Source: Abditibacterium sp. (GTDB lineage Bacteria > Armatimonadota > Abditibacteriia > Abditibacteriales > Abditibacteriaceae). From it: a DNA stretch of 64,000 nucleotides. Location: positions 1,248,001 through 1,312,000 of the forward strand of contig CBDASK010000003.1 of the NCBI GenBank assembly GCA_965199495.1, in the 5' to 3' direction. Both the position numbers and the translations under genes were made by a program. The notes beneath the pieces were generated by a model that was given only the letters and a program-made list of their open reading frames with translations, was not told the origin of the DNA and did not search any database. Positions 1 through 64,000 of this stretch are shown here, in pieces (position 1 is the stretch's first letter; every line of letters starts with the position of its first letter).

Positions 1-1782
1 TTTCTCGATGTGCAACTGCGCGCCGAATTGGGCTTGTGGCACGAGATCGTCGACATGCGCCACTTCAACGATTTGGCTCAGGTGCGCCGCCCCAAAGCCG
101 TCACCGATGCTCTTTTGCGCGCGCTGTTCGAGACCTTCCTCGCCCAGTCCGAAACCGCCCATAACAGCGCCGCACTCGCGGCGGCTTTCGAGGCCGAAAT
201 CGCGCCGCGCGGCGGCACGCTCTTCGAAGTCGCCGCCGGTCTCACCTCGCCAGGCGCGCTCAAGACTCTGCTGGCCTGGTCGGTGCAGCGCAATCAAGCC
301 GCCACGGGCCACGCCGTTTGGCAGCGTCTGCAAAGCGCGACGCCCGCCCTCTCGCCCGATGAACATGATTTCTGGTTGGCCGTCGCTAACCGACTCGCGC
401 CGTTTGCCCCTGCGTTAGCCCCCGCAATCACTCCGAGTGCAGCCGTTGATCTTTTGGTTGTAGCGCAGGAAGCGATAGGGGACGCGCGCTCCGAGGAAGC
501 TTGGATAACCCTCGCTTCGGCTTCGGCTTCGCCGCAACGCGCGGCAATGCTGCTGCTTTGCGCTCAGATGATCGGCACCCTCGACGCCCGCCAAACCGCG
601 ACGCAGGCCTTGAACGAACTCGAGACCTCCGAGCGTGATGAGCTGCTCTCGAACGTTCATCATGCCAAGCTCTGGACGCAGTGGCAACAAGAGGATGGCG
701 TGGCTTCGACCTCGACGACGATTTCCGCCGCCGCTGCGATCTCGCCCTCGGTTCAGGTGCCCGCCAATTGGCTGCAGTGGCTCGATTTAGTGGAAGAACC
801 CGAATGCAGTTACCCGCGTTTGCACGCCTTTGCGGCGCAGGGCGCACAGGAGTGGCCGCTCGCCGACTTGGTCGCTAATCCGCAAGCTCTCGAAGAGTTG
901 GAGGACCGACTTGAAATCGCCGCAAGCCACAACCATGATCGATTGTTCGCGGGTGTGCCCGCGCTTCTGCGCTTTCTGGAACGTGATGGCGCCGCACCGC
1001 GCCCTGCGCTCAAGCCGTTGCTGTGTCGTCTTCGCAGTCTGTTGGCTTATTACGGCGAAACCTCCGATCTCTCGCAGTGGTCGGTTTACGCCGATTTATG
1101 TCGCTCAACCTTGGAATTGGGAGTTTCAGAGTCGGCTTATGGCGAACTCATCGAGGAGACCGAACTGCTGTGGCATGACCGATTGGCGCTCTCTAACGTC
1201 GAGGCCGCTTTGGATAATTTGGACATTTTGTGGGTTTATCCATGCCCTGATATAGAGGGACGAGCTTCGCTTGCCAATCGCGTCTTTGGACAAGTTTTAG
1301 ACTGGATTGACAGTGGGCGGCTCGATCCCGAATTGGAGCGTTTCTGTCGTCAACTGGCGAGTGATTACAAGCTGGACGAACTTTTGCCACCATCAAGGGA
1401 AGGCGTAGAACGTGACGGCGACACTCCGGTCGATCCGCTCTCCTTTTTAGCGGGCCAGAAGGTCGCGATCTATTCGCTGATGGAAAGCACCGCGCAACGC
1501 GTGCGGGACTTGGTGAAGCGGCGTTGCCCCGATTGCCAGATCGAGATCAATCATGACACGACGGCGACTTCCGCGCTCTCGAACTTGGCGCGCACCGCCG
1601 ACGTGTTCGTCAACGTGACAGCCAGCGCCACGCACGCAGCTACCGGCGCTATCGCGGCGGCGCGTGGAAAGGAGCAGGCGACGATACTGGTGAATTCCAA
1701 GGGTTCGTCCGCGCTTTTGCGGGCTTTGTCCGCGCTCGCTTTGCAAAGTCAACAGGATTTAGCGGGTGACGAAGCCGCCTAA
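1..1782 (+). CDS. dpdD: DpdD-like protein of a Dpd 7-deazaguanine modification/defence cluster (5'-truncated by window edge)
   Basis: Frame is open from base 1. C-terminal DUF2325-like domain (LAGQKVAIYSL...ADVFVNVTASATHAAT...KGSSALLRAL) typical of DpdD; lies just upstream of dpdC/A/B. Confidence 0.75.
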   Translation, partial: FLDVQLRAELGLWHEIVDMRHFNDLAQVRRPKAVTDALLRALFETFLAQSETAHNSAALAAAFEAEIAPRGGTLFEVAAGLTSPGALKTLLAWSVQRNQAATGHAVWQRLQSATPALSPDEHDFWLAVANRLAPFAPALAPAITPSAAVDLLVVAQEAIGDARSEEAWITLASASASPQRAAMLLLCAQMIGTLDARQTATQALNELETSERDELLSNVHHAKLWTQWQQEDGVASTSTTISAAAAISPSVQVPANWLQWLDLVEEPECSYPRLHAFAAQGAQEWPLADLVANPQALEELEDRLEIAASHNHDRLFAGVPALLRFLERDGAAPRPALKPLLCRLRSLLAYYGETSDLSQWSVYADLCRSTLELGVSESAYGELIEETELLWHDRLALSNVEAALDNLDILWVYPCPDIEGRASLANRVFGQVLDWIDSGRLDPELERFCRQLASDYKLDELLPPSREGVERDGDTPVDPLSFLAGQKVAIYSLMESTAQRVRDLVKRRCPDCQIEINHDTTATSALSNLARTADVFVNVTASATHAATGAIAAARGKEQATILVNSKGSSALLRALSALALQSQQDLAGDEAA

Positions 1783-1785
1783 AAC

Positions 1786-1807
1786 AGGTATGATTGAGGA
1801 TTGATTT
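1786..1807 (+). promoter_or_regulatory. Two 11-bp direct repeats upstream of the XRE gene (candidate operator)
   Basis: AGGTATGATTG, AGGATTGATTT; the same unit recurs at 2122-2154. Confidence 0.5.
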
Positions 1808-1838
1808 TGCGCCGCGCGGGCGCCAACCGCGCCCACCC

Positions 1839-2129
1839 ATGCCAACAAATCAGAACCAGGACGTCGTTGCCCAGTTCGGTGCCGCCACAAGCGTGGCCAA
1901 CACTGTCGGCGCGCGCGTTCGTCAGGCGCGTGACCGCCTGAATTGGGAACAACAGGACCTCAGCGACCGCTCTAAAGTCCCTATACAAACCCTCAAAGAT
2001 ATAGAACGCGGCAAGACCAAAGCTCCGCGCGCCAAAACCCTAAACGCTTTGGCTGAGGCGCTTGGCGTCGAGGCCGGATTTCTGCGCACCGGAGAAGACC
2101 CGCCCAACTTTGTTGCGCCTCAAGTATGA
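1839..2129 (+). CDS. XRE/Cro-C1 family HTH transcriptional regulator
   Basis: VGARVRQARDRLNWEQQDLSDRSKVPIQTLKDIERGKTKAP..TLNALAEALGV is an HTH_3 pattern; ATG 1839 preferred over TTG 1794. Confidence 0.85.
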   Translation: MPTNQNQDVVAQFGAATSVANTVGARVRQARDRLNWEQQDLSDRSKVPIQTLKDIERGKTKAPRAKTLNALAEALGVEAGFLRTGEDPPNFVAPQV

Positions 2130-2154
2130 TTGAGGTATGATTTAAGTATGGTTT
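2122..2154 (+). promoter_or_regulatory. Three tandem 11-bp direct repeats between the XRE gene and dpdC (candidate operator)
   Basis: AAGTATGATTG / AGGTATGATTT / AAGTATGGTTT, followed by RBS AGGAG and TTG 2171. Confidence 0.55.
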
Positions 2155-2170
2155 CGAGCAGGAGATTATT

Positions 2171-3151
2171 TTGAAAATCGCGCTGGTGGTGCCCTGCACT
2201 AAATCCAAATCGCGGCTTCCAAGCGAAGTGATGCGATTCGGCGCGCTTGCCAAGGGCGAGTGCGCTCAGGTGGCGCTCAGGTGGCAGGCGGCGGCGCAAA
2301 GTCAATCGTTTTCTATAGACGCCGTGCGAGCAAGCGAGCTTTACAGCGGGAACAATTGGAATCTGGCCGCGCGTGCGCAAGCGGAGTTGGGCGATGAGTG
2401 CCAATTATGGATCGTGTCGGCAGGCTTTGGTTTGGTGAGCAGCGACGAGTGCTTGCCCGCTTACTCGGCGACTTTCGCCGCCGAAGAGAACCGCGTGTCC
2501 GATCAGATCAGTGGCGAGCGCTCGCCCGCAGCGGCCCACGCCGCTTGGTGGAAGAGCATTAACGCTGAGCGTCGCCGCACGGAAACGCCGCTGCTGACCA
2601 CGTTCGCCGAATTTGATCGTGTGATTTTAGCATTAAGTGCACCTTACCTGGCCGCCGTGCGCGAGGACGCGCTCGCCTTGGCGCGGGAGTTGGGGCCGCA
2701 GAAGTTATGGATGGTCGCGATGGAGACGCGCGCCCTGCCGCTTGATCTGCGCGAGTGCGCGGTCTTTGAAAATAGCGAGGTCGAGAATTTGATCGGTGGC
2801 ACGCGCGTTACGCTCAACCTTCGGGCTTTGGAGTGGTGGCTGCGAGAGGTCGTGCCAGTCACGGGGTGGGATAGGGCGGCGCAGCAGTTGGAGATTCGTC
2901 GTCGCATTTGCCAGGCGACACCGGCGCCCACGCGCCCCATCAATCCGATGAGCGATGCCGAAGTTACGACCTGGATCGAAGCCCGGCGCGCCGAAGCGGG
3001 CGGCCAGTGGCCAAGCGGCGGCAAGACTGGCTTACTGCGGACTTTGCGGGTGGGCGGGCGTTCGTGCGAGCAGAAGCGCTTCTCGCGTTTGTGCGAGCGC
3101 GTCTTAGCCAGAGGAGAGGCCGAGAAACTGGCGGCGGGAGGTGCGAGCTAA
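2171..3151 (+). CDS. dpdC: DpdC-like protein (YaaA/DUF328-like fold)
   Basis: VVPCTKSK, ASELYSG and LWIVSAGFGLV...PAYSATF resemble YaaA-like motifs; directly upstream of dpdA. Confidence 0.6.
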   Translation: MKIALVVPCTKSKSRLPSEVMRFGALAKGECAQVALRWQAAAQSQSFSIDAVRASELYSGNNWNLAARAQAELGDECQLWIVSAGFGLVSSDECLPAYSATFAAEENRVSDQISGERSPAAAHAAWWKSINAERRRTETPLLTTFAEFDRVILALSAPYLAAVREDALALARELGPQKLWMVAMETRALPLDLRECAVFENSEVENLIGGTRVTLNLRALEWWLREVVPVTGWDRAAQQLEIRRRICQATPAPTRPINPMSDAEVTTWIEARRAEAGGQWPSGGKTGLLRTLRVGGRSCEQKRFSRLCERVLARGEAEKLAAGGAS

Positions 3152-3152
3152 T

Positions 3153-4403
3153 ATGAAATTTCTTTTTGCCGACAGTCTCGACACCATCGATCCTGGCTAC
3201 GACTTCCAAAACGACGCGTTTACGCCCGACCGGCGCGCGCAGCACGACGACGTTTACCCGCACGAGTTTTTCCCCGCCGCGCCCTATGACGGTATGTTAG
3301 TCTCGCGTGCTGTCGTAGGTGATACCGGCCTCAAAGGCAAATACACCACGTCACAGAGCATCCGCTTTCGGCGCGATGGCGCGCGCGAGTTCCTGCGCTA
3401 CGAGGGGCCGATGGTGATGGGCGACTGCGGCGCGTTTTCCTACGTGCGCGAGGAAAAACCGCCCTACGGCATCGGCGAGATGCTCGACTACTACGCCGAC
3501 TGCGGCTTTACCCACGCCGTCTCGATTGACCATGTGATTTTGGGCTACGACGAATCGTTCGATAGCGCCACGCTTTTCGGCGGGCGCACGGGGCCGCTCG
3601 ACAATCCGCATTTGCCGCCCGAATGGAAGCGGCGCTACCTGCTCACCCTGGAGTTGGCCGAGCAGTTTCTGGCGCGCTGCCAGAGCGAACGCGCGCCTTT
3701 TGCGCCCATCGGCATCGCGCAGGGTTGGAGTCCGTTCTCCTACCGCGAAGCCGTTAAGCGCCTGGTCGAGATGGGCTACGACTATATCGCCCTGGGCGGC
3801 ATGGTGCCCCTGATGGCGCCACAGATCATGCGCGTTTTGGACGCAGTGCGCGAGGTCGCGCCCGATGTGAAACTGCACTTGTTTGGCTTTGCCAAAGTGG
3901 ATGATTTGCCCAAGTTCGTCGTTTATAATATCGAGTCGTTCGATTCGACTTCGCCGCTGCTGCGCGCGTTTAAGGACGGCCAAAAGAACTATCTGGGGCC
4001 GCAGCGCTGGTTCACGGCGCTGCGCGTGCCCGATGCCGACGAGAGCAACCTGTTCAAGCGTGACATCTTGGCGGGCGTGAAAGAGCAGAAGCATTTGCGC
4101 GAACTCGAAACCAAAACTCTGGCGGCGATTCGCGCTTTTGACGCCGACGAGATCGGTGTCGAAGAGGCGCTGCATCCGCTCGAACAATACGGTTTAGAAA
4201 TGGGCAAAAAGGTGCCGCTCTACGCTTACCGCGATACTCTGACGGCGCGCCCGTGGAAAACTTGCGAGTGCCGCGTCTGCCGCGAGGCGGGCGTCGAAGT
4301 CGTGGTGTTTCGCGGCTCCAATCGCAATCGCCGACGCGGATTTCACAATCTGTGGGAGTTCCACCGCCAACTCAACTCGCTACGCCCTTCCAACGCGCTT
4401 TAA
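3153..4403 (+). CDS. dpdA: DNA-guanine transglycosylase DpdA (TgtA5)
   Basis: MKFLFADSLD.IDP, YDGMLVSR, MGDCGAFSY, SIDH, IALGGMVP, LHLFG, SFDSTSP and C-terminal Zn site CECRVC...RRRGFHN; RBS GGAGG upstream. Confidence 0.9.
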   Translation: MKFLFADSLDTIDPGYDFQNDAFTPDRRAQHDDVYPHEFFPAAPYDGMLVSRAVVGDTGLKGKYTTSQSIRFRRDGAREFLRYEGPMVMGDCGAFSYVREEKPPYGIGEMLDYYADCGFTHAVSIDHVILGYDESFDSATLFGGRTGPLDNPHLPPEWKRRYLLTLELAEQFLARCQSERAPFAPIGIAQGWSPFSYREAVKRLVEMGYDYIALGGMVPLMAPQIMRVLDAVREVAPDVKLHLFGFAKVDDLPKFVVYNIESFDSTSPLLRAFKDGQKNYLGPQRWFTALRVPDADESNLFKRDILAGVKEQKHLRELETKTLAAIRAFDADEIGVEEALHPLEQYGLEMGKKVPLYAYRDTLTARPWKTCECRVCREAGVEVVVFRGSNRNRRRGFHNLWEFHRQLNSLRPSNAL

Positions 4404-4425
4404 CGCCCAGCGTTTTTAAATTTTC

Positions 4426-5592
4426 ATGTCTACTGCCAAATTGTCCACCGCTCCTGCTCCCATGCCCACTGACTCTGATTCTCGCTCCACAGTCGCCTTC
4501 GAGGCGCTTCGCCTGACGCAGCCTTCGGGCCGCCACGTCTATTCGTTTGCCGCCGGTGCGCTCGCGCTCCTCGATATCGCCGACATCCCGCGCATCAAGC
4601 GCGCCGACGATCTCTCGCTCGAAGGTTACCAGCGGCCCGAAGTGGTCGGCCATATCGCCGAGATTCGGCGTTACTTGGACAGCGATAACGCCATTTTGCC
4701 CAACACCATCGTGCTGGCCTTTACCCAGGAGATCGAGTTCACGCCCTATAATGCGAGCGAAAACGGCGGCGGCCCCAGCCGGAGCGGACGCTTGACGGTG
4801 GAAGTGCGCGAGGGCGAGAAACCAGCGTTTGTGGTGGATGGCCAGCAGAGGTTGGCGGCGGCTTCGAGTTGTAAACACGCGGAGTTCCCGCTCTTCGTGA
4901 GCGCGTTTGTGGCGCCAGATCCCGCCGAACAGCGCAAGCAGTTCGTCTTGGTGAATCGCACCAAACCATTACCACAGGGCCTGATATTCGAGCTTTTGGC
5001 CGAGATCGATGGTCATCTGCCAACGGCTCTCTCCAAGGCGCGTTTGGCCTCGCTATTGACCAATCGGCTCAACTTCTCGCCTGGCGCTTTGCGAGGCAAA
5101 ATCCGCACGCCGACCCAGCCTGGAGGCACGATCAAAGACAATTCGATGCGCCGCGCCATCGCCAACAGCTTAAACGATGGCGCGCTCTTTCAGGTCGCCA
5201 AAAGCGCGGGCCGCGACGGCTGGGAAAACGAGGACAAGATGCACGCCGCCATGCAAGAAGTGGTAGCGACCTTCTGGGAAGGCGTCTCCTTGGCGTTTCC
5301 GACCGCGTGGGAACTGCCGCCCAAAGCCTCGCGCCTGACGCATGGCGTGGGTATAGTGGCGCTTGGATTCGTAATGGATCACCTGCACGCGCGCCGTCTC
5401 AAAGGTGCCGATTGGAATGCCATAAGCATCGCCAACGAACTGCAAACTCTGGCGCCGCACTGCGCCTGGACGAGTGGCGCCTGGCACTTTAGCGATGAGG
5501 ACGTGCGCGGTTGGAACGTGCTCCAAAACACCGACCGCGACGTGCGACTGCTGACGGCTTACATGACGCGGTTAGTGGAAGAAAAACTATAG
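4426..5592 (+). CDS. dpdB: DGQHR-domain protein DpdB (DndB-like)
   Basis: GYQRPE...HIAEIRRYL, LPNTIVLAF, VVDGQQRLAA, FVLVNRTKPL, SRLTHGVGIVALG; follows dpdA. Confidence 0.85.
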   Translation: MSTAKLSTAPAPMPTDSDSRSTVAFEALRLTQPSGRHVYSFAAGALALLDIADIPRIKRADDLSLEGYQRPEVVGHIAEIRRYLDSDNAILPNTIVLAFTQEIEFTPYNASENGGGPSRSGRLTVEVREGEKPAFVVDGQQRLAAASSCKHAEFPLFVSAFVAPDPAEQRKQFVLVNRTKPLPQGLIFELLAEIDGHLPTALSKARLASLLTNRLNFSPGALRGKIRTPTQPGGTIKDNSMRRAIANSLNDGALFQVAKSAGRDGWENEDKMHAAMQEVVATFWEGVSLAFPTAWELPPKASRLTHGVGIVALGFVMDHLHARRLKGADWNAISIANELQTLAPHCAWTSGAWHFSDEDVRGWNVLQNTDRDVRLLTAYMTRLVEEKL

Positions 5593-5640
5593 GTCGGATA
5601 CTTGTGCGCTATTATTTTCGCGTATTTTACTTTTTGGTGC

Positions 5641-6150
5641 ATGAACACCAACACATCACCCCACGAACTCGACGCAACCACCGACACAACCACCGATAAC
5701 CCCAAAGGCGAATCCGCTAATATACGTCCCCGCGCGGAGTGGGACGAGGACGAGATTTTCGACGGGCGCCCCAAGAGCGTAACCATTCAGATTCTCGTCG
5801 TCTCGCCCGGCGCCGCGCCCTACCCGCACACGCTCGACAATTCTCTCGACGCCATGCAAGAGATTATCGGCGGCAACGTCACCTCGTTCGACGCTGGCGT
5901 AACAGATACCGTCGGCATCGCCCACGACGAGGGCCTGCTGCTGCGCTTGCCGCCCAACCGCCTGATTCCCGCCACGGGCGCTGTTATCTTCGGCACATTT
6001 TTCATCGCGGGCAGCGGCGTCAACCTGCACTCTTTGACACCGGAGCAGATGAGCGAAGCCGCCAAGCTCTTCGAGCATCCGCTGCGGCTCCAGCAACTCG
6101 CCCAACTCTTGCAACGCGAGCGCTCGGACTTCGACGGCACCGACGATTAA
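5641..6150 (+). CDS. DUF3846-like protein of mobile elements
   Basis: LDNSLDAMQEIIGG...HDEGLLLRLPPNR...IFGTFFIAG...SLTPEQ pattern. Confidence 0.6.
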   Translation: MNTNTSPHELDATTDTTTDNPKGESANIRPRAEWDEDEIFDGRPKSVTIQILVVSPGAAPYPHTLDNSLDAMQEIIGGNVTSFDAGVTDTVGIAHDEGLLLRLPPNRLIPATGAVIFGTFFIAGSGVNLHSLTPEQMSEAAKLFEHPLRLQQLAQLLQRERSDFDGTDD

Positions 6151-6170
6151 CCCCGCACACCAAATAGCGC

Positions 6171-6196
6171 GGCCCAACTCGATGGTGAGTTGGGCC
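6171..6196 (+). terminator. Stem-loop at the end of the island genes
   Basis: GGCCCAACTC-gatggt-GAGTTGGGCC perfect 10-bp stem followed by a T-rich run. Confidence 0.55.
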
Positions 6197-6335
6197 TCGT
6201 TTGTATTCACAGGTGGCTTTCCTTGTGCCCAGAAGCCGTTTCCTTTGCGCTTTCAGTTACTTTTGGCTACATCGGGGCCTAACGCACTTGAACTGCTTTT
6301 CCTTTCGCATTCGCGGATTCGCCCGATTTTTGCCT

Positions 6336-7883
6336 CTACCCGAACAGCTTGCGGTCGAACGCGCGATAATTAATCGCCTCGGCAACATGGTGCATCTCGA
6401 TATTCTCCGCCGCTTCCAAATCCGCAATCGTGCGCGAAACTTTCAATATCCGGTCGTAGCCGCGCCCCGATAGCCCGAATTGCGAAATCGCCGTCTTGAG
6501 CAAATCTTTGGTCGCGCCGTCCATCTCGCAGTGGTCGCGCAACTCCTTCGCCTTCATACGCGCGTTGCAAGTTGCCGAACTGCCCGCCATGCGCGTCGTC
6601 TGCTGCGCTCTTGCTCCACATACGCGACGCCGAACGGTCGCCGAGCTTTCGCCCGTGCGCTTGCCCATTAACTCTTCGCTCGACAGTCGCGGCACTTCGA
6701 TGTGAATGTCGATGCGGTCGAGCAATGGCCCGCTTATCCGAGATAAATAACGGCGGATTTGGGGCGCGGTGCAGGTGCAGGGTTTGTCGCCCGGTGCGCC
6801 GGTCGGTGTTCCGCCCAGCAGGAAACCGCACGGACACGGGTTCATCGCCGCGACCAACTGGAAGTGCGCCGGGAAAGTCAAAGTCTGCGCCGCGCGCGCA
6901 ATCGAAACTTGGCCGTCTTCGAGCGGTTGGCGCATGACTTCTAAAACATCACGGTGAAATTCGGGCAGTTCGTCCAAAAATAACACGCCGTTATGCGACA
7001 GCGAAATTTCGCCGGGGCGCGGATAGGAGCCACCGCCAACCAGCCCAGCGTGCGAAATCGTGTGGTGAGGCGAACGAAACGGACGCGCGCTCATCAAACT
7101 GGCGCCCGTCGGCAATAATCCGGCGACCGAATAGAGTTTCGTGACTTCGAGCGCCTCGTCAATCAACAGAGGTGGCAGAATCGTCGGCAAACGGCGCGAT
7201 AATAACGTTTTGCCGCTGCCCGGACTGCCAACCAGAAGAATATTATGACCGCCTGCCGCCGCGACTTCCATCGCGCGCTTGACGGCTTCTTGGCCTTTCA
7301 CATCGCCCCAGTCCACATCCATAACCGGCGCTTCCAAGTTCTCGTGCGAAAAATCGCTGCGCACCGGCTCGCGCGTTTCGCCCATGACCAACTTGACCGC
7401 GTCGGCCAGACTTTCGACGCCGTAAACGTCCAAACCCTCGACGACTGCCGCCTCGCGCGCGTTGGCGGCGGGCACCAATAACGCCTTTTTGCCGCAATCG
7501 CGCGCGCCAATCGCCATCGGCAAAACGCCCGAAATCGGACGCACTTCGCCGTTCAAACCCAACTCGCCAATTGCCGCGAAATCGGCCAACTTCGGCGCGA
7601 TTTGTCCGTCGCCCATTAGCACGCCCAAAGCGATGGGTAAATCAAATAATGGCCCCTGCTTTTTGGTATCGGCGGGCGCCAAATTCACCGTAATGCGGCG
7701 CGCTGGCATCGAAAAATTGGAGTTACGAATCGCCGCGCGCACGCGCTCGCCACTTTCGCGCACTGCCGCGTCGGGCAGACCAACGACCGCAAAAGCGATC
7801 ATTCCGGCTGAAACATCGACCTCGACTTGCACGCGATACGCATCCACGCCCAACACCGCGAGCGAATCAACCAGAGCTAACAT
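6336..7883 (-). CDS. comM: ComM / YifB family Mg-chelatase-like AAA+ ATPase
   Basis: VGLPDAAVRES, ITVNLAPAD, Walker A GSPGSGKT, RPFRSPHHT, LFLDELPEF, AMNPCPCG, SGPLLDRID. Confidence 0.95.
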   Translation of the reverse strand: MLALVDSLAVLGVDAYRVQVEVDVSAGMIAFAVVGLPDAAVRESGERVRAAIRNSNFSMPARRITVNLAPADTKKQGPLFDLPIALGVLMGDGQIAPKLADFAAIGELGLNGEVRPISGVLPMAIGARDCGKKALLVPAANAREAAVVEGLDVYGVESLADAVKLVMGETREPVRSDFSHENLEAPVMDVDWGDVKGQEAVKRAMEVAAAGGHNILLVGSPGSGKTLLSRRLPTILPPLLIDEALEVTKLYSVAGLLPTGASLMSARPFRSPHHTISHAGLVGGGSYPRPGEISLSHNGVLFLDELPEFHRDVLEVMRQPLEDGQVSIARAAQTLTFPAHFQLVAAMNPCPCGFLLGGTPTGAPGDKPCTCTAPQIRRYLSRISGPLLDRIDIHIEVPRLSSEELMGKRTGESSATVRRRVCGARAQQTTRMAGSSATCNARMKAKELRDHCEMDGATKDLLKTAISQFGLSGRGYDRILKVSRTIADLEAAENIEMHHVAEAINYRAFDRKLFG

Positions 7884-7982
7884 AGACCAAACATTTTAGC
7901 AGGGAAAGACCGGAAGCGGCGCCCAAATTTTTCAAAGTATACCTCTTGTTTCTTAGTATTCATTCGATTAAGATATGTTGCG

Positions 7983-8318
7983 ATGAAACGCGATTTATTC
8001 AAGGGCGACCTGCCGATTTTAATTTTGGCGGTTTTGAGCGAGGCGCCGTGTCATGGCTACGCCATCGCGCGTGAAATCGAGCGGCGTAGCGGCGGCGAAT
8101 TGGGCGCCCGCGAGGGCGCGCTTTATCCGGCGCTGCGCGTGTTGGAAAGCAAAGGTTTAATCGTCGGAGCGTGGCAAGAGCAAACTGGCACGCCCGCGCG
8201 CAAAATCTACGAATTGACGCCGCTTGGCAAAAGCGAATTGGCGAAAAGCGCCGACGCGTGGCGCAGTTACGCGGCGGCGTTCGCGCAAGTTTTGGGAGGC
8301 CAAAATGAATCGGCTTAA
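7983..8318 (+). CDS. PadR family transcriptional regulator
   Basis: ILAVLSEAPCHGYAI, GALYPALRVLE, RKIYELTPLG. Confidence 0.9.
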   Translation: MKRDLFKGDLPILILAVLSEAPCHGYAIAREIERRSGGELGAREGALYPALRVLESKGLIVGAWQEQTGTPARKIYELTPLGKSELAKSADAWRSYAAAFAQVLGGQNESA

Positions 8319-9498
8319 TCAATTTCTCTATGTCGCCGCGCGCCAGATGCGCATCATGCCCGCCGCCGTGCGCGACGACGAACTGCGCGAATTGCGCGGC
8401 CATCTGGAACAACGCGTCGAAGATTATTGCGGTCAGGGAATGTCGGATGACGCGGCGCAACTGCGGTCGCTGGAAGGTTTGGGTTCGCCGCGCAAATTGG
8501 GCGCGAAGTTGTGCGATGCGTGGGAAGGCATCGCATTCTCGTGGTGGCGGTTAATCGCGGCGATTGTGGGCGTGACGTTGTTTTTGTTTGTTGGAATAGT
8601 AGCGATAGGATTCGCATTGGCGGTCGTGCCGATGAACTCGGAAGCCGCGATCTTGCCAGAAATCGTGCCTTTGCTGTGCGCGCTTTATGTCGCGTTACCG
8701 TTGTTTTGTGGCGTGCTCTTCTCGCATTGGCTTGGGCGGCGTGGCTGTATCGTGGCGACGCTTTATTTCGCGGCGCTGACACTGGGAGATTTGACGGTGA
8801 ATTTTCCAACGCCATCGGCGGCTTTTACAACGCCGCCATCGAGTTTCGTGGGAATCGTTCATGCGGCGTGGTTCAACTATTTTTGGACCGTGCTGGCTTT
8901 TGCTGGCTCGTGGATGGAACATCTTTGGCGCATAAAAAAACGCCATCAATTGGCTCTCATTGGCGGACGTGTGTTGCAGACATCGCGATTTTTGGTTGTG
9001 CCAATGAATTTCGACTGGTGGCGCAACGCTATATTAGCGACTCTTATTTTCGGCTCACTTTACGCCGTGGGTGTGTGGACACGTTTTCATCCGCAGACGC
9101 CCGAAGCGACGTTACGCAACTATTTGGTTTTGAATCGCCAGATGAACATGGGCGATTTCGAGCCACCCCAAATATTAGCAACGCGCGAACTGCCCGCGCA
9201 ATCGTCCGCTGAAATCGCGGGCACGCAAAGACGCGTCTGGTTCAAAATCGAGGAGCGTGTGACGCCGAATTACAAGGCTCGTCGTGTCGCTTTTTTGCAG
9301 CAGCTACTCGACGGCCCGAAACAACAAAGACCGTTTGAGGACGAAACACTGAATCGTTCGTTGGCGCGTTTACAGCGCAATCGTCAGATCACTCAAGGCG
9401 TAGCAACTTTGGTCAAAACTCCCAAAGGTTGGAAAGTTGATGCGAAAAACGCGCCGTCACTGGGCGATTGGGCCTACGATTTGGCTTCCGACAGTTGA
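8305..9498 (+). CDS. PadR-associated membrane protein (HAAS/permease-prefix N-terminus)
   Basis: ELRELRGHLE...G+S.DAA...LGSPRKLG N-terminus, several TM helices, overlaps the padR end. Confidence 0.7.
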   Translation: MNRLNQFLYVAARQMRIMPAAVRDDELRELRGHLEQRVEDYCGQGMSDDAAQLRSLEGLGSPRKLGAKLCDAWEGIAFSWWRLIAAIVGVTLFLFVGIVAIGFALAVVPMNSEAAILPEIVPLLCALYVALPLFCGVLFSHWLGRRGCIVATLYFAALTLGDLTVNFPTPSAAFTTPPSSFVGIVHAAWFNYFWTVLAFAGSWMEHLWRIKKRHQLALIGGRVLQTSRFLVVPMNFDWWRNAILATLIFGSLYAVGVWTRFHPQTPEATLRNYLVLNRQMNMGDFEPPQILATRELPAQSSAEIAGTQRRVWFKIEERVTPNYKARRVAFLQQLLDGPKQQRPFEDETLNRSLARLQRNRQITQGVATLVKTPKGWKVDAKNAPSLGDWAYDLASDS

Positions 9499-9896
9499 AA
9501 ACGCCCGCACCAATCGCCGCCCGCCACGATGCAGCCACGCCGCGCGACAGCTTCGCGCCCGAAGTAAACCCACGCTTCGATTGGTTCCTCTCCAACCGAA
9601 ACGAAACGGCGCAAACGCCGGTAAAGCACGTCGGGATTTTCGGGATTGTTGCCGTCCACGCTTTCCAATCGGTCGAGCGATTTTAAAATCGCGTCATATT
9701 TCGCGGTTTCGATTTCGACGAGTTCGCCCCAAACTTCGCCGTTATCGCTTTCAATAATCATCGGATATGGCCCCAAATCGAACATTTGCGCGCCGCACAA
9801 TTTCGCATCACGCGAACGCGCGATGGCGCCGCGCAGCAAAGTCGCGTTGGATTCTCCGGCGCGCAGGGTGCCGTAAACGAAAAAAGGCAATTGCAT
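9474..9896 (-). CDS. Gamma-glutamylcyclotransferase (AIG2-like)
   Basis: FFVYGTLRAG, GPYP, VWGEL, LDRLE, AWVY. Confidence 0.85.
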   Translation of the reverse strand: MQLPFFVYGTLRAGESNATLLRGAIARSRDAKLCGAQMFDLGPYPMIIESDNGEVWGELVEIETAKYDAILKSLDRLESVDGNNPENPDVLYRRLRRFVSVGEEPIEAWVYFGREAVARRGCIVAGGDWCGRFQLSEAKS

Positions 9897-9903
9897 CGTT
9901 TTG

Positions 9904-9996
9904 GGTGACGCCGATTTATCGCGTCTAAAACGTCAAATTCGCCGTTACTTGAAAGCAATTCCAACTTTTTAAGACGCGATAAATCGGCGTCTCCAC
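9904..9996. repeat. GTAG-type REP doublet, family A (degenerate)
   Basis: GACGCCGATTTATCGCGTCT ... AGACGCGATAAATCGGCGTC inverted arms; same family as 20945, 30203 and 46020. Confidence 0.8.
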
Positions 9997-10000
9997 GAAA

Positions 10001-10408
10001 TTAAAAGCGCGCAGTTTGGCTCTCTTGAAACGGAAACGCGTTTTCCAGCCATGCCACACGCGGCTTGGTTTGCTTATCGGGCGCAAGCCAAACTTCGATG
10101 ATGTCGAAGCGAATTGTCGTTTCGCTTAACTCGAATTCCATCGTGTAAGCCGTGGCCAAACGGCAAATTTGGCGCTGCTTGGCGGGCGTGACGGCTTCTT
10201 GTGGTTCGCCGTGGCTGCTGTTGGCGCGCGTCTTGACTTCGACAAAACAAATCGTATCGCCGAATTGAACGATTAAATCAATTTCGCCGCGCACGCTTTT
10301 GAGCGAACTGCGCCAGTTTTTATGTAATAATTTGGCGCCACGCGAAACCAAAAACGCGGCGGCGATAGTTTCGCCGTCGCGTCCGGTGATGTGTCTGGGA
10401 TCGGTCAA
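10001..10408 (-). CDS. yraN: YraN family endonuclease (UPF0102)
   Basis: GRDGETIA..FL, NWR, GEIDLI, FVEVKTR, EAVTPAKQ, RFDII. Confidence 0.9.
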   Translation of the reverse strand: MTDPRHITGRDGETIAAAFLVSRGAKLLHKNWRSSLKSVRGEIDLIVQFGDTICFVEVKTRANSSHGEPQEAVTPAKQRQICRLATAYTMEFELSETTIRFDIIEVWLAPDKQTKPRVAWLENAFPFQESQTARF

Positions 10409-10422
10409 AAGTTGAACTCGGA

Positions 10423-11331
10423 TTAGCCACTACTCGTGCCCGAAGGACTGGGAGACGTGCCCGAAGGGCTGGGAGATGTGCCCGAAGGGCCGGGAAACGT
10501 GCCCGAAGGGCTGGGAGCGCCGGGCGCTCCCGGTGCGATCAGAGCGGGTGGTGGCGCATCGCCGGGTTTGGGCAATTGCAAACCGACGCTCGATTTGGTG
10601 CCCGTGCCACGCGAAGGCAACTTCACGCGTTGCTGCAAACGCCGAAAAGTATCGGTTTGCCACAGATGCGAATTGTTTTCGCGCGCAAACGTCTCGTCAT
10701 AGAGCCACTGCGTCTGGTCGAACGAAGTCGGCGAATATAAATCCACAACCGCGTAACCCGAAAGCACCAGCAGACGGTTCAGCGACATTCGCTGGCCGGT
10801 AAAGGGTGCATCGCGCGCGGTGAAAAACACTTCGACGCGGCGTTTGTTGTCGGTATCCGTTGGAAAAACCGGATCGATGTCCACATCCACATCCTGCCCG
10901 GCGATCCATTTTTGAATCGCCGAAATGGCCTCCTGCGCGCCGGTCTGGTTGCCCGTTGGCACCAGAATGCCCGCCAGACGCACCGGGTTGAGCGTATCGG
11001 CGGCGCCCAAAACCACTTGCGGTTTGCCAGCGGGATTTGCGCCGGGAACCTTTTTCACGCTCTGCAAAACCAACTCTTGGCCCGACGCGATCAGAGCCAC
11101 CCGAAACGAATCGGGCAACGCCGGGTTGATTGTCCCGCCTTCCTGATTGTTGAGCGCGGTGCCTTTGGGCGAGCCTTCGGCGGGATCGAACTGCACGCCG
11201 TGAGGCGTGGGAACCGGCGTCGGCGTCGGCTCCGGTTCGGGCGCCTTGATGAAAACACAGCCGCCCAAAACGGGCACGACGGAAAGCGCCAGCAGAGGCG
11301 TGAAGCGCGAGAAAAGACGGATGGATTTCAT
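10423..11331 (-). CDS. Lipoprotein with thermonuclease (SNase)-like domain and Pro/Ser/Gly tail
   Basis: Lipobox-like LGGC; VRLAGI, LNRLLVLSGYA, ARENNSHLW resemble SNase; low-complexity C-terminus. Confidence 0.6.
   Translation of the reverse strand: MKSIRLFSRFTPLLALSVVPVLGGCVFIKAPEPEPTPTPVPTPHGVQFDPAEGSPKGTALNNQEGGTINPALPDSFRVALIASGQELVLQSVKKVPGANPAGKPQVVLGAADTLNPVRLAGILVPTGNQTGAQEAISAIQKWIAGQDVDVDIDPVFPTDTDNKRRVEVFFTARDAPFTGQRMSLNRLLVLSGYAVVDLYSPTSFDQTQWLYDETFARENNSHLWQTDTFRRLQQRVKLPSRGTGTKSSVGLQLPKPGDAPPPALIAPGAPGAPSPSGTFPGPSGTSPSPSGTSPSPSGTSSG
10436..10519. repeat. 4 x 21-bp intragenic tandem repeat (SPSPSGT-like units)
   Basis: GTGCCCGAAGGGCTGGGAGAY-like units at 10436, 10457, 10478 and 10499. 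Confidence 0.85.
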
Positions 11332-11386
11332 GGGCCGAAAATTTTAAAATCAGAGTTTAAATCGGTGAGGCAGTGCAAACAACTAT

Positions 11387-11485
11387 ATCAGATTTCAGGA
11401 ACAGATGTCGGATAGGGTTGGAAGAAAGTTAAATGGAAATGAACTCTCTTTAACCTTATCCAAAATCTGGTCTCTGAAATCTGAT
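11387..11485. repeat. Heptamer-periodic inverted repeat (TCRGATW family)
   Basis: ATCAGATTTCAGGAACAGATGTCGGATA ... TATCCAAAATCTGGTCTCTGAAATCTGAT. Confidence 0.65.
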
Positions 11486-12220
11486 TCATCCTTCGACCAG
11501 CAATTCGCTGGCGTTTTTGAACGAGAAGCGCTCTTGTTGCGCGGCGGTTATGGCGCTGTCGCGCGCCATGCCCAGCGCGGCGACGGGACTAAAACGGCCC
11601 CAGCCCGAACTCCACGCCACGCGGCGCTCGCCCAGAGTTTGCATCGCGCTGGCGATCACGTCGCGTTCGGTAAAGGAGACAACCGGCACGAAAACCGTAT
11701 TGACGACTTCCTTAATCGCGACCGCCGCCATGCGCGTCAGTTCGACGGTTTGCGGGGCAATCGCGAATTTGAGCGCGCTAAATTCGCGCGCCGCCGCCAC
11801 TGCCGCTTCCAAGTTGGCGGGCGTCGTGGCTGTGAGCATCACCGGGCGCGAATAGCGGCGCAGCGCGTTCAAAACGTCGCGCCCGCCCTGACTGGTGATG
11901 AGGTCGGCGTCGGTTTTCTGCTCGATTAAAGTGCCACAAAAGCGTGGCTTGACCAGATACAAACGCGCCAACTCACCCGACAAATCGGGGCGATGAATCG
12001 AGGCAGTCATCCACGCGCGAAAGCGTTTGTCGCCGCGCGTGTGTTCGGCCAAATAGGAGTTGCCGCCGACCAGATCGAACGAGGCGAAAGGCGCTGAAAA
12101 ACAGAGCGCCTCGAATTGGCCCTGCTCGGCGTAGGCGCGGGCAGCAGCCACGTCGGGCGCGTCCAGAGCGCGGGTGTCGGGCGTTGTGCCCAGATAACAG
12201 TGAAGGTCAATGCGAGCCAT
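11486..12220 (-). CDS. Amidohydrolase-2-like TIM-barrel protein (degenerate)
   Basis: IDLHCYLG N-terminus, GERRVAWSS, FKNASELL; paralog-like to the adjacent gene. Confidence 0.6.
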   Translation of the reverse strand: MARIDLHCYLGTTPDTRALDAPDVAAARAYAEQGQFEALCFSAPFASFDLVGGNSYLAEHTRGDKRFRAWMTASIHRPDLSGELARLYLVKPRFCGTLIEQKTDADLITSQGGRDVLNALRRYSRPVMLTATTPANLEAAVAAAREFSALKFAIAPQTVELTRMAAVAIKEVVNTVFVPVVSFTERDVIASAMQTLGERRVAWSSGWGRFSPVAALGMARDSAITAAQQERFSFKNASELLVEG

Positions 12221-12248
12221 AATTCAGATGTCGGATTTCGGATACGGT

Positions 12249-12980
12249 TTATTCGCCGATTAATCTATTTAAGTTGCCGCCGACGATGGCGGCTTTTTGT
12301 TCGTTGCCGATGCCCGATCCGCGCACCACGTTGAGAGAGGCGGCGCTGTAACGGAGCGGCGAATACGAGGCGTAAATCAGGCGATTGGCGCCGTCGGGAA
12401 CGTGAGTGGCCACGGCTTCGAGCGCGCCGGGCGCGAGCAAATTGGTGGTTTCGAGGTGAAACTTGGGCGAAGAACGCAAAACCGCGATGGCCTCGCCTAT
12501 ATTGGAACTGTCAACGCCCGCCAACAAAAGCGGCGCCTGCGTGAAAGCCACGGCGTCGGCGAGTTCGGTCGCCTCGCCGGGATGGGTGCATTCGACGGCC
12601 ACGGGAATATGCAGTTCGTCGCACTTTTGCAGCAGTTCGCGAAATGGCGCGAAGTGAATCGGCCAGCCCTGACGCGTCGGGTAAAACCGGATCATCTTGA
12701 ATCCCCGATGGGCGCAATTCTCGGCCTCTTCGAGACAGTGCGGATAAGCGCGCGGGTCGAGCGTGGCGACCGGCATCAGTTGCGAATGTTCGGCGCACGC
12801 TTCGAGCGTGGCGGCGTTGCCCTCGCGATAATCGTAGGTGATGCCCGTCGTGCAAAGCGCGAGGGCGCGCTCGATTTTGTTGGCGGTCATCGCCTTGAGA
12901 ACTTCCTGAATTTGCAGGTCTTCGTGATGCGGCCACGGGCCAAAAAGCGCGCAGGCGTCGAAAAATTGGATGGCAGCCAT
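12249..12980 (-). CDS. Amidohydrolase-2-like protein
   Basis: PVATLDP, GFKMIRFYP, FHLETT, GANRLIYAS.SP, IVGGNLNRL; ATG 12980. Confidence 0.7.
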   Translation of the reverse strand: MAAIQFFDACALFGPWPHHEDLQIQEVLKAMTANKIERALALCTTGITYDYREGNAATLEACAEHSQLMPVATLDPRAYPHCLEEAENCAHRGFKMIRFYPTRQGWPIHFAPFRELLQKCDELHIPVAVECTHPGEATELADAVAFTQAPLLLAGVDSSNIGEAIAVLRSSPKFHLETTNLLAPGALEAVATHVPDGANRLIYASYSPLRYSAASLNVVRGSGIGNEQKAAIVGGNLNRLIGE

Positions 12981-13035
12981 TGGAGAAAGGTAACGCAATT
13001 TTAAGCGATTTTGCCTGCGAGCGCTACTTTTGGAC

Positions 13036-13118
13036 AAGGATACAGGCTGAAGGCCGAAGGATAAAACTACGCATCGCTCAATTTCACCTTTATCCTTGCG
13101 CCTTTATGTTTTATCCTT
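13036..13118. repeat. Heptamer-periodic inverted repeat (AGGATAM family)
   Basis: AGGATAC AGGCTGA AGGCCGA AGGATAA ... TTATCCTTGCGCCTTTATGTTTTATCCTT. Confidence 0.55.
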
Positions 13119-13123
13119 TTCCC

Positions 13124-14659
13124 ATGTCACTTGCCACGCGCCCTTATCTCATTGAGGAATATACCACGACCGTTTGCCCGCACTGTTTCGCCGACGGGCC
13201 GCTCCGCAGCGACGGCGATGTTTGGCGCGATGGAATGCTCGTCGCGCAGGACGGCCAAATCTGGATGCGCCGGTTTTGCGCGCAACACGGCGAAACCGCG
13301 TCGCTTTATGAAGAAGATGCCGAAATCTGGCGCGCGCGCCGTGGCTGGAGTGCAGCCACGTCCACCGTCACGCCCGACCGCGCCGACAATTTCCGGGGTT
13401 TTCCCGATGGCTATCGCGACGGTTTGCCCGCTTCGCACGGCCAGCACACCTGCATTTTGCTGCTCAATATCACGCAGCGTTGCAATTATTCGTGCCCGAC
13501 TTGCTACGCCGATGCGCTCAAGCCAGGCACGGCGAAAAACTCGCCCGAATTGCCGACATTGGACGAACTCGATCACACGATTGACACGATGCTGGAACGC
13601 GAAGGCGGCAGGTTGGGTGTGCTGATGCTTTCGGGCGGCGAGCCGACTTTGCGCGACGATTTGGAACAGATTATCGAACGCGCGCTCTCCAAAAATATTA
13701 CGCGTGTTTTGATTAACACCAACGGACGCCGCATCGCGCGCGACGCGAAATTTGTCACAATGCTCGAACGGTTTCGTGACCGCATCGAGATTTATTTGCA
13801 GTGGGACGGGCCAAACGGCGACGCCGCGCTGCACCATCGCGGCGAAGATGTGCGCGACGAAAAAACGCGCGCGTTGAAAGCGATTGGCGACGCGCGATTG
13901 TGGTCAACACTGGTGATGACCGTGGCGCGCGGCGTCAACGATGGCGATGTCGGCGCGGTGTTGCAGTTGGGTTTGAACACGCCGCGATGCAGCGGCATGG
14001 CGATTCAGCCGATGTTCGGTTCGGGCCGCAACGCCGGTTTCGATCCGAATAATCGCGTGACGCCGACCGGCATTACGCGCCGCATGGGCGAGCAAACCGG
14101 CGGTTTGGTAACGTGGGAAGATTTTCTGCCGTTGCCCTGTTCGCACCGCGATTGCTGCGATATTTCGTATTTGCTCCAGACGCGCGACGGAAGTTGGAAA
14201 AGTTTGCCCCGTTTAATCGGGCGCGATGAACTGCAAAAATGGCTGCATTTGGTTTCCAACACGATTTCGTTCGAGTCGGTTTCGAGCGGCGTGGCTGATA
14301 TGCTCAAAAGCGGCGCGATTGCGCGCGTGTTTTCCGAAAGCGGCAAAGTTTCGGGCCAGCAAATCGTCGCCGATATTTCCAATATGTGCGGCTGCGTCGC
14401 CGGTCTGCCCGAAATTCTGGGCGCGATCTGGAATCGCGAAAAAGCGTTGGATAAAATGGCCGAGAAAACCTTTCGCGTCACGGTCAAACAGTTCATGGAC
14501 GCGCACACTTTCCACGAAGCGCGATTGCGCCAATGCTGCGTTCACACCGGCACGTTTGAGGAAGACCCGAAACGTTATTCGTTTTGCTGGCGCTATCTGT
14601 TCGACGACGCCGACGATTTTCCGGCGCGCGAAAACGTGATTAGTCTGGAGGCGGTTTAA
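13124..14659 (+). CDS. Radical SAM protein, Tes/GDGT-MAS (MJ0619)-like family
   Basis: N-terminal CPHC...CAQHG metal site; RS motif CNYSCPTC; SGGEPT; NTNG; YLQWDG; RGVND; PLPCSHRDCC; C-terminal QCCVH...SFC. Confidence 0.8.
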   Translation: MSLATRPYLIEEYTTTVCPHCFADGPLRSDGDVWRDGMLVAQDGQIWMRRFCAQHGETASLYEEDAEIWRARRGWSAATSTVTPDRADNFRGFPDGYRDGLPASHGQHTCILLLNITQRCNYSCPTCYADALKPGTAKNSPELPTLDELDHTIDTMLEREGGRLGVLMLSGGEPTLRDDLEQIIERALSKNITRVLINTNGRRIARDAKFVTMLERFRDRIEIYLQWDGPNGDAALHHRGEDVRDEKTRALKAIGDARLWSTLVMTVARGVNDGDVGAVLQLGLNTPRCSGMAIQPMFGSGRNAGFDPNNRVTPTGITRRMGEQTGGLVTWEDFLPLPCSHRDCCDISYLLQTRDGSWKSLPRLIGRDELQKWLHLVSNTISFESVSSGVADMLKSGAIARVFSESGKVSGQQIVADISNMCGCVAGLPEILGAIWNREKALDKMAEKTFRVTVKQFMDAHTFHEARLRQCCVHTGTFEEDPKRYSFCWRYLFDDADDFPARENVISLEAV

Positions 14660-14674
14660 AAGTTTGCGGAAGGG

Positions 14675-14829
14675 TGGCCCCCTCCCCAACCCTCCCCCGT
14701 TCCGGGAGAGGGGGCACTCGCTTGAAATTTTGACTTGCAAGAACTAACTTGTACGCGAGTTAATGCGGCTTATAAATTTCAAGCGAGTGCCCCCTCTCAC
14801 GGAACGGGGGAGGGTTGGGGAGGGGGCCA
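14675..14829. repeat. Long palindromic element (~55-bp arms, CCCTCCCC family)
   Basis: TGGCCCCCTCCCCAACCCTCCCCCGTTCCG...GCACTCGCTTGAAATTT and its near-perfect inverse. Confidence 0.85.
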
Positions 14830-14862
14830 AAAGTTCTTCTGAACTCAAGCATCCAAAACACC

Positions 14863-15570
14863 ATGACTTTAGGCGAATTTTTCACTCTCCTCGGCTTTCT
14901 CACTGGCGCGCTCACGCTTTATTTGTGGTCGCGCGCGCAAAAACTCGACACGCAGGGCATGAAATATGTCGCGCTGGCGGGCATCTGCGGCGGCGTGGCT
15001 GGTGCCAAGATCACGCAATGGATCATCGGCGAAGGCGGCGGTTTGACGAAGGCGATTCTCGATCCGCATAACGGCGGTAAATCGCTCATCGGCGGTTTGG
15101 TTTGTGGTTGGCTCGCCGTCGAAATTGCCAAACGCGTGTTGGGCATCAAACGTTCGACGGGCGATGGTTGGGCGTTGGCGCTTCCGGCGGGCGAGGCGAT
15201 TGGGCGCATCGGTTGTTACTTCAACGGTTGCTGCTACGGCACCAAGTGCGACGCGAGTTGGGCGATTTATCAGCACGGCGCGTGGCGCCATCCGACGCAA
15301 CTTTATTCGAGCGCGGCGGCAGCTTTAATTTTCGCCGTAATCTGGTTTTCGCGCGGCCAACTCAAGCGCGAGGGCGACGGTTTCAAGTTGTATTTGCTGC
15401 TTTACGGCGCCTCGCGCTTTGTCATCGAGTTCGCGCGCGACCGCTCGGTGGTGTGGAACAATTTGTCGTTGGTTCAAATTATCTGTCTCGAAACCGCGAT
15501 TGTCGCGGCGGTGTTGCTGGCGTGGAACAGTTGGAAAGCGCGCCCAAAACAAACGGAGCGAATCGCATGA
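14863..15570 (+). CDS. Prolipoprotein diacylglyceryl transferase (Lgt)-family paralog
   Basis: GGKSLIGG, GEAIGRIGCYFNGCCYGT, HPTQLY, YGASRFVIEFAR; multiple TM helices. Confidence 0.8.
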   Translation: MTLGEFFTLLGFLTGALTLYLWSRAQKLDTQGMKYVALAGICGGVAGAKITQWIIGEGGGLTKAILDPHNGGKSLIGGLVCGWLAVEIAKRVLGIKRSTGDGWALALPAGEAIGRIGCYFNGCCYGTKCDASWAIYQHGAWRHPTQLYSSAAAALIFAVIWFSRGQLKREGDGFKLYLLLYGASRFVIEFARDRSVVWNNLSLVQIICLETAIVAAVLLAWNSWKARPKQTERIA

Positions 15571-15884
15571 ACGGCGCCGCACCGATTCAGTGCGTCAACT
15601 GCGGTTGTGAGCAACCGTTCGCGCGGATTTATTGCGCGCAGTGCGGCTGTTCGCTCGATGCCGCCAAACCTTTGGGCCAAACGTGGGTGGGCACGTTTTT
15701 GATCGTTATTTTGCTATTCGTCGCCGCAACGTTAATCGGGTTCACGCTTATTTGGTTGATGTTTTTGGGGATGGAAGGGATTTCGTTCGCTTCTTTGTCC
15801 CTCCAAACAAAAGCTGTGGGCATTGCAATGTTGGCAGCAGCCACCGGCTGCGTCTGGGGCATTTGGCGCATGGCGCGCTGGTGA
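15567..15884 (+). CDS. Zinc-ribbon membrane protein, paralog 1
   Basis: ATGA overlap with the lgt-like gene; CVNCG-x9-CAQCG, two TM helices, C-terminal GCVWGIWR. Confidence 0.75.
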   Translation: MNGAAPIQCVNCGCEQPFARIYCAQCGCSLDAAKPLGQTWVGTFLIVILLFVAATLIGFTLIWLMFLGMEGISFASLSLQTKAVGIAMLAAATGCVWGIWRMARW

Positions 15885-15930
15885 ACTTCGCGTGTCAATG
15901 AGTTAAATTTAGGATTAAAGTTGAGCCATT

Positions 15931-16254
15931 ATGAATTCACCTCATCCGCCAAGTGACGCGATTTGCCCCAACTGCGGTGCGCCGCGCGACGCCGGACGGG
16001 CCTACTGCGCTAACTGCGGCGCGCCCTTGTCGGGCACGGTATCGGGGACGTCGTCCACATCGAAAACGATTACGTCTATTTTGCTGGCTTGGGGCGCGTG
16101 CGCGTTCGGCAGTCTGGGCGCGTGTCTGGGACTTATCGGCGTGATGGGCGGCAATATTTCCACCGATTGGGGCTATATCGCGACGGGCCTCGCTGCTCTG
16201 GTCGCCGCCGTGGCTTGCGGGTGGGGCATCTTCCGCCTCAACAGCAAAAAATGA
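15931..16254 (+). CDS. Zinc-ribbon membrane protein, paralog 2
   Basis: CPNCG-x9-CANCG, TM1 LGAC, C-terminal ACGWGIFR. Confidence 0.8.
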   Translation: MNSPHPPSDAICPNCGAPRDAGRAYCANCGAPLSGTVSGTSSTSKTITSILLAWGACAFGSLGACLGLIGVMGGNISTDWGYIATGLAALVAAVACGWGIFRLNSKK

Positions 16255-16574
16255 GCGATAACTTTTCGGCGTCTTCACTGCCCTGTCCCAATTGCGGAGA
16301 ACTTCAAGCGTCCGACGCGGTTTTTTGTGCGCACTGTGGCGCGCGCCTGAAAACTATCGAACCACAACAGGATTTAAATTTTTCGCGTTTGCCTTTGCTG
16401 TTGTTGCTGACACTGCCCATCGCCAGCCTATTTCTGGCTTTGGGAAGTTGCGCCGCCATCGGTGTCGTCGCGGCGGGGATTGTGCGGCTCGATGGAAAAT
16501 TAGCGGCCATCGGCGCGGGCGCGTTATTGGTTATAATCGTTTTAGCAAAATTGCCGCGTTTTTTCAATCGCTAA
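16251..16574 (+). CDS. Zinc-ribbon membrane protein, paralog 3
   Basis: ATGA overlap; CPNCG-x9-CAHCG, TM1 LGSC. Confidence 0.75.
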   Translation: MSDNFSASSLPCPNCGELQASDAVFCAHCGARLKTIEPQQDLNFSRLPLLLLLTLPIASLFLALGSCAAIGVVAAGIVRLDGKLAAIGAGALLVIIVLAKLPRFFNR

Positions 16575-16577
16575 ATC

Positions 16578-16907
16578 ATGAACGAAACTCCACCCTTGCC
16601 GCAACCCAGCGGCGCGACTTGTGCGAACTGCGGCGCGGCACAAAACGCGAACGCGCCCTACTGCACCAACTGCGGCGCGCCGCTAAGAGCAGCCACACCG
16701 GGCACGCTTTCTTCAGCCAGCAAAATGATCATCTCAATTGCGCTGGGATTTGGCGCGCTAATGTTTGGCGCGGTCGGCGCGTGTTTCGTTTTTCTGGGCA
16801 ACATCGAAGGCGGCACAATGGACTGGACATTTCTACTTTTTGTCGGCGTCCCCGCGTTGCTGGCGCTGGCTTGCATCTGGGGCATTTTTCGGGTTCAACG
16901 CAAATGA
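16578..16907 (+). CDS. Zinc-ribbon membrane protein, paralog 4
   Basis: CANCG-x9-CTNCG, TM1 VGAC, C-terminal ACIWGIFR. Confidence 0.8.
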   Translation: MNETPPLPQPSGATCANCGAAQNANAPYCTNCGAPLRAATPGTLSSASKMIISIALGFGALMFGAVGACFVFLGNIEGGTMDWTFLLFVGVPALLALACIWGIFRVQRK

Positions 16908-17173
16908 CTGATTCTACTCCTACTAAACCCACTTTATCACGCGGCGAAGCGTTCGAGAAATTGGCGTTTACATTGTGCAAAATCGCCACGTTCGCGCTGT
17001 TTACCGGACGCTTTGCCTTGCCGGTGGCTGCTGTCGGGGCGGCGCTATTTTTTGGGTTGGCGCACTTCAACGGCAAGCGCGATACGCGTTGTTTGTTCAA
17101 ACACCCCCTACTTATCGCGGCGTTCTGGCTGGCGGTTGCGCTCGGCTGGGTTTGGCTCAATTACATTCGTTGA
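16904..17173 (+). CDS. Small (89 aa) Cys-containing membrane protein
   Basis: ATGA overlap; MTDSTP...TLCKIATF...DTRCLFKHPLLI; hydrophobic segments. Confidence 0.7.
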   Translation: MTDSTPTKPTLSRGEAFEKLAFTLCKIATFALFTGRFALPVAAVGAALFFGLAHFNGKRDTRCLFKHPLLIAAFWLAVALGWVWLNYIR

Positions 17174-17190
17174 TGTTATAATTTTTCGTT

Positions 17191-18015
17191 ATGCGACGAA
17201 CGGTTTCCAGCCTTCACCCGGCTCTTTATACCCTGCGCGTCTGGCAGAAACAACAGGCGCGCCATCTGCGCGATTGGCCGGGCCGCCACGGTTTCGCGCG
17301 CGAACGGCAAAGCGAAACTTTGCCGCACACCGTCAAACGCCACCAATCGCTGCTCAATCGCAAAATGGGCGATTCCGATCCGCAATTGCAACTCAACAAA
17401 ATCGTCAATTTGAGCTTGGCGCGCGAATGCGTTGATGGAATTCTCATCAAACCGGGCGAAACGTTTTCGTTCTGGCGACTGGTCGGCGACGCCAACGAAG
17501 CCAAAGGTTATCTGCCCGGTATGCGACTTTCGCGCGGCGAAGTCAAAGTCGGCGTTGGCGGTGGCTTGTGCCAGTTCGGCAATTTATTATTGTGGATGGC
17601 GTGGCATTCTCCGCTCGTTGTCAGCGAGCGCCATCATCATTCGTTCGACCCGTTTCCCGATCAGGGTCGCGTTTTGCCGTTTGGTAGCGGGTGCAGTTTG
17701 TTTTTCCCGTATCTCGATTTGAGATTACACAACCCGACCGACGCGACGTTTCAGTTTCGCATCTGGCTCGATGACACGCACTTGCGCGGCTTGCTCAGTT
17801 CAAGCGAATTGTGGCCGCATACTTTTCATGTTTACGAGCGCGAACACGCGTTTGTGCGCCGCGATGACAAAAACTATCGCAGCAACGAAATTTGGCGTCG
17901 CCTCACCGACCGCGTGACGGGCAATACTGTGGGAGAAGAATTGCTGGTCGTAAACTTCGCCGAAGTGAAGTATCAGATTTCGGATAGCGAATCTCAGATG
18001 TCGGATATCGGATAG
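17191..18015 (+). CDS. VanW-like protein
   Basis: IKPGETFSFW, GVGGGLCQ, ERHHHS, YLDLRLHNPT. Confidence 0.85.
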   Translation: MRRTVSSLHPALYTLRVWQKQQARHLRDWPGRHGFARERQSETLPHTVKRHQSLLNRKMGDSDPQLQLNKIVNLSLARECVDGILIKPGETFSFWRLVGDANEAKGYLPGMRLSRGEVKVGVGGGLCQFGNLLLWMAWHSPLVVSERHHHSFDPFPDQGRVLPFGSGCSLFFPYLDLRLHNPTDATFQFRIWLDDTHLRGLLSSSELWPHTFHVYEREHAFVRRDDKNYRSNEIWRRLTDRVTGNTVGEELLVVNFAEVKYQISDSESQMSDIG

Positions 18016-18090
18016 ATTTAAAGAAAATCAAATCTGTTCGCCTTCCTCACACTTATCCGGGTATCCGCGCTCCGAAATCCGAAATCCGAA
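17971..18090. repeat. Heptamer-periodic inverted repeat (TCRGATW family) overlapping the VanW 3' end
   Basis: TCAGATTTCGGATA...TCAGATGTCGGATATCGGATA / TATCCGGGTATCCG...TCCGAAATCCGAAATCCGAAA. Confidence 0.7.
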
Positions 18091-18092
18091 AC

Positions 18093-19292
18093 ATGCTCAT
18101 CAAAACCCAAAAACAGCTCGATGAATTAGTCGCCAGCCTCACAGCAGCCACGGCGGCGGGGGCGCCCCTCGCCTTCGATACCGAGTTTTTGTCCGAGAAG
18201 CGTTATTACGCCAAATTGTGTTTGGTTCAGGTCTTGGCGCCGCTCGAAAACGGCGGCGTTGTCGAAGGCGCCGTTGATCCGTTTGGCCTCGATTTAACCG
18301 CGTTGGCCGCGATGATTGCCGACCCGAATATCGTGAAAATTGTGCATTCGGGTTCGGCGGATTTGCTGATTTTGTGGCAATTGTTCCAAACGCAGGCGCG
18401 CAACGTTTTCGATACGCAAATCGCGGCGGCGTTTTTGGGTTACGGCCACCAAATCGGTTACGCCGATATGGTGCGGCGCTTCACCGGCGCGCAGATTTCC
18501 AAGACGATGCAATATACCGATTGGAGCGTGCGGCCACTGTCGGACGAGCAGATCGAATATGCGATGGACGATGTGCGTTATCTGCCGCCGATTTATCGCG
18601 ATTTGACTGAGCAATTGCAAGCGCGCGGGCGTTTGGAATGGGCGCAATTCGAGTTCGAGCGCGCTGAAAACAAAGCGACGCGGCCCGACGATGACGAAAA
18701 CGCCTATTTGCGTTTGAACTTGTCGAAACTCAAGCGCAAACAGATCGCGGTTACGCGCGAGTTGGCGAAGGTGCGGCAACAATTGGCGCGCCGTGACAAC
18801 AAGCCGCCGAGTTTCATCGTGCCCGATTTGGCGCTGTTACAGATGGCGCGCCAACAACCTGATTCCGTCGCCGATTTGCGCGCGATTCGCGGGATGCCCG
18901 GCGTGCCCGAAAAAATCGCCAACACTTTATTGGATGCCATTGACGACGCGCTCGAAACCGACCCGGCGACGTGGCCGCCTGCCCGCGAAGACACGCGGCC
19001 CGATCCGCGCTTGGAATCGATTACCTCGCTGATGGGCGTAGTAGCCACGGCGCGCGCCACGAGCGAAGAAGTCTCGCGTTCGTATCTGGCGCCGCGCGAA
19101 GCCGTCAACGATTTGGCGCAATGGTGGCTCGACCGCGCGGCGGGACAAAAAGTCAGCGACGTTTCCGAGCTGGAAATCATGCAAAGTTGGCGCGGCGAAA
19201 TTTTGGGCGCCGATTTACTCAAGTTGCTCGACGGCGAAGCCGTCATCGCGCTCGATGCCGCGACCGGTTTGCCGCAATTGCGCGACGCGTAA
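18093..19292 (+). CDS. rnd: Ribonuclease D
   Basis: AFDTEF...YYAKLCLVQ, FDTQIAA, TDWSVRPLS.EQIEYA.DDV, HRDC domain. Confidence 0.9.
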   Translation: MLIKTQKQLDELVASLTAATAAGAPLAFDTEFLSEKRYYAKLCLVQVLAPLENGGVVEGAVDPFGLDLTALAAMIADPNIVKIVHSGSADLLILWQLFQTQARNVFDTQIAAAFLGYGHQIGYADMVRRFTGAQISKTMQYTDWSVRPLSDEQIEYAMDDVRYLPPIYRDLTEQLQARGRLEWAQFEFERAENKATRPDDDENAYLRLNLSKLKRKQIAVTRELAKVRQQLARRDNKPPSFIVPDLALLQMARQQPDSVADLRAIRGMPGVPEKIANTLLDAIDDALETDPATWPPAREDTRPDPRLESITSLMGVVATARATSEEVSRSYLAPREAVNDLAQWWLDRAAGQKVSDVSELEIMQSWRGEILGADLLKLLDGEAVIALDAATGLPQLRDA

Positions 19293-19304
19293 ACTCCCAT
19301 TCTC

Positions 19305-20099
19305 ATGAAAATTGTCACCTGGAATATTCGCTATCGCAACAACGAAGACGCCGCAAAAGGGTTGGGCTGGGACGAAGTTCGGCGGGCGCGCGTCGTCGCG
19401 ATGCTCGAAGATTTGGCGCCCGACGTGTTAGCGGTTCAGGAGGTTTTGGCGCCGCAGATGAAAGATTTGCGAGCCGCGTTGCCCACCTATCAGGCCGTTG
19501 GCGTTGGGCGCGACGATGGCGTCGAAAGCGGCGAGTTCTCCGCGATTTTCTTTCGGCGCGCGCGCTTTGGCCTGCGCAGTTTTCGCACGCGCTGGCTCTC
19601 GGAAACGCCCGACGTGCCCTCGCGCGGCTGGGATGCCGCGTTGCCGCGCATCGCCACTTGCGTTCGGCTCTACGACGGCCAATTCAAACGCGAATTCGAG
19701 TTGTGGAACACTCATTTCGATCATCGCGGACAGGTCGCTCGCACGCAAAGCGCGCGCTATTTGCGCCGCGAAATCGCGCAACTAATGGTGCCGACACTGT
19801 TGTGCGGCGACTTCAATTCGGCGCCCGACGGAACGCCAGTTCAGGAAATACTATCCACGAAAAACGGCGCCGTTTTGCGCGATGCGCGCGCGCTTTCCCT
19901 CGCGCCACCGACCGGTTCGCTCGCCACGTTTTGCGGTTTCGAGGCCCCCTTGACCGACGTTAAAAATCGCATAGATTACGTTTTCGCCACGACCGGCTGG
20001 CGCATCGAAAGTTACGACGTGCCCGCGTGGAAAGGCGGCGACGACGCGCCCGCATCCGATCATCGGCCCGTCGTTGTCGAGGCGAAATTAGCGCCTTAG
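19305..20099 (+). CDS. Endonuclease/exonuclease/phosphatase (EEP) family protein, copy 1
   Basis: TWNIRY, VQE, GVGRDDG, NTHFDH, GDFN, RIDYVF, SDHRPV. Confidence 0.9.
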   Translation: MKIVTWNIRYRNNEDAAKGLGWDEVRRARVVAMLEDLAPDVLAVQEVLAPQMKDLRAALPTYQAVGVGRDDGVESGEFSAIFFRRARFGLRSFRTRWLSETPDVPSRGWDAALPRIATCVRLYDGQFKREFELWNTHFDHRGQVARTQSARYLRREIAQLMVPTLLCGDFNSAPDGTPVQEILSTKNGAVLRDARALSLAPPTGSLATFCGFEAPLTDVKNRIDYVFATTGWRIESYDVPAWKGGDDAPASDHRPVVVEAKLAP

Positions 20100-20105
20100 A
20101 TTTTC

Positions 20106-20903
20106 ATGAAAATAATGACCTGGAATGTGCGTTGCCAGAACGCAACCGACAACGCCCGTGGCTGCGGCTGGGCCGCCCGCGCCGAAACGTTGTGCGGGAT
20201 TATCAACGCGCAAGCGCCCGACGTTTTGACGACGCAGGAAGCCTACGCGCCGCAAATTGACGATTTGTGCGCTGCCCTGCCCGACTATCAAATGGCGGGC
20301 ATCGGGCGCAACGATGGCGTCCGCGAAGGCGAATTTTGCGCGATATTCTTTCGCGCCGACCGCTACGAACTGCGCGCGCAAAGCACGCGATGGCTGAGCG
20401 AGACGCCCGACGAACCGTCGTTTGGCTGGGGCGCGCACTGCATTCGCATCGTGACCAAAGTGCGACTATTCGACCGCGAAACCAAACGCGAATTTGAAGT
20501 TTGGAACGCACATTTCGATCACGCCAGCGACTTGGCGCGCCTCGAAAGCGCGCGTTTGTTGCGGCGCGGCATCGAAGCCCTCGACGCGCCCGCGATTTTG
20601 TGCGGTGACTTCAACAGCGCGCCCGACGACGAACCGTTGCTGGCTTTGACACAAAACAACGGTTTGCGCGATTCGCGTTTCTATAGCGAGCAGCCACCGC
20701 GTGGCCCACACGCGACATTTTGCGGATTTGCCGACTTTACCGACAGAATAGACGCGCCAATTGGCGGCGACAAAGCGCGCATTGATTACGTTTTGACCGA
20801 CGATAACTGGCACATCGAAAGCTACACCGTCATGCCGACCGACGAAAACGCGAAGCCGGTTTCAGACCACCGTCCGGTTATTGTCGAATTGGAGTTGCGT
20901 TAA
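20106..20903 (+). CDS. EEP family protein, copy 2 (tandem paralog)
   Basis: TWNVR, TQE, GIGRNDG, NAHFDH, GDFN, RIDYVL, SDHRPV. Confidence 0.9.
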   Translation: MKIMTWNVRCQNATDNARGCGWAARAETLCGIINAQAPDVLTTQEAYAPQIDDLCAALPDYQMAGIGRNDGVREGEFCAIFFRADRYELRAQSTRWLSETPDEPSFGWGAHCIRIVTKVRLFDRETKREFEVWNAHFDHASDLARLESARLLRRGIEALDAPAILCGDFNSAPDDEPLLALTQNNGLRDSRFYSEQPPRGPHATFCGFADFTDRIDAPIGGDKARIDYVLTDDNWHIESYTVMPTDENAKPVSDHRPVIVELELR

Positions 20904-20917
20904 GAATTCCAACTGGC

Positions 20918-21065
20918 AGTAACTTTCTGCGGAATTTATTGGCCGTAGAGACACCGACTTGTCGTGTCTAAAACGTTTCGCTCGATTCAACGTAATGATA
21001 AATCCAACGTCTTAGACACGACAAGTCGGTGTCTCTACGGCCAATAAACTCCGCAGAAAGTTACT
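20918..21065. repeat. GTAG-type REP doublet (family A, 20945-21038) with extended 27-bp inverted flanks
   Basis: GTAGAGACACCGACTTGTCGTGTCTAA ... TTAGACACGACAAGTCGGTGTCTCTAC; flanks AGTAACTTTCTGCGGAATTTATTGGCC / GGCCAATAAACTCCGCAGAAAGTTACT. Confidence 0.9.
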
Positions 21066-21077
21066 ATCTCTCACCTC

Positions 21078-22196
21078 ATGCCTCTGACTTGGATCGAAAT
21101 TAACCGCGTCGCGCTCCGCCATAATTACGAAGCGATTGGGACGCTCGTTGGCGACGCGAAAATGATTTGCGTCGTCAAAGCCAACGCCTACGGTTGCGGC
21201 GCGCCCGAATGCGCGCGCATTTTCGCCGAGGCGGGCGCGCCCATGTTGGCCGTTACACGCGTGGACGAAGCGCTCGAACTGCGCGACAACGGCATTCAAA
21301 CGCCGATTACAACTTTGGCGCCCGCGTTATCCGACGAATACGAAACCGCGATTCAAAACGAAATCACGCTCGCCATCAGTTCGCTCGATGAAGCCACGGC
21401 GTTGAGCGAACTCGCCGCGAAGTTGGAGCGCACGGCGCGCGTGCAACTCAAAGTCAATACGGGCATGAACCGGTTCGGTTGTTTGCCCGAAAGCGTCGCT
21501 GAAATCGTCGGGCGCGGGCGCAAATTGACGAACTTGCAATTTTCTGGCGTATTTACGCATCTGGCCAACGCCGCCGCGCCCGACGAAACCGCGACGCGCG
21601 CACAGTGGGAACAATTTCAAGACGCGACTTGCGGATTAACCGATTTAGATTTGCACGTCGCCAATTCGTCGGCTTTGGTGCGCTTTCCCGAAATGCGTTT
21701 GCAAGCCGTGCGTCCCGGTACGCTTTTATATGGCCAGTTTCCCGATGGTTTCATCGGCAAAATCGGCGCGCAAAATGGCTTAAAACTGCGCGATCCGTGG
21801 ACGGCGAAAACGCGCGTAATGAGTTTGCAAACCGTCGCCAAAAGCCAGAGTTTCGGCTACGGCAGCGAATGGACGGCCCAGCGCGACTCTAAACTCGCGA
21901 TTTTAGGCATCGGCTGGGCCGATGGACTGCTTATGGAGCCGCACGCGCGCGTCGAATCGCCGCTCGAAGCGGTCAAGGCCGGAATGAAACGCGCGGCGCG
22001 CTTGAAGCAGAATCCCAACGCCGGACGAACGGTAAAAATCGGCGACAAGCAATTTCCGCTCATTGGCCGCGTGGCGATGCAAACGTGCGCGATTGACATC
22101 ACCGACGCGCCCGCCGTGGCTGTAGGCGACGAAGTGATAGTTCCAATGCGCCGCTTGGCGGCGCGCGAAGGTTTGGCGCGGGTTTATGTGGATTGA
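21078..22196 (+). CDS. alr: Alanine racemase
   Basis: VVKANAYG (PLP lysine), KVNTGMNRFG, FTHLA, HVANS, VRPG.LLYG, GYG. Confidence 0.85.
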   Translation: MPLTWIEINRVALRHNYEAIGTLVGDAKMICVVKANAYGCGAPECARIFAEAGAPMLAVTRVDEALELRDNGIQTPITTLAPALSDEYETAIQNEITLAISSLDEATALSELAAKLERTARVQLKVNTGMNRFGCLPESVAEIVGRGRKLTNLQFSGVFTHLANAAAPDETATRAQWEQFQDATCGLTDLDLHVANSSALVRFPEMRLQAVRPGTLLYGQFPDGFIGKIGAQNGLKLRDPWTAKTRVMSLQTVAKSQSFGYGSEWTAQRDSKLAILGIGWADGLLMEPHARVESPLEAVKAGMKRAARLKQNPNAGRTVKIGDKQFPLIGRVAMQTCAIDITDAPAVAVGDEVIVPMRRLAAREGLARVYVD

Positions 22197-22244
22197 AATT
22201 TGGTAATTTTTCACTGTCTCGGAGAGACACCGACCGGGTGCAAT

Positions 22245-22994
22245 TTAACGCTCCTTCTCCCATTCCAACGCAAGATGACGATTATTAAATTCATCGTCGT
22301 CCAAATCGCCGCGATTGAAACAACGCAAAATTTCGTCCGAATTGGCCGCGCGCACCGGCTGGCCGTCGGGAATCAAAGCGCCCGCCGCCATCATGCGCAT
22401 CAGGCCGTTGAAGATGGATTGCAAACCTTCCAGTTCGTCGGGGCGCGCATCGCGGCACGATAAATCGGGGCGCCCAAATAATCGCATCCCGCGCGTATGC
22501 AGCCACGTCCACCCGTCGTCCTGCGGCGTCACCAAAATAATCGCGTGATCTGTCGGCTCGAAACCGGCGCCGAAGAATTGGTCGCGCCATTCGTGCGCAC
22601 TAAAAACGCTTAAAATTTGCGGCAGAAACACCGCGACGCCGCCACTTTCCAGACTCGCCGCGACAACGCCGATTGTATCGCGCAGATAATCGAGCGAGTT
22701 AGGATCGGTAATTTCGCCTCGAATCACGAGTTTCTGCGGCGCGTCCAACGCGATTTGCCATGCGGTCTGATTCGATTGGCGCGCCAAATCGGCCATCGCG
22801 CCGTTCCAAGCGGCGCCGTTGTCGTTGGGCGTAATTTGCGCGATAAGTTCGGGTGGCAAACCCGCCGAATTGTGTTTAGCCGCCGAGACTTGCGTTTCTG
22901 TTTTGGCCCAATCGCCATAAATTTCGATCCAAACCAAAGCATCGCCGCCGCCCGATTGATAACGTGGGCGCGGCCAAGAGAATAATTGGGGCAC
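22245..22994 (-). CDS. Hypothetical protein with DUF4261-like C-terminus
   Basis: WLHTRGMRLFGRPDL, DDEFNNRH; start uncertain (GTG 22994 avoids overlap with the divergent gene). Confidence 0.55.
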   Translation of the reverse strand: MPQLFSWPRPRYQSGGGDALVWIEIYGDWAKTETQVSAAKHNSAGLPPELIAQITPNDNGAAWNGAMADLARQSNQTAWQIALDAPQKLVIRGEITDPNSLDYLRDTIGVVAASLESGGVAVFLPQILSVFSAHEWRDQFFGAGFEPTDHAIILVTPQDDGWTWLHTRGMRLFGRPDLSCRDARPDELEGLQSIFNGLMRMMAAGALIPDGQPVRAANSDEILRCFNRGDLDDDEFNNRHLALEWEKER

Positions 22995-23051
22995 GCGTTT
23001 TAGTCTGGCAAAAATGAGAATCTGGCGCGCTGGTTTAAACTGCAAATCACC

Positions 23052-23930
23052 ATGATTGCCCCCTCTCTTCTCGCCGATTTGCAACAGCGAATCAACGCCG
23101 CCGACTTGAGCAGCCACGCCGACGCCATTCTCGCCACGGCGCGCCCCGCAGTTGATCTAATTTTGGATGGCCCATTGAGCGGCACGCTGGGCGAAACACG
23201 CTTTGGCGGCACGCCCGATTTGCCCGCCGATGTGGATTGGCCGCGCAACGAAGACGGCGAAGCGCTGACTTTTCTGGCGCAAATCAATTTGAGCGAAATC
23301 TCGGCATTTGATGGTAATCCTCTGCCCGCGCGCGGCTGGCTTTACGTTTTTATCGGATTGGACGAACCCGCCAGCGATGTCGAAAACTTAATTTTTCTGG
23401 TGGACGGCGATACGCAATTGGTGGCGACGACAGCGCCCACGCAAAGCGAGTGGGCCAACGATGAAAATTATGTGGATATGCCCGCGCAAAAGCTGCGATT
23501 GGCGCTCTTTGCTGATATTCCACGCTGGGCAACGCAGGACTTTTATGACTTGGTTCAAGCTATCGAACCCGACGAAGACGAGGCCGATGAAGTCGAAAGC
23601 GATTTGAACGATCTGGGCGGCAACTCGCACGACGCGAAAAGCATCGGCCAGTTGCTCGGCCACGCGAGCGGCATTGGCCACGACAGCCGCGAAGACGCGT
23701 TTGTCGTGCGCGAAATCGGGCCACAATATATTTACGATTACGCGCACCGCCAAACGCTCGATATAACGCGCGCCCGAAATTGGATCAATCTGCTGCGCCT
23801 CGAATCGTTTCGCGAAGGCGAACACGATTTTTGCGTGTGGGACGCGGGCTATTTTAATTTTCTGATTCATCGCGACGACATGAAAAAACTCGATTTCAGT
23901 CGCGTTTACGCGGCGGTCGAAACCAGTTGA
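23052..23930 (+). CDS. DUF1963 (YwqG-like) protein
   Basis: TRFGGTPDLP...WP, LTFLAQINL, LPARGWLYVF, WDAGYFNFLI, LDFSRV. Confidence 0.8.
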   Translation: MIAPSLLADLQQRINAADLSSHADAILATARPAVDLILDGPLSGTLGETRFGGTPDLPADVDWPRNEDGEALTFLAQINLSEISAFDGNPLPARGWLYVFIGLDEPASDVENLIFLVDGDTQLVATTAPTQSEWANDENYVDMPAQKLRLALFADIPRWATQDFYDLVQAIEPDEDEADEVESDLNDLGGNSHDAKSIGQLLGHASGIGHDSREDAFVVREIGPQYIYDYAHRQTLDITRARNWINLLRLESFREGEHDFCVWDAGYFNFLIHRDDMKKLDFSRVYAAVETS

Positions 23931-23934
23931 AACC

Positions 23935-24801
23935 TTATTCGGCGCGCGCCAAAAACGCGCGTTTGGCGCGTTCGTTCTGGCGTTGCGCGGCCTGAAACGC
24001 GGCGGCGCAGTCGAAGAGTGGCCCGACTTCATCGAAGAAGCGAAACTGAAAATAAGGCGCGCTCGCCTTGAATGGCACCGATTGAATATGTTTGTCGTAG
24101 AGCGCCTTTTTGCTTTCATCGGGGCCGACGATGAACAGTTGTGTTTTCAGAAAAGACGGCAGTTGGCAAAGCCGATTGATGCCATTCAAAACGTCGGTCG
24201 TATGCTCGACTTCAAAGGCGCAACGAGGAATCAAATCGTCGTCGTTGGTGGTCTCGAACCACAAAACATCGATCAGCGCGGCCTCCTTTTTTTGTTTGGG
24301 TTTGAGCCAAGTCACCGGTTCTAAACCGTCACGTAGCGTCACCAAATCGGAGAGCGGCTTGCCGTTAAAAAAACCCTTGGTCTGGTCGGCGGGTGGCGCG
24401 TAAGTATGAAAACCGTAAACCTGACCGATGTAAAGCAGTTGACCCTGAATCGTATCGGTGATTTCTTTAGTGGTCGGAACTTTGGGTTGAGTGGCTTCGG
24501 GTTGCACCAAATCGAGCGCGATTGGCGTCGCAATTGGCGCGCTCACAACTGGCAAAATGGTGGGCGCCAGCAAGCGATAGTTGCCACTGCCCGTATCAAT
24601 CGGCTCGAAAATTTTGTAGATCCGCACGACCTGACGCACTTTGGCATCGACGTTATTGTTGCCTTTGGCTTTGGGATGCTGAAGTGCAAGCGCGATAATT
24701 TGCTTTAGATGCGCCTCGCCGCCCAATTGTTGCAGCGCGTCGGCAATCACGTCTTTCCATGTCATTTCGGGCGTCATTAACCGATAGTTTAATGCGCTCA
24801 C
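23935..24801 (-). CDS. Winged-HTH plus PD-(D/E)xK-like nuclease domain protein
   Basis: TWKDVIADALQQLGGEAHL N-terminal HTH; IDVLW...AFEVEHTT...G+.RL nuclease-like motif; overlaps the upstream gene stop. Confidence 0.65.
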   Translation of the reverse strand: MSALNYRLMTPEMTWKDVIADALQQLGGEAHLKQIIALALQHPKAKGNNNVDAKVRQVVRIYKIFEPIDTGSGNYRLLAPTILPVVSAPIATPIALDLVQPEATQPKVPTTKEITDTIQGQLLYIGQVYGFHTYAPPADQTKGFFNGKPLSDLVTLRDGLEPVTWLKPKQKKEAALIDVLWFETTNDDDLIPRCAFEVEHTTDVLNGINRLCQLPSFLKTQLFIVGPDESKKALYDKHIQSVPFKASAPYFQFRFFDEVGPLFDCAAAFQAAQRQNERAKRAFLARAE

Positions 24802-26063
24802 TCCAAACGCAAAACTCGGTTACCAGCGCGCAATTCGCCCAGCGTCGTTTCGAGCCAGCGCAACCACGAAATCACCGAAATCGCGCGCCGAGGAACAGTG
24901 TCGCCTGTTAGTGAAGTGTGTTTGTCAATCGAAGCAGCCACGGCGGCTTTGTTAATTGTGCCATCGCCCTTTAGCGCGCTTTCGAGGGCGCAGCGAATCA
25001 CCGGTTGGCGCAGCAGATTGGCGATCATTTTCTCTTGCCGCTCGCCCGCCGAAAGTTCGATATACGCGCGGCCTTCGTCGGTCAAATTGTAGCCCTGAAT
25101 CAAACCCATTTGCTCGGCGGCGCGGCGATAATAACTGCTCTGGCGCTCCGAGAAATCGAAGGCGCCCGCGATTTTTCCGCTATCGTCACAGCCCGCCGAG
25201 ACTTGCAACGGGAAGTCAATGACTTTGGCGAAATCATCGGCTTGCGGCACTTCCCACGGCTGCGTTGTGGCCACGACGGGCGTAATTTTGAGCCATTCGC
25301 CCAATGTGCGCGGTTTGTTTTCAGGAAAATGGACGCGGAAATGTTGGCTACTGCAAACCTCAATCGAGCGATATTGCTGCGGGTCGGCAAAGCGATATTC
25401 GTGAAACGAATTGACGCCGCTCGTGCCGTTGTAATTGAAGAAAAACAGTCGCACGCGTTTGCCGAAACGCTCCAGATAAACCCGATAAGGAAAGTAAATC
25501 TGGCGAATTAAAAAGTCTTGCGGCGTCGTATTTTTCGCCTCGAACAAAATGATTTCGTCGCGCGTTTCGTAGCCTTGGTCAACTTCGTATTGAATGCCTC
25601 GCGCCGAAAATTCGCCCAAATCGCCGACGCGATAATCGAAATGCGGCGCGAAACGGCGCCCGCGAATCGTCGCAAAAATCTCGTCTGTCCCGATAATTTG
25701 CTCGATGAGTTTGCACTGAAACAACCGATCTAACTGGCTCATTTCGCTGGTCGCATCGCGCAGCGAAACCAAGGGAAACGGAAATTTCGCATCGAAATCT
25801 TCAACATCGGCGCTCTTAATCGGTGGCAAATCGCAGTAACCGTCTTCGCGCAATAAAAGATATGAACCGTTGGTTTCGGGCAGCAAAAACAAGCCGTTTT
25901 CGCGCAACGCTTCGGGCCGCGCGCCGCGCGCGTCGAACTTGGTCATCAGCCGTGGCTCCTGTCCGAGCGCCTTGAAATCCGCCGAACACAAGCGATTGAC
26001 CGGGCGCGATAAATCAATCAAATTGGACGCGACAATCTGTTTCCAAGCTTGATCGCGCGTCAT
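24798..26063 (-). CDS. Putative restriction endonuclease
   Basis: EPRLMTKFD, QYEVDQGYE..IILFEAK, FLIRQIYFPYR, VPQADD, RQSSYY; RBS GAGGTG then ATG 26063; downstream of a DNA methyltransferase. Confidence 0.65.
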   Translation of the reverse strand: MTRDQAWKQIVASNLIDLSRPVNRLCSADFKALGQEPRLMTKFDARGARPEALRENGLFLLPETNGSYLLLREDGYCDLPPIKSADVEDFDAKFPFPLVSLRDATSEMSQLDRLFQCKLIEQIIGTDEIFATIRGRRFAPHFDYRVGDLGEFSARGIQYEVDQGYETRDEIILFEAKNTTPQDFLIRQIYFPYRVYLERFGKRVRLFFFNYNGTSGVNSFHEYRFADPQQYRSIEVCSSQHFRVHFPENKPRTLGEWLKITPVVATTQPWEVPQADDFAKVIDFPLQVSAGCDDSGKIAGAFDFSERQSSYYRRAAEQMGLIQGYNLTDEGRAYIELSAGERQEKMIANLLRQPVIRCALESALKGDGTINKAAVAASIDKHTSLTGDTVPRRAISVISWLRWLETTLGELRAGNRVLRLE

Positions 26064-27057
26064 AAATAGCACCTCGAATTAACAAGTAATACGACGGAAA
26101 GATAAACGATAATAAGTAAGATAACCATTTACCCCCCCCCCCCCCCCCCGTCACATTATTATTACATAAAGCGCGAGTTTTCAAGGTTTCGTCTTCCATG
26201 CGTTTTTGTCCTAATTCGAGATATTCGCTTTCCAATTCAAAGCCGACGAAGCGGCGGCCCAGACGAGCAGCCACGGCGCCGGTGGTAGCGCTGCCGCAAA
26301 ACGGATCGAGAATTAAATCGCCGGGTTGGCTCGATGAGCGAATGATGCGGTCGAGCAAGATTTCAGGTTTTTGCGTGGGATGTTTGCCGAAGCGTTTTTC
26401 CCATTTCGCGGGCGCCGGAAGTTTCCAGACCGATTGCATTTGTTTGTCGCCGTTGTCGCGTTTCATGGCGGCGTAGTCGAAATAATGTTTGGCTTTGGGA
26501 GTTTTGCGCGCCCACAACAAAGTTTCGTGCGCGTGCGTGAAATAGCGACACGCCAGATGCGGCGGCGGATTGGTTTTGTGCCACGCGATGTCGTTGAGAA
26601 TTTTGAAGCCCAAAGTTTGCAGCGCGAAGCCGACGCTGAAAATGTTGTGATTGGTGCCCGAAACCCAGATCGCGCCGTTGGGCTTGAGCAGACGGTGACA
26701 CTCGCGCAGCCAGTTCATATTAAAAGCGTGAATCTGCTCGAAAGTCGCGGTTTTGTCCCACTCGCCTTTGTCCACCGAAACCATGCGCCCGTTTTGGCAG
26801 GTGATGCCGCCGCTCGACAGAAAATAGGGCGGATCGGCGAAAATCAAATCGAAGGTTTCGGCTTTAGCGCGGTGCAAAAGTTCGAGTGCGTCTCCCTGAT
26901 ACAAACGCAAGCCACGGCGCGCGTCGAGCCAATGCGGTTCGGGATTGTTTTGTGCGACGGCGGCTTTGATTTCGGGCGCGAGATTGGAATATGGCTCGAA
27001 TAGCGTGACGGAAAGTCCGAGATCGGGATGAATTTGGGTTTGGGGCGAATTGGGCAA
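26014..27057 (-). CDS. N6/N4 DNA methyltransferase, beta class (DpnA-like)
   Basis: FADPPYFLS, MVSVDKGEWD, WVSGT.HNI, HPTQKP, LDPFCGSATT; C-terminal tail contains the G18 tract. Confidence 0.9.
   Translation of the reverse strand: MPNSPQTQIHPDLGLSVTLFEPYSNLAPEIKAAVAQNNPEPHWLDARRGLRLYQGDALELLHRAKAETFDLIFADPPYFLSSGGITCQNGRMVSVDKGEWDKTATFEQIHAFNMNWLRECHRLLKPNGAIWVSGTNHNIFSVGFALQTLGFKILNDIAWHKTNPPPHLACRYFTHAHETLLWARKTPKAKHYFDYAAMKRDNGDKQMQSVWKLPAPAKWEKRFGKHPTQKPEILLDRIIRSSSQPGDLILDPFCGSATTGAVAARLGRRFVGFELESEYLELGQKRMEDETLKTRALCNNNVTGGGGGGKWLSYLLSFIFPSYYLLIRGAIYDARSSLETDCRVQFD
26132..26149. repeat. C18 (G18 on coding strand) homopolymer
   Basis: 18 consecutive C in AT-rich context within the methyltransferase 3' end. 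Confidence 0.9.
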
Positions 27058-27103
27058 GACGATCTGATCGTATCAGGATCGGGCGGGTTTGATCAAGGTT
27101 TGC

Positions 27104-27258
27104 ACAAACTCAATTGACCACAAAAACACAGAAATCACAAAAGGCACAAAAAAGACAAAAGGTTTTGAAGAACAATTTTCACTAAGAAAGTTCATCAAGC
27201 TATTTTGAATTTTTGTGCCTTTTGTGATTTCTGTGTTTTTGTGGTCGATTGAGTTTGT
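27104..27258. repeat. Palindromic element with 9-nt periodic arms (CACAGAG/CACAAAA family)
   Basis: ACAAACTCAATTGACCACAAAAACACAGAAATCACAAAAGGCACAAAA and its inverse. Confidence 0.85.
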
Positions 27259-27300
27259 CGTTCTCACCACGGCACAATGTTAGCTCAATTGTAATGTGCT

Positions 27301-27744
27301 ATGACACCTATTGACGTAATCGCTGGCCAACTCGACTGGGCCAACAAGAACATTTGCAACAACATTGACTTCATTCCCGAAGACAAATTTGGTTGGAAAC
27401 CCGCGCCGACCGCCAAATCGCCGCTCGAAATCGTGAAGCACATGACGCAAACGCTCAACATGATGACTTCGGGCGTAACTGGCGAACCGAAAAAAGATTT
27501 GCCAGAAGTCACCAACCGCGAAGAATCGAAACAACTCATCAACCAGATGATTCAAAATCACGTCGCGAAAATTCGTGGTTTGTCGGACGCGCAGATGCAA
27601 GGAACAGCGCATCTCGAAATCGGCGATTTCCCGATGGGCATGGCGGTCGGAATGCCAGTCATCGAGTGCATCAACCATCACGGCCAGTTCACCTATATCG
27701 AAACGTTGCTGGGCGACGACGAAAGTCATTTGCTGTTGAAGTGA
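27301..27744 (+). CDS. DinB/YfiT-like four-helix protein
   Basis: IPEDKFGWKP...SPLEIVKH, INHHGQFTY. Confidence 0.75.
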   Translation: MTPIDVIAGQLDWANKNICNNIDFIPEDKFGWKPAPTAKSPLEIVKHMTQTLNMMTSGVTGEPKKDLPEVTNREESKQLINQMIQNHVAKIRGLSDAQMQGTAHLEIGDFPMGMAVGMPVIECINHHGQFTYIETLLGDDESHLLLK

Positions 27745-27757
27745 GTTTGTATCAATG

Positions 27758-27796
27758 AAAAAGCGCGCGAACCGATTTGGGTTCGCGCGCTTTTTT
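27758..27796. terminator. Bidirectional intrinsic terminator
   Basis: A5-GCGCGCGAACC-loop-GGTTCGCGCGC-T6 between convergent genes. Confidence 0.85.
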
Positions 27797-27808
27797 GTGT
27801 TTCAATTT

Positions 27809-29137
27809 TTATTTCAGGTTGAGTTGGTCTACGATGCGAAAACCCGGCGCGCTTTTACGCGCGATTGCGATGGCCAGGTCTCTCTGCGCCTTAGTTTTCG
27901 TCGTGCCACGCAGAACGACAGTTTTATTGTCGAGCGTTGTATCAACATTAATCTGTGAACCGCGCAACGCGGCATTCGCGGCCAAAGCGGTTTTAATTCT
28001 GGGCGTCACAACTGCCGCGTTTGCCGAGTTGCCATTGAATTTGCGTTTGCCGAAATCAAACGGCGGCGCGAATTGGTCGCTCAGAGCGCGGATGCGAAGC
28101 CAATCGGTTTCGCGTTCGCGCTTGACGTGGCCGTCGAGATAAGCCACGGCGCGCGTGCCATCGGGCGCGGGCGAGGCTTCGTAGAAAGCGACGATTTGTG
28201 AGACAGCATCAAGGCTTGCCAGAGCGCGTCCCGATAGGTTGAGATTGGGCCGATAAATCTCGCGCGTCGTTGGGTGCGCGAAAAGTTCTTGAGCTTTCAT
28301 ATACGGCCCCAAGACCTGTTGAACAGTGCCCTGATTCATTCCATAGACATCTACCTTTTTGATGTCAGCCATGCTTTGCGACGAGCGCATCGGCGGCAAT
28401 TTTTCGTCGTAATCTTGCGTATATTGCAGCAACGCCAGACCGATTTGTTTGAGATCGGAATCCACGCGACGATTGATGGCATCGCCGGTCAACTGCGCGC
28501 GCGCGGCTAACGCTTGTTTGTCCGCGCGCACTTTATCGGTTTCTGTGACGACTTTAATTAAATCGGTTTTCGGCTCGAACGCGCGAATATCGCCCAAACC
28601 GTCAATTGTGCGCACGTTGAGCAAACACAAATGGAGAGTTTGCGTCGAGAACAGGTGCAAATATCCGTCTGTCGCCTCCGAATCTTCAAATGATTCTGAC
28701 AAGAGATACTGGTCTGGATTTGTCGAATTAGTCGCGACATCCACATCGCTGGCATTTTCAATGGCGCTGTAAGGTGGACGATTAAAAAGGCGCGTGCGAT
28801 AAGTGACCAGAAAAGTTTCGTCGCCAACCGTGAGCGTTTCACCTTGCGTCAGATAAGAATAAGCATTGCCATCTTCGCTTGCTTCGGACGCAAATTTAAA
28901 GTTGGTATCGAGCGATTTACTGATTTTAAACCGCCGCCAACTCCCATCCAATTCTTGCGTCGAAAGTGTGAGCGGCGTATTTCCGTTCGCCAACGCCGCT
29001 TGCAACGGCGCCGTGGCTGCATTGTCGGCGGCGGCACCGAAAGCGGCGTTTTGCGCCCAAACCGGCGCGACAAAAGAAAGTCCGGCGCCCAACAAAAGTG
29101 TGGAGCGCGCGGCGCTGGTGCGAGTGAGAAATAACAC
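27809..29137 (-). CDS. Secreted protein with DUF1559-like domain and C-terminal BON domain
   Basis: Signal peptide ending VWA-Q; SDLKQIGLALLQYTQDYDEKLP; AYLDGHVK; ALRGSQINVDT...VVLRG...IVDQL. Confidence 0.7.
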   Translation of the reverse strand: MLFLTRTSAARSTLLLGAGLSFVAPVWAQNAAFGAAADNAATAPLQAALANGNTPLTLSTQELDGSWRRFKISKSLDTNFKFASEASEDGNAYSYLTQGETLTVGDETFLVTYRTRLFNRPPYSAIENASDVDVATNSTNPDQYLLSESFEDSEATDGYLHLFSTQTLHLCLLNVRTIDGLGDIRAFEPKTDLIKVVTETDKVRADKQALAARAQLTGDAINRRVDSDLKQIGLALLQYTQDYDEKLPPMRSSQSMADIKKVDVYGMNQGTVQQVLGPYMKAQELFAHPTTREIYRPNLNLSGRALASLDAVSQIVAFYEASPAPDGTRAVAYLDGHVKRERETDWLRIRALSDQFAPPFDFGKRKFNGNSANAAVVTPRIKTALAANAALRGSQINVDTTLDNKTVVLRGTTKTKAQRDLAIAIARKSAPGFRIVDQLNLK

Positions 29138-29170
29138 ACCAATTATTTTATTTGTTTATAAAAGAGTGCG

Positions 29171-29635
29171 TCAGGGAATTTCGACGCGCAAAACATCTTT
29201 CGACGGCAACGTTCCCGCGTGCGTGGCGATACGTTTGAAGCGTTTGTAGCGAATCGAATAATACGGCACGCCGTTGCGCGGCGCGTAATAATAAGCCAGC
29301 TTTTTGAATTCGGCGGCACTCGCGCGCCACACTTCGCCGTCGTCCACTGCGCTGAGAAATACGCCCCACACTTCGCCGACGCGTTCGAGCGATTTGGCCG
29401 AAACCTGAATCGGCGCCTGATAGCTTTTGGCGCACTTGATAATTATGGGCGTGCGCTCCCACATTCCTTCGTTGATGGCGCGATTGCGGCTCATCTTGAC
29501 GCCATAACGCCGCCCGACCAAACGCGCCAACCGTCGCCCCCACATCGTCGGCGCCTGATTCACCTCAGCATCGCGAATGCGCTCGGCGGTTGCATTGACA
29601 GAATTAAGCGAGCGTTTGGCAAGTTCGTCGGACAT
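29171..29635 (-). CDS. Hypothetical basic protein
   Basis: 154-aa ORF co-directional with its neighbours; no recognised motif. Confidence 0.55.
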   Translation of the reverse strand: MSDELAKRSLNSVNATAERIRDAEVNQAPTMWGRRLARLVGRRYGVKMSRNRAINEGMWERTPIIIKCAKSYQAPIQVSAKSLERVGEVWGVFLSAVDDGEVWRASAAEFKKLAYYYAPRNGVPYYSIRYKRFKRIATHAGTLPSKDVLRVEIP

Positions 29636-29665
29636 AATAATTTTAGCGGCGCTCTCAATTATAAT

Positions 29666-30181
29666 TCAATCAGCAGCTTTCTCGAAATGGTGATAATCAA
29701 GCAAACTCGTCCAGCGCCCGCCCCACTGCCAACCATGTTTTTCAAAGGCGCGCACCACGATTCTGTCAGCTAACAACGTGCCCGGCGTGGCTTCATCGTA
29801 GCGCGCGCCCGACGGCAAAATTAAATCGCTGTTGATATACGGATTTTGTCGCGGATTGATGTCAACCGCGCAGCCTTGGGCGTGCGCCGAAAGCTCGGTT
29901 TTGCCGACTTTGACGCGATAATTAAATCCGCTGCAATTGTTGGCTTCCATTGAAGCGTCGTCGCTCCAATTATAAACAACGAGCGGCACAATTTGCGCGA
30001 TAGGAAAACCGTAAATTTCGGCAAATATCGCGGCCACATCAGCAGCCACGTCGCGGGCAACGACGATTTGGCCGATTTGATTTGCGCCCTCGAAATCAAC
30101 GAACGGCACATCGAGCAAGGTTTGATTCGACAGGATTTCCGGCGGCGCGGCGCTTCCTTTTAAGGCTTCATCTAACGTCAT
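29666..30181 (-). CDS. M15 family metallopeptidase
   Basis: FNYR, SAHAQGCAVDINP, WGGRW..DYHHFE. Confidence 0.85.
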   Translation of the reverse strand: MTLDEALKGSAAPPEILSNQTLLDVPFVDFEGANQIGQIVVARDVAADVAAIFAEIYGFPIAQIVPLVVYNWSDDASMEANNCSGFNYRVKVGKTELSAHAQGCAVDINPRQNPYINSDLILPSGARYDEATPGTLLADRIVVRAFEKHGWQWGGRWTSLLDYHHFEKAAD

Positions 30182-30202
30182 GGCTTAGTTTTACAGCATC
30201 TC

Positions 30203-30297
30203 GTAGAGACACCGATTTATCGCGTCTAAAACGTCAATGAACCCGCGAACTCAACAGCAATTCTCCTGTTTTAGACGCGATAAATCGGCGTCTCTAC
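30203..30297. repeat. GTAG-type REP doublet, family A
   Basis: GTAGAGACACCGATTTATCGCGTCTAAAAC ... GTTTTAGACGCGATAAATCGGCGTCTCTAC. Confidence 0.9.
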
Positions 30298-30965
30298 GAA
30301 GTTTGCGGCAAATCTTGGAGCGCCGCCAATGCCGCCGCTTCTTCGGCAGATTTTTTGGAGTTGCCCTGCCCACGCCCGCGTTTTTCGTCCATCAGAAAAA
30401 CTTCGCTCGAAAAAAAGTGACGCTTGGGCGAAACCTGCGCGGTTTGGTAAGTCGGCGTGCCCAAACCCATCGCCTGCGAGCGTTCCTGTAACAAACTTTT
30501 GGCCGGAACCAGCGAGGCCGGATCGGTATGAAGTTCTGGCTCTAAAACCTTCAAGACAAAAGCGCGCGTCGTTTCCCAACCGTTGGCGAGGAACAGCGCG
30601 CCTACCAAGGCTTCAAACGCATCGGACAAATTGGATTCGCGATTGGCGCCGCCCGCCGGGCCTTCGCCGCGCCCAAATGTTAAATGCGACCCCAAATCAA
30701 TGCGCCGCGCCGCGTTGGCCAGAGCATCGCGCCGCACGCACGCGATTTTGCGCGCCGTCAGTTCGCCTTCGGGCAACTGCGATTCGGATTGGTAGAAATA
30801 CGACGCGACGATGGCGCCAACCAACGAATCGCCCAAAAATTCCAAGCGCTGATTCGATTTCAAAGTGCGTTCCAAACCTTCGCCGACCGCCGAGGGATGC
30901 GTCAAAGCCAAATCGAGCAAATCGTCGGGAATGCTGAGGCCGAGGAGCGCGAGGAGCGGGTGCAT
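30294..30965 (-). CDS. rnc: Ribonuclease III
   Basis: ALTHPS, NQRLEFLGD, SDAFEALVGALF, dsRBD GNSKKSAEEAAA. Confidence 0.95.
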   Translation of the reverse strand: MHPLLALLGLSIPDDLLDLALTHPSAVGEGLERTLKSNQRLEFLGDSLVGAIVASYFYQSESQLPEGELTARKIACVRRDALANAARRIDLGSHLTFGRGEGPAGGANRESNLSDAFEALVGALFLANGWETTRAFVLKVLEPELHTDPASLVPAKSLLQERSQAMGLGTPTYQTAQVSPKRHFFSSEVFLMDEKRGRGQGNSKKSAEEAAALAALQDLPQTS

Positions 30966-30969
30966 ATAT

Positions 30970-31090
30970 CAGGAACAAGGAGCAAGGGACAGGGAACAAG
31001 GAGTTGTAGCAAGTGAAACGTTAGGGAAAGAACTCGCCTTTCAATCTCTTTACTCTCCCTTGTCTCTTGCTTCTTGCCACTTGTTCCCTA
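30970..31090. repeat. Heptamer-periodic inverted repeat (GGAACAA family)
   Basis: AGGAACAAGGAGCAAGGGACAGGGAACAAGG ... CCTTGTCTCTTGCTTCTTGCCACTTGTTCCCT. Confidence 0.7.
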
Positions 31091-32335
31091 CTCGCCCGTC
31101 CAACGCTTCAACACCAGAGCGGCGTAGTGCCCGCCAAAGCCGGTCGCGTTATTCACGACGACATTGATATTGCCTTCGCGCGCCTCGTTGGGCACGTAAT
31201 CCAAATCGCAGTCGGCGTCGTGGTTGAACTGATTGATCGTCGGCGGCAAAATTTGGGTTTGCATCGCTTTGACGCACGCGATAGTTTCAATGGCGCTGGT
31301 GCCGCCCAACGCGTGGCCGATTTGCGATTTGGTGCTCGAAACCGGGATTTTGTAGGCGCGGTCGCCAAACACGTTTTTAATCGCCAATGTCTCGACCGGA
31401 TCGTTGGTCGGCGTCGAAGTGCCGTGCGCGTTGATATAATCCACCTTATCGCGTTCGATACCGGAATTAGCTAACGCCATTTCCATGCAGCGCGTGTAGC
31501 CCGAACCGTCTTCGCGCATGCCGGTCATGTGATAGGCTTCGCCCGCCCAGCCGTGGCCGAGCATTTCGCCGTAAATTGTGGCGCCGCGAGCCTTGGCGTG
31601 TTCGAGTTCTTCCAAAATCAACGCGCCGCCGCCCTCGCCGATAACGAAGCCATCGCGGTCACGGTCGAAAGGACGTGAGGCGGTTTTGTAATCGTCGTTG
31701 CGGCGCGAGAGCGCGCGCATATTGGCGAAACCAGCCACGCCCAAATGAGTAATCGGCGCTTCGCTGCCGCCCGCGATCATCGCGTCGGCCTGACCGTTGA
31801 CGATGAACTCGTAGGCCGCGCCCAAAGCGTGCGCCGACGAAGTGCAGGCCGAGACGGTGGCTGTATTGGGGCCGCGCGCGCCGGTGCGAATCGAAACGTG
31901 ACCGGCGGCCATGTTGGGAATCATCATCGGAATTAGAAGCGGCGAAACGCGGTCGGGGCCACCGGCGATGAAGCGTTGGTATTGGTCTTCCCACGTCTGC
32001 AAACCGCCAACGCCAACGCCGATAATGGTGCCGACGCGACTGGCGTTTGCTTCGGTGATAACCAGACCGGAATTGGCCAGCGCCTCTTCCGAAGCGACGA
32101 CCGCGAACTGCGTAAAGCGATCCATGCGCTTGGCCTCGCGTTTGTCAATGGTGGCGAGCGGATCGAATTCGGTGATTTCGCCCGCGAATTTGACCGAATG
32201 CCGCTCGGTATCAATCAACGTAATTGGCTTGACGCCATTTTTGCCGTTGATGACGCCATCCCAAAACGCGTCCACGCCGATACCAATCGCCGTGACCGCG
32301 CCCATGCCCGTGACAACTACCCTGCGCTTGTTCAT
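31088..32335 (-). CDS. fabF: 3-oxoacyl-ACP synthase II
   Basis: RRVVVTGMG, SACTSS, INAHGTST, KSQIGHALG, GFGG; ATG 32335. Confidence 0.95.
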   Translation of the reverse strand: MNKRRVVVTGMGAVTAIGIGVDAFWDGVINGKNGVKPITLIDTERHSVKFAGEITEFDPLATIDKREAKRMDRFTQFAVVASEEALANSGLVITEANASRVGTIIGVGVGGLQTWEDQYQRFIAGGPDRVSPLLIPMMIPNMAAGHVSIRTGARGPNTATVSACTSSAHALGAAYEFIVNGQADAMIAGGSEAPITHLGVAGFANMRALSRRNDDYKTASRPFDRDRDGFVIGEGGGALILEELEHAKARGATIYGEMLGHGWAGEAYHMTGMREDGSGYTRCMEMALANSGIERDKVDYINAHGTSTPTNDPVETLAIKNVFGDRAYKIPVSSTKSQIGHALGGTSAIETIACVKAMQTQILPPTINQFNHDADCDLDYVPNEAREGNINVVVNNATGFGGHYAALVLKRWTGE

Positions 32336-32344
32336 GTTTGTAAG

Positions 32345-32482
32345 GAGCAGGGAACAAGGAACAAGGAGCAAGGAGGATGTTGGTCGCTTTAACTCCGCAG
32401 CTTACGCCGACTAAAAAGCCGAATTTTGCTGTGTAAGTTAGAGTGCCAACCCTTGTCCCTTGTTCCCTGTTCCTTGTTCCCT
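32345..32482. repeat. Heptamer-periodic inverted repeat (GGAACAA family)
   Basis: GGGAACAAGGAACAAGGAGCAAGG ... CCTTGTCCCTTGTTCCCTGTTCCTTGTTCCC. Confidence 0.75.
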
Positions 32483-32489
32483 AACGAAA

Positions 32490-32729
32490 TTAGTCTTCTT
32501 TCTTGTTTTCGATGTAGGAAACGGCATCGCCGACGGTGACGATTTTTTCGGCGTCTTCATCGGGGATTTCGATTTCAAACGCTTCTTCAAAACGCATCAC
32601 CAGTTCGACAACGTCGAGCGAATCGGCGCCCAAATCTTCGATGAAGCGCGCGGGCGGGTTCACGATACCCGCGTCAACCGACAGTTCGTCGGACACAATT
32701 TCTTTGACTTGATCGGCAATGTTAGCCAT
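32490..32729 (-). CDS. acpP: Acyl carrier protein
   Basis: [29 protein letters not shown]. Confidence 0.97.
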
Positions 32730-32867
32730 AATTTTTATTCCTCCAGAGAATTGAAACTCGGCGCCTTGGAGAGAACGCGAGTTGTGCTTGTCCTTTCATG
32801 CGCGACGCATTTACGTCACCTTTTAAGAGTGACAGAGCCGCGCCCGCGCGACAAGCGCCAAAACAAC

Positions 32868-33608
32868 TTATTCCATTACCAGCCCGCCGTCAACGTTAAA
32901 CGTCTGTCCGGTGATATAACGCGCCCGCGCGCTCGCCAGAAATAACGCCAATTCCGCCACATCGTCGGCTTCGCCCAAGCAACCCAGCGGAATCTGTTCC
33001 AACAACGCCGCTTTGTTTTCCTCGCCTAACTCCGCCGTCATATCGGTCGCGATAAATCCCGGCGCAATCGCGTTGCAAGTAATGGCCCGCGAACCCAATT
33101 CTTTGGCAATACTTTTAGTAAAACCAATCAAACCCGCCTTGGACGCCGCGTAATTGGCCTGCCCCGCGTTGCCCATCTGCCCAATCACCGAAGTGATATT
33201 GATGATGCGCCCATAATCCGCCTTGAGCATCGGACGCGCCGCCGCTTTGGTGCAATAAAACGCGCCGCTCAAATTCACGTCAATTACGCTTTGCCACTGT
33301 TCGAGTTTCATGCGCAAGAGCAAACCATCGGCGTTGATGCCCGCGTTGTTGACCAAAATGTTCAAGCCGCCCATTTCTTTGACGGCGTTTTTGAAGCCCT
33401 CTTCCACCGCGCCCGCATCAGCCACGTCGAGGGCAAGCGGGAGAGCGCGACGGCCCAACGCACGAATTTCGTCGGCCAATTCGACCGGTTCACTGCGAGC
33501 GATTAACACGCAATCGGCGCCGTTCTGCGCCAATTTGAGCGCGATGGCACGACCAATGCCGCGCCGCGCGCCGGTGATAAATGCGATTTTATTTTCGAGT
33601 TCGAGCAT
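32868..33608 (-). CDS. fabG: 3-oxoacyl-ACP reductase
   Basis: TGARRGIG, NNAGI, NYAASKAG, NVDGG. Confidence 0.95.
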   Translation of the reverse strand: MLELENKIAFITGARRGIGRAIALKLAQNGADCVLIARSEPVELADEIRALGRRALPLALDVADAGAVEEGFKNAVKEMGGLNILVNNAGINADGLLLRMKLEQWQSVIDVNLSGAFYCTKAAARPMLKADYGRIINITSVIGQMGNAGQANYAASKAGLIGFTKSIAKELGSRAITCNAIAPGFIATDMTAELGEENKAALLEQIPLGCLGEADDVAELALFLASARARYITGQTFNVDGGLVME

Positions 33609-33618
33609 AATTATTGAA

Positions 33619-33674
33619 GTAGGGGCGGGAAAACCCCGCCCAAAACATAACGGGCGGGAAGACCCCGCCCCTAC
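33619..33674. repeat. GTAG-type REP doublet, family B
   Basis: GTAGGGGCGGGAAAACCCCGCCC ... GGGCGGGAAGACCCCGCCCCTAC. Confidence 0.85.
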
Positions 33675-33686
33675 GGTTTACAGGTC

Positions 33687-34562
33687 TCACAGATTCCGCG
33701 TTTCCACCGATTTATCAATGCGCTTGACCAAGCCCGTCAGCACTTTGCCCGGCCCCAATTCGATGAATTCGTCGGCGCCCGCCTCAATCATATTGGCGAT
33801 AGTTTCGCTCCAACGCACCGCGCCGGTCATCTGGCCTTTGAGCGCCGCCTTCGCCGTGGCTGCATCGTGGGTGCCGCTCGCTGTCGTGTTTTGAAATATT
33901 GGAATGCGCGCTTCCTCAAACGGCGCGGCGTTAATCAACTCGCTCATTTCGGCGCCCGCCTCGGCCATTAGCGGCGAATGAAAGGCGCCCGAAACCGGCA
34001 ATTTCACCGCCATTTTCGCGCCCTGATTTTTCGCCTCTGTCATCGCCAAATCAATGGCGGCGGGCGCGCCCGAAACCACGACTTGGCCGGGACTATTATA
34101 ATTCGCCGCCACAATTGCGCCCTGCGCGCTCGCGCTTTGTAAAACGCCTTCGAGTTTATCGTCGGCCAACCCGATTAAAGCCGCCATCGCGCCCGCAGGC
34201 GCCTGCGCCATCAATTCGGCGCGGCGCTTGACCAACTTGAGCGCCGCTTCAAAACTCAGCGCGCCCGCAGCCACGAGCGCCGTATATTCGCCCAGCGAAT
34301 GGCCCGCCGTCATTGCGGCGTCGAATTCCGATTTATGCGCCTCGAAATGCAACACGCCGATAGTTAAAAGCGCGGGTTGCGCGTGCAGTGTGTTTTTCAG
34401 TTCGTCGTCGGGGCCGTCGAAACAGAGGGCGCGTAAATCGTAGCCCAACACATCATTGGCGGTTTGCCAGACGGCGTCCGCGCCCCCGAACGCCGCCGAA
34501 ATTTCGCGGCCCATGCCGACAATTTGGCTGCCCTGTCCGGGGAAAAGTATTGCTGTTGACAT
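33687..34562 (-). CDS. fabD: Malonyl-CoA:ACP transacylase
   Basis: FPGQGSQ, GHSLGEY, VSGAFHS, ELGPGKVL. Confidence 0.95.
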   Translation of the reverse strand: MSTAILFPGQGSQIVGMGREISAAFGGADAVWQTANDVLGYDLRALCFDGPDDELKNTLHAQPALLTIGVLHFEAHKSEFDAAMTAGHSLGEYTALVAAGALSFEAALKLVKRRAELMAQAPAGAMAALIGLADDKLEGVLQSASAQGAIVAANYNSPGQVVVSGAPAAIDLAMTEAKNQGAKMAVKLPVSGAFHSPLMAEAGAEMSELINAAPFEEARIPIFQNTTASGTHDAATAKAALKGQMTGAVRWSETIANMIEAGADEFIELGPGKVLTGLVKRIDKSVETRNL

Positions 34563-34578
34563 AAATTTATTAATTTTG

Positions 34579-34706
34579 AATTAGCCACAGAGTTCACAGA
34601 GGAACACAGAGGGAACGAAGAACTTAAAAGGAAGACGAAATCGCTTTCTTTTTCTGTTAATTTTCTTCGTTCTCTCTGTGTTCCTCTGTGAACTCTGTGG
34701 CTAATT
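34579..34706. repeat. Palindromic element with 9-nt periodic arms (CACAGAG family)
   Basis: AATTAGCCACAGAGTTCACAGAGGAACACAGAG ... CTCTGTGTTCCTCTGTGAACTCTGTGGCTAATT. Confidence 0.9.
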
Positions 34707-34711
34707 TTATT

Positions 34712-35287
34712 TTATTTCTTACTCGCCAAAACCGCGTAATGATACGGCCCAATATCGCGCGTATCGTCAACCACAAATCCGGCTTTCTCCGCAAAGTCGC
34801 GCACATTTTCGGGCGACAAACGATAATCGGCGCGCGGCCCCGGTTCGTCTTCGCCGACGCCCGGTTTCCACTCGATGACGATGAGACGCCCGCCGCTTTT
34901 CAACACGCGATTGGCTTCGCGCAGATGAGCCACCGGGTCGCTGCATTCGTGCAAAACGTTGGCGTGAAACACGACATCCACTTCAGCGTCGTCCAAGTCG
35001 AACTCATTTTCGGCGCACGGCAAAACCAGAATGCGCTCGTAGTTTTGGCAATGCGTTTCCAAAATTTGCAGCATCGCCGTCTGAGTATCGAGTGCGTAAA
35101 CCATGCCGCGTGGCCGCACAGCGCGTTCGAGATCGAAGGTGAACCAGCCGTTGCCGCAACCAATTTCGGCCACGCGCGAACCGGGCGCGATCTCGACCGC
35201 CGCCACGATTTCGGCGGGATTATTCCAGCGCAGACGGTCTTCGCTCCGCAAAATCGCGGCTTTGTTGGGATCAAATAATTTGGACAT
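34712..35287 (-). CDS. Class I SAM-dependent methyltransferase
   Basis: VAEIGCGNG, VYALD, NVLHE, RVLKSGGRL; ATG 35287. Confidence 0.85.
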   Translation of the reverse strand: MSKLFDPNKAAILRSEDRLRWNNPAEIVAAVEIAPGSRVAEIGCGNGWFTFDLERAVRPRGMVYALDTQTAMLQILETHCQNYERILVLPCAENEFDLDDAEVDVVFHANVLHECSDPVAHLREANRVLKSGGRLIVIEWKPGVGEDEPGPRADYRLSPENVRDFAEKAGFVVDDTRDIGPYHYAVLASKK

Positions 35288-35326
35288 TTTCTGGAAATTT
35301 GGAGTTGTGAGTTTCGAGTCGGCAAT

Positions 35327-35501
35327 CCCAGCGTTGTCATTCTGAGCGCGGGCGCCCTTTGGGCAGCAGGGACGAGCGAAGTCGAAGAATCCACTACTCA
35401 CGATGAGTCGAAAGCGAGGCTATCACGCAACTTTTGGATTCTTCGACTTCGCTCGTCCCTGCGGCCCAAAGGGCGCCCGCGCTCAGAATGACAACGCTGG
35501 G
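35327..35501. repeat. Long palindromic element (GTCATTCTGAGCG...GAAGAATCC family, ~65-bp arms)
   Basis: CCCAGCGTTGTCATTCTGAGCGCGGGCG...GTCGAAGAATCCA and its near-perfect inverse. Confidence 0.9.
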
Positions 35502-35512
35502 GCTATCAAATT

Positions 35513-36523
35513 TTAACTCCATTTCAAAACCGCGCTTGCCCACGTCAAACCGGCGCCGAAACCGGTTAAAAGCAGCGTGTCGCCCGCTTGGATGCGGCCC
35601 TGCGCGTTGGCTTCGCTGAGCGCGATGGGAATGGTCGCCGCCGAGGTATTACCGTAATTTTGCAAATTAACGAATACTTTTTCCATCGGCATTTTCAATC
35701 GTTTGGCGGCGCTCTGAATAATACGAATGTTGGCCTGATGCGGAATCATTAAGTCCACGTCATCGCCGGTTATTCCGCACGAATCGAGAGCGCGCACCGC
35801 GCTTTCGCCCATGACGTGAACGGCGAATTTATAGACTTCGCGCCCGTTCTGATAAATTTTGCCGTCGTCGGTTTTGTCGAGAATGCCGCAACGCAATAGC
35901 GGGCCGCCCACGCCGTTGGCGCCCAGATCGTGGCCCAGCAAACCATAACCCTCTTCGACCTGCGAAACGATGGCGGCTCCGGCGCCGTCGCCGAACAAAA
36001 TGCAGGTGTTGCGATCTTCCCAATTCACGTAACGCGACATCACCTCGGCGCCGACGACTAACACGTTTTTCATCGCGCCCGTGGCGACGAATTGCGAGGC
36101 CGTCACCAGACCGTAAACGAAGCCCGAACAGGCGGCGCCCAAATCAAAGGCGCCGCACTTCGCGCCCAGACGATTTTGCAGAGTCGCAGAAGTCGAGGGA
36201 AACAACCATTCGGGCGTGCAGGTCGCGACGATAATCAAATCAATGTCTTCTATCGCCAGATTCGCGTTTTTCAGGGCGGCGCGTGCGGCATTTTCGGCGA
36301 GGTCGGCCAAACTCTGGTCGGGCGCGACGATACGGCGCTCGCGAATGCCAGTGCGCTCGACGATCCACTCGTCGGAAGTCTCGACCATCTTTTCCAGATC
36401 GGCATTGGAAAGCACGCGGTCGGGCACATAATGGCCCAAACCGATGATGCCCGCGCTGCGAAGTTGCGGCGCGTTGGCACCGCTATTGAGGCCAAGGGGA
36501 GCGGTTGAAAGCAGGGTTTGCAT
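35513..36523 (-). CDS. fabH: 3-oxoacyl-ACP synthase III
   Basis: ETSDEWIVERTGI, AACSGF, FGDGAGA, PHQAN, GNTSAA, GFGAGLTW; ATG 36523. Confidence 0.95.
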   Translation of the reverse strand: MQTLLSTAPLGLNSGANAPQLRSAGIIGLGHYVPDRVLSNADLEKMVETSDEWIVERTGIRERRIVAPDQSLADLAENAARAALKNANLAIEDIDLIIVATCTPEWLFPSTSATLQNRLGAKCGAFDLGAACSGFVYGLVTASQFVATGAMKNVLVVGAEVMSRYVNWEDRNTCILFGDGAGAAIVSQVEEGYGLLGHDLGANGVGGPLLRCGILDKTDDGKIYQNGREVYKFAVHVMGESAVRALDSCGITGDDVDLMIPHQANIRIIQSAAKRLKMPMEKVFVNLQNYGNTSAATIPIALSEANAQGRIQAGDTLLLTGFGAGLTWASAVLKWS

Positions 36524-36748
36524 GGAAATGGAAGCGCCGGAAGTATGGCAGATACAACTGGAACTGTGCATCCATCGAAGCTGGAAATTAAGCGTTGGCG
36601 TCCCCGCTTTATCCAGCAAGGAAAAATTGGAGTCGCTTCAAAAACTAATTAAAATTTCATTTTATCTAAAAATAAAAAGCGATTAATGTTTACAAAATGA
36701 GCTTGATTGGATAAGATATAGTTTGCAACCACCAATCCAAATAATCAA

Positions 36749-37414
36749 ATGAAGATTTCACAAAAGCGGCAGCTTGACCGTTTCAAGCGCAGTCTCGACT
36801 TCATGCAAAAGCATGCGAAAGATTTCTCTCCAAACTCCGAAGCAATGAAAACCACAGATCAGCTAAAAGATGTTGTGGTGCGCGCCGAATCCAATGGCCC
36901 AGAAAGTGGCGCAACAAAATCTGGTCGTCGCGTTTATCGTTCCGATAAGTTGACGGCACTGAATGCTTTACGCACCGAGTTGGGCCGCATATCGCGCACC
37001 GCAGCACTTGTGGCATCGAAAGACGAAGGTTTTAATAACACTTTTGGGATGCCCGACAAACGGCGCAAAGATGAGTTAGCGCAAGCCGCGCGTCATTTCA
37101 TCGAAGAATTCCCCAAAGTATCCGATAAATTTGAGGGTTTTGAAATGCACGCCGACAGTTTAGACAAGTTAAAAAGTGCGCTCGAAGCCTACGAGCAGGT
37201 GCAAGCCACGCCCGCCACCAAGCCCGAACGCCAGACGCGCACGCCTGCCGCGCCCAACCCAACAATCGCGCAGGGCATCGAATTGGTGGACGCCCTCGAC
37301 GTGATGTTGGGCAACAAATATAGCGAGAAATCCGAAGTTTTCGACGCGTGGAAAGAGACTTCGGCGCTCGAAGTGACGCGTCGCCAGCGCAAAACCAAAA
37401 AAGCGGACGCGTAA
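36749..37414 (+). CDS. Hypothetical helical, Lys-rich protein
   Basis: 221-aa ORF with AT-rich upstream region and a downstream terminator. Confidence 0.7.
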   Translation: MKISQKRQLDRFKRSLDFMQKHAKDFSPNSEAMKTTDQLKDVVVRAESNGPESGATKSGRRVYRSDKLTALNALRTELGRISRTAALVASKDEGFNNTFGMPDKRRKDELAQAARHFIEEFPKVSDKFEGFEMHADSLDKLKSALEAYEQVQATPATKPERQTRTPAAPNPTIAQGIELVDALDVMLGNKYSEKSEVFDAWKETSALEVTRRQRKTKKADA

Positions 37415-37430
37415 AATTCGCGCCTCGCAA

Positions 37431-37468
37431 ACAAAAATCCCGCTCCGTGAAAAGAGCGGGATTTTTGT
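37431..37468. terminator. Intrinsic terminator
   Basis: ACAAAAATCCCGCTC-loop-GAGCGGGATTTTTGT. Confidence 0.85.
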
Positions 37469-37522
37469 TTTGTTGACAGTTGTTCGGGGGATATAGCCCT
37501 TCATAGTGGGAAAGCTCCAACG

Positions 37523-37597
37523 GCGGGGCTAACGCCTCCTTCCAATCGGCGGACTTTCCTCGCTCTTATAACGATTGGAAGGGTGCGTCAGCCCCGC
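37523..37597. repeat. Palindromic element (GCGGGGCTGACGCACCCTTCCAATCG family)
   Basis: Near copy of 63131-63210. Confidence 0.8.
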
Positions 37598-37643
37598 TAT
37601 CGAAAATGTAGCTTTCTGTTTAGGAATCGCTATAGTTTCCAAT

Positions 37644-40412
37644 CTACTTTCCGTCGCCCGCGATTTGAACGCGCACTACATTGCCTTCCAATTCCCAGAC
37701 CGCGCGCCCACTTGCATCAACGACGGCGATTGGATTCGAGGTATCAACGCTGACTTTGTCTTTGTCTTTTTTGGTCTTGGCGACCGAATAAGAGGTGACG
37801 ACGGCCCGCACGCGCGTGCCGGGCGCCCAGTTCGCGCCATTTTTTGAGGAGTAAATCGTCAGGCGAAATTTGCCGGGAATGCTGGGAATCGGTTGCCACG
37901 CGCTGTTGGTTGCATCGGGCGAGACCTGCGTGGCATTGGGCCACACGAAAACTTCGGCGCCCGCGCGCGTGTTAGAAATCACTTGTCCGCACAGTGGGCC
38001 GCCGCCCAGATTCTGTGCGCTGATCGGTTCCATACGCAAATTGGTCATTTCGCCCTGCGTGACGGCGGCGAACAATCCCATTGGGCGCGTGCGAGTTTCA
38101 AACGACGAGGCGTTTTCGATGGGCGCGGGCCGCCCGCCGGTGAGCGCGACGCCCTGCGCGTTGGGCAGTTGCGTGATGCCGCCGCTCCACAGCCAGTCGC
38201 CGGTTCCGGTCGTTTCGACGCTGGAAAGTTGCAACGGCTGGCCGGGCGCGTCGTGGTCAATGAAAGTGACATTGAGCGGGCGATTGATGACTTCGGGAAA
38301 GCGCGTGACGCCGGTGGCTGCATTGGAGCTATCGGGCGTCACGTCGAGAATTGGCCCCAGCGCGTTGCCGCTAATCGCCAGCGTCGCGCCACGCGACATC
38401 AGGTCGCCGTGAAAATCGTTGAAGCCAAAGTTGCCGGAGCGCCAGTAATTCCACAGCCGAAACGGCGCGAAAATCGCCGTGCCACGCGCTGCGCTGCTGG
38501 CCGTCATCGGAGCCGTCCACAAAGCCGCGCGTCCATTGGCGACTTTGGTTCCGATTTGCGGCCCAAAGCCGATAATAGTCGCCGACGGACTGACGAGGGA
38601 AAAGCCGGTCGGCCCGGCGAACGCCGCCTCTCCCAGCCCATCGCCGCCGGTCAAAGTCGCGGTAGGATTTTTCTGAAGTCTATTGCCCCACTGCGGCAAA
38701 AGCGGATGCTGCTCGCCGCCTTTGAGGTTGAACGAAACCGGGCGCACATCGTAGCTGCCGGGCACGCCAAACAGCAAGCTCATGGCGGGCGGCAAAATGC
38801 CGACCTGCCCGCCGCTTTGCAGCGCGCCCAAACCCAAATCGGCGACCAAAACGCCGCCAGCCGTCACGTAATTGGTGAGCGCCGTCTGGTTTTGCAGCGA
38901 ACAATCGAGCATCTGCGGCGCCAGAATCGTGTTGTAAAGGTCGAGCGGTGTCTCGCTCAAATCTTCGGGCGCCAGATAATCCACACCGCCAAACGCCGTG
39001 CCCCAACGCAAACCCCACACCAAATTCGACGGCTCGCCATCAATCAGATTTTCGGCCCAACCATACAATCCGCGCTTGCCGCCCTGCGCGACCGGGCCGT
39101 AATTGACCGTGATTCCATCGGCCAAAGGCGCCAAAACGACGGCAGTCGTCGCGACTGGCGGCTCGCCCCACAACGCGTTATTGGGCGCACTATTCAAGTC
39201 GCGCAGTTTTTCCAAGATGGATTGGCGCAAATCCAAATTGTTCTTCAAGTCGGGCCACGAATCGAAAGCCACGCCGACCGCGCCGCGCGCGCACGCTTCC
39301 TGAAGCCAGCGTTTGGACAAATCGGGCAACGCCTCTTTGGGCACCGAACCGTTGTCGCGCACGCTAAAAATCGGCAGCGCCGCGAACTTGCCGCCGCGCC
39401 GCGCGATGTCAATCGCCTGCGGATTGTGCGTCACGATGTCGTTTTCGGCGATACCGGGCGCCACCGTCGGCAGCATCACGTCAACGCCTGCGGGCATCGA
39501 AAGCATCTGCGCGTAGTCGGGCAGTTCGCCCGAAAACAGCAGATGTTTGGAATCGTTGCCGCGCACTACGCCAATCCAACTGACCAACAATTGCCGGTAG
39601 GCTTCGAGGCGATAAGCCGCCAGCGCCAACTGCGCCGGATGAAACGCGGCGTTGGTGATCGTGGGATTCGATTGCGTGCCCAATTGCCCCAGCGCATAAG
39701 AACTATCCGCAGCCACGCCGCCTTGATTGCGCTGGGCCAAGGCGTCCACATCATTGATGGAAACGTCGCTCAAATCGCTGTAGTTGGTGCCCCACTGCGT
39801 GTTCAAAACCCGAATCGTCGCGTAATTGCGCCCGATCCAACGGCGAAACCCTTCGTCGTTCCACACCGGCAGCGAACGCGGGTCGTCGGGCAACATCCAA
39901 CCGGTCAGGTTGGGCGTATCGCGCAACTGGTTGATGGCCGCGCTCGCCCAAGTCGTCCACAAAAGATTGTAAGACTCGCTATCGCCAGCGATACGAATAC
40001 TAAATTCCGATCCCTTGGGCGCGGGCGGCAGCGAATAAATCACTTTCAATCCGGCGCGCGCCGCCGCTTCGGCAAAATCGCGTTGGGGCGCAACATCAAC
40101 CGCCGTCAGATTATTGGCGTTGGGATCCCAACCCAGACGCACCACGACCGTGTTCAAGCCGAGCGATTTATAGGCGGGCAAATCGTTGATGTCGGTGACG
40201 TTATCGGCCCAGAACAACGGCGCGCCGCGCAATTCCGCCGCCGTGACGGGAATCGGCACCGCGTTGGGAACTGGCGCCAGATCGCGCCCGGCGAGCGGCG
40301 AAACGGGCGCGTTATTGGTTTGCGCCGACGCGAGAGGGGCGCACAGGCAGAGCGCGCACAAAGACGCCACAATCGCGAGATCGTGGCGTCGAAACTGAAG
40401 TTTGGAGAACAT
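37644..40412 (-). CDS. Secreted GH42/beta-galactosidase-like protein
   Basis: Signal peptide ending ASA-Q; LGLNTVVV; FRRWI..NY.TI..LNTQWGT.Y; trimerisation-like YV..GGVLVAD; TAATG coupling to tatC. Confidence 0.6.
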   Translation of the reverse strand: MFSKLQFRRHDLAIVASLCALCLCAPLASAQTNNAPVSPLAGRDLAPVPNAVPIPVTAAELRGAPLFWADNVTDINDLPAYKSLGLNTVVVRLGWDPNANNLTAVDVAPQRDFAEAAARAGLKVIYSLPPAPKGSEFSIRIAGDSESYNLLWTTWASAAINQLRDTPNLTGWMLPDDPRSLPVWNDEGFRRWIGRNYATIRVLNTQWGTNYSDLSDVSINDVDALAQRNQGGVAADSSYALGQLGTQSNPTITNAAFHPAQLALAAYRLEAYRQLLVSWIGVVRGNDSKHLLFSGELPDYAQMLSMPAGVDVMLPTVAPGIAENDIVTHNPQAIDIARRGGKFAALPIFSVRDNGSVPKEALPDLSKRWLQEACARGAVGVAFDSWPDLKNNLDLRQSILEKLRDLNSAPNNALWGEPPVATTAVVLAPLADGITVNYGPVAQGGKRGLYGWAENLIDGEPSNLVWGLRWGTAFGGVDYLAPEDLSETPLDLYNTILAPQMLDCSLQNQTALTNYVTAGGVLVADLGLGALQSGGQVGILPPAMSLLFGVPGSYDVRPVSFNLKGGEQHPLLPQWGNRLQKNPTATLTGGDGLGEAAFAGPTGFSLVSPSATIIGFGPQIGTKVANGRAALWTAPMTASSAARGTAIFAPFRLWNYWRSGNFGFNDFHGDLMSRGATLAISGNALGPILDVTPDSSNAATGVTRFPEVINRPLNVTFIDHDAPGQPLQLSSVETTGTGDWLWSGGITQLPNAQGVALTGGRPAPIENASSFETRTRPMGLFAAVTQGEMTNLRMEPISAQNLGGGPLCGQVISNTRAGAEVFVWPNATQVSPDATNSAWQPIPSIPGKFRLTIYSSKNGANWAPGTRVRAVVTSYSVAKTKKDKDKVSVDTSNPIAVVDASGRAVWELEGNVVRVQIAGDGK

Positions 40413-41620
40413 TAAAGCCATTTGACAAGCCAAATCGATAAAAGATACAGTAGACACGGCGGCAGCGCGCACGCCGTCATGGTGAACGGATCCCACGTCG
40501 GTGTCAGAACCGCCACCACAATGAAGATAACCACGACGGCGTGTCGCCAATATTCAATGAGCAGGTTGCGCGAGATCAGCCCGATTTTGTTGCCGAAGAT
40601 AATGATAATCGGCACCTGAAACGACAGGCCAAATATCAAAAGCATCTTCGCCATGAGTATGACGCTCTCGTCATATTTCCACTGAGCGGCCACGCCGGGC
40701 GGTTGAAATTGCAGGAAAAATTGGAAAAATAAGGGCGAGCAAAAATAGCCCAGCGCCGCGCCCATGAAAAATAGAATGCTGGAAAACGGCACCAAAACCA
40801 ATGTGTAGCGCCGCTCGGAATTGGTCAGCGCCGGTTCGACGAAACGCCAGACCTGAAACAAAACCCACGGCGCCGCGATGAGCAACGCCGCCAGCAACGA
40901 CGACTGAAATTGCAAGGTAAAAAATGCCGTCGGGTCGGTCGAAATCAGTTCGCCCTTGCCGCCGTTGGCGTGCAAAACGCGCGTGATCGGCTCCGAAAAC
41001 CAGCCCTGAATCGGCAACGCATAGCGCCAGGTGAACATCATCACCGCCATCACGCCGATGATGGCATAAAGCAGACGCGAACGCAATTCGGCCAAATGCT
41101 CGAACAACCCCGCTTCTTTGTCGCGCGGCGTGTTTGAATTTCCATCGCCGCCGCTCGTCGCCAGCGAATTATTATCGTCGGGCGGCTCGCCGCCCGCGCC
41201 ATCGTCGGCGAAAAGTTGCTCGCCTTCGATGGCATCGGCGCCAACTAAATCAATGCCCGCCTGCCTTGCGTCGTCAGCGAAATTATCGGGCGCGAAATTC
41301 TCAAAACCGTTGGTTGAACTTTCGTCTGATTCGACTTTTTCAATCGAAATGCCCAACGGCGCCGCGCTCTGGACGCCGTTAGTCTCGGCGCCGAAAGTGC
41401 TGGCGAAGTCGGCGCGATAATCGGCGGGCAACTCGTCGTTTTCGAGCGCGCCATCGAAAAGCGTCGTTTCCTCGATTTCGGTCACGATGGGCGAGCCATC
41501 GAAAGCGCGCGCGCTGCGCGCGCCTTCGGGCGCGGCGATGCGCGGCACGAGCGGCGTGGCTCCATTGGTTGCGTGGGTTGGCCCGTCGGGGGCGTGTCCA
41601 TTGGACGGGTTTTCGGCCAT
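40412..41620 (-). CDS. tatC: Twin-arginine translocase subunit TatC with long acidic N-terminal extension
   Basis: EHLAELRSRL, FQVWRFVEPAL..ER, FGLSFQVP, WRHAVV, LTPTWDP. Confidence 0.92.
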   Translation of the reverse strand: MAENPSNGHAPDGPTHATNGATPLVPRIAAPEGARSARAFDGSPIVTEIEETTLFDGALENDELPADYRADFASTFGAETNGVQSAAPLGISIEKVESDESSTNGFENFAPDNFADDARQAGIDLVGADAIEGEQLFADDGAGGEPPDDNNSLATSGGDGNSNTPRDKEAGLFEHLAELRSRLLYAIIGVMAVMMFTWRYALPIQGWFSEPITRVLHANGGKGELISTDPTAFFTLQFQSSLLAALLIAAPWVLFQVWRFVEPALTNSERRYTLVLVPFSSILFFMGAALGYFCSPLFFQFFLQFQPPGVAAQWKYDESVILMAKMLLIFGLSFQVPIIIIFGNKIGLISRNLLIEYWRHAVVVIFIVVAVLTPTWDPFTMTACALPPCLLYLLSIWLVKWL

Positions 41621-41708
41621 AGTCACTTTAAATTTTACTCCATCGGTGCGCCCGTTTCGTCAATGTTTGTGAAAGGTTGCAATCAGACTTTGCACAGACA
41701 AAAGAGTT

Positions 41709-42827
41709 TCATTCCCACAATTGCAATTGCAGCGCGGGCGTCTGCCCTTTGACACGCTCGATTTGCTGAATCAACTTTTTCATCGTCGAAGGCAACGGCA
41801 ACTCCAACGCCTCGGCGATGGGAAACCAGCGTAAATCGGGATTAATCGCGGCGTTTTCCACGTCAACGTGCCAGCATTGCAGTTCGATTTGAAATCGCGT
41901 CACGCCATGTTTGAGCGTCGCAAAATGCGAGCGCGGCTTCCAACTCACACCCAACTGCTCGCCCAATCGCGCCAACGGCGCGCCGATTTCTTCGCGATTG
42001 AGGCGGCGCGCGCGCGGCAATTCCCACATTCCACGCCACCAAACGCCTTTTTCGTCGGGCAGACGCCGCAGCAAAATTTCGCCGTTTTCGTTTCGGGCGA
42101 GGGCGCACACATCGTATAAAAGTGTCGGCGCGGGTTTCGGCGTTTTCATCGGCAACTCGTTTTGCCGATTCTCCGCGCGCGCCGCACAAAACTCGGAGAC
42201 TGGACACTCGACGCATTTCGGATTTTTCGGCGTGCAAACGAGGGCGCCCAGTTCCATCAACGCCGGATTTATTTCGCGCGGCTTCACCTCATCAACCTCG
42301 ACGATTTGCGCCGCCGCGTCCCACAATTGCGATTGCGCCGCCGACTTTTTCAAGTCGCCTTCGACTGGCAAAACGCGACTCAAAACGCGCGCGACGTTGG
42401 CATCCACAATCGGCACGCGCGCACCAAAGGCAATCGAAGCGACCGCGCCCGCCGTGTATCGCCCGACGCCCGGTAGCGCCAAAATCGCCTCGAATTCGCG
42501 CGGGAATTCGCCGTTATCTTGCTCAACAATCGCGCGCGCAGCTTTTTGTAAATTGCGCGCGCGGGCATAATAGCCCAATCCGGCCCAGTGGGCCAAAACG
42601 TCGGATTCTGGGGCGCGCGCGAGTGCAGCCACGTCGGGGAAGCGCGCGATAAATCGCTCAAAAAACGGCGCGACGGCGGCGACAGTCGTCTGTTGCAGCA
42701 TCACTTCCGAAACTAAAATGCGATACGGATCGCCGATAATATCGGCGCGGCGCCACGGCAAATCGCGTTGCGCGGCGTTGAACCAATTCGATAAAGCGCG
42801 CGCGAAAGGTTGAGGAGAAAATAACAC
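41709..42827 (-). CDS. mutY: A/G-specific adenine glycosylase
   Basis: RDLPWR, VSEVMLQQT, WAGLGYYARARNL, LPGVGRYTAGA, VDANVARV, C-x6-C-x2-C-x5-C; start approximate (GTG). Confidence 0.93.
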   Translation of the reverse strand: MLFSPQPFARALSNWFNAAQRDLPWRRADIIGDPYRILVSEVMLQQTTVAAVAPFFERFIARFPDVAALARAPESDVLAHWAGLGYYARARNLQKAARAIVEQDNGEFPREFEAILALPGVGRYTAGAVASIAFGARVPIVDANVARVLSRVLPVEGDLKKSAAQSQLWDAAAQIVEVDEVKPREINPALMELGALVCTPKNPKCVECPVSEFCAARAENRQNELPMKTPKPAPTLLYDVCALARNENGEILLRRLPDEKGVWWRGMWELPRARRLNREEIGAPLARLGEQLGVSWKPRSHFATLKHGVTRFQIELQCWHVDVENAAINPDLRWFPIAEALELPLPSTMKKLIQQIERVKGQTPALQLQLWE

Positions 42828-42837
42828 GAAATGGAGC

Positions 42838-43587
42838 TTAGCGACGCGGAAATTTCGCGCCACCCCGCAGTCCCAGTTTAGCGGCGCGAAACGCCAGCCC
42901 GGTCGCCAGACAGCCGAAACCATATTTCACGCTGCGCGAAAAGTTGATGCTGGAGGCTTCGGGAAAATACTTGGTCGGGCACGAAACTTCGCCGATGCGA
43001 AAACCCTGCCACACGATTTGCGCGAGCATCTGGTTATCGAACACGAAATCGTCCGAGTTGTAGCGAAACGGCACATTTTCCAAAACGCGGCGCGAAAAGG
43101 CGCGATAGCCGGTGTGATATTCGGAAATTTTGGCGCCGAGCAACACGTTTTCGGCGAAGGTCAAACCGCGATTGGCGACGTATTTCCAACCGGGCATCCC
43201 GCCCGTCAAGGCGCCGCCGCCCAAGATGCGCGAACCCAAAACGCAATCGTATAAATCGTGGCCGATCAGCGAAATCATCGCGGGCAACAGTAACGGCGTA
43301 TATTGATAATCGGGATGCACCATCACGATAATATCGGCCCCGCTTTCCAGCGCCAGCGCGTAACAGGTTTTCTGGTTGGCGCCATAGCCGCCGTTGCGCG
43401 CGTGAACGTGCAAGCGCACGCCCGGCAAACTCGCGGCGATGCGCGCGGTCTCGTCGCGCGAGGCGTCGTCCACCAAAATAACCTCATCCACGAAATCCTG
43501 CGCCACGACTTCTTCGTAAGTCTGTTGCAACGTTGCGGCAGCATTGTAGGCGGGCATCACCACGACGACTTTTTGATTTTCAAACAT
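42838..43587 (-). CDS. Glycosyltransferase family 2 (polyprenol-phosphate sugar synthase-like)
   Basis: VVMPAYNA, LVDDASRD, GYGANQK, HPDYQY, HTGYRAF. Confidence 0.9.
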   Translation of the reverse strand: MFENQKVVVVMPAYNAAATLQQTYEEVVAQDFVDEVILVDDASRDETARIAASLPGVRLHVHARNGGYGANQKTCYALALESGADIIVMVHPDYQYTPLLLPAMISLIGHDLYDCVLGSRILGGGALTGGMPGWKYVANRGLTFAENVLLGAKISEYHTGYRAFSRRVLENVPFRYNSDDFVFDNQMLAQIVWQGFRIGEVSCPTKYFPEASSINFSRSVKYGFGCLATGLAFRAAKLGLRGGAKFPRR

Positions 43588-43596
43588 AAATAAAAA

Positions 43597-44964
43597 TTAT
43601 TTGGGGCCGTAAGTCGGATTCAAAAACGCTGTAATCCAGTAGAGCGATACGAGGTTCAGCAGCAACAAACCGCCCAGCCAAACGGCGGAGAAAATTTGAA
43701 AAGCGCGTTTTCCCGGCACGATTTGGACAAAGCCGCGCGCCAGCCACAACGCCAAACCGATGAACGCGGGCAGCAGATAGCGTCCGCCCTCCGACCAGCC
43801 CTGATGCAGCGAAAGCGCGACCTGCAAAATCGTCAGCCACACCAGCACAAACGCGCCATAACACGCCCACTTCGCCGCGCGCGCCGCGACAATTGTTTCG
43901 GCGGTGGCTGTTTCGCCGGTGGCTGTTTCGCCGGGCGCCGTTTTGGCGGTTGCACGCGCTTTGAAATGTCCGATCAGAGCGAGCGCGCAAAACGCGGCCA
44001 AGGCGCAGTAGATGAGCAATTGCGGCGTTTCGTATTCGCCAATCGCGCGCGTCTGGCGTTGCAAAAGCCAATCGCGCTGCGACCAGAGCGTGTTGAATAG
44101 GGCGACGTTGACTCTGACAAAGAGCGCGGGAAAATCGGGGTGCAGCAGCAATTCCAGCCCGTGCAAAGGCGGAGTAAACCACGGCGCGGCGGGCGGGAGC
44201 GGCGTCCATGTCCCGTAGAGTTTCAGGCTGCGCAGGTGCCACGGCGAAACCAACAGCGCGCCGCTAAACAGCGTGAGCAACGCGGCTTTCCAACTCGCGA
44301 AACTGCGGATTTCGTGGCGCGCCCACAGCACAATCAGCAGCGCGCCGCCGCCGCATAAAAGCACGGTGGCTTTGCACAAACCGCCCAATCCCAGCACGAT
44401 TCCCAAAATTAACGCGCTTTTCCAATCGCGCCGATGAGCAAAGCGCACCGTTAGCAAATAGAGAAACAGCGAGGTGAAAAAGAGCGCGGCGCCATCGTTG
44501 TTGATGATGCCCGCCGTCATGCCGAAAATCGGCAGAAACGCGACGGTTCCCACCGCCAGACGCGCGACGTTGCGCTGGCGCGTGGCGACGAGCGCGACTT
44601 CGTAGAGCAACGGCAACGCGGCCAGACAAAACAGGCTGGAAACCGCGCGCACGCCATGCCACGCCAACGCGTCGGGGAGCGCGCGCAACAACGCGTAAAA
44701 CGGCAGCAGAATCAGATAATAAAGCGGCGGATGAAACGCGTGGGCGCCCGCCGTTTCGCGATAATGAAGCGGATCGGCGTTCTCGATCACCGGCAGTTGA
44801 TGTTTATCGAGCAGCAACTTGACGTAGTTGATATGGCGCATTTCATCCGGCCCATATCCAATAAGAATCGCGGCATTGTAAGCCAGCGCCAGCGCGCAAG
44901 CAACGCCCAGAATCCACCAGAAAACGCGGTCGCGGCGCCAGTTGCCGTGCGAAGTAATCTCCAT
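43597..44964 (-). CDS. GT-C fold membrane glycosyltransferase
   Basis: GPDEMRH, HPPLYY, INND, GGRYLLP; multi-TM; adjacent to the GT2. Confidence 0.75.
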   Translation of the reverse strand: MEITSHGNWRRDRVFWWILGVACALALAYNAAILIGYGPDEMRHINYVKLLLDKHQLPVIENADPLHYRETAGAHAFHPPLYYLILLPFYALLRALPDALAWHGVRAVSSLFCLAALPLLYEVALVATRQRNVARLAVGTVAFLPIFGMTAGIINNDGAALFFTSLFLYLLTVRFAHRRDWKSALILGIVLGLGGLCKATVLLCGGGALLIVLWARHEIRSFASWKAALLTLFSGALLVSPWHLRSLKLYGTWTPLPPAAPWFTPPLHGLELLLHPDFPALFVRVNVALFNTLWSQRDWLLQRQTRAIGEYETPQLLIYCALAAFCALALIGHFKARATAKTAPGETATGETATAETIVAARAAKWACYGAFVLVWLTILQVALSLHQGWSEGGRYLLPAFIGLALWLARGFVQIVPGKRAFQIFSAVWLGGLLLLNLVSLYWITAFLNPTYGPK

Positions 44965-45020
44965 AACCCAGAATAAAAGCGGCGCGCGCCTTTACCAGCC
45001 ACGCCGCCCTCAGCCTGAGT

Positions 45021-45803
45021 TTACGAATTCACCACGCCCTCGACCGGGCTGCTCGCGCTGCCATACAATTTCTTCGGCATGCGCCCGGCTTCGTAGGCCA
45101 AACGCCCGGCTTCGACCGCGCTTTTCATGGCGACGGCCATCTTCTGCGGATTGCGGGCGCCGTAAACCGCCGTTTGCAGCAGCACGCCGTCCATGCCCAA
45201 CTCCATCGCGAAAGCCGCCTCGGATGCCGTCCCAACTCCGGCGTCCACAATAACGGGACACCCAATTTTTTCGCGGATAATCTGCAAATTGGTCGGGTTG
45301 CGAATGCCCAAACCCGAACCAATCGGCGCAGCGAGGGGCATCACGGCGGCGCAACCCATCTGTTCGAGTTTCTGGCACACGATCAAATCGTCGGAGCAAT
45401 AGGGCAAAACCGTGAAGCCGTCTTCGATCAAGATTTTGGCGGCTTCGAGCGTCATTTCGTTGTCGGGAAACAGCGTGTCGGCGTCGCCAATGACTTCAAG
45501 TTTGACCCAGTTGGTATCCAACAATTCGCGGCCCAATTGCGCGGTCAAAATCGCGTCTTTGACGTTGTAACACATCGCGGTATTGGGCAAAACGCGCACG
45601 TTTTTCAGATAATCAATCAAGTTTTGGCCGCTACTTTCATTGAGCGGCACGCGCCGAATCGCGCAGGTCACCAAGTCGGTGCCCGAAAGTTCGATGCACT
45701 CTTTCATCAAGTCAAACGACACGTTTTTGCCGGTGCCAAAGAGCAGGCGCGAACCGAGTTCTTCGCCCGCGATTGTCAATTTAGGATTCATAATTTCGCC
45801 CAT
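45021..45803 (-). CDS. thiG: Thiazole synthase
   Basis: SRLLFGTGK, LPNTA, WVKLEVIGD, VMPLAAPIGSG, VDAGVG. Confidence 0.95.
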   Translation of the reverse strand: MGEIMNPKLTIAGEELGSRLLFGTGKNVSFDLMKECIELSGTDLVTCAIRRVPLNESSGQNLIDYLKNVRVLPNTAMCYNVKDAILTAQLGRELLDTNWVKLEVIGDADTLFPDNEMTLEAAKILIEDGFTVLPYCSDDLIVCQKLEQMGCAAVMPLAAPIGSGLGIRNPTNLQIIREKIGCPVIVDAGVGTASEAAFAMELGMDGVLLQTAVYGARNPQKMAVAMKSAVEAGRLAYEAGRMPKKLYGSASSPVEGVVNS

Positions 45804-45812
45804 TGCAGACGC

Positions 45813-46010
45813 TCAACCGCCCTGCACGGCGCGGATTATTTCGACAACATCGCCTTCATTTAACGCGTGCGCCGCATGATTGGCGCGCCGCACCACGCTT
45901 TGGTTGACAGCCACGGCCAGACCAACCGGCTCAAATTGGAGTTCGCGCAACAATTGCGCGACGGTTGTGGCAGTGGTTTCGCGAGGTTCGCCGTTAAGTG
46001 TGATTTTCAT
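45813..46010 (-). CDS. thiS: Sulfur carrier protein ThiS
   Basis: MKITLNGE, AVAVNQSVV, C-terminal VQGG. Confidence 0.93.
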   Translation of the reverse strand: MKITLNGEPRETTATTVAQLLRELQFEPVGLAVAVNQSVVRRANHAAHALNEGDVVEIIRAVQGG

Positions 46011-46019
46011 TTCAATCCC

Positions 46020-46114
46020 GTAGAGACACCGACTTGTCGTGTCTAAAAAAGTTGAGCTTGCTTTAACGTTTCGGAAAACACGACGTTTTAGACACGACAA
46101 GTCGGTGTCTCTAC
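46020..46114. repeat. GTAG-type REP doublet, family A, overlapping the thiO 3' end
   Basis: Arms identical to the 20945-21038 copy. Confidence 0.9.
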
Positions 46115-47185
46115 GAATCGTTCTAATTCAAACGTCTCCAACACCGCTTCGCCGCGCAACACCGCGCCAACAACCAACTCCGCCGTGCGCGGCGCCAGCA
46201 AAATGCCGTTGCGCCCGTGTCCCGTCGCGTAACTCAAATTTTCGATTGGCCCGCGTCCCAAAATCGGCAAACCATCCGATGAAACCGGACGCAAACCCGA
46301 CCAACTCGTTTCGAGCGGCATCTCGGTGACAACCGGCGCCAACGCGCGCGCCGCTTCCAACAACTGCGCCGTGTTTTCGGGCGTCACGCGCTTTTCAAAT
46401 CCGATTTCTTCAACTGTCGCGCCCACGAGCAAACGCCCGTCGCGTCGCGGAATCAGATAACAATGCGCGCCATAAACGATATGATTCAGCAAATGTCCGC
46501 CGCGCAGTTGCAACATCTGCCCGGCGACGGGACGCACCGGCGGCGTGGCTGCATCGGGCAAACCAAAACGTTGTCCGCTCCATGCGCCCGCGCTCAAAAC
46601 GATGTGTTCGATTTCAATTCGCACATCGGCGGTAACTACAGCCACGGTGCGGTCGTTCTCGATTTCGATGCGACGAACCGGCGTATTCTGGTGAATTTCA
46701 ACGCCCGCCATTTCGCACGCCAAACGCAACGCGCGCGTCAAAAGGCGCGGCTCGACTTGTCCATCGCGCTCGAACCAAAAGGCTTCACGTCCGTTCCAAA
46801 AAACAGAATTTGAACCGCTAATTTCTTCGTCGGGAACCATCAAAATTCCCGGTTCGCGCCAATCGCAGGTCGGACTACCGATTTGACAAAGCTCGACATC
46901 AACGCCAGTTAGTTCCAATAATTCGGCGGCGAAAGCGGGATATAAATCGCGCGATTGCACGCATAACTCGAACATCGCATCGCGCATCGCGCGCGTGCCA
47001 CCGAATTGATGAATCGCGGCTTCGGGGCCGGGCGCCAGCATTCCACCCGCCGCCCACGACGCTTCGCCGCCAATTACACCGCGCTCAAACACAGCCACGC
47101 GCGCGCCTCTTTGTGCCAGACGCCACGCGCACGCAAGTCCAATCGCGCCGCCGCCAACTATCGCCACATCGGGCCGATTTCCCAT
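46088..47185 (-). CDS. thiO: Glycine oxidase ThiO
   Basis: GGGAIG, ASWAAGGML, YLIPRRDG, WSGLRP, GHGRNGILLAP. Confidence 0.92.
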   Translation of the reverse strand: MGNRPDVAIVGGGAIGLACAWRLAQRGARVAVFERGVIGGEASWAAGGMLAPGPEAAIHQFGGTRAMRDAMFELCVQSRDLYPAFAAELLELTGVDVELCQIGSPTCDWREPGILMVPDEEISGSNSVFWNGREAFWFERDGQVEPRLLTRALRLACEMAGVEIHQNTPVRRIEIENDRTVAVVTADVRIEIEHIVLSAGAWSGQRFGLPDAATPPVRPVAGQMLQLRGGHLLNHIVYGAHCYLIPRRDGRLLVGATVEEIGFEKRVTPENTAQLLEAARALAPVVTEMPLETSWSGLRPVSSDGLPILGRGPIENLSYATGHGRNGILLAPRTAELVVGAVLRGEAVLETFELERFVETPTCRV

Positions 47186-47279
47186 AAAAACAGTGTAGAC
47201 GGCAGGATGCGCCTTACGGCAATCAATTCTTCAAAACTTTATTGATTTGCAATTGATTTTCAGTCATAATTGTTTTACT

Positions 47280-47957
47280 ATGATATATTTCGTTCAAAAA
47301 TCCTTTTCTATCCAGCAAAAAAGAAGAGGATTTACCCTTGTCGAAATTTTGGTGGTGTTGGCGATAATAATGTCACTCGCAGCATTGCTCTTCCCCGTTT
47401 TCGCGCGGGTGCGCGAGAATGGACGCAAAGCCTCTTGCCAGAGCAACCTCAAACAATTGGCTTTGTCCGTGCAAGAATATGTTGCCGATCATGGACATCG
47501 TTATCCCAGCATAAATGGCTTCAGAGAGGCTTTGTCACCTTACGTCAAAAGCGAAGAAATCTATTATTGTCCGTCGCAAAAACAGCATCGCCCCGATAAA
47601 GATACTTATCAATATAACTCTTTCCGCTTGAATCGGGCGATTGCCAATCCGGAACCTTTTCCAAGTATTCCCACGACTCTGATCGGGCGCAACGAAACCT
47701 CTGTGCCCGAAGTCACAACGATTTGGCTGCAATCGGATATGGGTCACGATTGGAATGATAATGATGGTTTTGTTGCAGTGCGTTCTTCCTGCACCGACGA
47801 AATCGGCAGAATAGGGATATTGGGAGTGAATCTGCATTCTGGTGGCGGAAACTACTCCTTTTTGGATGGGCACGTCAAGTGGCTTACACCGCAAGCTCTG
47901 GGTGAAACCGAATGTAGAAATCCGGTTTATGACCCCAACAACGCTCCCGCCGATTAA
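47280..47957 (+). CDS. Prepilin-type N-terminal cleavage / DUF1559 / H-X9-DG protein
   Basis: RRGFTLVEILVVLAII..LFPVF, SCQSNLKQLAL, HSGGGNYSFLDGHVKW. Confidence 0.9.
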   Translation: MIYFVQKSFSIQQKRRGFTLVEILVVLAIIMSLAALLFPVFARVRENGRKASCQSNLKQLALSVQEYVADHGHRYPSINGFREALSPYVKSEEIYYCPSQKQHRPDKDTYQYNSFRLNRAIANPEPFPSIPTTLIGRNETSVPEVTTIWLQSDMGHDWNDNDGFVAVRSSCTDEIGRIGILGVNLHSGGGNYSFLDGHVKWLTPQALGETECRNPVYDPNNAPAD

Positions 47958-47990
47958 TTCAACTGGACTCCATTCAACCGCAAAGGCTTA

Positions 47991-50717
47991 TTATCCCGTC
48001 GTGCGCAAACCGCTCGCAATTGCGTTAATTGATAGTAACAATTCCGGCAGCATCGCTTCGGCGGCGGCATCTTCGCCCGCTTCGTGCAATGCGCGCCATT
48101 TCTTGATGAGTTCGATTTGCTGCTCGTGCAAAACGTGAAGCGCGTGCGCGCGCACTTCCAGAGTTTTCATCATGCGCGGTCGGCGTGTCGCCATCGTGCC
48201 GCCCCAGATCAGTTCGAGGGCTTGCGCAGTTTTGTCCCACTCGGCGCAGATCAGGCCAAAGATGCGGTCGCGCGTCGTTTTGTCCTCGACCAAATCGGCG
48301 TATTGCGCCATCAAAGCGCGGTCGGTTGAGGCCAAATTGCTTTCGACATTAGTCAAAACATAACGCAAAAATTTCCACTGTTTGACGCCCGCCGCGAAAA
48401 GGTCGAAATCGGCGGGCGCATTTTCGCGCAGTTCCATCAAACCACTGCCGATGCCATACCAACCGGGCAAATAAAAGCGGCTCTGATTCCACGAGAAAAC
48501 CCACGGAATCGCACGCAAATCGTCCAAAGTCGCCTGGCCAGTGCGGCGCGCCGGGCGGCTGCCGATGCGCGATTGTTCCAAAACATCAATCGGCGTGGCT
48601 TGGCGAAAGAACGGGATGAAATCTTCGCTCGTCAGCAATTTTCGATAGGCCGCGCCCGACAATTTCGCCATTTCCGACGCGATTTCGTCCAGGCCGAAAT
48701 CGGGTTTTTCGCGCCGTTGATGCCGCAACGTATTGGACGTGACGCCCGCCAACAAAAGTTCGAGATTGTAAGTCGCCGTCGCGCGGTTGCCGAACTTTTG
48801 CGCGATAGTTTCGCCCTGCTCAGTCAATCTTACATCGCCCGAAAGTGAGCCGTGCGGCAACGCTTCCAAAAAGCGATGCGTCGGCCCGGCGCCGCGCGAA
48901 ATCGTGCCGCCGCGTCCGTGGAAAAAGCGGATTTTAACGCCGGTTTCGCGCCCGACTTGCGCCATCGCGCTCTGCCCGCTTTGCAGCGCCCACTGCGAGG
49001 CGAAGATGCCCCTGTCTTTGTTGGAATCCGAATATCCGACCATAATTTGCTGCGTCGGCGGATAGGCGCCCGCCTGTTTTTGCAGCGACAAGCGCGCCAC
49101 CGGATGCTCCAGCCACGCCCGCAGAATGCGCGGCGAATTTTGCAAATCTTCGACGGTCTCAAAGAGCGGCACGACCGGGAGGGCGCACACCAAACCTTCG
49201 CCGGTCATGCGCGTCAAACCAGCCTCGCGCGCCAAGACGAAAACGACCAGTAAATCCGAGAGCGAACGCGTCATCGAAACGATGAGCGAGCCGATGCCCG
49301 CGCCGTATTTGTCTATGTGCGCCGCCAAAACATGATAGCATTCCAAGACCGCCGCCGCCTCGCCTTCGACGCGCGCGCCGGGATGCAGAAATGGGCGCGG
49401 CGAACGCAATTCCTCGTTCAAAAACCGCAAGCGATCCGCTTCGCTCCAATCGCCGAAATCTTCGCCATCCAAGCCCGCCGCGACCATCAGTTGCGACAAC
49501 GCTTTATCGTGCCACGCCGAATTTTGCCGAATATCGAGGCTCGCCAGATGAAAGCCGAAGCAATCGAGCGCACGCTCAATTGGCCCGACATCGCTGACCG
49601 CCAGACGGTGAGCGCCGACCCATTCGAGCGCGCTTTTCAAAACGTTTAAATCACTTTGCAACTGTTCGGGAACGCGATAAAACGCGCTTTCATCCAGCAA
49701 ATACGGCTGGTCGGCGCGCGAATCAATCGGCAATTTGGCGATCATCAAACGCGTGAACTGGCGCCACGGTTCTTCCTCGTCTTCGCTTAAAATCGGCGCC
49801 GCGCGTTCGCCCAATTCGGCAGCCAAACGCGCGATATTTTCGCCCAAAAACGCGGGCGGAGTTTGTCCGTAAACCGACAAACTCATCTTTTGCGCCAACC
49901 GTTCTAATCTACGTTCCAAAACCACGAGCGCGTTCAAACGCAGTTCGGCCAATGTATTTTGCGTGACCTGCGCCGTGACGAGAGCGTGTCCGTCTCGGTC
50001 ACCGCCGACCCAGGTGCCAAAGCGCAGACGCGGCATTTTCAGTTCGTCCAAATTCCAACCCGCCGCCTTCCACGCCGCGCGCAATCGGTCGTCCAAACGC
50101 ACCAGCGCATCGGGAAAGATTTCGCGCAGATAATGTTCGATTTGATGGCGTTCGTCGGCGACTTCGGGTTTGGCGAGCAAAATTTCGCCGGTGCGCCACA
50201 AACGCTCCAAAATCGCTTTGACGCGGCGCCGAATTTCATCGTGTTCGGCGGGCGTCAGATTCGGATTTTCGCGCTCGCCCAGCGCGCGAAACAAATCGCG
50301 ATGTTGCTCCAAAACCGTCAAGCGTTTGGCCTCGGTCGGATGTGCCGTCAAAACCGGTTCGACGCGAATCACCGGCAAAAAATCGGCGATTTCGCCCGAC
50401 GAAAAACCGTCGGCTGCCAACTTTTGCAGTGTTTCGCCCCATAAACCGCGCTCGGCGGCCATGCCATCTTCCGATTCGCGCTTACGTCGTGTTTGCGCGG
50501 CGGCATTTTCCTCGACCAAATTGAGCAACTGAAACGCGACCGAAAACGCCTGCCCCAAACGCGGCGGCGATGTGTCGGGCGCGGGCACATCGTCCCACGG
50601 CAAAGCGGCAGCGAGTTCGGGTTGGCCGAGGTCTTCCAAAACCTCGCGGAAACAGATTATGAGGAATTCGAGGTCGGAATCAATTTTGGAAAAAGCGTAA
50701 TCGGTGAAGTCGGACAT
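47991..50717 (-). CDS. ppc: Phosphoenolpyruvate carboxylase
   Basis: VLTAHPTE, WVGGDRDG, VPLFET, GYSDSNKD, FHGRGG, LRAIPWVFSW.Q, C-terminal LRTTG. Confidence 0.95.
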   Translation of the reverse strand: MSDFTDYAFSKIDSDLEFLIICFREVLEDLGQPELAAALPWDDVPAPDTSPPRLGQAFSVAFQLLNLVEENAAAQTRRKRESEDGMAAERGLWGETLQKLAADGFSSGEIADFLPVIRVEPVLTAHPTEAKRLTVLEQHRDLFRALGERENPNLTPAEHDEIRRRVKAILERLWRTGEILLAKPEVADERHQIEHYLREIFPDALVRLDDRLRAAWKAAGWNLDELKMPRLRFGTWVGGDRDGHALVTAQVTQNTLAELRLNALVVLERRLERLAQKMSLSVYGQTPPAFLGENIARLAAELGERAAPILSEDEEEPWRQFTRLMIAKLPIDSRADQPYLLDESAFYRVPEQLQSDLNVLKSALEWVGAHRLAVSDVGPIERALDCFGFHLASLDIRQNSAWHDKALSQLMVAAGLDGEDFGDWSEADRLRFLNEELRSPRPFLHPGARVEGEAAAVLECYHVLAAHIDKYGAGIGSLIVSMTRSLSDLLVVFVLAREAGLTRMTGEGLVCALPVVPLFETVEDLQNSPRILRAWLEHPVARLSLQKQAGAYPPTQQIMVGYSDSNKDRGIFASQWALQSGQSAMAQVGRETGVKIRFFHGRGGTISRGAGPTHRFLEALPHGSLSGDVRLTEQGETIAQKFGNRATATYNLELLLAGVTSNTLRHQRREKPDFGLDEIASEMAKLSGAAYRKLLTSEDFIPFFRQATPIDVLEQSRIGSRPARRTGQATLDDLRAIPWVFSWNQSRFYLPGWYGIGSGLMELRENAPADFDLFAAGVKQWKFLRYVLTNVESNLASTDRALMAQYADLVEDKTTRDRIFGLICAEWDKTAQALELIWGGTMATRRPRMMKTLEVRAHALHVLHEQQIELIKKWRALHEAGEDAAAEAMLPELLLSINAIASGLRTTG

Positions 50718-50871
50718 AAGTGCGCGGCGCCGTGGCTGCTGTCATTGGGCCAATGCTAAATATATCACGCCTCGTGCCGCGAAGAATTACGAGAATGTTT
50801 CGCCGCGCCCAAAGACAAAAATTGGCGGATGTAACTTGCCCGAAGAAAGATTGTCGCACACAAGCGAATTT

Positions 50872-52383
50872 ATGAAATTTTCTCGACTCGCTTGTCTCGC
50901 GCTGGCTTTTCCGTTCGCGCTCAACTTCAATGTCGCGCGCGCGGGCGAAGCTGTGACTGTCACGGTGCAAAACGGCGCGCGCCAGACTTTCCAAGGTTTG
51001 GGCGTTTCGCAGGGCAACTGGGGCCGCGATTATCAAAAGCTGAGCGCACCCGAACGCGCGCAACTGTCCAAAATGTTGTTCGGCGATTTGAAACTGAAAT
51101 CGCTGCGTTTGTGGATTAACCTCAACGAATACGCGCCCGACGATAAAACGCGCACGACGGCGGATTTTCGCGCGCGTTATATAAATTCGGGTCTCATCGC
51201 CGATGCTCAGAAAAATGGCGTCGTCAATTTGTTGTTGGCGCCTGATAACGCGCCGCCTTATCTCAAAATTAAGCGCGATGGCGGTGCCCAAGATTTTTTT
51301 ATACCGCGCGAGAATTTGCCCGCTTACGCCGCCGTTATCGCCGATTTCATCGCCCAAATTCGGCGCGAAACCGGCGTTTTAATTGGCGTGACCGGTTTGC
51401 AAAACGAACCGAACGATTTAGATCGGATCGCGCCCGCTGATTTTGGCGTCGCGGTCAAGGCGTTGCGCGTGGCTCTTGACGAACGCGGTTTGCAAGCCGT
51501 CCAAATTATCGCGCCCGAACAGGCCAATGTAGATGGAACGATGGAGCAGTCGGTTGACGCAATTAAAGCCGATCCGCAAGCGTGGAGCGCGTTGAGCGCC
51601 ATCGCTTCGCATTCGTATAACATGGCGGCGACCGAGAAAATCGCGCGGACAATCGCGGCGCCCGACGGCACGAATTTGAAAAATTACTGGCAAACCGAAG
51701 CCAGCGCCAACGGCGCCGAAGCTCCAGGCGATAATCTTCAAGCCGCGAGTTTAGCCACGCGATTTCTCAGCGACATGAACCATCGAGTGACGCATTGGAT
51801 TCACTTCATCGGCGCCGAAATCCCCGACTCAAAAGACAACGCCACGCGCATTTTGGCCTACACGACGAATCCACTGCAAATCACCAAATTTCGCAAATAC
51901 GATTATTATCGCGCGCTTTCCCAAACCTTCGATGTCGGCGCGCAGTTTCGCCGCTCGCTCAGTGATAAGGAAAACGAAATGACGTGGACTTACGGCCCCA
52001 AACCGCGCCTCACCGTCGCGGCGGCGCGCAATCCCGACGGAACTTGGGGCATCGGAATCTCGAATTTCACCGCGCCAAATTTCGCGCAAAAACCCGGCAA
52101 CGACGGATTCACCAACGGATATTCGGCGCAAACTTTCGATGTGACGGTGAAAGTGCCGGAACTCAAAGGCGCGCTGTTCACGATTCATCGCAACGGGCCA
52201 AATGGAGACAAAACCGACACAGCGATGATGATGCGCGATGGTTCAATTACGATTAAGGATGTCGCGCCGCTGGAATTGGTCACGCTCCGCTCGGTGGAAG
52301 TCGAGGTTCATGTGGGGCAATTCCGCAAAATGGACAACGCTGATGTGCAATATTTTCGCGTTGGGAAGTCAATTGGATTTTAG
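50872..52383 (+). CDS. Secreted clan GH-A glycoside hydrolase (GH30-like)
   Basis: Signal peptide; RQTFQGLG; acid/base LQNEP; ASHSY; nucleophile WQTE. Confidence 0.7.
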   Translation: MKFSRLACLALAFPFALNFNVARAGEAVTVTVQNGARQTFQGLGVSQGNWGRDYQKLSAPERAQLSKMLFGDLKLKSLRLWINLNEYAPDDKTRTTADFRARYINSGLIADAQKNGVVNLLLAPDNAPPYLKIKRDGGAQDFFIPRENLPAYAAVIADFIAQIRRETGVLIGVTGLQNEPNDLDRIAPADFGVAVKALRVALDERGLQAVQIIAPEQANVDGTMEQSVDAIKADPQAWSALSAIASHSYNMAATEKIARTIAAPDGTNLKNYWQTEASANGAEAPGDNLQAASLATRFLSDMNHRVTHWIHFIGAEIPDSKDNATRILAYTTNPLQITKFRKYDYYRALSQTFDVGAQFRRSLSDKENEMTWTYGPKPRLTVAAARNPDGTWGIGISNFTAPNFAQKPGNDGFTNGYSAQTFDVTVKVPELKGALFTIHRNGPNGDKTDTAMMMRDGSITIKDVAPLELVTLRSVEVEVHVGQFRKMDNADVQYFRVGKSIGF

Positions 52384-52441
52384 ATAGTAGTGTTCTTGCA
52401 TCCGTCGTTTTGAGAGTGACATCACGCTGTGTTCTGCGTTT

Positions 52442-52659
52442 GTTCTGCGGGGCAAACGCACACCAAATTGAGCGTGAATCGTAGGGTCACCGGCCGGGTG
52501 CCCTTTGGGCGGATGACCGCAAAGTCACGGCTTTTGGTCAAGTCCAAGTTCTTGCCAAACAACAAAGTCAATTGACCTTTGCGGTCACGGCAAGCCGGTG
52601 ACCCTACGTTTCACGCTCAATTTATAGTGCGTTTGCCCTGGGCGTCAGCCCCGCAGAAC
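52442..52659. repeat. Nested palindromic elements (GTAG doublet 52481-52607 inside two outer inverted-repeat pairs)
   Basis: GTTCTGCGGGGCAAACGCAC / GTGCGTTTGCCC..CCCCGCAGAAC; AAATTGAGCGTGAA / TTCACGCTCAATTT; GTAGGGTCACCGGC / GCCGGTGACCCTAC. Confidence 0.8.
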
Positions 52660-52693
52660 GTAGAACATAGCGCGAACGACACGACCGACCGAA

Positions 52694-54481
52694 TTATGCC
52701 TCAAGCGTTCGTTCCAATTGCGCGGCGGCGTCGAACTTCACGTCGTCCAACAAATCGGCGTCCGGCGATGGCGCGCGCGAATCGCCGTTTTCGCCAGTGG
52801 CTTCGGCGCGCAGTTGGCGTTCGATGGCGCGGCCATGCGCCCGCGTGTCATCTATCTGCTGCGAGGCTTCGTGCAACTTCTGTTGCACCGCGTCCAAAAC
52901 CTCGCCGTATTGGCCGAACTCGGCTTTGACTTGCCCCAGCGTGTTCCAAATCTCGCTCGAACGGCGCTGAATCGCGAGCGTACGAAAGCCCATCGCAAGC
53001 GCGCTCAGCGTCGCTGCCATCGCCGCCGGGCCAGCGACGGTCACGCCAAACTCGCGCTGCAAATCGGCGGCTAAGTCGGCGCGGCGCATCACTTCGGCAG
53101 ACAAACCTTCGGTCGGCAAAAACAGAATCGCGAAGCCAGTCGTGTGCGGCGGCCCAATGAAATCGCGGCAGATTTCCTGCGCGTGCGCTCGGATTTGCGC
53201 TTCCAATTGCGCGCCCGCCGCTTCGATTTCGGTTTTGTCGCCAGCTTCGTAAGCCGCCATCAAACGCCGGTAATTTTCCTGCGGGAAACTGGCGTCAATC
53301 GGCAGCCAAACCGTGTCCGGCGCATCATTTTGTGCGGGCAGACGAATCGCGAAATCGGCGCGATTTTCGCGGTCGGGAACAACAGCCACGGCGGCGCCAT
53401 ACTGGTCGGACGCAAGCGTTTGTTCGAGCAAATCGCGCAATGAATCGCCGCTCTTGCGACTTTCTTGAACGTGAACCAAGACGCGATTCAGGTCGCCGCC
53501 ACTGGCCAAAACTTGCACTTCGCCGAGTTCCGCGTGAACCGATTCCAAGCGCTGCGAGACCGTCCGCAACGATTGGCCCAGCCGCTCATCGAGCGTGCCC
53601 GGCGATTTTTCGCCGCTCTGGCGCAACGCTCCCAACTGGCGCGGGTTGAGAGGAACGTTGTCGCCCCCCAACAATTGCAGCCAATTCTCGACAACGCCGC
53701 GCAGCACTTCCGCGCGCATGCCGGAGCGCGTATCGGCGCCCGCAGCGATGGCGTTCATGCGCGCGACGAGCGAATCGAACTGGCCGCGTTGCGCCTCGCC
53801 CAGCGCCCGATTGTGGCTCGCGGCCTCGGTCAGTTGAGCCAACGCCCCTTGCAGTTCCAGACGCATCTGCCGCGCCGTTTCGCCATCGGTCAAACGTTTG
53901 GCATTCCAATTTTCGTCGTTCGCGCTATGCAGCGCTTCCAGACTTTCCATGATCGCGTCGTCGAGCGAGTGCAGTTGACTGGCGCTCCGCTCGCTCAGCG
54001 CCGCCAGACGTTGCTCGAAAGTATCGAAACGTTGCCCCTGTTGCGCCGTGGCTGCGATCACCTGATGCACCAATTCGGCGCGCAGACGGTCGGAGTCGGT
54101 CTGGCTGACATCTCCCAGATTCTCGATTTGATCGCCCAAAACTTTGGCAAAACCACTCAAATTCGCGTTCAACTGCGGCCCCAGCGTTTCGCGCAATGTC
54201 GCGTTTTCGTCCTGCAACGCCAGAAAACTTTCGGCGAGTTTTTCCATCGAAGCGCCAGTTTCGTCGCGCCCGGCGCGCGCCTGTTCATCGGCTTCGCGCC
54301 GATTGACCGACAATTCTTCGCGCACGACGGATTCCAAATGCTCTTGCCCTTTTTGTAATCCGTCGTAAGCCTCTTTCAAAGGAGCCACGTCGGCGGATTT
54401 TTGGCGCCGCCACAACACAAATATCAGCAGCAGAACGAGAGTTTGTAAGCCAACAATGGCGAACAATAAGAGATCGGTCAT
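52694..54481 (-). CDS. rmuC: RmuC-family protein (divergent)
   Basis: N-terminal TM plus coiled coil; VWLPIDASFP, FAILFLPTEGL, GFRTLAIQRRSSEIW. Confidence 0.8.
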   Translation of the reverse strand: MTDLLLFAIVGLQTLVLLLIFVLWRRQKSADVAPLKEAYDGLQKGQEHLESVVREELSVNRREADEQARAGRDETGASMEKLAESFLALQDENATLRETLGPQLNANLSGFAKVLGDQIENLGDVSQTDSDRLRAELVHQVIAATAQQGQRFDTFEQRLAALSERSASQLHSLDDAIMESLEALHSANDENWNAKRLTDGETARQMRLELQGALAQLTEAASHNRALGEAQRGQFDSLVARMNAIAAGADTRSGMRAEVLRGVVENWLQLLGGDNVPLNPRQLGALRQSGEKSPGTLDERLGQSLRTVSQRLESVHAELGEVQVLASGGDLNRVLVHVQESRKSGDSLRDLLEQTLASDQYGAAVAVVPDRENRADFAIRLPAQNDAPDTVWLPIDASFPQENYRRLMAAYEAGDKTEIEAAGAQLEAQIRAHAQEICRDFIGPPHTTGFAILFLPTEGLSAEVMRRADLAADLQREFGVTVAGPAAMAATLSALAMGFRTLAIQRRSSEIWNTLGQVKAEFGQYGEVLDAVQQKLHEASQQIDDTRAHGRAIERQLRAEATGENGDSRAPSPDADLLDDVKFDAAAQLERTLEA

Positions 54482-54639
54482 GAAATTTCTCGATGAAAAT
54501 GAGGTTCTCCAGTATAGCGGCGCGATTTCTATCACACCGTCGCCCCTGTTTCGGATTCAAATCCTACCTCGCAGGTATACTTTGCCCCTCAACGTGCAAC
54601 CCGCCGTGGCTGCAAGGCGTTAAAGGTTAGATTTAGACA

Positions 54640-55551
54640 ATGACAGAGACATTTCAGCTTTCGCATTTGCGCGAACTCGAAAGCGAGGCGATCTACGTTT
54701 TGCGCGAGACCGCCGCGCAATTCGAGAATCCCGGCCTGCTGTTTTCGGGCGGCAAAGATTCCATCGTAATGGCGCACCTGGCCGCCAAAGCGTTTCATCC
54801 GGCGCGTCTGCCGTTTCCGCTCGTCCATATAGATACCGGCCACAACTTCGCCGAAACCCTCGAATTTCGCGACGAATTCGTGCGCGATTACGGTGCGCGC
54901 CTCATCATCGGCAGCGTGCAAGATTCGATTGACGCCGGAACCGCTATCGAAGAAACCGGCCCGACCGCTTCGCGCAACGCGATTCAGACTGTGACACTTT
55001 TGGAAACCATCGAAAAGTATGAATTCGATGCGCTGCTTGGCGGCGGGCGGCGCGACGAAGAAAAGGCGCGCGCCAAAGAACGTTTTTTCTCACATCGCGA
55101 CGCGTTTGGGCAATGGCAACCGAAGAATCAGCGGCCCGAATTGTGGAATATCTTCAACGGGCGCAAAAATTTCGGCGAAAATTTCCGCGTCTTCCCGCTC
55201 TCGAATTGGACGGAAATGGACGTTTGGCAATATATCCGTCAGGAAAATATTCCCTTGCCGAATTTGTATTTCTCGCACACGCGCAAAGTTATCATGCGCG
55301 CCCGCGCGTGGCTCGACGCCGAGAGCGGTTTCGTTTCGCCGCAACCGAACGAGACGATTGAAGAGCGCGTCGTGCGTTTCCGCACGATTGGCGATGTGAC
55401 TTGCACGGGCGCCGTCGAAAGTCCAGCCACGTCGCTCGATGACATCGTCGCCGAAGTCGCCGCCGCGCGCCAGACCGAGCGCGGCACGCGCGCCGACGAC
55501 CAACGCAGCGAAACCGCGATGGAAGATCGCAAACGCGCGGGATACTTTTAA
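54640..55551 (+). CDS. cysD: Sulfate adenylyltransferase subunit 2
   Basis: LFSGGKDS, HIDTGHNF, RRDEEKARAKER, NQRPELW, MEDRKRAGYF. Confidence 0.96.
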   Translation: MTETFQLSHLRELESEAIYVLRETAAQFENPGLLFSGGKDSIVMAHLAAKAFHPARLPFPLVHIDTGHNFAETLEFRDEFVRDYGARLIIGSVQDSIDAGTAIEETGPTASRNAIQTVTLLETIEKYEFDALLGGGRRDEEKARAKERFFSHRDAFGQWQPKNQRPELWNIFNGRKNFGENFRVFPLSNWTEMDVWQYIRQENIPLPNLYFSHTRKVIMRARAWLDAESGFVSPQPNETIEERVVRFRTIGDVTCTGAVESPATSLDDIVAEVAAARQTERGTRADDQRSETAMEDRKRAGYF

Positions 55552-55554
55552 AAA

Positions 55555-55672
55555 GGTGACAAGTGTCGGGTAGCAAGTGACAAGGAGGTCAGGGCGGTTC
55601 AACTGCTGTCGCTTTTTTCGTTTTTCACTTTCTTACTTTACACTTGTCACTTGCTACCTGACACTTGTCACC
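55555..55672. repeat. Heptamer-periodic inverted repeat (GTGACAA family)
   Basis: GGTGACAAGTGTCGGGTAGCAAGTGACAAG ... CTTGTCACTTGCTACCTGACACTTGTCACC. Confidence 0.85.
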
Positions 55673-55678
55673 TAAAAC

Positions 55679-56923
55679 ATGGACTTACTCCGATTCTCCA
55701 CTTGCGGCAGCGTGGACGATGGCAAATCAACCTTGATTGGCCGTCTGCTTTACGACTCCAAGAACATTTTTGAAGACCAACTCGAAGCCGTCGAAAAATC
55801 TTCGACCAAACGCGGCGACGATTACGTCAACCTCGCGCTTCTCACGGACGGTTTGAAAGAAGAGCGCGAACAGGGCATTACGATTGATGTGGCTTATCGC
55901 TACTTCGCCACGCCCAATCGCAAATTCATTATCGCCGATACGCCCGGTCATATTCAATATACGCGCAACATGGTAACGGGCGCTTCTACGTCACAGTTGG
56001 CCATCGTTTTAATTGATGCCCGCAAGAGCGTTATCGAACAAACCAAACGCCATTCTTATATCGTTAATTTGCTGCGCATCCAACACGTCGTTTTGGCGGT
56101 TAATAAAATGGATTTGGTGGATTATTCGCAGGAACGTTTCGACGAAATCGTCGCCGATTACCGCGCGTTCGCCGAACCGTTGGGCAACCTGCACGACATC
56201 ACCGCGATTCCTCTGGCCGCGCTGCACGGCGATAACGTCGTCGAACCATCGGAAAATTTGAGTTGGTATAACGGCCCAACGTTGCTTCAGCACTTGGAAA
56301 CCGTCGAAATCAGCGACACCATCAACCACGAAGACGGGCGTTTTCCGGTTCAATGGGTGATTCGTCCGATGAGCGAGAATTATCACGATTTTCGTGGCTA
56401 CGCCGGGCGCGTGGCTGGCGGCACGTTCCGGCCCGGCGATGAAGTCACGGTGTTGCCGAGCGGACTTTCCACGCGTGTCAAAACGATTCACACGGCGGAA
56501 GGCGACTTGGACGAAGCGTTCGCACCGCTCTCGGTTTCGCTGACATTGGAAGACGAAATTGATATTTCGCGCGGCGACATGATTGTGCCGTCGGATAACT
56601 TGCCGCAGCACGCCAACGAGTTTCACGCGATGATCTGTTGGTTCTCGCCCAAACATTTAATTCCCAAAGGCAAGTATTTTCTTCGTCATACGACAAGAGA
56701 TGTGCAAGCGATGATCGCGGGTATCGATTATAAAGTCGATATTAATACTTTGGAAGAAGAAGATAACGATGCGAAATTTACTTTAAACGACATCGGTAAA
56801 ATTCGCGTGCGCACCGCCGACCCGCTCTTTTTCGATTCGTATGCGCGCAATCGTAATACGGGCAGTTTTATCTTGATTGATGCAGGCACGAATGAAACCG
56901 TCGCGGCAGGCATGATCTGTTGA
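55679..56923 (+). CDS. cysN: Sulfate adenylyltransferase subunit 1 (no CysC fusion)
   Basis: GSVDDGKST, EREQGITIDVAYRYF, DTPGH, NKMD, ETVAAGMI. Confidence 0.96.
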   Translation: MDLLRFSTCGSVDDGKSTLIGRLLYDSKNIFEDQLEAVEKSSTKRGDDYVNLALLTDGLKEEREQGITIDVAYRYFATPNRKFIIADTPGHIQYTRNMVTGASTSQLAIVLIDARKSVIEQTKRHSYIVNLLRIQHVVLAVNKMDLVDYSQERFDEIVADYRAFAEPLGNLHDITAIPLAALHGDNVVEPSENLSWYNGPTLLQHLETVEISDTINHEDGRFPVQWVIRPMSENYHDFRGYAGRVAGGTFRPGDEVTVLPSGLSTRVKTIHTAEGDLDEAFAPLSVSLTLEDEIDISRGDMIVPSDNLPQHANEFHAMICWFSPKHLIPKGKYFLRHTTRDVQAMIAGIDYKVDINTLEEEDNDAKFTLNDIGKIRVRTADPLFFDSYARNRNTGSFILIDAGTNETVAAGMIC

Positions 56924-56924
56924 T

Positions 56925-57068
56925 TTAGCCACAGAAGACACAGAGAAGACACAGAGGGGCACAGAGAAGAACGAAGAAAATAAGCAAATAAGCAAAGCCA
57001 CAAATAGTGGTTTTCCGTTTCTATTTTCTTCGTTCTTCTCTGTGCCCCTCTGTGTCTTCTGTGGCTAA
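56925..57068. repeat. Palindromic element with 9-nt periodic arms (CACAGAG family)
   Basis: TTAGCCACAGAAGACACAGAG...GGGCACAGAGAAGAACGAAGAAAATA and its inverse, between convergent genes. Confidence 0.85.
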
Positions 57069-57070
57069 TT

Positions 57071-57853
57071 TCAAACGCTAAATTCGCGAATCAAAGCCAC
57101 ATTCTTCGCGTGTTTCCAATCGAAGAAGCGCCACCAACCTTCCATGTCCGAAGGCGGCGGCACTTGTTTGACGATTTCTTCGTCGCTCAAACCCTGTTGA
57201 ATCAGCGGCGGCACGGCGGCCAACATCTCCTCGAAATAGCTCTCGAAGCGGCGGATGCAATCCATATCGAGGCTCGGCCCGTGGCCGCAGATGATGGCGT
57301 CCACATCGTAGGATTGGATAATCGTCAAAACTTCGCGCAGACGGGCGACTTTTTGCGGCGTCGGCTGGCATGGAATCAAGCCCCAACCGAACAAATCGGC
57401 GATGTGCAAAACGCGCGCGGCGGGGAAATGCAGAATCGTATCCCACGGCGTGTGCGTGCCGCCGACCCAGCGCATCTCGATTTTTTGAGTGTCTTTCCCA
57501 TACAAATTGGCCGAATCGGGATAGGTAATGTCGGGTTTGCCTTCCCAATCGCCCGCGCTGTCGGCGCACGACTGGTGCGCGATAACCGGCGCGCCCTCGC
57601 GTTTCCACTGCGGGTTGCACGCGATATGATCGGCGTCCCAGTGCGTGGTGACGACATATTTCAAGTCTTGCCCGGTCGTCTGTTTAATCAAATCGCGAAC
57701 GACATCGGCTTGATCAGCGTCTTCCAACGCGTCAATTACAGCCGCACCATTGCCCAAATCATACCACGCGATGTTATCCACAGCCACGCGCAACCACACA
57801 CCCGCGCCGACTTCTTTGACTTCGTTTTCGTGCCATTCGTCCAAATTTGCCAT
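57071..57853 (-). CDS. MBL-fold metallo-hydrolase
   Basis: THWDADH, THTPWD, IADL, CGHG; ATG 57853. Confidence 0.85.
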   Translation of the reverse strand: MANLDEWHENEVKEVGAGVWLRVAVDNIAWYDLGNGAAVIDALEDADQADVVRDLIKQTTGQDLKYVVTTHWDADHIACNPQWKREGAPVIAHQSCADSAGDWEGKPDITYPDSANLYGKDTQKIEMRWVGGTHTPWDTILHFPAARVLHIADLFGWGLIPCQPTPQKVARLREVLTIIQSYDVDAIICGHGPSLDMDCIRRFESYFEEMLAAVPPLIQQGLSDEEIVKQVPPPSDMEGWWRFFDWKHAKNVALIREFSV

Positions 57854-57864
57854 AGGCGCAAAGT

Positions 57865-58002
57865 TTAGCCACAAAGGGCATGGAGAACACACAAAGGGGC
57901 ACAAAGAAAAACGAAGAAATTAAATCGGTGAAGGCAAACTATAAAATATAACCCTTCTATTTTTTAATTTCTTTTCGCCTCTTTAGTGCCCTTTGTGCCT
58001 AA
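57865..58002. repeat. Degenerate CACAGAG-family palindrome
   Basis: TTAGCCACAAAGGGCA...CACAAAGGGGCACAAAG / CTTTAGTGCCCTTTGTGCCTAA. Confidence 0.6.
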
Positions 58003-58035
58003 TTTACGTTTTCCTGCCACGCCCGCGCCCGCGCT

Positions 58036-59250
58036 TTGCCAAACTCTCCCAACTTCGTGAAGACTTCTTCCTCTCAAAAATTCGGTGGCTTGCTCATCAT
58101 TGACCGGTTCGTCGGCAAACTGGTCGTCGGCGCGACTTTGGGCGCGGCGGGTTGGTTTCTCGGCATTTTGCTGATCGCCGTGGTAATTACCGGCATCCAA
58201 AAGCTCGTCACCAACTCGTTGAGCGGCGGCGAAATGTTGATTTTCGTGGGATTGCAACTGCCGCGTATGATCGTGTTCGCCCTGCCGATGGCGATATTGT
58301 TCGGCAGCGTGCAAGCGTTCGCGGCGTTATCACGGCAGGGCGAAGCCGTGGCTCTGGGCGCGGCGGGCGTGAGTCTGGTGCGCATGATGCGCGCGCCGCT
58401 CATCTGGGCGGCGATTTTGACGTTCGTCAGCTTTGCCCTCAGCGAATGGCTGGTGCCGCCACTCGAACGCTCCAAAGATTCGATTCTGGTTTCGCATTTG
58501 TCCACCAGCATCGGTCAGGGCGGCTTTCGCTATCAAGACCCGGCAGCCGACGAAGATTTGCCGCTCAAAACTCTGGTGCAGGCCCGCAGCTTCGATTTCA
58601 AAGCGTTGACTTTGAACCAGCCACGCGTGCAATTGTTCGATGACGATCAAAAATTAAAAACGCAAATTGTGGCGCAATCGGCCAAGTGGACGGGCAAATT
58701 ATGGGTTTTATCGCAGGGCGTATTAACGACTTTCCCACCCGCCAAAGACGGCGAAATCTCGCTGCCCAAAGCCACCGAATTTGGCACAACGAGCGTCGAA
58801 TTGCCCGCGCCCGAATTTCTTAATCGCAGCGCCAACAGCCTTTCGATGCGCCTGTCTCACGGCGATTTCCTGATGGTTTCGCTGCCCGAAACTTTGGCCT
58901 ATCGCCGCGCCATCGCCGCGCAGTTGCCGCTCGCCCAAACCAAAGCCGAACGCGCGCGGACGGAAAAACTCGTCAAAAGCGCGACTTTCGGCATCCACGA
59001 CAAAATCGCCGCGCCTTTAATTTGTTTCGCCTTCGCCCTCGTCGGTTTGCCACTGGGTCTGCATTCGCCGCGCACCGGAGGCGGCGCGCTGGGAATGTCG
59101 TTCGTGGTTTTGGTCGTCTATTATGTGATCTGGACGTGGTGTTCGACGCTGGGTCGCCCCGGCGCCGTCAATCCGGTCGCGATGGCCTACGCGCCGTTAT
59201 TGTTAATTTCGGCGATTGGCGCGTGGCTGGTGTGGTTGCGCAACCGTTGA
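58036..59250 (+). CDS. LptF/LptG family permease
   Basis: IIDRF, LPMAILFG...LSRQGEAVAL.AAGVSL.R, periplasmic domain, KIAAPL.C..FALVGLPLG; start uncertain. Confidence 0.8.
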   Translation: MPNSPNFVKTSSSQKFGGLLIIDRFVGKLVVGATLGAAGWFLGILLIAVVITGIQKLVTNSLSGGEMLIFVGLQLPRMIVFALPMAILFGSVQAFAALSRQGEAVALGAAGVSLVRMMRAPLIWAAILTFVSFALSEWLVPPLERSKDSILVSHLSTSIGQGGFRYQDPAADEDLPLKTLVQARSFDFKALTLNQPRVQLFDDDQKLKTQIVAQSAKWTGKLWVLSQGVLTTFPPAKDGEISLPKATEFGTTSVELPAPEFLNRSANSLSMRLSHGDFLMVSLPETLAYRRAIAAQLPLAQTKAERARTEKLVKSATFGIHDKIAAPLICFAFALVGLPLGLHSPRTGGGALGMSFVVLVVYYVIWTWCSTLGRPGAVNPVAMAYAPLLLISAIGAWLVWLRNR

Positions 59251-59412
59251 AAAAGCCACAGAGAACACGGAGAACGTACAGAGGAACACAGAGAAGCGCG
59301 AAGAAGTTGTCAATTTAAAGAACTAATTTTATATTTTACTTTTCCTTGTTAATTTCTTCGCGCTTCTCTGTGTTCCTCTGTACGTTCTCCGTGTTCTCTG
59401 TGGCTTTTTCAA
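59247..59412. repeat. Palindromic element with 9-nt periodic arms (CACAGAG family, ~60-bp arms)
   Basis: TTGAAAAAGCCACAGAGAACACGGAGAACGTACAGAGGAACACAGAGAAGCGCGAAGAA and its perfect inverse. Confidence 0.9.
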
Positions 59413-59493
59413 CGTCGAAAACTACTTTTCTCAGCACAAGCACAGACAAAGCGTGCGCGTCTTGTGTTATCTTTAAGCGCGTTCTTGCCTGCA

Positions 59494-61347
59494 ATGACCG
59501 TTTCAACCTCACGCGATTCTTCCGTTTCGACGCCCCATTTTTGGCGCCGGACGCCTCTCGTGTTGGCGATAATTGTAGGCGTCTCGCTATTTCTGTTGTT
59601 GTGGAAATTGGGCAGTTACGGTTTGATTGACGTGGACGAAGGCCGCTATGCCGAAGTGCCGCGCGAGATGTTCATATCGGGTGATTGGCTGACGCCGCGC
59701 CTGAATTACCTCAACTTTTTCGACAAACCGCCCTTGCTTTACTGGGGCATCGCGCTCTCTTACGCCATTTTCGGCGTGACTGAATTCGCCGCGCGCTTGG
59801 TTCCAGCGCTGTGGGCTTTGCTTGGCATCGTCGCGACTTACGCGTTGGGCCGCCGCATGTTTGGGCCGCGCGCCGGATTTTTAAGCGCGATTATTCTACT
59901 CACCTCGCTGATGTGGACGGTGATGGCGCGCGTGGTTTTGACCGATATGGCGGTATCGTCGTTGGTCTTTTGCGCCATCGCCTTTTGGTGGCTGGCCCAA
60001 ACAGCAGCCACGGCGAAGGAACGTACGCGCTGGCTGGCATTATTTTGGATTTCTCTCGGATTAGGAATGCTCGCCAAAGGCCCCGTTGCGCCGGTTTTGT
60101 GCGGCGGCGCGATTTTCGTTTATCTGCTGGTTTGCAAACGCTGGCGCGACTTGCGCCAGATGGGCTGGATTTGGGGCATTCCGTTGTTAATTGCGGTCGC
60201 GGCGCCGTGGTATATCGCGATTGCGGCGCGTCATCCCGAATATAATAACGCGTTTTGGTATGAGCAAAATTTTGGGCGTTTCACCGGTGCTATCAGCAAA
60301 GTTGACCATTCGCACGGGCCGCTATTTCTGCTGCAATTTCTGCCGGTCATTTTCTTTCCGTGGTCGGTCTTCGCCCTCCCCACTTTATTTTACGGCTGGA
60401 AAAAACTGTGGCCGGTTCGCACGCAAAATCAGCGCGCCGCCGTTTATTTGCTGGGCACCGTCGCGTTCGTGCTACTGTTTTTCTCGACCTCGGAAAGTAA
60501 GCTCATCACCTACATTTTGCCGGTCGTGCCGCCGCTCGCGATTCTAATGGCGGCCTACTTCGACCGCTTATTGAGCGCGCCAAAACTCGGAGTATTTATC
60601 AACGTTTGCGGCGGCATTTTCGCGGCGATTCTCATCATCGGTGGCGCCGTGGCTTGGTTTATCGCGCCCACCAAACTCGATGTTAAAGGCGCCAGCGATA
60701 CTATCAGCCACGTCGCCGCGCTCGCGCTGATGATTTGGGGTTTGGCGCTCGCTTTCGCGTTGTGGAAACGCAGCGCGCCCACGTTATTGGGCGCGATGGC
60801 GGGCGGTTACGCGCTCTGTTTCATGGTCGGCATGGCGTTGGTTTCGCAAATACTACCCGGCATCACGACCAAACCGTTGATTGCGCAAATCAAACCGGGC
60901 ATTGGGCCGGACACCGAAATTTTAGCCATCGGATTTTCGCAGAGTTTGCCGTTTTATACCGGCAAACGCATGCGCGTGCTGGGCACGCCCGACGAACTGG
61001 CGCACGCCAAAAAGTATCTTTCGCCCACCGAGCGGAAGCGTTGGTTTTTTCAAATCGCGCCCGATTTGCGGCGCTTGATGCTGAGCGACAAACCCGTGTA
61101 TTGCGTCATTCGGCGCAATAATTTTTTGGGTTACGAACAACGCGCGGCGCTCGCATTAACTCAAACAGAAGGCCAAATTTTCGAGATCGCGAACAATGAC
61201 CGTTTCGTGATTCTTGGAAACGCTGCTGCCACGCAATTGACGCCGCCCGCGCCGGGCGTAGCGGGCTTTGACCAAATGCGTGAGGCTGCCGAGAAACTCG
61301 ATGCGCGCGGGCGCGAACAGCTTTTAGAAAAGGCGAAACAGGATTAA
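59494..61347 (+). CDS. ArnT/GT83-like lipid glycosyltransferase, copy 1
   Basis: DVDEGRYAEVPREM..SGDW.TP, FFDKPPL.YW, EFAARL, LAKGP, SKLITYILP. Confidence 0.85.
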   Translation: MTVSTSRDSSVSTPHFWRRTPLVLAIIVGVSLFLLLWKLGSYGLIDVDEGRYAEVPREMFISGDWLTPRLNYLNFFDKPPLLYWGIALSYAIFGVTEFAARLVPALWALLGIVATYALGRRMFGPRAGFLSAIILLTSLMWTVMARVVLTDMAVSSLVFCAIAFWWLAQTAATAKERTRWLALFWISLGLGMLAKGPVAPVLCGGAIFVYLLVCKRWRDLRQMGWIWGIPLLIAVAAPWYIAIAARHPEYNNAFWYEQNFGRFTGAISKVDHSHGPLFLLQFLPVIFFPWSVFALPTLFYGWKKLWPVRTQNQRAAVYLLGTVAFVLLFFSTSESKLITYILPVVPPLAILMAAYFDRLLSAPKLGVFINVCGGIFAAILIIGGAVAWFIAPTKLDVKGASDTISHVAALALMIWGLALAFALWKRSAPTLLGAMAGGYALCFMVGMALVSQILPGITTKPLIAQIKPGIGPDTEILAIGFSQSLPFYTGKRMRVLGTPDELAHAKKYLSPTERKRWFFQIAPDLRRLMLSDKPVYCVIRRNNFLGYEQRAALALTQTEGQIFEIANNDRFVILGNAAATQLTPPAPGVAGFDQMREAAEKLDARGREQLLEKAKQD

Positions 61348-61348
61348 A

Positions 61349-63061
61349 TTGACACAAACTAAAACACCGATTTGGGGCTGGCCCCTGTTGCTCGTCTTGT
61401 GCGGCATCACCTTTTTTCTGGGACTGGGCGGTTTGCCGCTCGTTGGCCCCGACGAACCGCGTTACGCCGAAATCGGGCGCGAAATGTTCGCTTCGGGCGA
61501 TTGGATTACGCCGCGACTGAGCGGTTATTTATGGTTCGAGAAACCGATTTGGCTCTACTGGGGCGAGGCGATTTCTTATCATTTATTTGGCGTCAATGAG
61601 TTCGCCGCGCGCTTTCCGTCGGCGCTGTCGGCGCTGATTACGGTGGGTTTCGTCGCGTTTGTCGTCGGTAAATTGGTGTCGCGGCGCTGGGGCTTATTGT
61701 CGGGCGGCGTGTTGGCGACCAGCGCGCTGTGGCTGGGGCTGGCGCGCGGCGCCTCGACCGATATGGTTTTATCGTGCTGGATCGCCGTGGCTGTGTTGGC
61801 GGGCCATCTGGCGATACGCTCGGCGGGCAAAGCGCGCACGGGTTACTGGCTTTTGTTCACGTTCGCGCTGGGCGTTTCGATGCTCGCTAAAGGTCTCATC
61901 GGCATTTTGCTGATTTGCTTGATTCTGGGCATTCACCGTTTGTTAATGAAGCGTCCGATTGGCAAATCAATGCGGCGTAATGCGGCGTTGTTGTGGGGCG
62001 GCATCGCCGTTTTCACGCTGACAATCGCCAGTTGGTATGTTCCGGTCACGCTCGCCAACGGCATGGTTTTTATCGACGAATTTTTCGTCAATCATCATTT
62101 CAAGCGGTTTCTGACCAATGAATATCACCATTTGCAACCGCCCTATTTTTATCTGTTTGTGGCGTTTGCCGGATTGTTGCCGTGGCCATTTTTCCTGCCC
62201 GGTGCTTTTGCGCGCCTGAAAAAGTTGGCCGCGCGCGATAGCGAAGGCGGCGAATTATTGTTGCTGGCGTGGGTTTGGGCGATTATTCCCATCGCGTTTT
62301 TCTCGATTTCCAAATCGAAATTGCCCGCCTACATTTTGCCGTCGTTTCCGCCGCTCGCGATTTTGCTCGGCTGGGAAATCGAGCGCATCTGGCGCGGCGA
62401 AATCGACGTTTGGGGAAAAATTGGGCTGGGCCTGACTTCCGCCGTGGCTGCGGTCATCGGCATCGCGTTTGTGGTCGCAGTCTTCAAAGAGAGCGTTGCG
62501 GTGAGTGGGCTGGGATTCATCGGTTTGATTTTGCCGCCGCTCGTTGGCATCGGCGCTTTGGTCGCGTTCTTTCTCAAGAAGCGCGAAGCAGCCACCGGCG
62601 CGACAATGGTCTTGACCGCCAGCGTGATTTTGGCGGCGGCGATGCTATTGTTCCCGCATCTGTCGCACGACCTCAGCCGCAAAGAGCTTTCGGTCGCCGC
62701 GTTTAACGCGCTCAAGCCGGGCGAAAATCTCGTTTATTACAAAAAGGAAAAGGAATACGCGCCGGTCTTTTACGCGCGCGGGCGCGTGATTTTTTATAAG
62801 CAAGTCAACGATGCCAACAAAAAACCGATTCCCGGCAAAAGCACGTTGTTGCCCAAAAACACGCTCACGCCCGGCGACGAAATTGACGCTTTAACACCCG
62901 ACGAATTGAAATTGGCGATTCGCCAATCGCCGACCAAAAGCGTCATCGCGATTACCAAACCCGAAGCCGCCATCGAACTGGCCAGCGCGCCACATTTGCA
63001 GACCGCATTGATTTACCAGCAGGGCAAAGTGATGGCGTTGCGGGTGACTGAGTTGCCGTGA
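61349..63061 (+). CDS. ArnT/GT83-like lipid glycosyltransferase, copy 2
   Basis: GPDEPRYAEIGREM..SGDW.TP, WFEKP, EFAARF, LAKGL, SKLPAYILP. Confidence 0.85.
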   Translation: MTQTKTPIWGWPLLLVLCGITFFLGLGGLPLVGPDEPRYAEIGREMFASGDWITPRLSGYLWFEKPIWLYWGEAISYHLFGVNEFAARFPSALSALITVGFVAFVVGKLVSRRWGLLSGGVLATSALWLGLARGASTDMVLSCWIAVAVLAGHLAIRSAGKARTGYWLLFTFALGVSMLAKGLIGILLICLILGIHRLLMKRPIGKSMRRNAALLWGGIAVFTLTIASWYVPVTLANGMVFIDEFFVNHHFKRFLTNEYHHLQPPYFYLFVAFAGLLPWPFFLPGAFARLKKLAARDSEGGELLLLAWVWAIIPIAFFSISKSKLPAYILPSFPPLAILLGWEIERIWRGEIDVWGKIGLGLTSAVAAVIGIAFVVAVFKESVAVSGLGFIGLILPPLVGIGALVAFFLKKREAATGATMVLTASVILAAAMLLFPHLSHDLSRKELSVAAFNALKPGENLVYYKKEKEYAPVFYARGRVIFYKQVNDANKKPIPGKSTLLPKNTLTPGDEIDALTPDELKLAIRQSPTKSVIAITKPEAAIELASAPHLQTALIYQQGKVMALRVTELP

Positions 63062-63130
63062 GCTTTTTTGTGGCGGATTTCACACTTTGATTATTTAATC
63101 TGACACTTCAATTTGCAGCAATTCTCACTT

Positions 63131-63210
63131 TTAGCGGGGCTGACGCACCCTTCCAATCGGCGTGCTTTCGAGGAACTCTACCGATTGGAAGGGTGCGTCA
63201 GCCCCGCTAA
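63131..63210. repeat. Perfect palindromic element (30-bp arms)
   Basis: TTAGCGGGGCTGACGCACCCTTCCAATCGG / CCGATTGGAAGGGTGCGTCAGCCCCGCTAA. Confidence 0.9.
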
Positions 63211-63284
63211 TTTTCTATTTCAACAAGGATCAAATACTCAAGATATAAAAATCGCCGCAAAACGCTCTAAACTCAACATATAAA

Positions 63285-64000
63285 ATGAACGCCGCCGCCA
63301 CTTTAACGCCGCATCAACTGCCCGAATTTTTGCTCAATGTGGCCATCGTGCGCCCGGTTTTTATCTGGGGGCCGCCCGGCATCGGCAAATCGGCGCTCGT
63401 CCAAGAGTTCGCGTTTTCATTGGGCCTCGATTGCGTTTCGCTGTTGGGCAGCCAACTGGCGCCCGAAGATTTGATCGGCGTGCCACAAATCATCGATGGC
63501 AAATCGCGTTTTTGCCCGCCGCGTTCCATCGCGCGCGATACGCCGTATTGTCTGTTTTTGGACGAACTCAACGCCTGTTCGCACGAAGTCCAAAAAGCGT
63601 TTTACTCGCTGATTCACGACCGCAAACTGGGCGAATACGAATTGCCCGCCGGTTCGATTGTGATTGGCGCGGGCAACCGCGCGCAGGACGCGGCGATTGT
63701 CAAACCGATGTCGTCGGCGCTGCTCAATCGCATGGTTCACGTTCACCTCACGGCCTCGGCGCGCGAGTGGCTGGCGTGGGCGCACGCCACCGGAATTCAT
63801 CCGCTCGTCATCGATTATCTGGGCGCGCGGCCCGACCATTTGTGGAGCGCGCCGCCCAAGCACGAAGAGCCGTTTTCGACGCCGCGTTCGTGGCACATGT
63901 TTTCCGACGCGCTGTGGGCGTTCGCGGCGGGCGACGCCGAAAAGTTGCCGCCCGAAACCACGCTCACCGCTCTGGCATTCGGTTGCCTGACGCCTTCGCA
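63285..64000 (+). CDS. MoxR/dynein-related AAA+ ATPase (3'-truncated by window edge; absent from ORF track)
   Basis: Own translation: MNAAATLTPHQL...VFIWGPPGIGKS...EDLIGVP...LFLDELN...GAGNR...ALLNR...STPRSW. Confidence 0.85.
   Translation, partial: MNAAATLTPHQLPEFLLNVAIVRPVFIWGPPGIGKSALVQEFAFSLGLDCVSLLGSQLAPEDLIGVPQIIDGKSRFCPPRSIARDTPYCLFLDELNACSHEVQKAFYSLIHDRKLGEYELPAGSIVIGAGNRAQDAAIVKPMSSALLNRMVHVHLTASAREWLAWAHATGIHPLVIDYLGARPDHLWSAPPKHEEPFSTPRSWHMFSDALWAFAAGDAEKLPPETTLTALAFGCLTPS

Follow-up and report, generated by a model that had tools for sequence, protein, structure and literature searches.

Two bacterial families are known to take up DNA in a sequence-specific way, and the same has been proposed for HIP1 of the cyanobacteria. 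The word described here is hyper-abundant in a 64-kb stretch of an Abditibacterium genome (this whole stretch is called the window, and the genome that holds it G000). Like the USS of the Pasteurellaceae, it has an asymmetric core of about 9–12 bp with graded flanks, is met about once per 1–2 kb, mostly in genes, with a frame bias and on both strands, is scarce in foreign DNA, sits on less conserved residues and displays same-strand exclusion. It differs from USS in sequence and phylum, in the lack of AT-rich flanking tracts, none being seen around the G000 word, and in an exclusion range about three times longer. The DUS of the Neisseriaceae, which are read by ComP, resemble it in their phylogeny-following dialects and in the inverted pairs that follow stop codons in two of its relatives, G035 and G004. 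Such inverted pairs acting as terminators are a hallmark of DUS and USS, whereas the G000 word is rarely paired and its pairs are mostly genic; unlike DUS, its copies are denser in genes, and the dialects of its family include perfect palindromes. Chi, the signal of RecBCD and AddAB, is also asymmetric, orientation-dependent and depleted in foreign DNA, and the G-rich strand of the word, CGNCGTGGCTGC, bears a loose resemblance to it. In contrast to Chi, the G000 word has no leading-strand polarity, is longer and far more enriched, and no cognate RecBCD/AddAB enzyme was found in G000; it differs from KOPS and AIMS in having no polarity switch at ori and ter. HIP1 likewise comes about once per gene, in coding DNA, and the AGTACT palindromes of related genera are HIP1-like, whereas the word in G000 is no palindrome and no methyltransferase cognate to it was found. 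HIP1 has been linked to competence (PMC13756078).

The 9-mer GCAGCCACG occurs 22 times in the window. The sequence-only reading that drew attention to it had listed 21 copies, all with the correct position and strand, and had overlooked one, on the minus strand at 20157..20165. Its rough expectation of a single copy agrees with dinucleotide shuffles, which give a mean of 0.94 and a maximum of 4 (n = 100). For the 7-mer CAGCCAC/GTGGCTG, the exact count is 58 (31 + 27) instead of the about 50 that it had given. The frequent extension of the 9-mer is also borne out, since 18 of the 22 copies reach the 12-mer form GCAGCCACGNCG. On the plus strand, these are found at 9531..9539, 12144..12152, 18144..18152 (in the RNase D gene, read as AAT), 23110..23118, 24934..24942, 26267..26275 (within a DNA methyltransferase gene), 30042..30050, 39709..39717, 42625..42633 (mutY) and 60004..60012. 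Those on the minus strand lie at 10210..10218 (inside yraN), 29012..29020, 33855..33863 (fabD), 46544..46552 (thiO), 50731..50739 (intergenic), 54047..54055 (an rmuC-family gene), 54605..54613 (intergenic) and 62443..62451. The NCG tail is missing from the overlooked copy and from three plus-strand copies, at 13352..13360, 22499..22507 (outside called genes) and 34267..34275 (fabD). Several reading frames are indeed used, and the copies at 50731 and 54605 fall outside called genes, as had been stated.

When the GC prefix is not required, the window holds 42 AGCCACGNCG sites. The 24 without this prefix span 8737..61792 and start at 12546, 19043, 21392, 26910, 28142, 33420, 39267, 44997, 53384, 54383, 55425 and 60706 on the plus strand, and at 8737, 11822, 13337, 14287, 14991, 16206, 22112, 29783, 41552, 48591, 60645 and 61783 on the minus strand. 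By their same-strand exclusion, they are part of the functional set. The absence of perfect copies from the Dpd island, which the sequence-only reading had regarded as weak evidence, extends to AGCCACGNCG: the stretch 1..8736, with the island (dpdD, dpdA, dpdB) and comM/YifB (6336..7883, minus strand), is word-free and belongs to a 10.7-kb gap ending at 8736, against about 6.6 sites expected from the genome mean. One 7-mer core lies inside this gap, at 699.

Across the G000 chromosome, the fuller word (GC)AGCCACGNCG has 2,913 copies, about one per 1.6 kb of native DNA. Most of them (2653/2913) are coding, the density being 0.68 per kb in coding versus 0.30 per kb in non-coding DNA. The word behaves as a graded matrix and not as a strict site, and it is asymmetric and non-palindromic. 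Its enrichment persists under codon-preserving nulls: in 3402 genes, the 9-mer is observed 1578 times, versus 91.4 ± 7.8 after synonymous-codon shuffling and 530 under a dicodon-given-protein null, and the 12-mer 1195 times versus 25 under the synonymous-codon null. The excess over this latter null is 17- to 48-fold, in all six frames. There is no replichore polarity, the leading strand carrying 1447 of the 2913 copies (49.7%), with ori and ter placed by KOPS, dnaA and parS; KOPS are polarised on the same chromosome, unlike the word. By the refuting conditions that the sequence-only reading had named, neither the codon nulls nor the strand counts refute it. The word is missing from recently acquired DNA: copies in the two small contigs number 1 and 2 where 15 and 40 are expected, and word-free gaps over 12.8 kb number 8 versus 1.1 expected.

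Comparisons with related genomes gave insights into how the copies arose. Four-fold sites within the word are identical to G011 in 120 of 129 cases, against 0.75 elsewhere, and this silent-site conservation implies continuing selection or drive. Against word-less congeners, word sites sit on less conserved residues (identity 0.53 versus 0.62), with no clear excess of gaps (17/118 versus 0.09). The word entered genes through point substitution at tolerant positions and is retained at silent sites. The same pattern of residue tolerance is described for USS in PMC2817400. A mobile repeat of the REP/REPIN type was rejected, given the mostly coding copies, the substitution origin, the flanks, which are not shared between copies, and the lack of any hairpin or stem excess.

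The spacing of the copies depends on the strand. Same-strand copies exclude one another up to about 1–1.5 kb in G000, their pair density climbing near-linearly with distance, whereas opposite-strand copies are independent (O/E about 1.0). With the widened word set, the gaps on each strand have a median of 1.8 kb and a CV of 0.71; among close inverted pairs, 21 of 85 are intergenic. Purging of direct repeats is not a general feature, since the median same-strand O/E reaches 1.31 among 1151 unrelated 9-mers. A Pasteurellaceae USS control, small and made of contigs assigned by motif and 40% GC only, gave 12 same-strand pairs out of 42, against 20.7 ± 3.2 under the null (p = 0.0045), with an exclusion range of about 400 bp, about a third of that in G000. 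Exclusion by strand had been considered as an argument against a DUS/USS-like function, which the effect in the control overturned. In G004, once pairs are collapsed, depletion is alike on the same and opposite strands, singles being few. Strand-specific exclusion is a new observation, made here and found again in the USS control; no description of the strand directionality of classical USS as a spacing pattern was found in the literature searched. Measured uptake of USS is reported as orientation-independent (PMC1939737), so that binding at the cell surface does not explain the strand effect. Its presence in the control suggests that the biology of uptake sequences includes a directional step so far unrecognised, and the exclusion provides a cheap quantitative test for any hyper-abundant word.

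The favoured explanation, with a probability of about one half, is that the word would be a lineage-specific, directional, DUS/USS-like self tag for natural transformation in this Abditibacterium clade. An undescribed uptake or protein-binding motif had been suggested from the start, and enrichment, lack of polarity, island depletion, lineage restriction, dialects, the relatives' inverted pairs and strand spacing all speak for a DUS/USS-like word; the receptor, on the other hand, was not found. The reader could be a DNA-binding component of the type IV pilus/ComEA/ComEC pathway, or else a factor that works on single-stranded DNA as it enters, and would prefer fragments bearing the word in a given orientation. 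Biased uptake followed by recombination (molecular drive) would spread new copies. A second same-strand copy within about 1 kb would add nothing and would not accumulate, and one on the opposite strand would serve the other strand or direction. In the relatives, the same two-strand need might be met by self-complementary words, or by inverted pairs doubling as terminators.

The competence gene set of G000 is complete, with pilB/T/C/D, minor pilins, comEA and comEC according to Pfam, as well as dprA and comF on the basis of motif regular expressions only. Both comM, identified by NCBIfam, and yraN (UPF0102; 10001..10408, minus strand) are in the window as reported. Their presence had been offered as support and has no evidential value, because ComEC, ComEA and the pilus-tip gene also occur in relatives lacking the word: ComEC and ComEA are found in 5/5 genomes checked, with or without it, and the pilus-tip gene in 25 of 27. 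ComP_DUS (PF16732) had no match in five genomes, nor did any control match. A PilX-like tip protein was set aside as a candidate reader: it belongs to no Pfam family, matches neither a PDB sequence nor a known fold, and its model has a pLDDT of 47; its sole lead is an Atlas match to PilX_N/DUF4900. The N6/N4 DNA methyltransferase of the window (26014..27057, minus strand) was rejected as a partner too, with 71–75% orthologues in four of the five word-less congeners searched. An orphan methyltransferase has a distribution that does not follow the word, and the one adjoining mutS forms an MjaI-family pair with a restriction enzyme. RecJ, being present in all five genomes tested, is uninformative as a candidate reader.

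The word is enriched in only 3 of 401 Armatimonadota genomes, all from one Abditibacterium clade. Of the 27 family genomes, 10 carry a word, 16 show none in the samples and 1 is unsampled. Seven further family genomes carry different words, either palindromic or paired after stop codons. The G004 dialect is a shifted form of the word, with 49 of 52 inverted pairs outside ORFs; in G035, 36 of 44 inverted pairs lie within 80 bp after a stop, versus 4% at random. Other genera have true palindromes centred on AGTACT, about one per kb. The same GTAC core is strongly avoided in most of the g1 and g10 samples, which hints at a link to modification or restriction. The idea that the AGCCAC and AGTACT words go back to a single ancestor was rejected, the resemblance being visual only and the tree needing several losses or a transfer; the family dialects may have more than one origin. 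In viral scans, no inverted pairs of the G000 or G004 type were found. An Armatimonadota word with DUS/USS-like statistics, together with word-less sisters and palindromic or paired relatives, offers natural contrasts for gene profiling. Distant relatives of the window are present in a lichen metagenome and a rock metagenome; run X4, in which the stretch is covered in short pieces only, was excluded.

A Chi-like signal in an alternative break-resection pathway is possible, though on balance improbable. A translocating enzyme would stop, or load RecA, at the oriented word, and two-ended breaks or incoming linear DNA would need both orientations independently, with no replichore bias. This explanation stays alive because the word coincides with the loss of AddAB. 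AddA is present in 10 of 13 congeners and missing from exactly the three word-bearing ones, and a Dna2-like nuclease-helicase (1421 aa) shows the reverse pattern within the genus, having been gained by the clade that lost AddAB. In the rpoB tree, the word clade branches from within the AddAB-bearing genomes (support 93/90), and the loss maps to the same branch as the word. In G000, no RecB/AddA/AddB-type gene was found, PF12705 matching only the Dna2-like gene and an ORF of 299 aa, and none of the 27 family genomes has both AddAB and a word. The Dna2-like gene is also carried by G035, whose half-site is asymmetric, the near-linear rise of same-strand density would fit a benefit set by the distance to the next oriented site, and the distant relatives in the two metagenomes have been counted on the same side. 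However, a single branch is concerned, so that AddAB loss and word amount to one coincidence. Ten Dna2-like-positive genomes have no dispersed word in samples of 40–100 kb, the Dna2-like gene is absent from six word-bearing genomes, and in seven family genomes neither AddAB nor a word is present. A strand bias is described for known Chi sites (PMC5861425), and the USS control has the same exclusion. A family-wide role of the word as an AddAB substitute was rejected, AddA being absent from 14/14 extra-genus genomes, seven of them without a word. The Dna2-like gene was also rejected as a general reader: it matches perfectly in the genus and is neither necessary nor sufficient beyond it.

A bolder synthesis, which we put forward as a tentative idea, is that the word might have arisen on the branch of AddAB loss and Dna2-like gain and be read strand by strand by machinery other than the known DUS/USS receptors. 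The tag would then both favour the cell's own incoming DNA and stop its degradation, and palindromic (HIP-like) and asymmetric (DUS-like) words could be two solutions to one two-strand need.

It is unlikely that the word is a strand signal of replication or repair that each template needs at intervals of about 2 kb, whether for priming or re-priming or as a methyl mark on a single strand for mismatch repair. The per-strand gaps quoted above are about as long as Okazaki fragments and repair tracts, regular expressions point to mutS and a probable mutL, and the GC skew of G000 is almost nil. This skew is near zero also in the word-less G009, however, and copy numbers are equal on leading and lagging strands despite a defined ori and ter. 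AEP primase was not found in five genomes while archaeal controls matched, and a graded matrix is unlike a strict methylase site. Neither of the two methyltransferases profiled is distributed like the word, and two others adjoin restriction enzymes.

That a ratchet of methylation or repair has left a HIP1-like sequence whose function is hardly under selection looks quite improbable: the true palindromes of the relatives and their GTAC avoidance would suit it, whereas the G000 word is not palindromic, its silent sites point to continuing selection or drive, strand-specific exclusion is not expected from a ratchet, and no matching methyltransferase was found. Least credible is a duplex site to which a protein of nucleoid structure, partition or occlusion binds, or else a by-product that stems from codon usage, from mobile repeats or from the purging of direct repeats lying close together. 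The palindromic forms do look like dimer-binding sites, and the G004 pairs end in GTAG as REP elements do. A protein that simply bound the duplex should, however, exclude copies in either orientation alike, and the codon nulls, unshared flanks, hairpin counts and unrelated 9-mers all contradict a by-product. Codon, repeat and deletion origins of the word are already largely refuted.

The over-represented word is real, selected and lineage-specific. Twenty-two perfect copies of the 9-mer GCAGCCACG are present in the window (C3:1248001-1312000, within a 4.81-Mb genome of three contigs), 13 on the plus strand and 9 on the minus strand, where 100 dinucleotide shuffles gave 0.94. The sequence-only reading was thus right about the over-representation and about a chance expectation of roughly one copy, its count of 21 being inexact. 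Genome-wide, GCAGCCACG (n = 1,783; 919/864) ranks first among 9-mers under an order-5 Markov model. With AGCCACG (4,533 copies) as anchor, the matrix obtained is graded, (a)(g)(c)AGCCACG-B-C-G, and its flanks show nothing informative past codon periodicity. The chromosome (contig C3) carries 2,913 copies of the fuller form AGCCACGNCG, or one per 1.62 kb.

Genes were called with our own hexamer model (3,759 on C3), and the 3,402 best-scoring were used for the codon nulls. Synonymous-codon shuffles gave 91, 125 and 25 copies of the 9-, 10- and 12-mer, versus 1578, 2617 and 1195 observed, and the enrichment holds in all six frames. Even the dicodon-given-protein null, which is raised by the word itself, yields just 530, 707 and 235, below the observed values. 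Short intergenic DNA contains 177 copies versus 2.4 from base shuffling, density being higher in genes (0.68 per kb) than in non-coding DNA (0.30). The enrichment thus survives the codon-preserving null proposed earlier as its possible undoing, and the reading of the word in different frames and between genes is borne out.

Among 401 genomes of the phylum, CAGCCACG is enriched in three: the genome studied (G000), G004 and G011. An rpoB tree of 410 columns, covering 22 family genomes out of 27 (without G002, G003, G005, G008 and G240), groups them in one clade (100/100), nested among word-less congeners. G004 uses its own dialect, ACACCAGCCACGTCCTA, frequently as inverted pairs, 49 of 52 lying outside ORFs. 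Other words were found in the family by de novo search of 3-200 kb samples: the palindrome CGAGTACTCG in G062 (1.1 per kb), G129, G162 and G248 (samples below 7 kb for the last two), GCAAGTACTTGC in G120 and CCAAAGTACTTTGG in G274 (sample below 7 kb). G035 has an 11-bp half-site (n = 3,173 for its 9-mer), mainly in head-to-head pairs; of 44 pairs, 36 lie no more than 80 bp past a stop, against 4% at random. A 58-kb viral contig (L345-L348) carries 37 G035-type half-sites in 51.6 kb, about the host density. Samples of 16 family genomes contained no word (4.5 kb only for G240), and pattern counts in G001 were negative for three patterns. AGTACT is almost missing in the genome groups g1 and g10 (5 copies in 5-6 Mb) and occurs about once per kb in g11 and g13.

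The origin of the copies was addressed with 184 gene pairs between G000 and word-less congeners, in which 118 sites could be aligned. Gaps at these sites (17/118) are at about the background of 0.09, amino-acid identity is lower than elsewhere (0.53 vs 0.62), and the congener has the word at a single site. Of the sites compared with G011, 28 of 40 keep the word; for G004 the figure is 25 of 175. Four-fold degenerate positions within the word are identical to G011 at 120 of 129 (0.75 elsewhere); for G004, whose dialect differs, the value is 0.61, under the background of 0.70. These comparisons show that the word is created by substitution and then kept, its copies turning over as the dialect shifts.

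Same-strand pairs of the word are depleted, with O/E of 0.09 at 12-50 bp, 0.21 at 100-300, 0.36 at 400-600, 0.81 at 800-1000 and about 1 past 1.5 kb, while opposite-strand pairs stay near 1 over all distances. Permuting strand labels gave 177.5±9.3 same-strand pairs at 60-400 bp (65 of 361 observed) and 407±14 at 400-1000 bp (281 of 826 observed). Two control words show clustering, not exclusion, and the median same-strand O/E of 1,151 unrelated 9-mers is 1.31. The exclusion also delimits the functional set: AGCCACCG-type variants are repelled, and changes in the core at G2, C3, C4 or A5 are mostly not. The pattern is repeated at 130 sites in G011; in G004, once pairs are collapsed, depletion is much alike for same- and opposite-strand copies.

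A control was drawn from metagenome loci with inverted pairs of USS, the Pasteurellaceae uptake sequence (at least 77 among the matches listed). Four overlapping loci were removed, 41 passed a filter of at least 8 kb and 0.3 USS per kb, and 37 non-redundant ones (638 kb, 40% GC), assigned by motif and GC alone, were used. Of 42 pairs of single USS that are 60-400 bp apart, 12 share a strand, below the null expectation of 20.7±3.2 (p = 0.0045), and no depletion is seen past 400 bp; none of 6 control 7-mers examined among 111 eligible is depleted. The exclusion is therefore common to the word and a true uptake sequence, although the numbers are modest (42 pairs), and its use as evidence against an uptake signal was dropped. 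USS uptake is reported as orientation-independent (PMC1939737), the ground on which the exclusion had at first counted against an uptake signal; PMC12061091 cites a strand preference of single-stranded DUS, the Neisseriaceae counterpart. No description of same-strand exclusion was found in the literature on same-orientation spacing, though older non-open USS-spacing papers and supplements might hold one; searches on Abditibacterium motifs and Armatimonad uptake sequences returned nothing relevant.

The DUS/USS-like interpretation proposed earlier thus stands for the statistics; membership of that class, judged here from sequence alone, is unproven. We give a probability of about one half to an uptake-type self tag. 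A Chi-like signal is unlikely. The word fails the membership tests for Chi, KOPS, HIP1 and REP. A signal marking strands in replication or repair appears quite improbable. No KOPS-like polarity of the word was detected on the chromosome (1447/2913 on the leading strand), and the earlier caveat about replichore polarity is thereby settled. KOPS-type words, by contrast, change strand at around 2.0-2.3 Mb and again at 4.3 Mb; dnaA maps to 2.03 Mb, and parS-like sites lie at 2.16 Mb. Some other explanation is hardly less probable than a strand signal. The product of a methylation ratchet is least probable of all.

As to candidate readers, AddA is present in 10/10 word-less congeners and in none of the three word-bearing genomes. 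Conversely, a PD-(D/E)XK nuclease fused to an SF1 helicase, with DNA2 as best PDB match, is confined among congeners to these three (1421 residues in G000; locus L010:8366-12631 = C3:4111365-4115630, minus strand). In the phylum, 22 of 401 genomes carry this Dna2-like gene. Eleven carriers outside the clade were sampled; a word is present in G035 and in none of the other ten. Relatives of the gene form about 22 clusters (64-100% identity), beyond which identity drops to about 42% in a family that is widespread and unnamed. In G011 (L015/L016, contig C5) it was matched as two pieces with an internal stop, either an assembly error or a broken gene. G000 also has a pilus cluster (pilB, pilT, pilC, pilD, four pilin-like and two PilX-like genes), comEA, comEC and comM, the last as previously claimed; the occurrence of these genes does not follow the word. 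The two tandem PilX-like pilus-tip genes (1,300 residues; L294:11853-19963 = C3:872853-880963) have neither Pfam nor PDB match and are family-wide, often multicopy. None of the methyltransferases examined fits the presence profile of the word, nor does AEP primase, of which no copy was found in 5 genomes. Directly behind mutS there is a restriction-modification pair of the MjaI family (L139:9698-14266 = C3:2187698-2192266), whose methylase ends in a nuclease-like (SNase) stretch.

The two small contigs carry 1 and 2 copies where 15 and 40 are expected. Long word gaps lie mostly in stretches of lower GC, and one spans the Dpd island at the left end of the window, in agreement with the absence of perfect copies noted there. 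The Dpd genes (window 1-5592 and upstream) form the edge of a longer stretch poor in the word, which spans about 1.12-1.26 Mb of C3 and holds several large genes for helicases and methylases. The chromosome is nearly without GC skew despite its clear KOPS-type polarity and dnaA and parS at the origin, and shows extreme palindrome avoidance (CTAG at 0.04 and GTAC at 0.11 of expectation, many palindromic 6-mers at 0.01-0.1). Several repeat-derived words, e.g., GTAGAGACAC, are abundant genome-wide. A second word, ATTTATCGC(G), with strong opposite-strand pairing (O/E 9-21), is probably an inverted-repeat element. Window positions 20943-20976 correspond to a short multicopy element, with depth up 20-40-fold in two metagenomes and varying flanks. 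In G009, a repeat of about 214 copies on one strand only (L064-L068, C1:2.5-2.6 Mb) is probably a long CRISPR array.

Follow-up and report, generated by a model that had tools for sequence, protein, structure and literature searches.

Cysteine lipidation of a dedicated motif is known from eukaryotic CAAX processing, which consists of prenylation, Rce1 and ICMT. Among radical SAM enzymes that act on lipids, Tes passes through a thiolated lipid intermediate, and enzymes making S-C bonds carry non-traditional cluster ligands. Met439 and Tyr459 of Tes showed strict conservation across 1,000 archaeal homologs, and the variants M439A and Y459F/L remain active, both residues being dispensable (PMC9433317). 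Bacterial Tes homologs have been proposed as brGDGT synthases, their activity being unproven (PMC8941075; bioRxiv 10.1101/2024.06.25.600576). For Lgt, His103 is essential in the E. coli enzyme (PMC4728403).

Here, a stretch of 64,000 nucleotides from Abditibacterium sp. (the window) was analyzed. An initial annotation had described eight co-directional genes at 13124..18015. It suggested that an Lgt paralog lipidates small membrane proteins and that a Tes-like enzyme may cross-link lipid tails.

Gene order and conservation of the module

All eight open reading frames were found on the + strand as described, with ATGA overlaps at 15567, 16251 and 16904, and reading of the frames and matches to the Pfam families confirmed this layout. 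The first gene (13124..14659, +) encodes a 511-aa radical SAM protein of the Tes/TrsS family (rSAM) with the Pfam domains Radical_SAM and Zn_ribbon_HMPTM. A dedicated Lgt paralog follows (14863..15570, +, 235 aa, Pfam LGT). Next are four genes for zinc-ribbon/2-TM paralogs, s1 (15567..15884, +), s2 (15931..16254, +), s3 (16251..16574, +) and s4 (16578..16907, +). The row is closed by an 89-aa membrane protein that belongs to no known family (16904..17173, +) and a VanW-like gene (17191..18015, +, Pfam VanW).

The gap between rSAM and lgt is 203 nt long and contains an inverted repeat with 56-nt arms (98%; 14675..14829, no strand). This repeat is dispersed in the genome, with 47 matches when both strands and both arms are counted. 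In 11 of 19 related loci the gap measures 9 nt or less. The repeat appears to be a REP/MITE-like element that was inserted between the two genes, and it is no part of the system. Promoter and terminator scans gave an output at chance level, and Rfam yielded no match in 12000-19500.

The seven genes at 13124-17173 form a conserved module across many bacteria, in which rSAM and the Lgt paralog co-occur with variable Cys miniproteins and a two-Cys membrane protein. Within a group of 140 rSAM leaves, 78 of the 81 loci with at least 3.5 kb of flanking sequence carry an Lgt on the same strand, as do 119 of 140 overall, counts that overstate the linkage because the genomes and loci compared include kin and are not independent. 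Outside this group, none of 13 loci had an Lgt neighbor. Two or more Lgt matches were detected in 44/46 rSAM-positive genomes versus 14/155 rSAM-negative genomes. One protein (P0121) is a single-chain Lgt-rSAM fusion, and the module genes are jointly absent from three genomes (G019, G107 and G188). The module is split in several genomes, and in G125 rSAM and lgt are on different contigs. The proposed co-conservation was borne out in several phyla. A chance neighborhood of unrelated genes would agree with the split modules and holds for vanW and the inverted-repeat element. For the seven-gene core it is refuted by the cross-phylum linkage, to which the fusion protein and the joint absences add, and we give it an almost negligible probability. 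VanW had been counted as a member of the system. We rejected this assignment, since vanW adjoins the module only in the three closest genomes and is a local neighbor. The protein scored below the cut-off for glycopeptide-resistance VanW (NF033128, 193.8 vs 365 bits). Except for an ICMT/PEMT gene, no other lipid enzymes were found conserved near the cassette, and searching viral contigs with this query revealed no relatives of the Lgt paralog.

Of the 46 rSAM-positive genomes, 35 carried the 89-aa protein and 10 carried DUF4395, and none had both. Exactly one of them was found in 45 of these 46 genomes, so that they are mutually exclusive, and DUF4395 was present in 0/155 rSAM-negative genomes. 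Their equivalence rests on this distribution. No support was obtained for the 89-aa protein being a homolog of DUF4395 (PF14340) or Rce1: there was no Pfam match to the former and the profile comparison gave a probability of 3%, while an Rce1-like match stayed below the cut-off (20.3 vs 22.4 bits). No entry for the protein was found in the ESM Atlas. Because it is single copy, has two invariant cysteines (Cys25 and Cys63) and is swapped with DUF4395, it looks like a thiol/electron relay subunit more than a substrate. An ICMT/PEMT-type methyltransferase gene accompanies the DUF4395 versions of the cassette, and no ICMT of that type was found in this genome.

The radical SAM enzyme and the Lgt paralog

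The structural model of rSAM was compared with known folds. It aligned with the Tes structure 7TOM over 444 residues (Z 45.3, rmsd 3.4, TM 0.72), while peptide maturases reached a Z of 19 or less. Two Tes features, the rubredoxin site (C18/C21/C52/H55) and the CX3CX2C motif (C120/C124/C127), are present. C344, C471 and C488 are kept in 56/56 proteins of the window's clade and align with cysteines invariant in all 15 outside rows; these residues probably serve as ligands of a C-terminal [4Fe-4S] cluster. The motif for the N-terminal [4Fe-4S] ligands of Tes (C73, C77, C80, His) occurs in 0/55 proteins of the window's clade and in 82/82 other Lgt-linked rSAM proteins. Replacement of this lost cluster by the 89-aa protein was considered and dropped, as the pattern concerns a single clade and DUF4395 is found alongside cluster-bearing enzymes as well. 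Lys455 is located at the position of Tes Met439 (56/56 in the window's clade) and Thr475 at that of Tyr459. Three further cysteines, C110, C339 and C472, are common to TrsS-like proteins and absent from two Tes references.

In contrast to the fold, scores and trees place rSAM outside the Tes clade. It reached 180.4 bits with the Tes model NF045702 (cut-off 450) and 217.5 bits with the TrsS model NF045646 (cut-off 490), below both cut-offs and higher for TrsS than for Tes. Identity to over-cut-off Tes proteins is about 24% (23-25%). In a quick IQ-TREE run with 54 of 153 rows and no archaeal sequence, a branch with support 100 split two over-cut-off bacterial Tes proteins from the rSAM group. 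Monophyly of all Lgt-linked rSAMs had a FastTree support of 0.985; the IQ-TREE run gave 99 for the window's own clade and left this monophyly unsettled. Locus L104 contributed no row to the rSAM tree. Searching the ESM Atlas with the rSAM homolog P0040 of Fimbriimonas ginsengisoli returned solely unnamed radical SAM clusters. A correlation of rSAM and Lgt distances (r 0.77) was not counted as evidence, because kin share both. The Tes-like character given in the initial annotation was thus upheld for the fold and the C-terminal cluster cysteines, but rSAM falls outside the Tes clade, an outcome that the annotation itself had named as a refutation. The enzyme may still work like Tes.

The Lgt paralog matched PF01790 with 122.4 bits (cut-off 24.9), and its model superimposed on Lgt 5AZB with a TM of 0.73. 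With the equivalog model TIGR00544 it scored 79 bits, below the cut-off of 118.9. It keeps R115 (=R143), Y181, R185 (=R239), E189 and R192, and the lipid-activating network R143/R239/E243/R246/Y235 is complete. Among cassette Lgts, R143 is kept in 112/112 and R239 in 110/112 (2 gaps). The signature positions His103, N146 and E151 carry Ile, Cys and Cys in the paralog, and Lys73 is found three residues upstream of the His103 position. None of the 112 cassette Lgts has His103, Leu, Val or Ile mostly taking its place, and 104/112 have Lys or Arg three residues upstream. The lspA-adjacent Lgt of this genome has His103 and shares the Cys residues of positions 146 and 151, which leaves His103 as the one position that separates the paralog. 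The sole Lgt match of genome G174 has Phe at this position, and the loss of His103 therefore weighs less against Lgt function.

The loss of His103 would also suit a carbon-sulfur variant of the pathway. Here, rSAM would stop at the C-S intermediate stage of Tes and thiolate the lipid tail or staple it to a cysteine of a miniprotein. Lipid presentation would be the main task of the Lgt paralog, and sulfur or thiols would be carried by the 89-aa protein or DUF4395. The thiolated Tes intermediate and the non-traditional ligands of S-C-forming enzymes (PMC9433317) point in this direction, as do Lys455, invariant in the window's clade, the three extra family-invariant cysteines of rSAM and the two-Cys membrane protein in 45 of the 46 rSAM-positive genomes. 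We still regard the variant as unlikely, though with an appreciable chance: the lipid-activating arginine network of Lgt is intact, and the acceptor cysteine is predicted at the outer face, far from the cytoplasmic Fe-S enzyme.

Small membrane proteins and the proposed pathway

The proteins s1-s4 are 27-48% identical to each other. Pfam zinc ribbons were found in s2-s4; s1 has CxxC pairs with no Pfam match, and it is without the conserved helix-1 cysteine. Its ortholog in L001 is 67% identical versus 89-96% for the others, s1 thus diverging faster than its neighbors. The miniproteins are hypervariable, with 0-8 per locus, and some other copies likewise do not have the Cys. At the predicted outer end of the membrane helix a Gly-x-Cys was observed. 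The predicted acceptors are Cys65 of s2 (Leu-Gly-Ala-Cys), Cys67 of s3 (Leu-Gly-Ser-Cys) and Cys69 of s4 (Val-Gly-Ala-Cys). Of 71 zinc-ribbon/TM proteins in the window's clade, 67 carry a TM cysteine and 42 a Gly-x-Cys, and Gly-x-Cys occurs in none of the 8 unrelated zinc-ribbon/TM open reading frames of this genome. In other Lgt-linked clades, a TM cysteine with Gly at -2/-3 was found in 59/115 small TM open reading frames versus 35/817 in the genome background; miniproteins of several of these clades are without the zinc ribbon. The suggestion that the small proteins are lipidation acceptors is supported by this specific, acceptor-like cysteine, and the Gly-x-Cys is predicted to be a non-canonical lipobox.

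A strict lipobox was present in 1/141 miniproteins. The cysteine has a median position of residue 69, a median of 20 residues past the last Lys/Arg. Hydropathy after the Cys had a median of +1.96 in miniproteins. In this genome, 57 lipoproteins of canonical appearance had a median of -1.08, but the filter used to select them builds in part of this difference. We rejected s2-s4 as canonical bacterial lipoproteins: their Cys, at 65-69, is located behind a zinc ribbon, and an N-terminal signal peptide, a strict lipobox and a polar stretch after the Cys are missing.

Small genes that are multi-copy, hypervariable, partly dispersed and share one fixed motif resemble the precursor families of RiPPs. 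The Lgt paralog might accordingly attach plain diacylglyceryl, with rSAM cross-linking or modifying the miniproteins or performing TrsS-like non-lipid chemistry. Such a reading would fit the higher TrsS score and the ICMT/PEMT-type methyltransferase of the DUF4395 versions. It is hard to reconcile with a fold that matches lipid-binding Tes over nearly the whole chain, far closer than peptide maturases, and with the zinc ribbon missing in several other clades; we consider it clearly unlikely. We rank lower still, as quite improbable, that rSAM is a bulk synthase of free tail-linked (brGDGT- or diabolic-acid-like) lipids with the Lgt paralog and miniproteins as lipid-handling accessories. This is the role proposed for bacterial Tes homologs (PMC8941075) and agrees with the kept C-terminal cluster cysteines, but it leaves the conserved Gly-x-Cys and the Lgt arginines unexplained. 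Moreover, Tes homologs were undetected in the diabolic-acid producers screened and found in 3/14 iso-diabolic-acid-producing acidobacteria (PMC13159169).

Our preferred reading, held with about even confidence, is that the module lipidates its own small membrane proteins with an rSAM-tailored lipid donor. The weakest step would be the first, in which cytoplasmic rSAM may take a hydrogen from a phosphatidylglycerol acyl tail, the radical being held on the C-terminal cluster as in Tes. Linkage of acyl-chain ends before Lgt transfer would then give a tail-linked (macrocyclic or dimeric) donor, and such a donor would account for the module requiring a transferase of its own. This additional Lgt is predicted to move a diacylglyceryl-type group to the Gly-x-Cys. 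Charge and hydropathy suggest that this cysteine sits where an in-to-out helix reaches the outer leaflet, a geometry suited to the periplasm-facing site of Lgt. The housekeeping Lgt would serve ordinary lipoboxes and the paralog the Gly-x-Cys form. Because the helix continues past the Cys, LspA cleavage of the products is probably not to be expected in the window's clade. A relay of thiol redox or electrons may be the part of the 89-aa protein or, in cassettes that have it instead, of DUF4395.

The widest version of this reading is tentative, and we doubt it more than we believe it. It would be an undescribed, widespread bacterial modification, in which a Tes-like radical enzyme fuses phospholipid tails and the resulting macrocyclic or membrane-spanning lipid is attached to hypervariable miniproteins by a dedicated Lgt, with redox supplied by an exchangeable two-Cys membrane protein and methylation added in some lineages. 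Many bacterial "Tes homologs" that at present pass for possible brGDGT makers would then actually work in this lipid-RiPP pathway. A search of Planctomycetota with the Tes model found 2/101 genomes above the cut-off, and 11/20 loci fetched were Lgt-linked. Many Tes hits may therefore be protein-lipidation enzymes, and hits from a lipidation pathway may mislead source assignments of paleoclimate lipids. If true, Lgt chemistry would extend beyond secreted lipoproteins, and a role would be suggested for DUF4395. Since candidate substrates and acceptor residues are encoded in the module itself, the question can be tested. No description of the cassette or of such a modification was found in the literature searched; the bacterial Tes tree of Zeng and the similarity network of Lloyd may be relevant to its novelty.

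Comparison with known systems

With Tes/GDGT-MAS (MJ0619; PDB 7TOL, 7TOM; NF045702), rSAM shares the whole-chain fold, the rubredoxin site, the radical SAM motif and the three C-terminal cluster cysteines. It differs by the missing N-terminal cluster cysteines, the changes of Met439 to Lys and Tyr459 to Thr, its separate branch in both trees and the tie to an Lgt paralog, a tie absent from both over-cut-off Tes loci examined. Compared to TrsS, a radical SAM (seleno)protein (NF045646), rSAM has its best NCBIfam score and shares C110, C339 and C472 with methyltransferase-linked relatives. However, its reading frame has no selenocysteine codon, and those relatives have no Lgt neighbor. Mss, the bacterial membrane-spanning lipid synthase, is likewise a radical SAM enzyme coupling bacterial acyl tails, but is described as only remotely related to Tes and found in anaerobes (PMC13159169).

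The Lgt paralog resembles Lgt (PF01790; E. coli 5AZB/5AZC; TIGR00544) in fold and in the network of G142, R143, G154, Y235, R239, E243 and R246. In contrast, the cassette copy is an extra one beside the housekeeping enzyme with His103 replaced, and in its predicted substrates Gly stands at -2 and an internal Cys is followed by a hydrophobic continuation. Eukaryotic CAAX processing is similar in its dedicated Cys motif and, where the cassette carries DUF4395, in the ICMT/PEMT-type gene, but the cassette uses an Lgt-type transferase.

Locus layout and neighbouring genes

ORF analysis of the window bore out the eight ORFs of the initial annotation, with their coordinates and three ATGA overlaps. 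Abditibacteriales and Fimbriimonas genomes are the closest relatives with names, which makes the window Armatimonadota-like. The eight ORFs encode a radical SAM enzyme (rSAM, 13124-14659), an Lgt paralog (14863-15570), four miniproteins (s1-s4, 15567-16907), an 89-aa protein (16904-17173) and VanW (17191-18015). Membership of vanW in the system had also been proposed, but this did not hold. Close VanW homologs occur in 7/201 genomes, and a homolog adjoins the cassette only in the window's genome (G000), G134 and G125. We therefore regard vanW as a recent neighbour. The rSAM and lgt genes overlap or lie at most 9 nt apart in 11 of 19 related loci. In the window, their junction holds a dispersed 56-nt inverted-repeat element (14675-14829; 47 matches genome-wide). 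The close relative L001 carries an inverted repeat of different sequence at the same spot (5635-5899).

Upstream of rSAM, two divergent amidohydrolase-like genes (11486-13037, minus strand) are kept in close relatives only. A possible DNA-modification locus (10-5589, plus strand) consists of two ORFs without annotation and, after them, a weak TGT-like gene and a DndB-like gene. A lower-GC stretch (23938-27057, minus strand) is restriction-modification-like: it encodes an N6/N4 DNA methylase and a protein of DUF6996/6997/7226, plus one ORF that lacks annotation. The fatty-acid synthesis cluster (FabF-, FabG-, FabD- and FabH-like plus a methyltransferase; 31091-36619, minus strand) lies 13 kb from the cassette.

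Linkage of rSAM to an Lgt paralog

Among 201 genomes from the phylum, 46 gave an rSAM match. A family set of 153 members was drawn from related phylum loci, Planctomycetota genomes, plasmid records and metagenomes; it is skewed to the window's kin, its metagenome part being the best 80 of 593 matches. Within a 140-leaf rSAM group of this set, a same-strand Lgt was present in 119/140 loci, and in 78/81 of those flanked by 3.5 kb or more on each side. None of the 13 loci outside the group had an Lgt neighbour. One of the misses is G125, where lgt, miniproteins and the 89-aa gene sit on another contig. Named carriers among the Lgt-linked loci include Mycobacterium branderi, Nonomuraea and Chondrinema. 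Lgt and rSAM are also fused in a single 682-aa protein, and at least two Lgt matches were found in 44/46 rSAM-positive versus 14/155 rSAM-negative genomes. A chance neighbourhood of these genes is extremely improbable. Another 682-aa fusion (P0126; LGT, PF14378 and PEMT domains) again ties Lgt to lipid-type enzymes. An ArsP_1-type permease adjoins rSAM in four loci (L122, L123, L125, L127).

The structure model of the Lgt paralog (pLDDT 91) matched E. coli Lgt only. Across 112 cassette Lgts, G142, R143 and G154 are invariant and R239 is retained wherever aligned. His103 is replaced in all 112, which counts against activity because this residue is essential in E. coli Lgt, according to the available parts of PMC4728403 and PMC8689077. 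A Lys or Arg lies three residues upstream of this position in 104/112. The objection is tempered by genome G174, whose sole Lgt match has Phe there. The His-bearing Lgt of the window's genome adjoins lspA. A third Lgt (G000:C3:506526-507548, minus strand) has the canonical N146/E151 signature, yet Phe at His103.

Miniproteins and putative cysteine relays

The specific Cys expected in the small membrane proteins was confirmed. In an unselected count of the window's clade, a TM Cys was found in 67/71 and Gly-x-Cys in 42/71 miniproteins, versus 0/8 unrelated zinc-ribbon/TM ORFs of the window's genome. A hand-picked alignment of 32 miniproteins has 20% mean column identity, and the Gly and Cys ending helix 1 are >90% conserved in it. 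In the other clades, many of which lack zinc ribbons, 59/115 neighbouring small TM ORFs have a TM Cys preceded by Gly at -2/-3, versus 35/817 background ORFs. The Cys lies a median of 20 residues past the last Lys/Arg, with hydrophobic residues next, and a strict lipobox occurs in 1 of 141 miniproteins in a set pre-filtered for nearby Gly.

With a threshold of E 1e-10, the miniprotein family is present in 28 genomes, 26 with rSAM. G197 is cut by a contig end, and the match in G174 lacks Gly-x-Cys. Loci of the window's clade hold up to 8 copies; s2 and s3 are missing from L001, itself 96% identical, and some copies are dispersed, one of them elsewhere in the window's genome. This variability and copy turnover suggests selection for diversity. 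An orphan zinc-ribbon/2-TM paralog with Ile-Gly-Ala-Cys (G000:C3:3330947-3331327, minus strand) lies far from the cassette, and G084 and G072 have dispersed clusters of a similar kind.

The miniproteins are probably lipidated by the Lgt paralog, in whatever form. The cytoplasmic rSAM would first join phosphatidylglycerol tails, and the Lgt paralog would then move the tail-linked product onto the miniproteins. Such a private cysteine-lipidation pathway is our favoured reading, with about equal chances for and against. Plain lipidation combined with peptide or non-lipid radical chemistry is decidedly unlikely, and production of bulk spanning lipids more unlikely again.

The 89-aa protein is encoded by a single gene copy, its C25 and C63 are invariant, and it matched no known family. 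Among the 46 rSAM-positive genomes, 35 carry it, 10 carry DUF4395, none both and one neither (G074, the weakest rSAM match, with a single Lgt). The 155 rSAM-negative genomes hold no DUF4395 and one 89-aa protein. DUF4395 users occupy at least three separate tree positions. The two proteins are exclusive yet share no significant homology, so we infer that they are interchangeable two-cysteine relays. DUF4395 cassettes usually also carry an ICMT/PEMT-type methyltransferase. The pair lies inside Lgt-linked cassettes (e.g. L029, L055, L056, L063, L067, L073, L119, L121), and is fused at L122:6361-7431.

Comparison with Tes and TrsS

In the available parts of five sources (PMC8941075, PMC13159169, PMC13459092, PMC13274423, bioRxiv 10.1101/2024.06.25.600576), bacterial Tes homologs are treated as untested and no Lgt link is mentioned. 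A description of the cassette was not found in the openly available main-text literature searched.

The rSAM scored 217 bits against the TrsS profile (cut-off 490) and 180 bits against Tes (cut-off 450). In trees without archaeal sequences, two Planctomycetota proteins above the Tes cut-off branch separately from it. These proteins (L085, L086; genomes G258, G283) keep Met439/Tyr459, as does a four-member sister group (L087-L090) in which the N-terminal cluster motif is absent.

The rSAM model (pLDDT 87) is closest to GDGT-MAS (TM 0.72, Z 45); other radical SAM enzymes match it far less well. Residues were mapped through the 7TOL alignment, using the available part of PMC9433317. As in Tes, the rubredoxin site and C344/C471/C488 are kept. 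Unlike in Tes, the N-terminal cluster motif is lost, Lys455 replaces Met439 and Thr475 replaces Tyr459. The sub-cut-off score, these differences and the separate branch show that the rSAM is not a Tes member; of the 'Tes-like' assignment, the fold, rubredoxin site and three cysteines stand. The available part of the same source reports that Tes variants at Met439 and Tyr459 are still active and that the Tes reaction passes through a C-S lipid intermediate. C-S chemistry as the role of the rSAM is unlikely; the enzyme may work like Tes.
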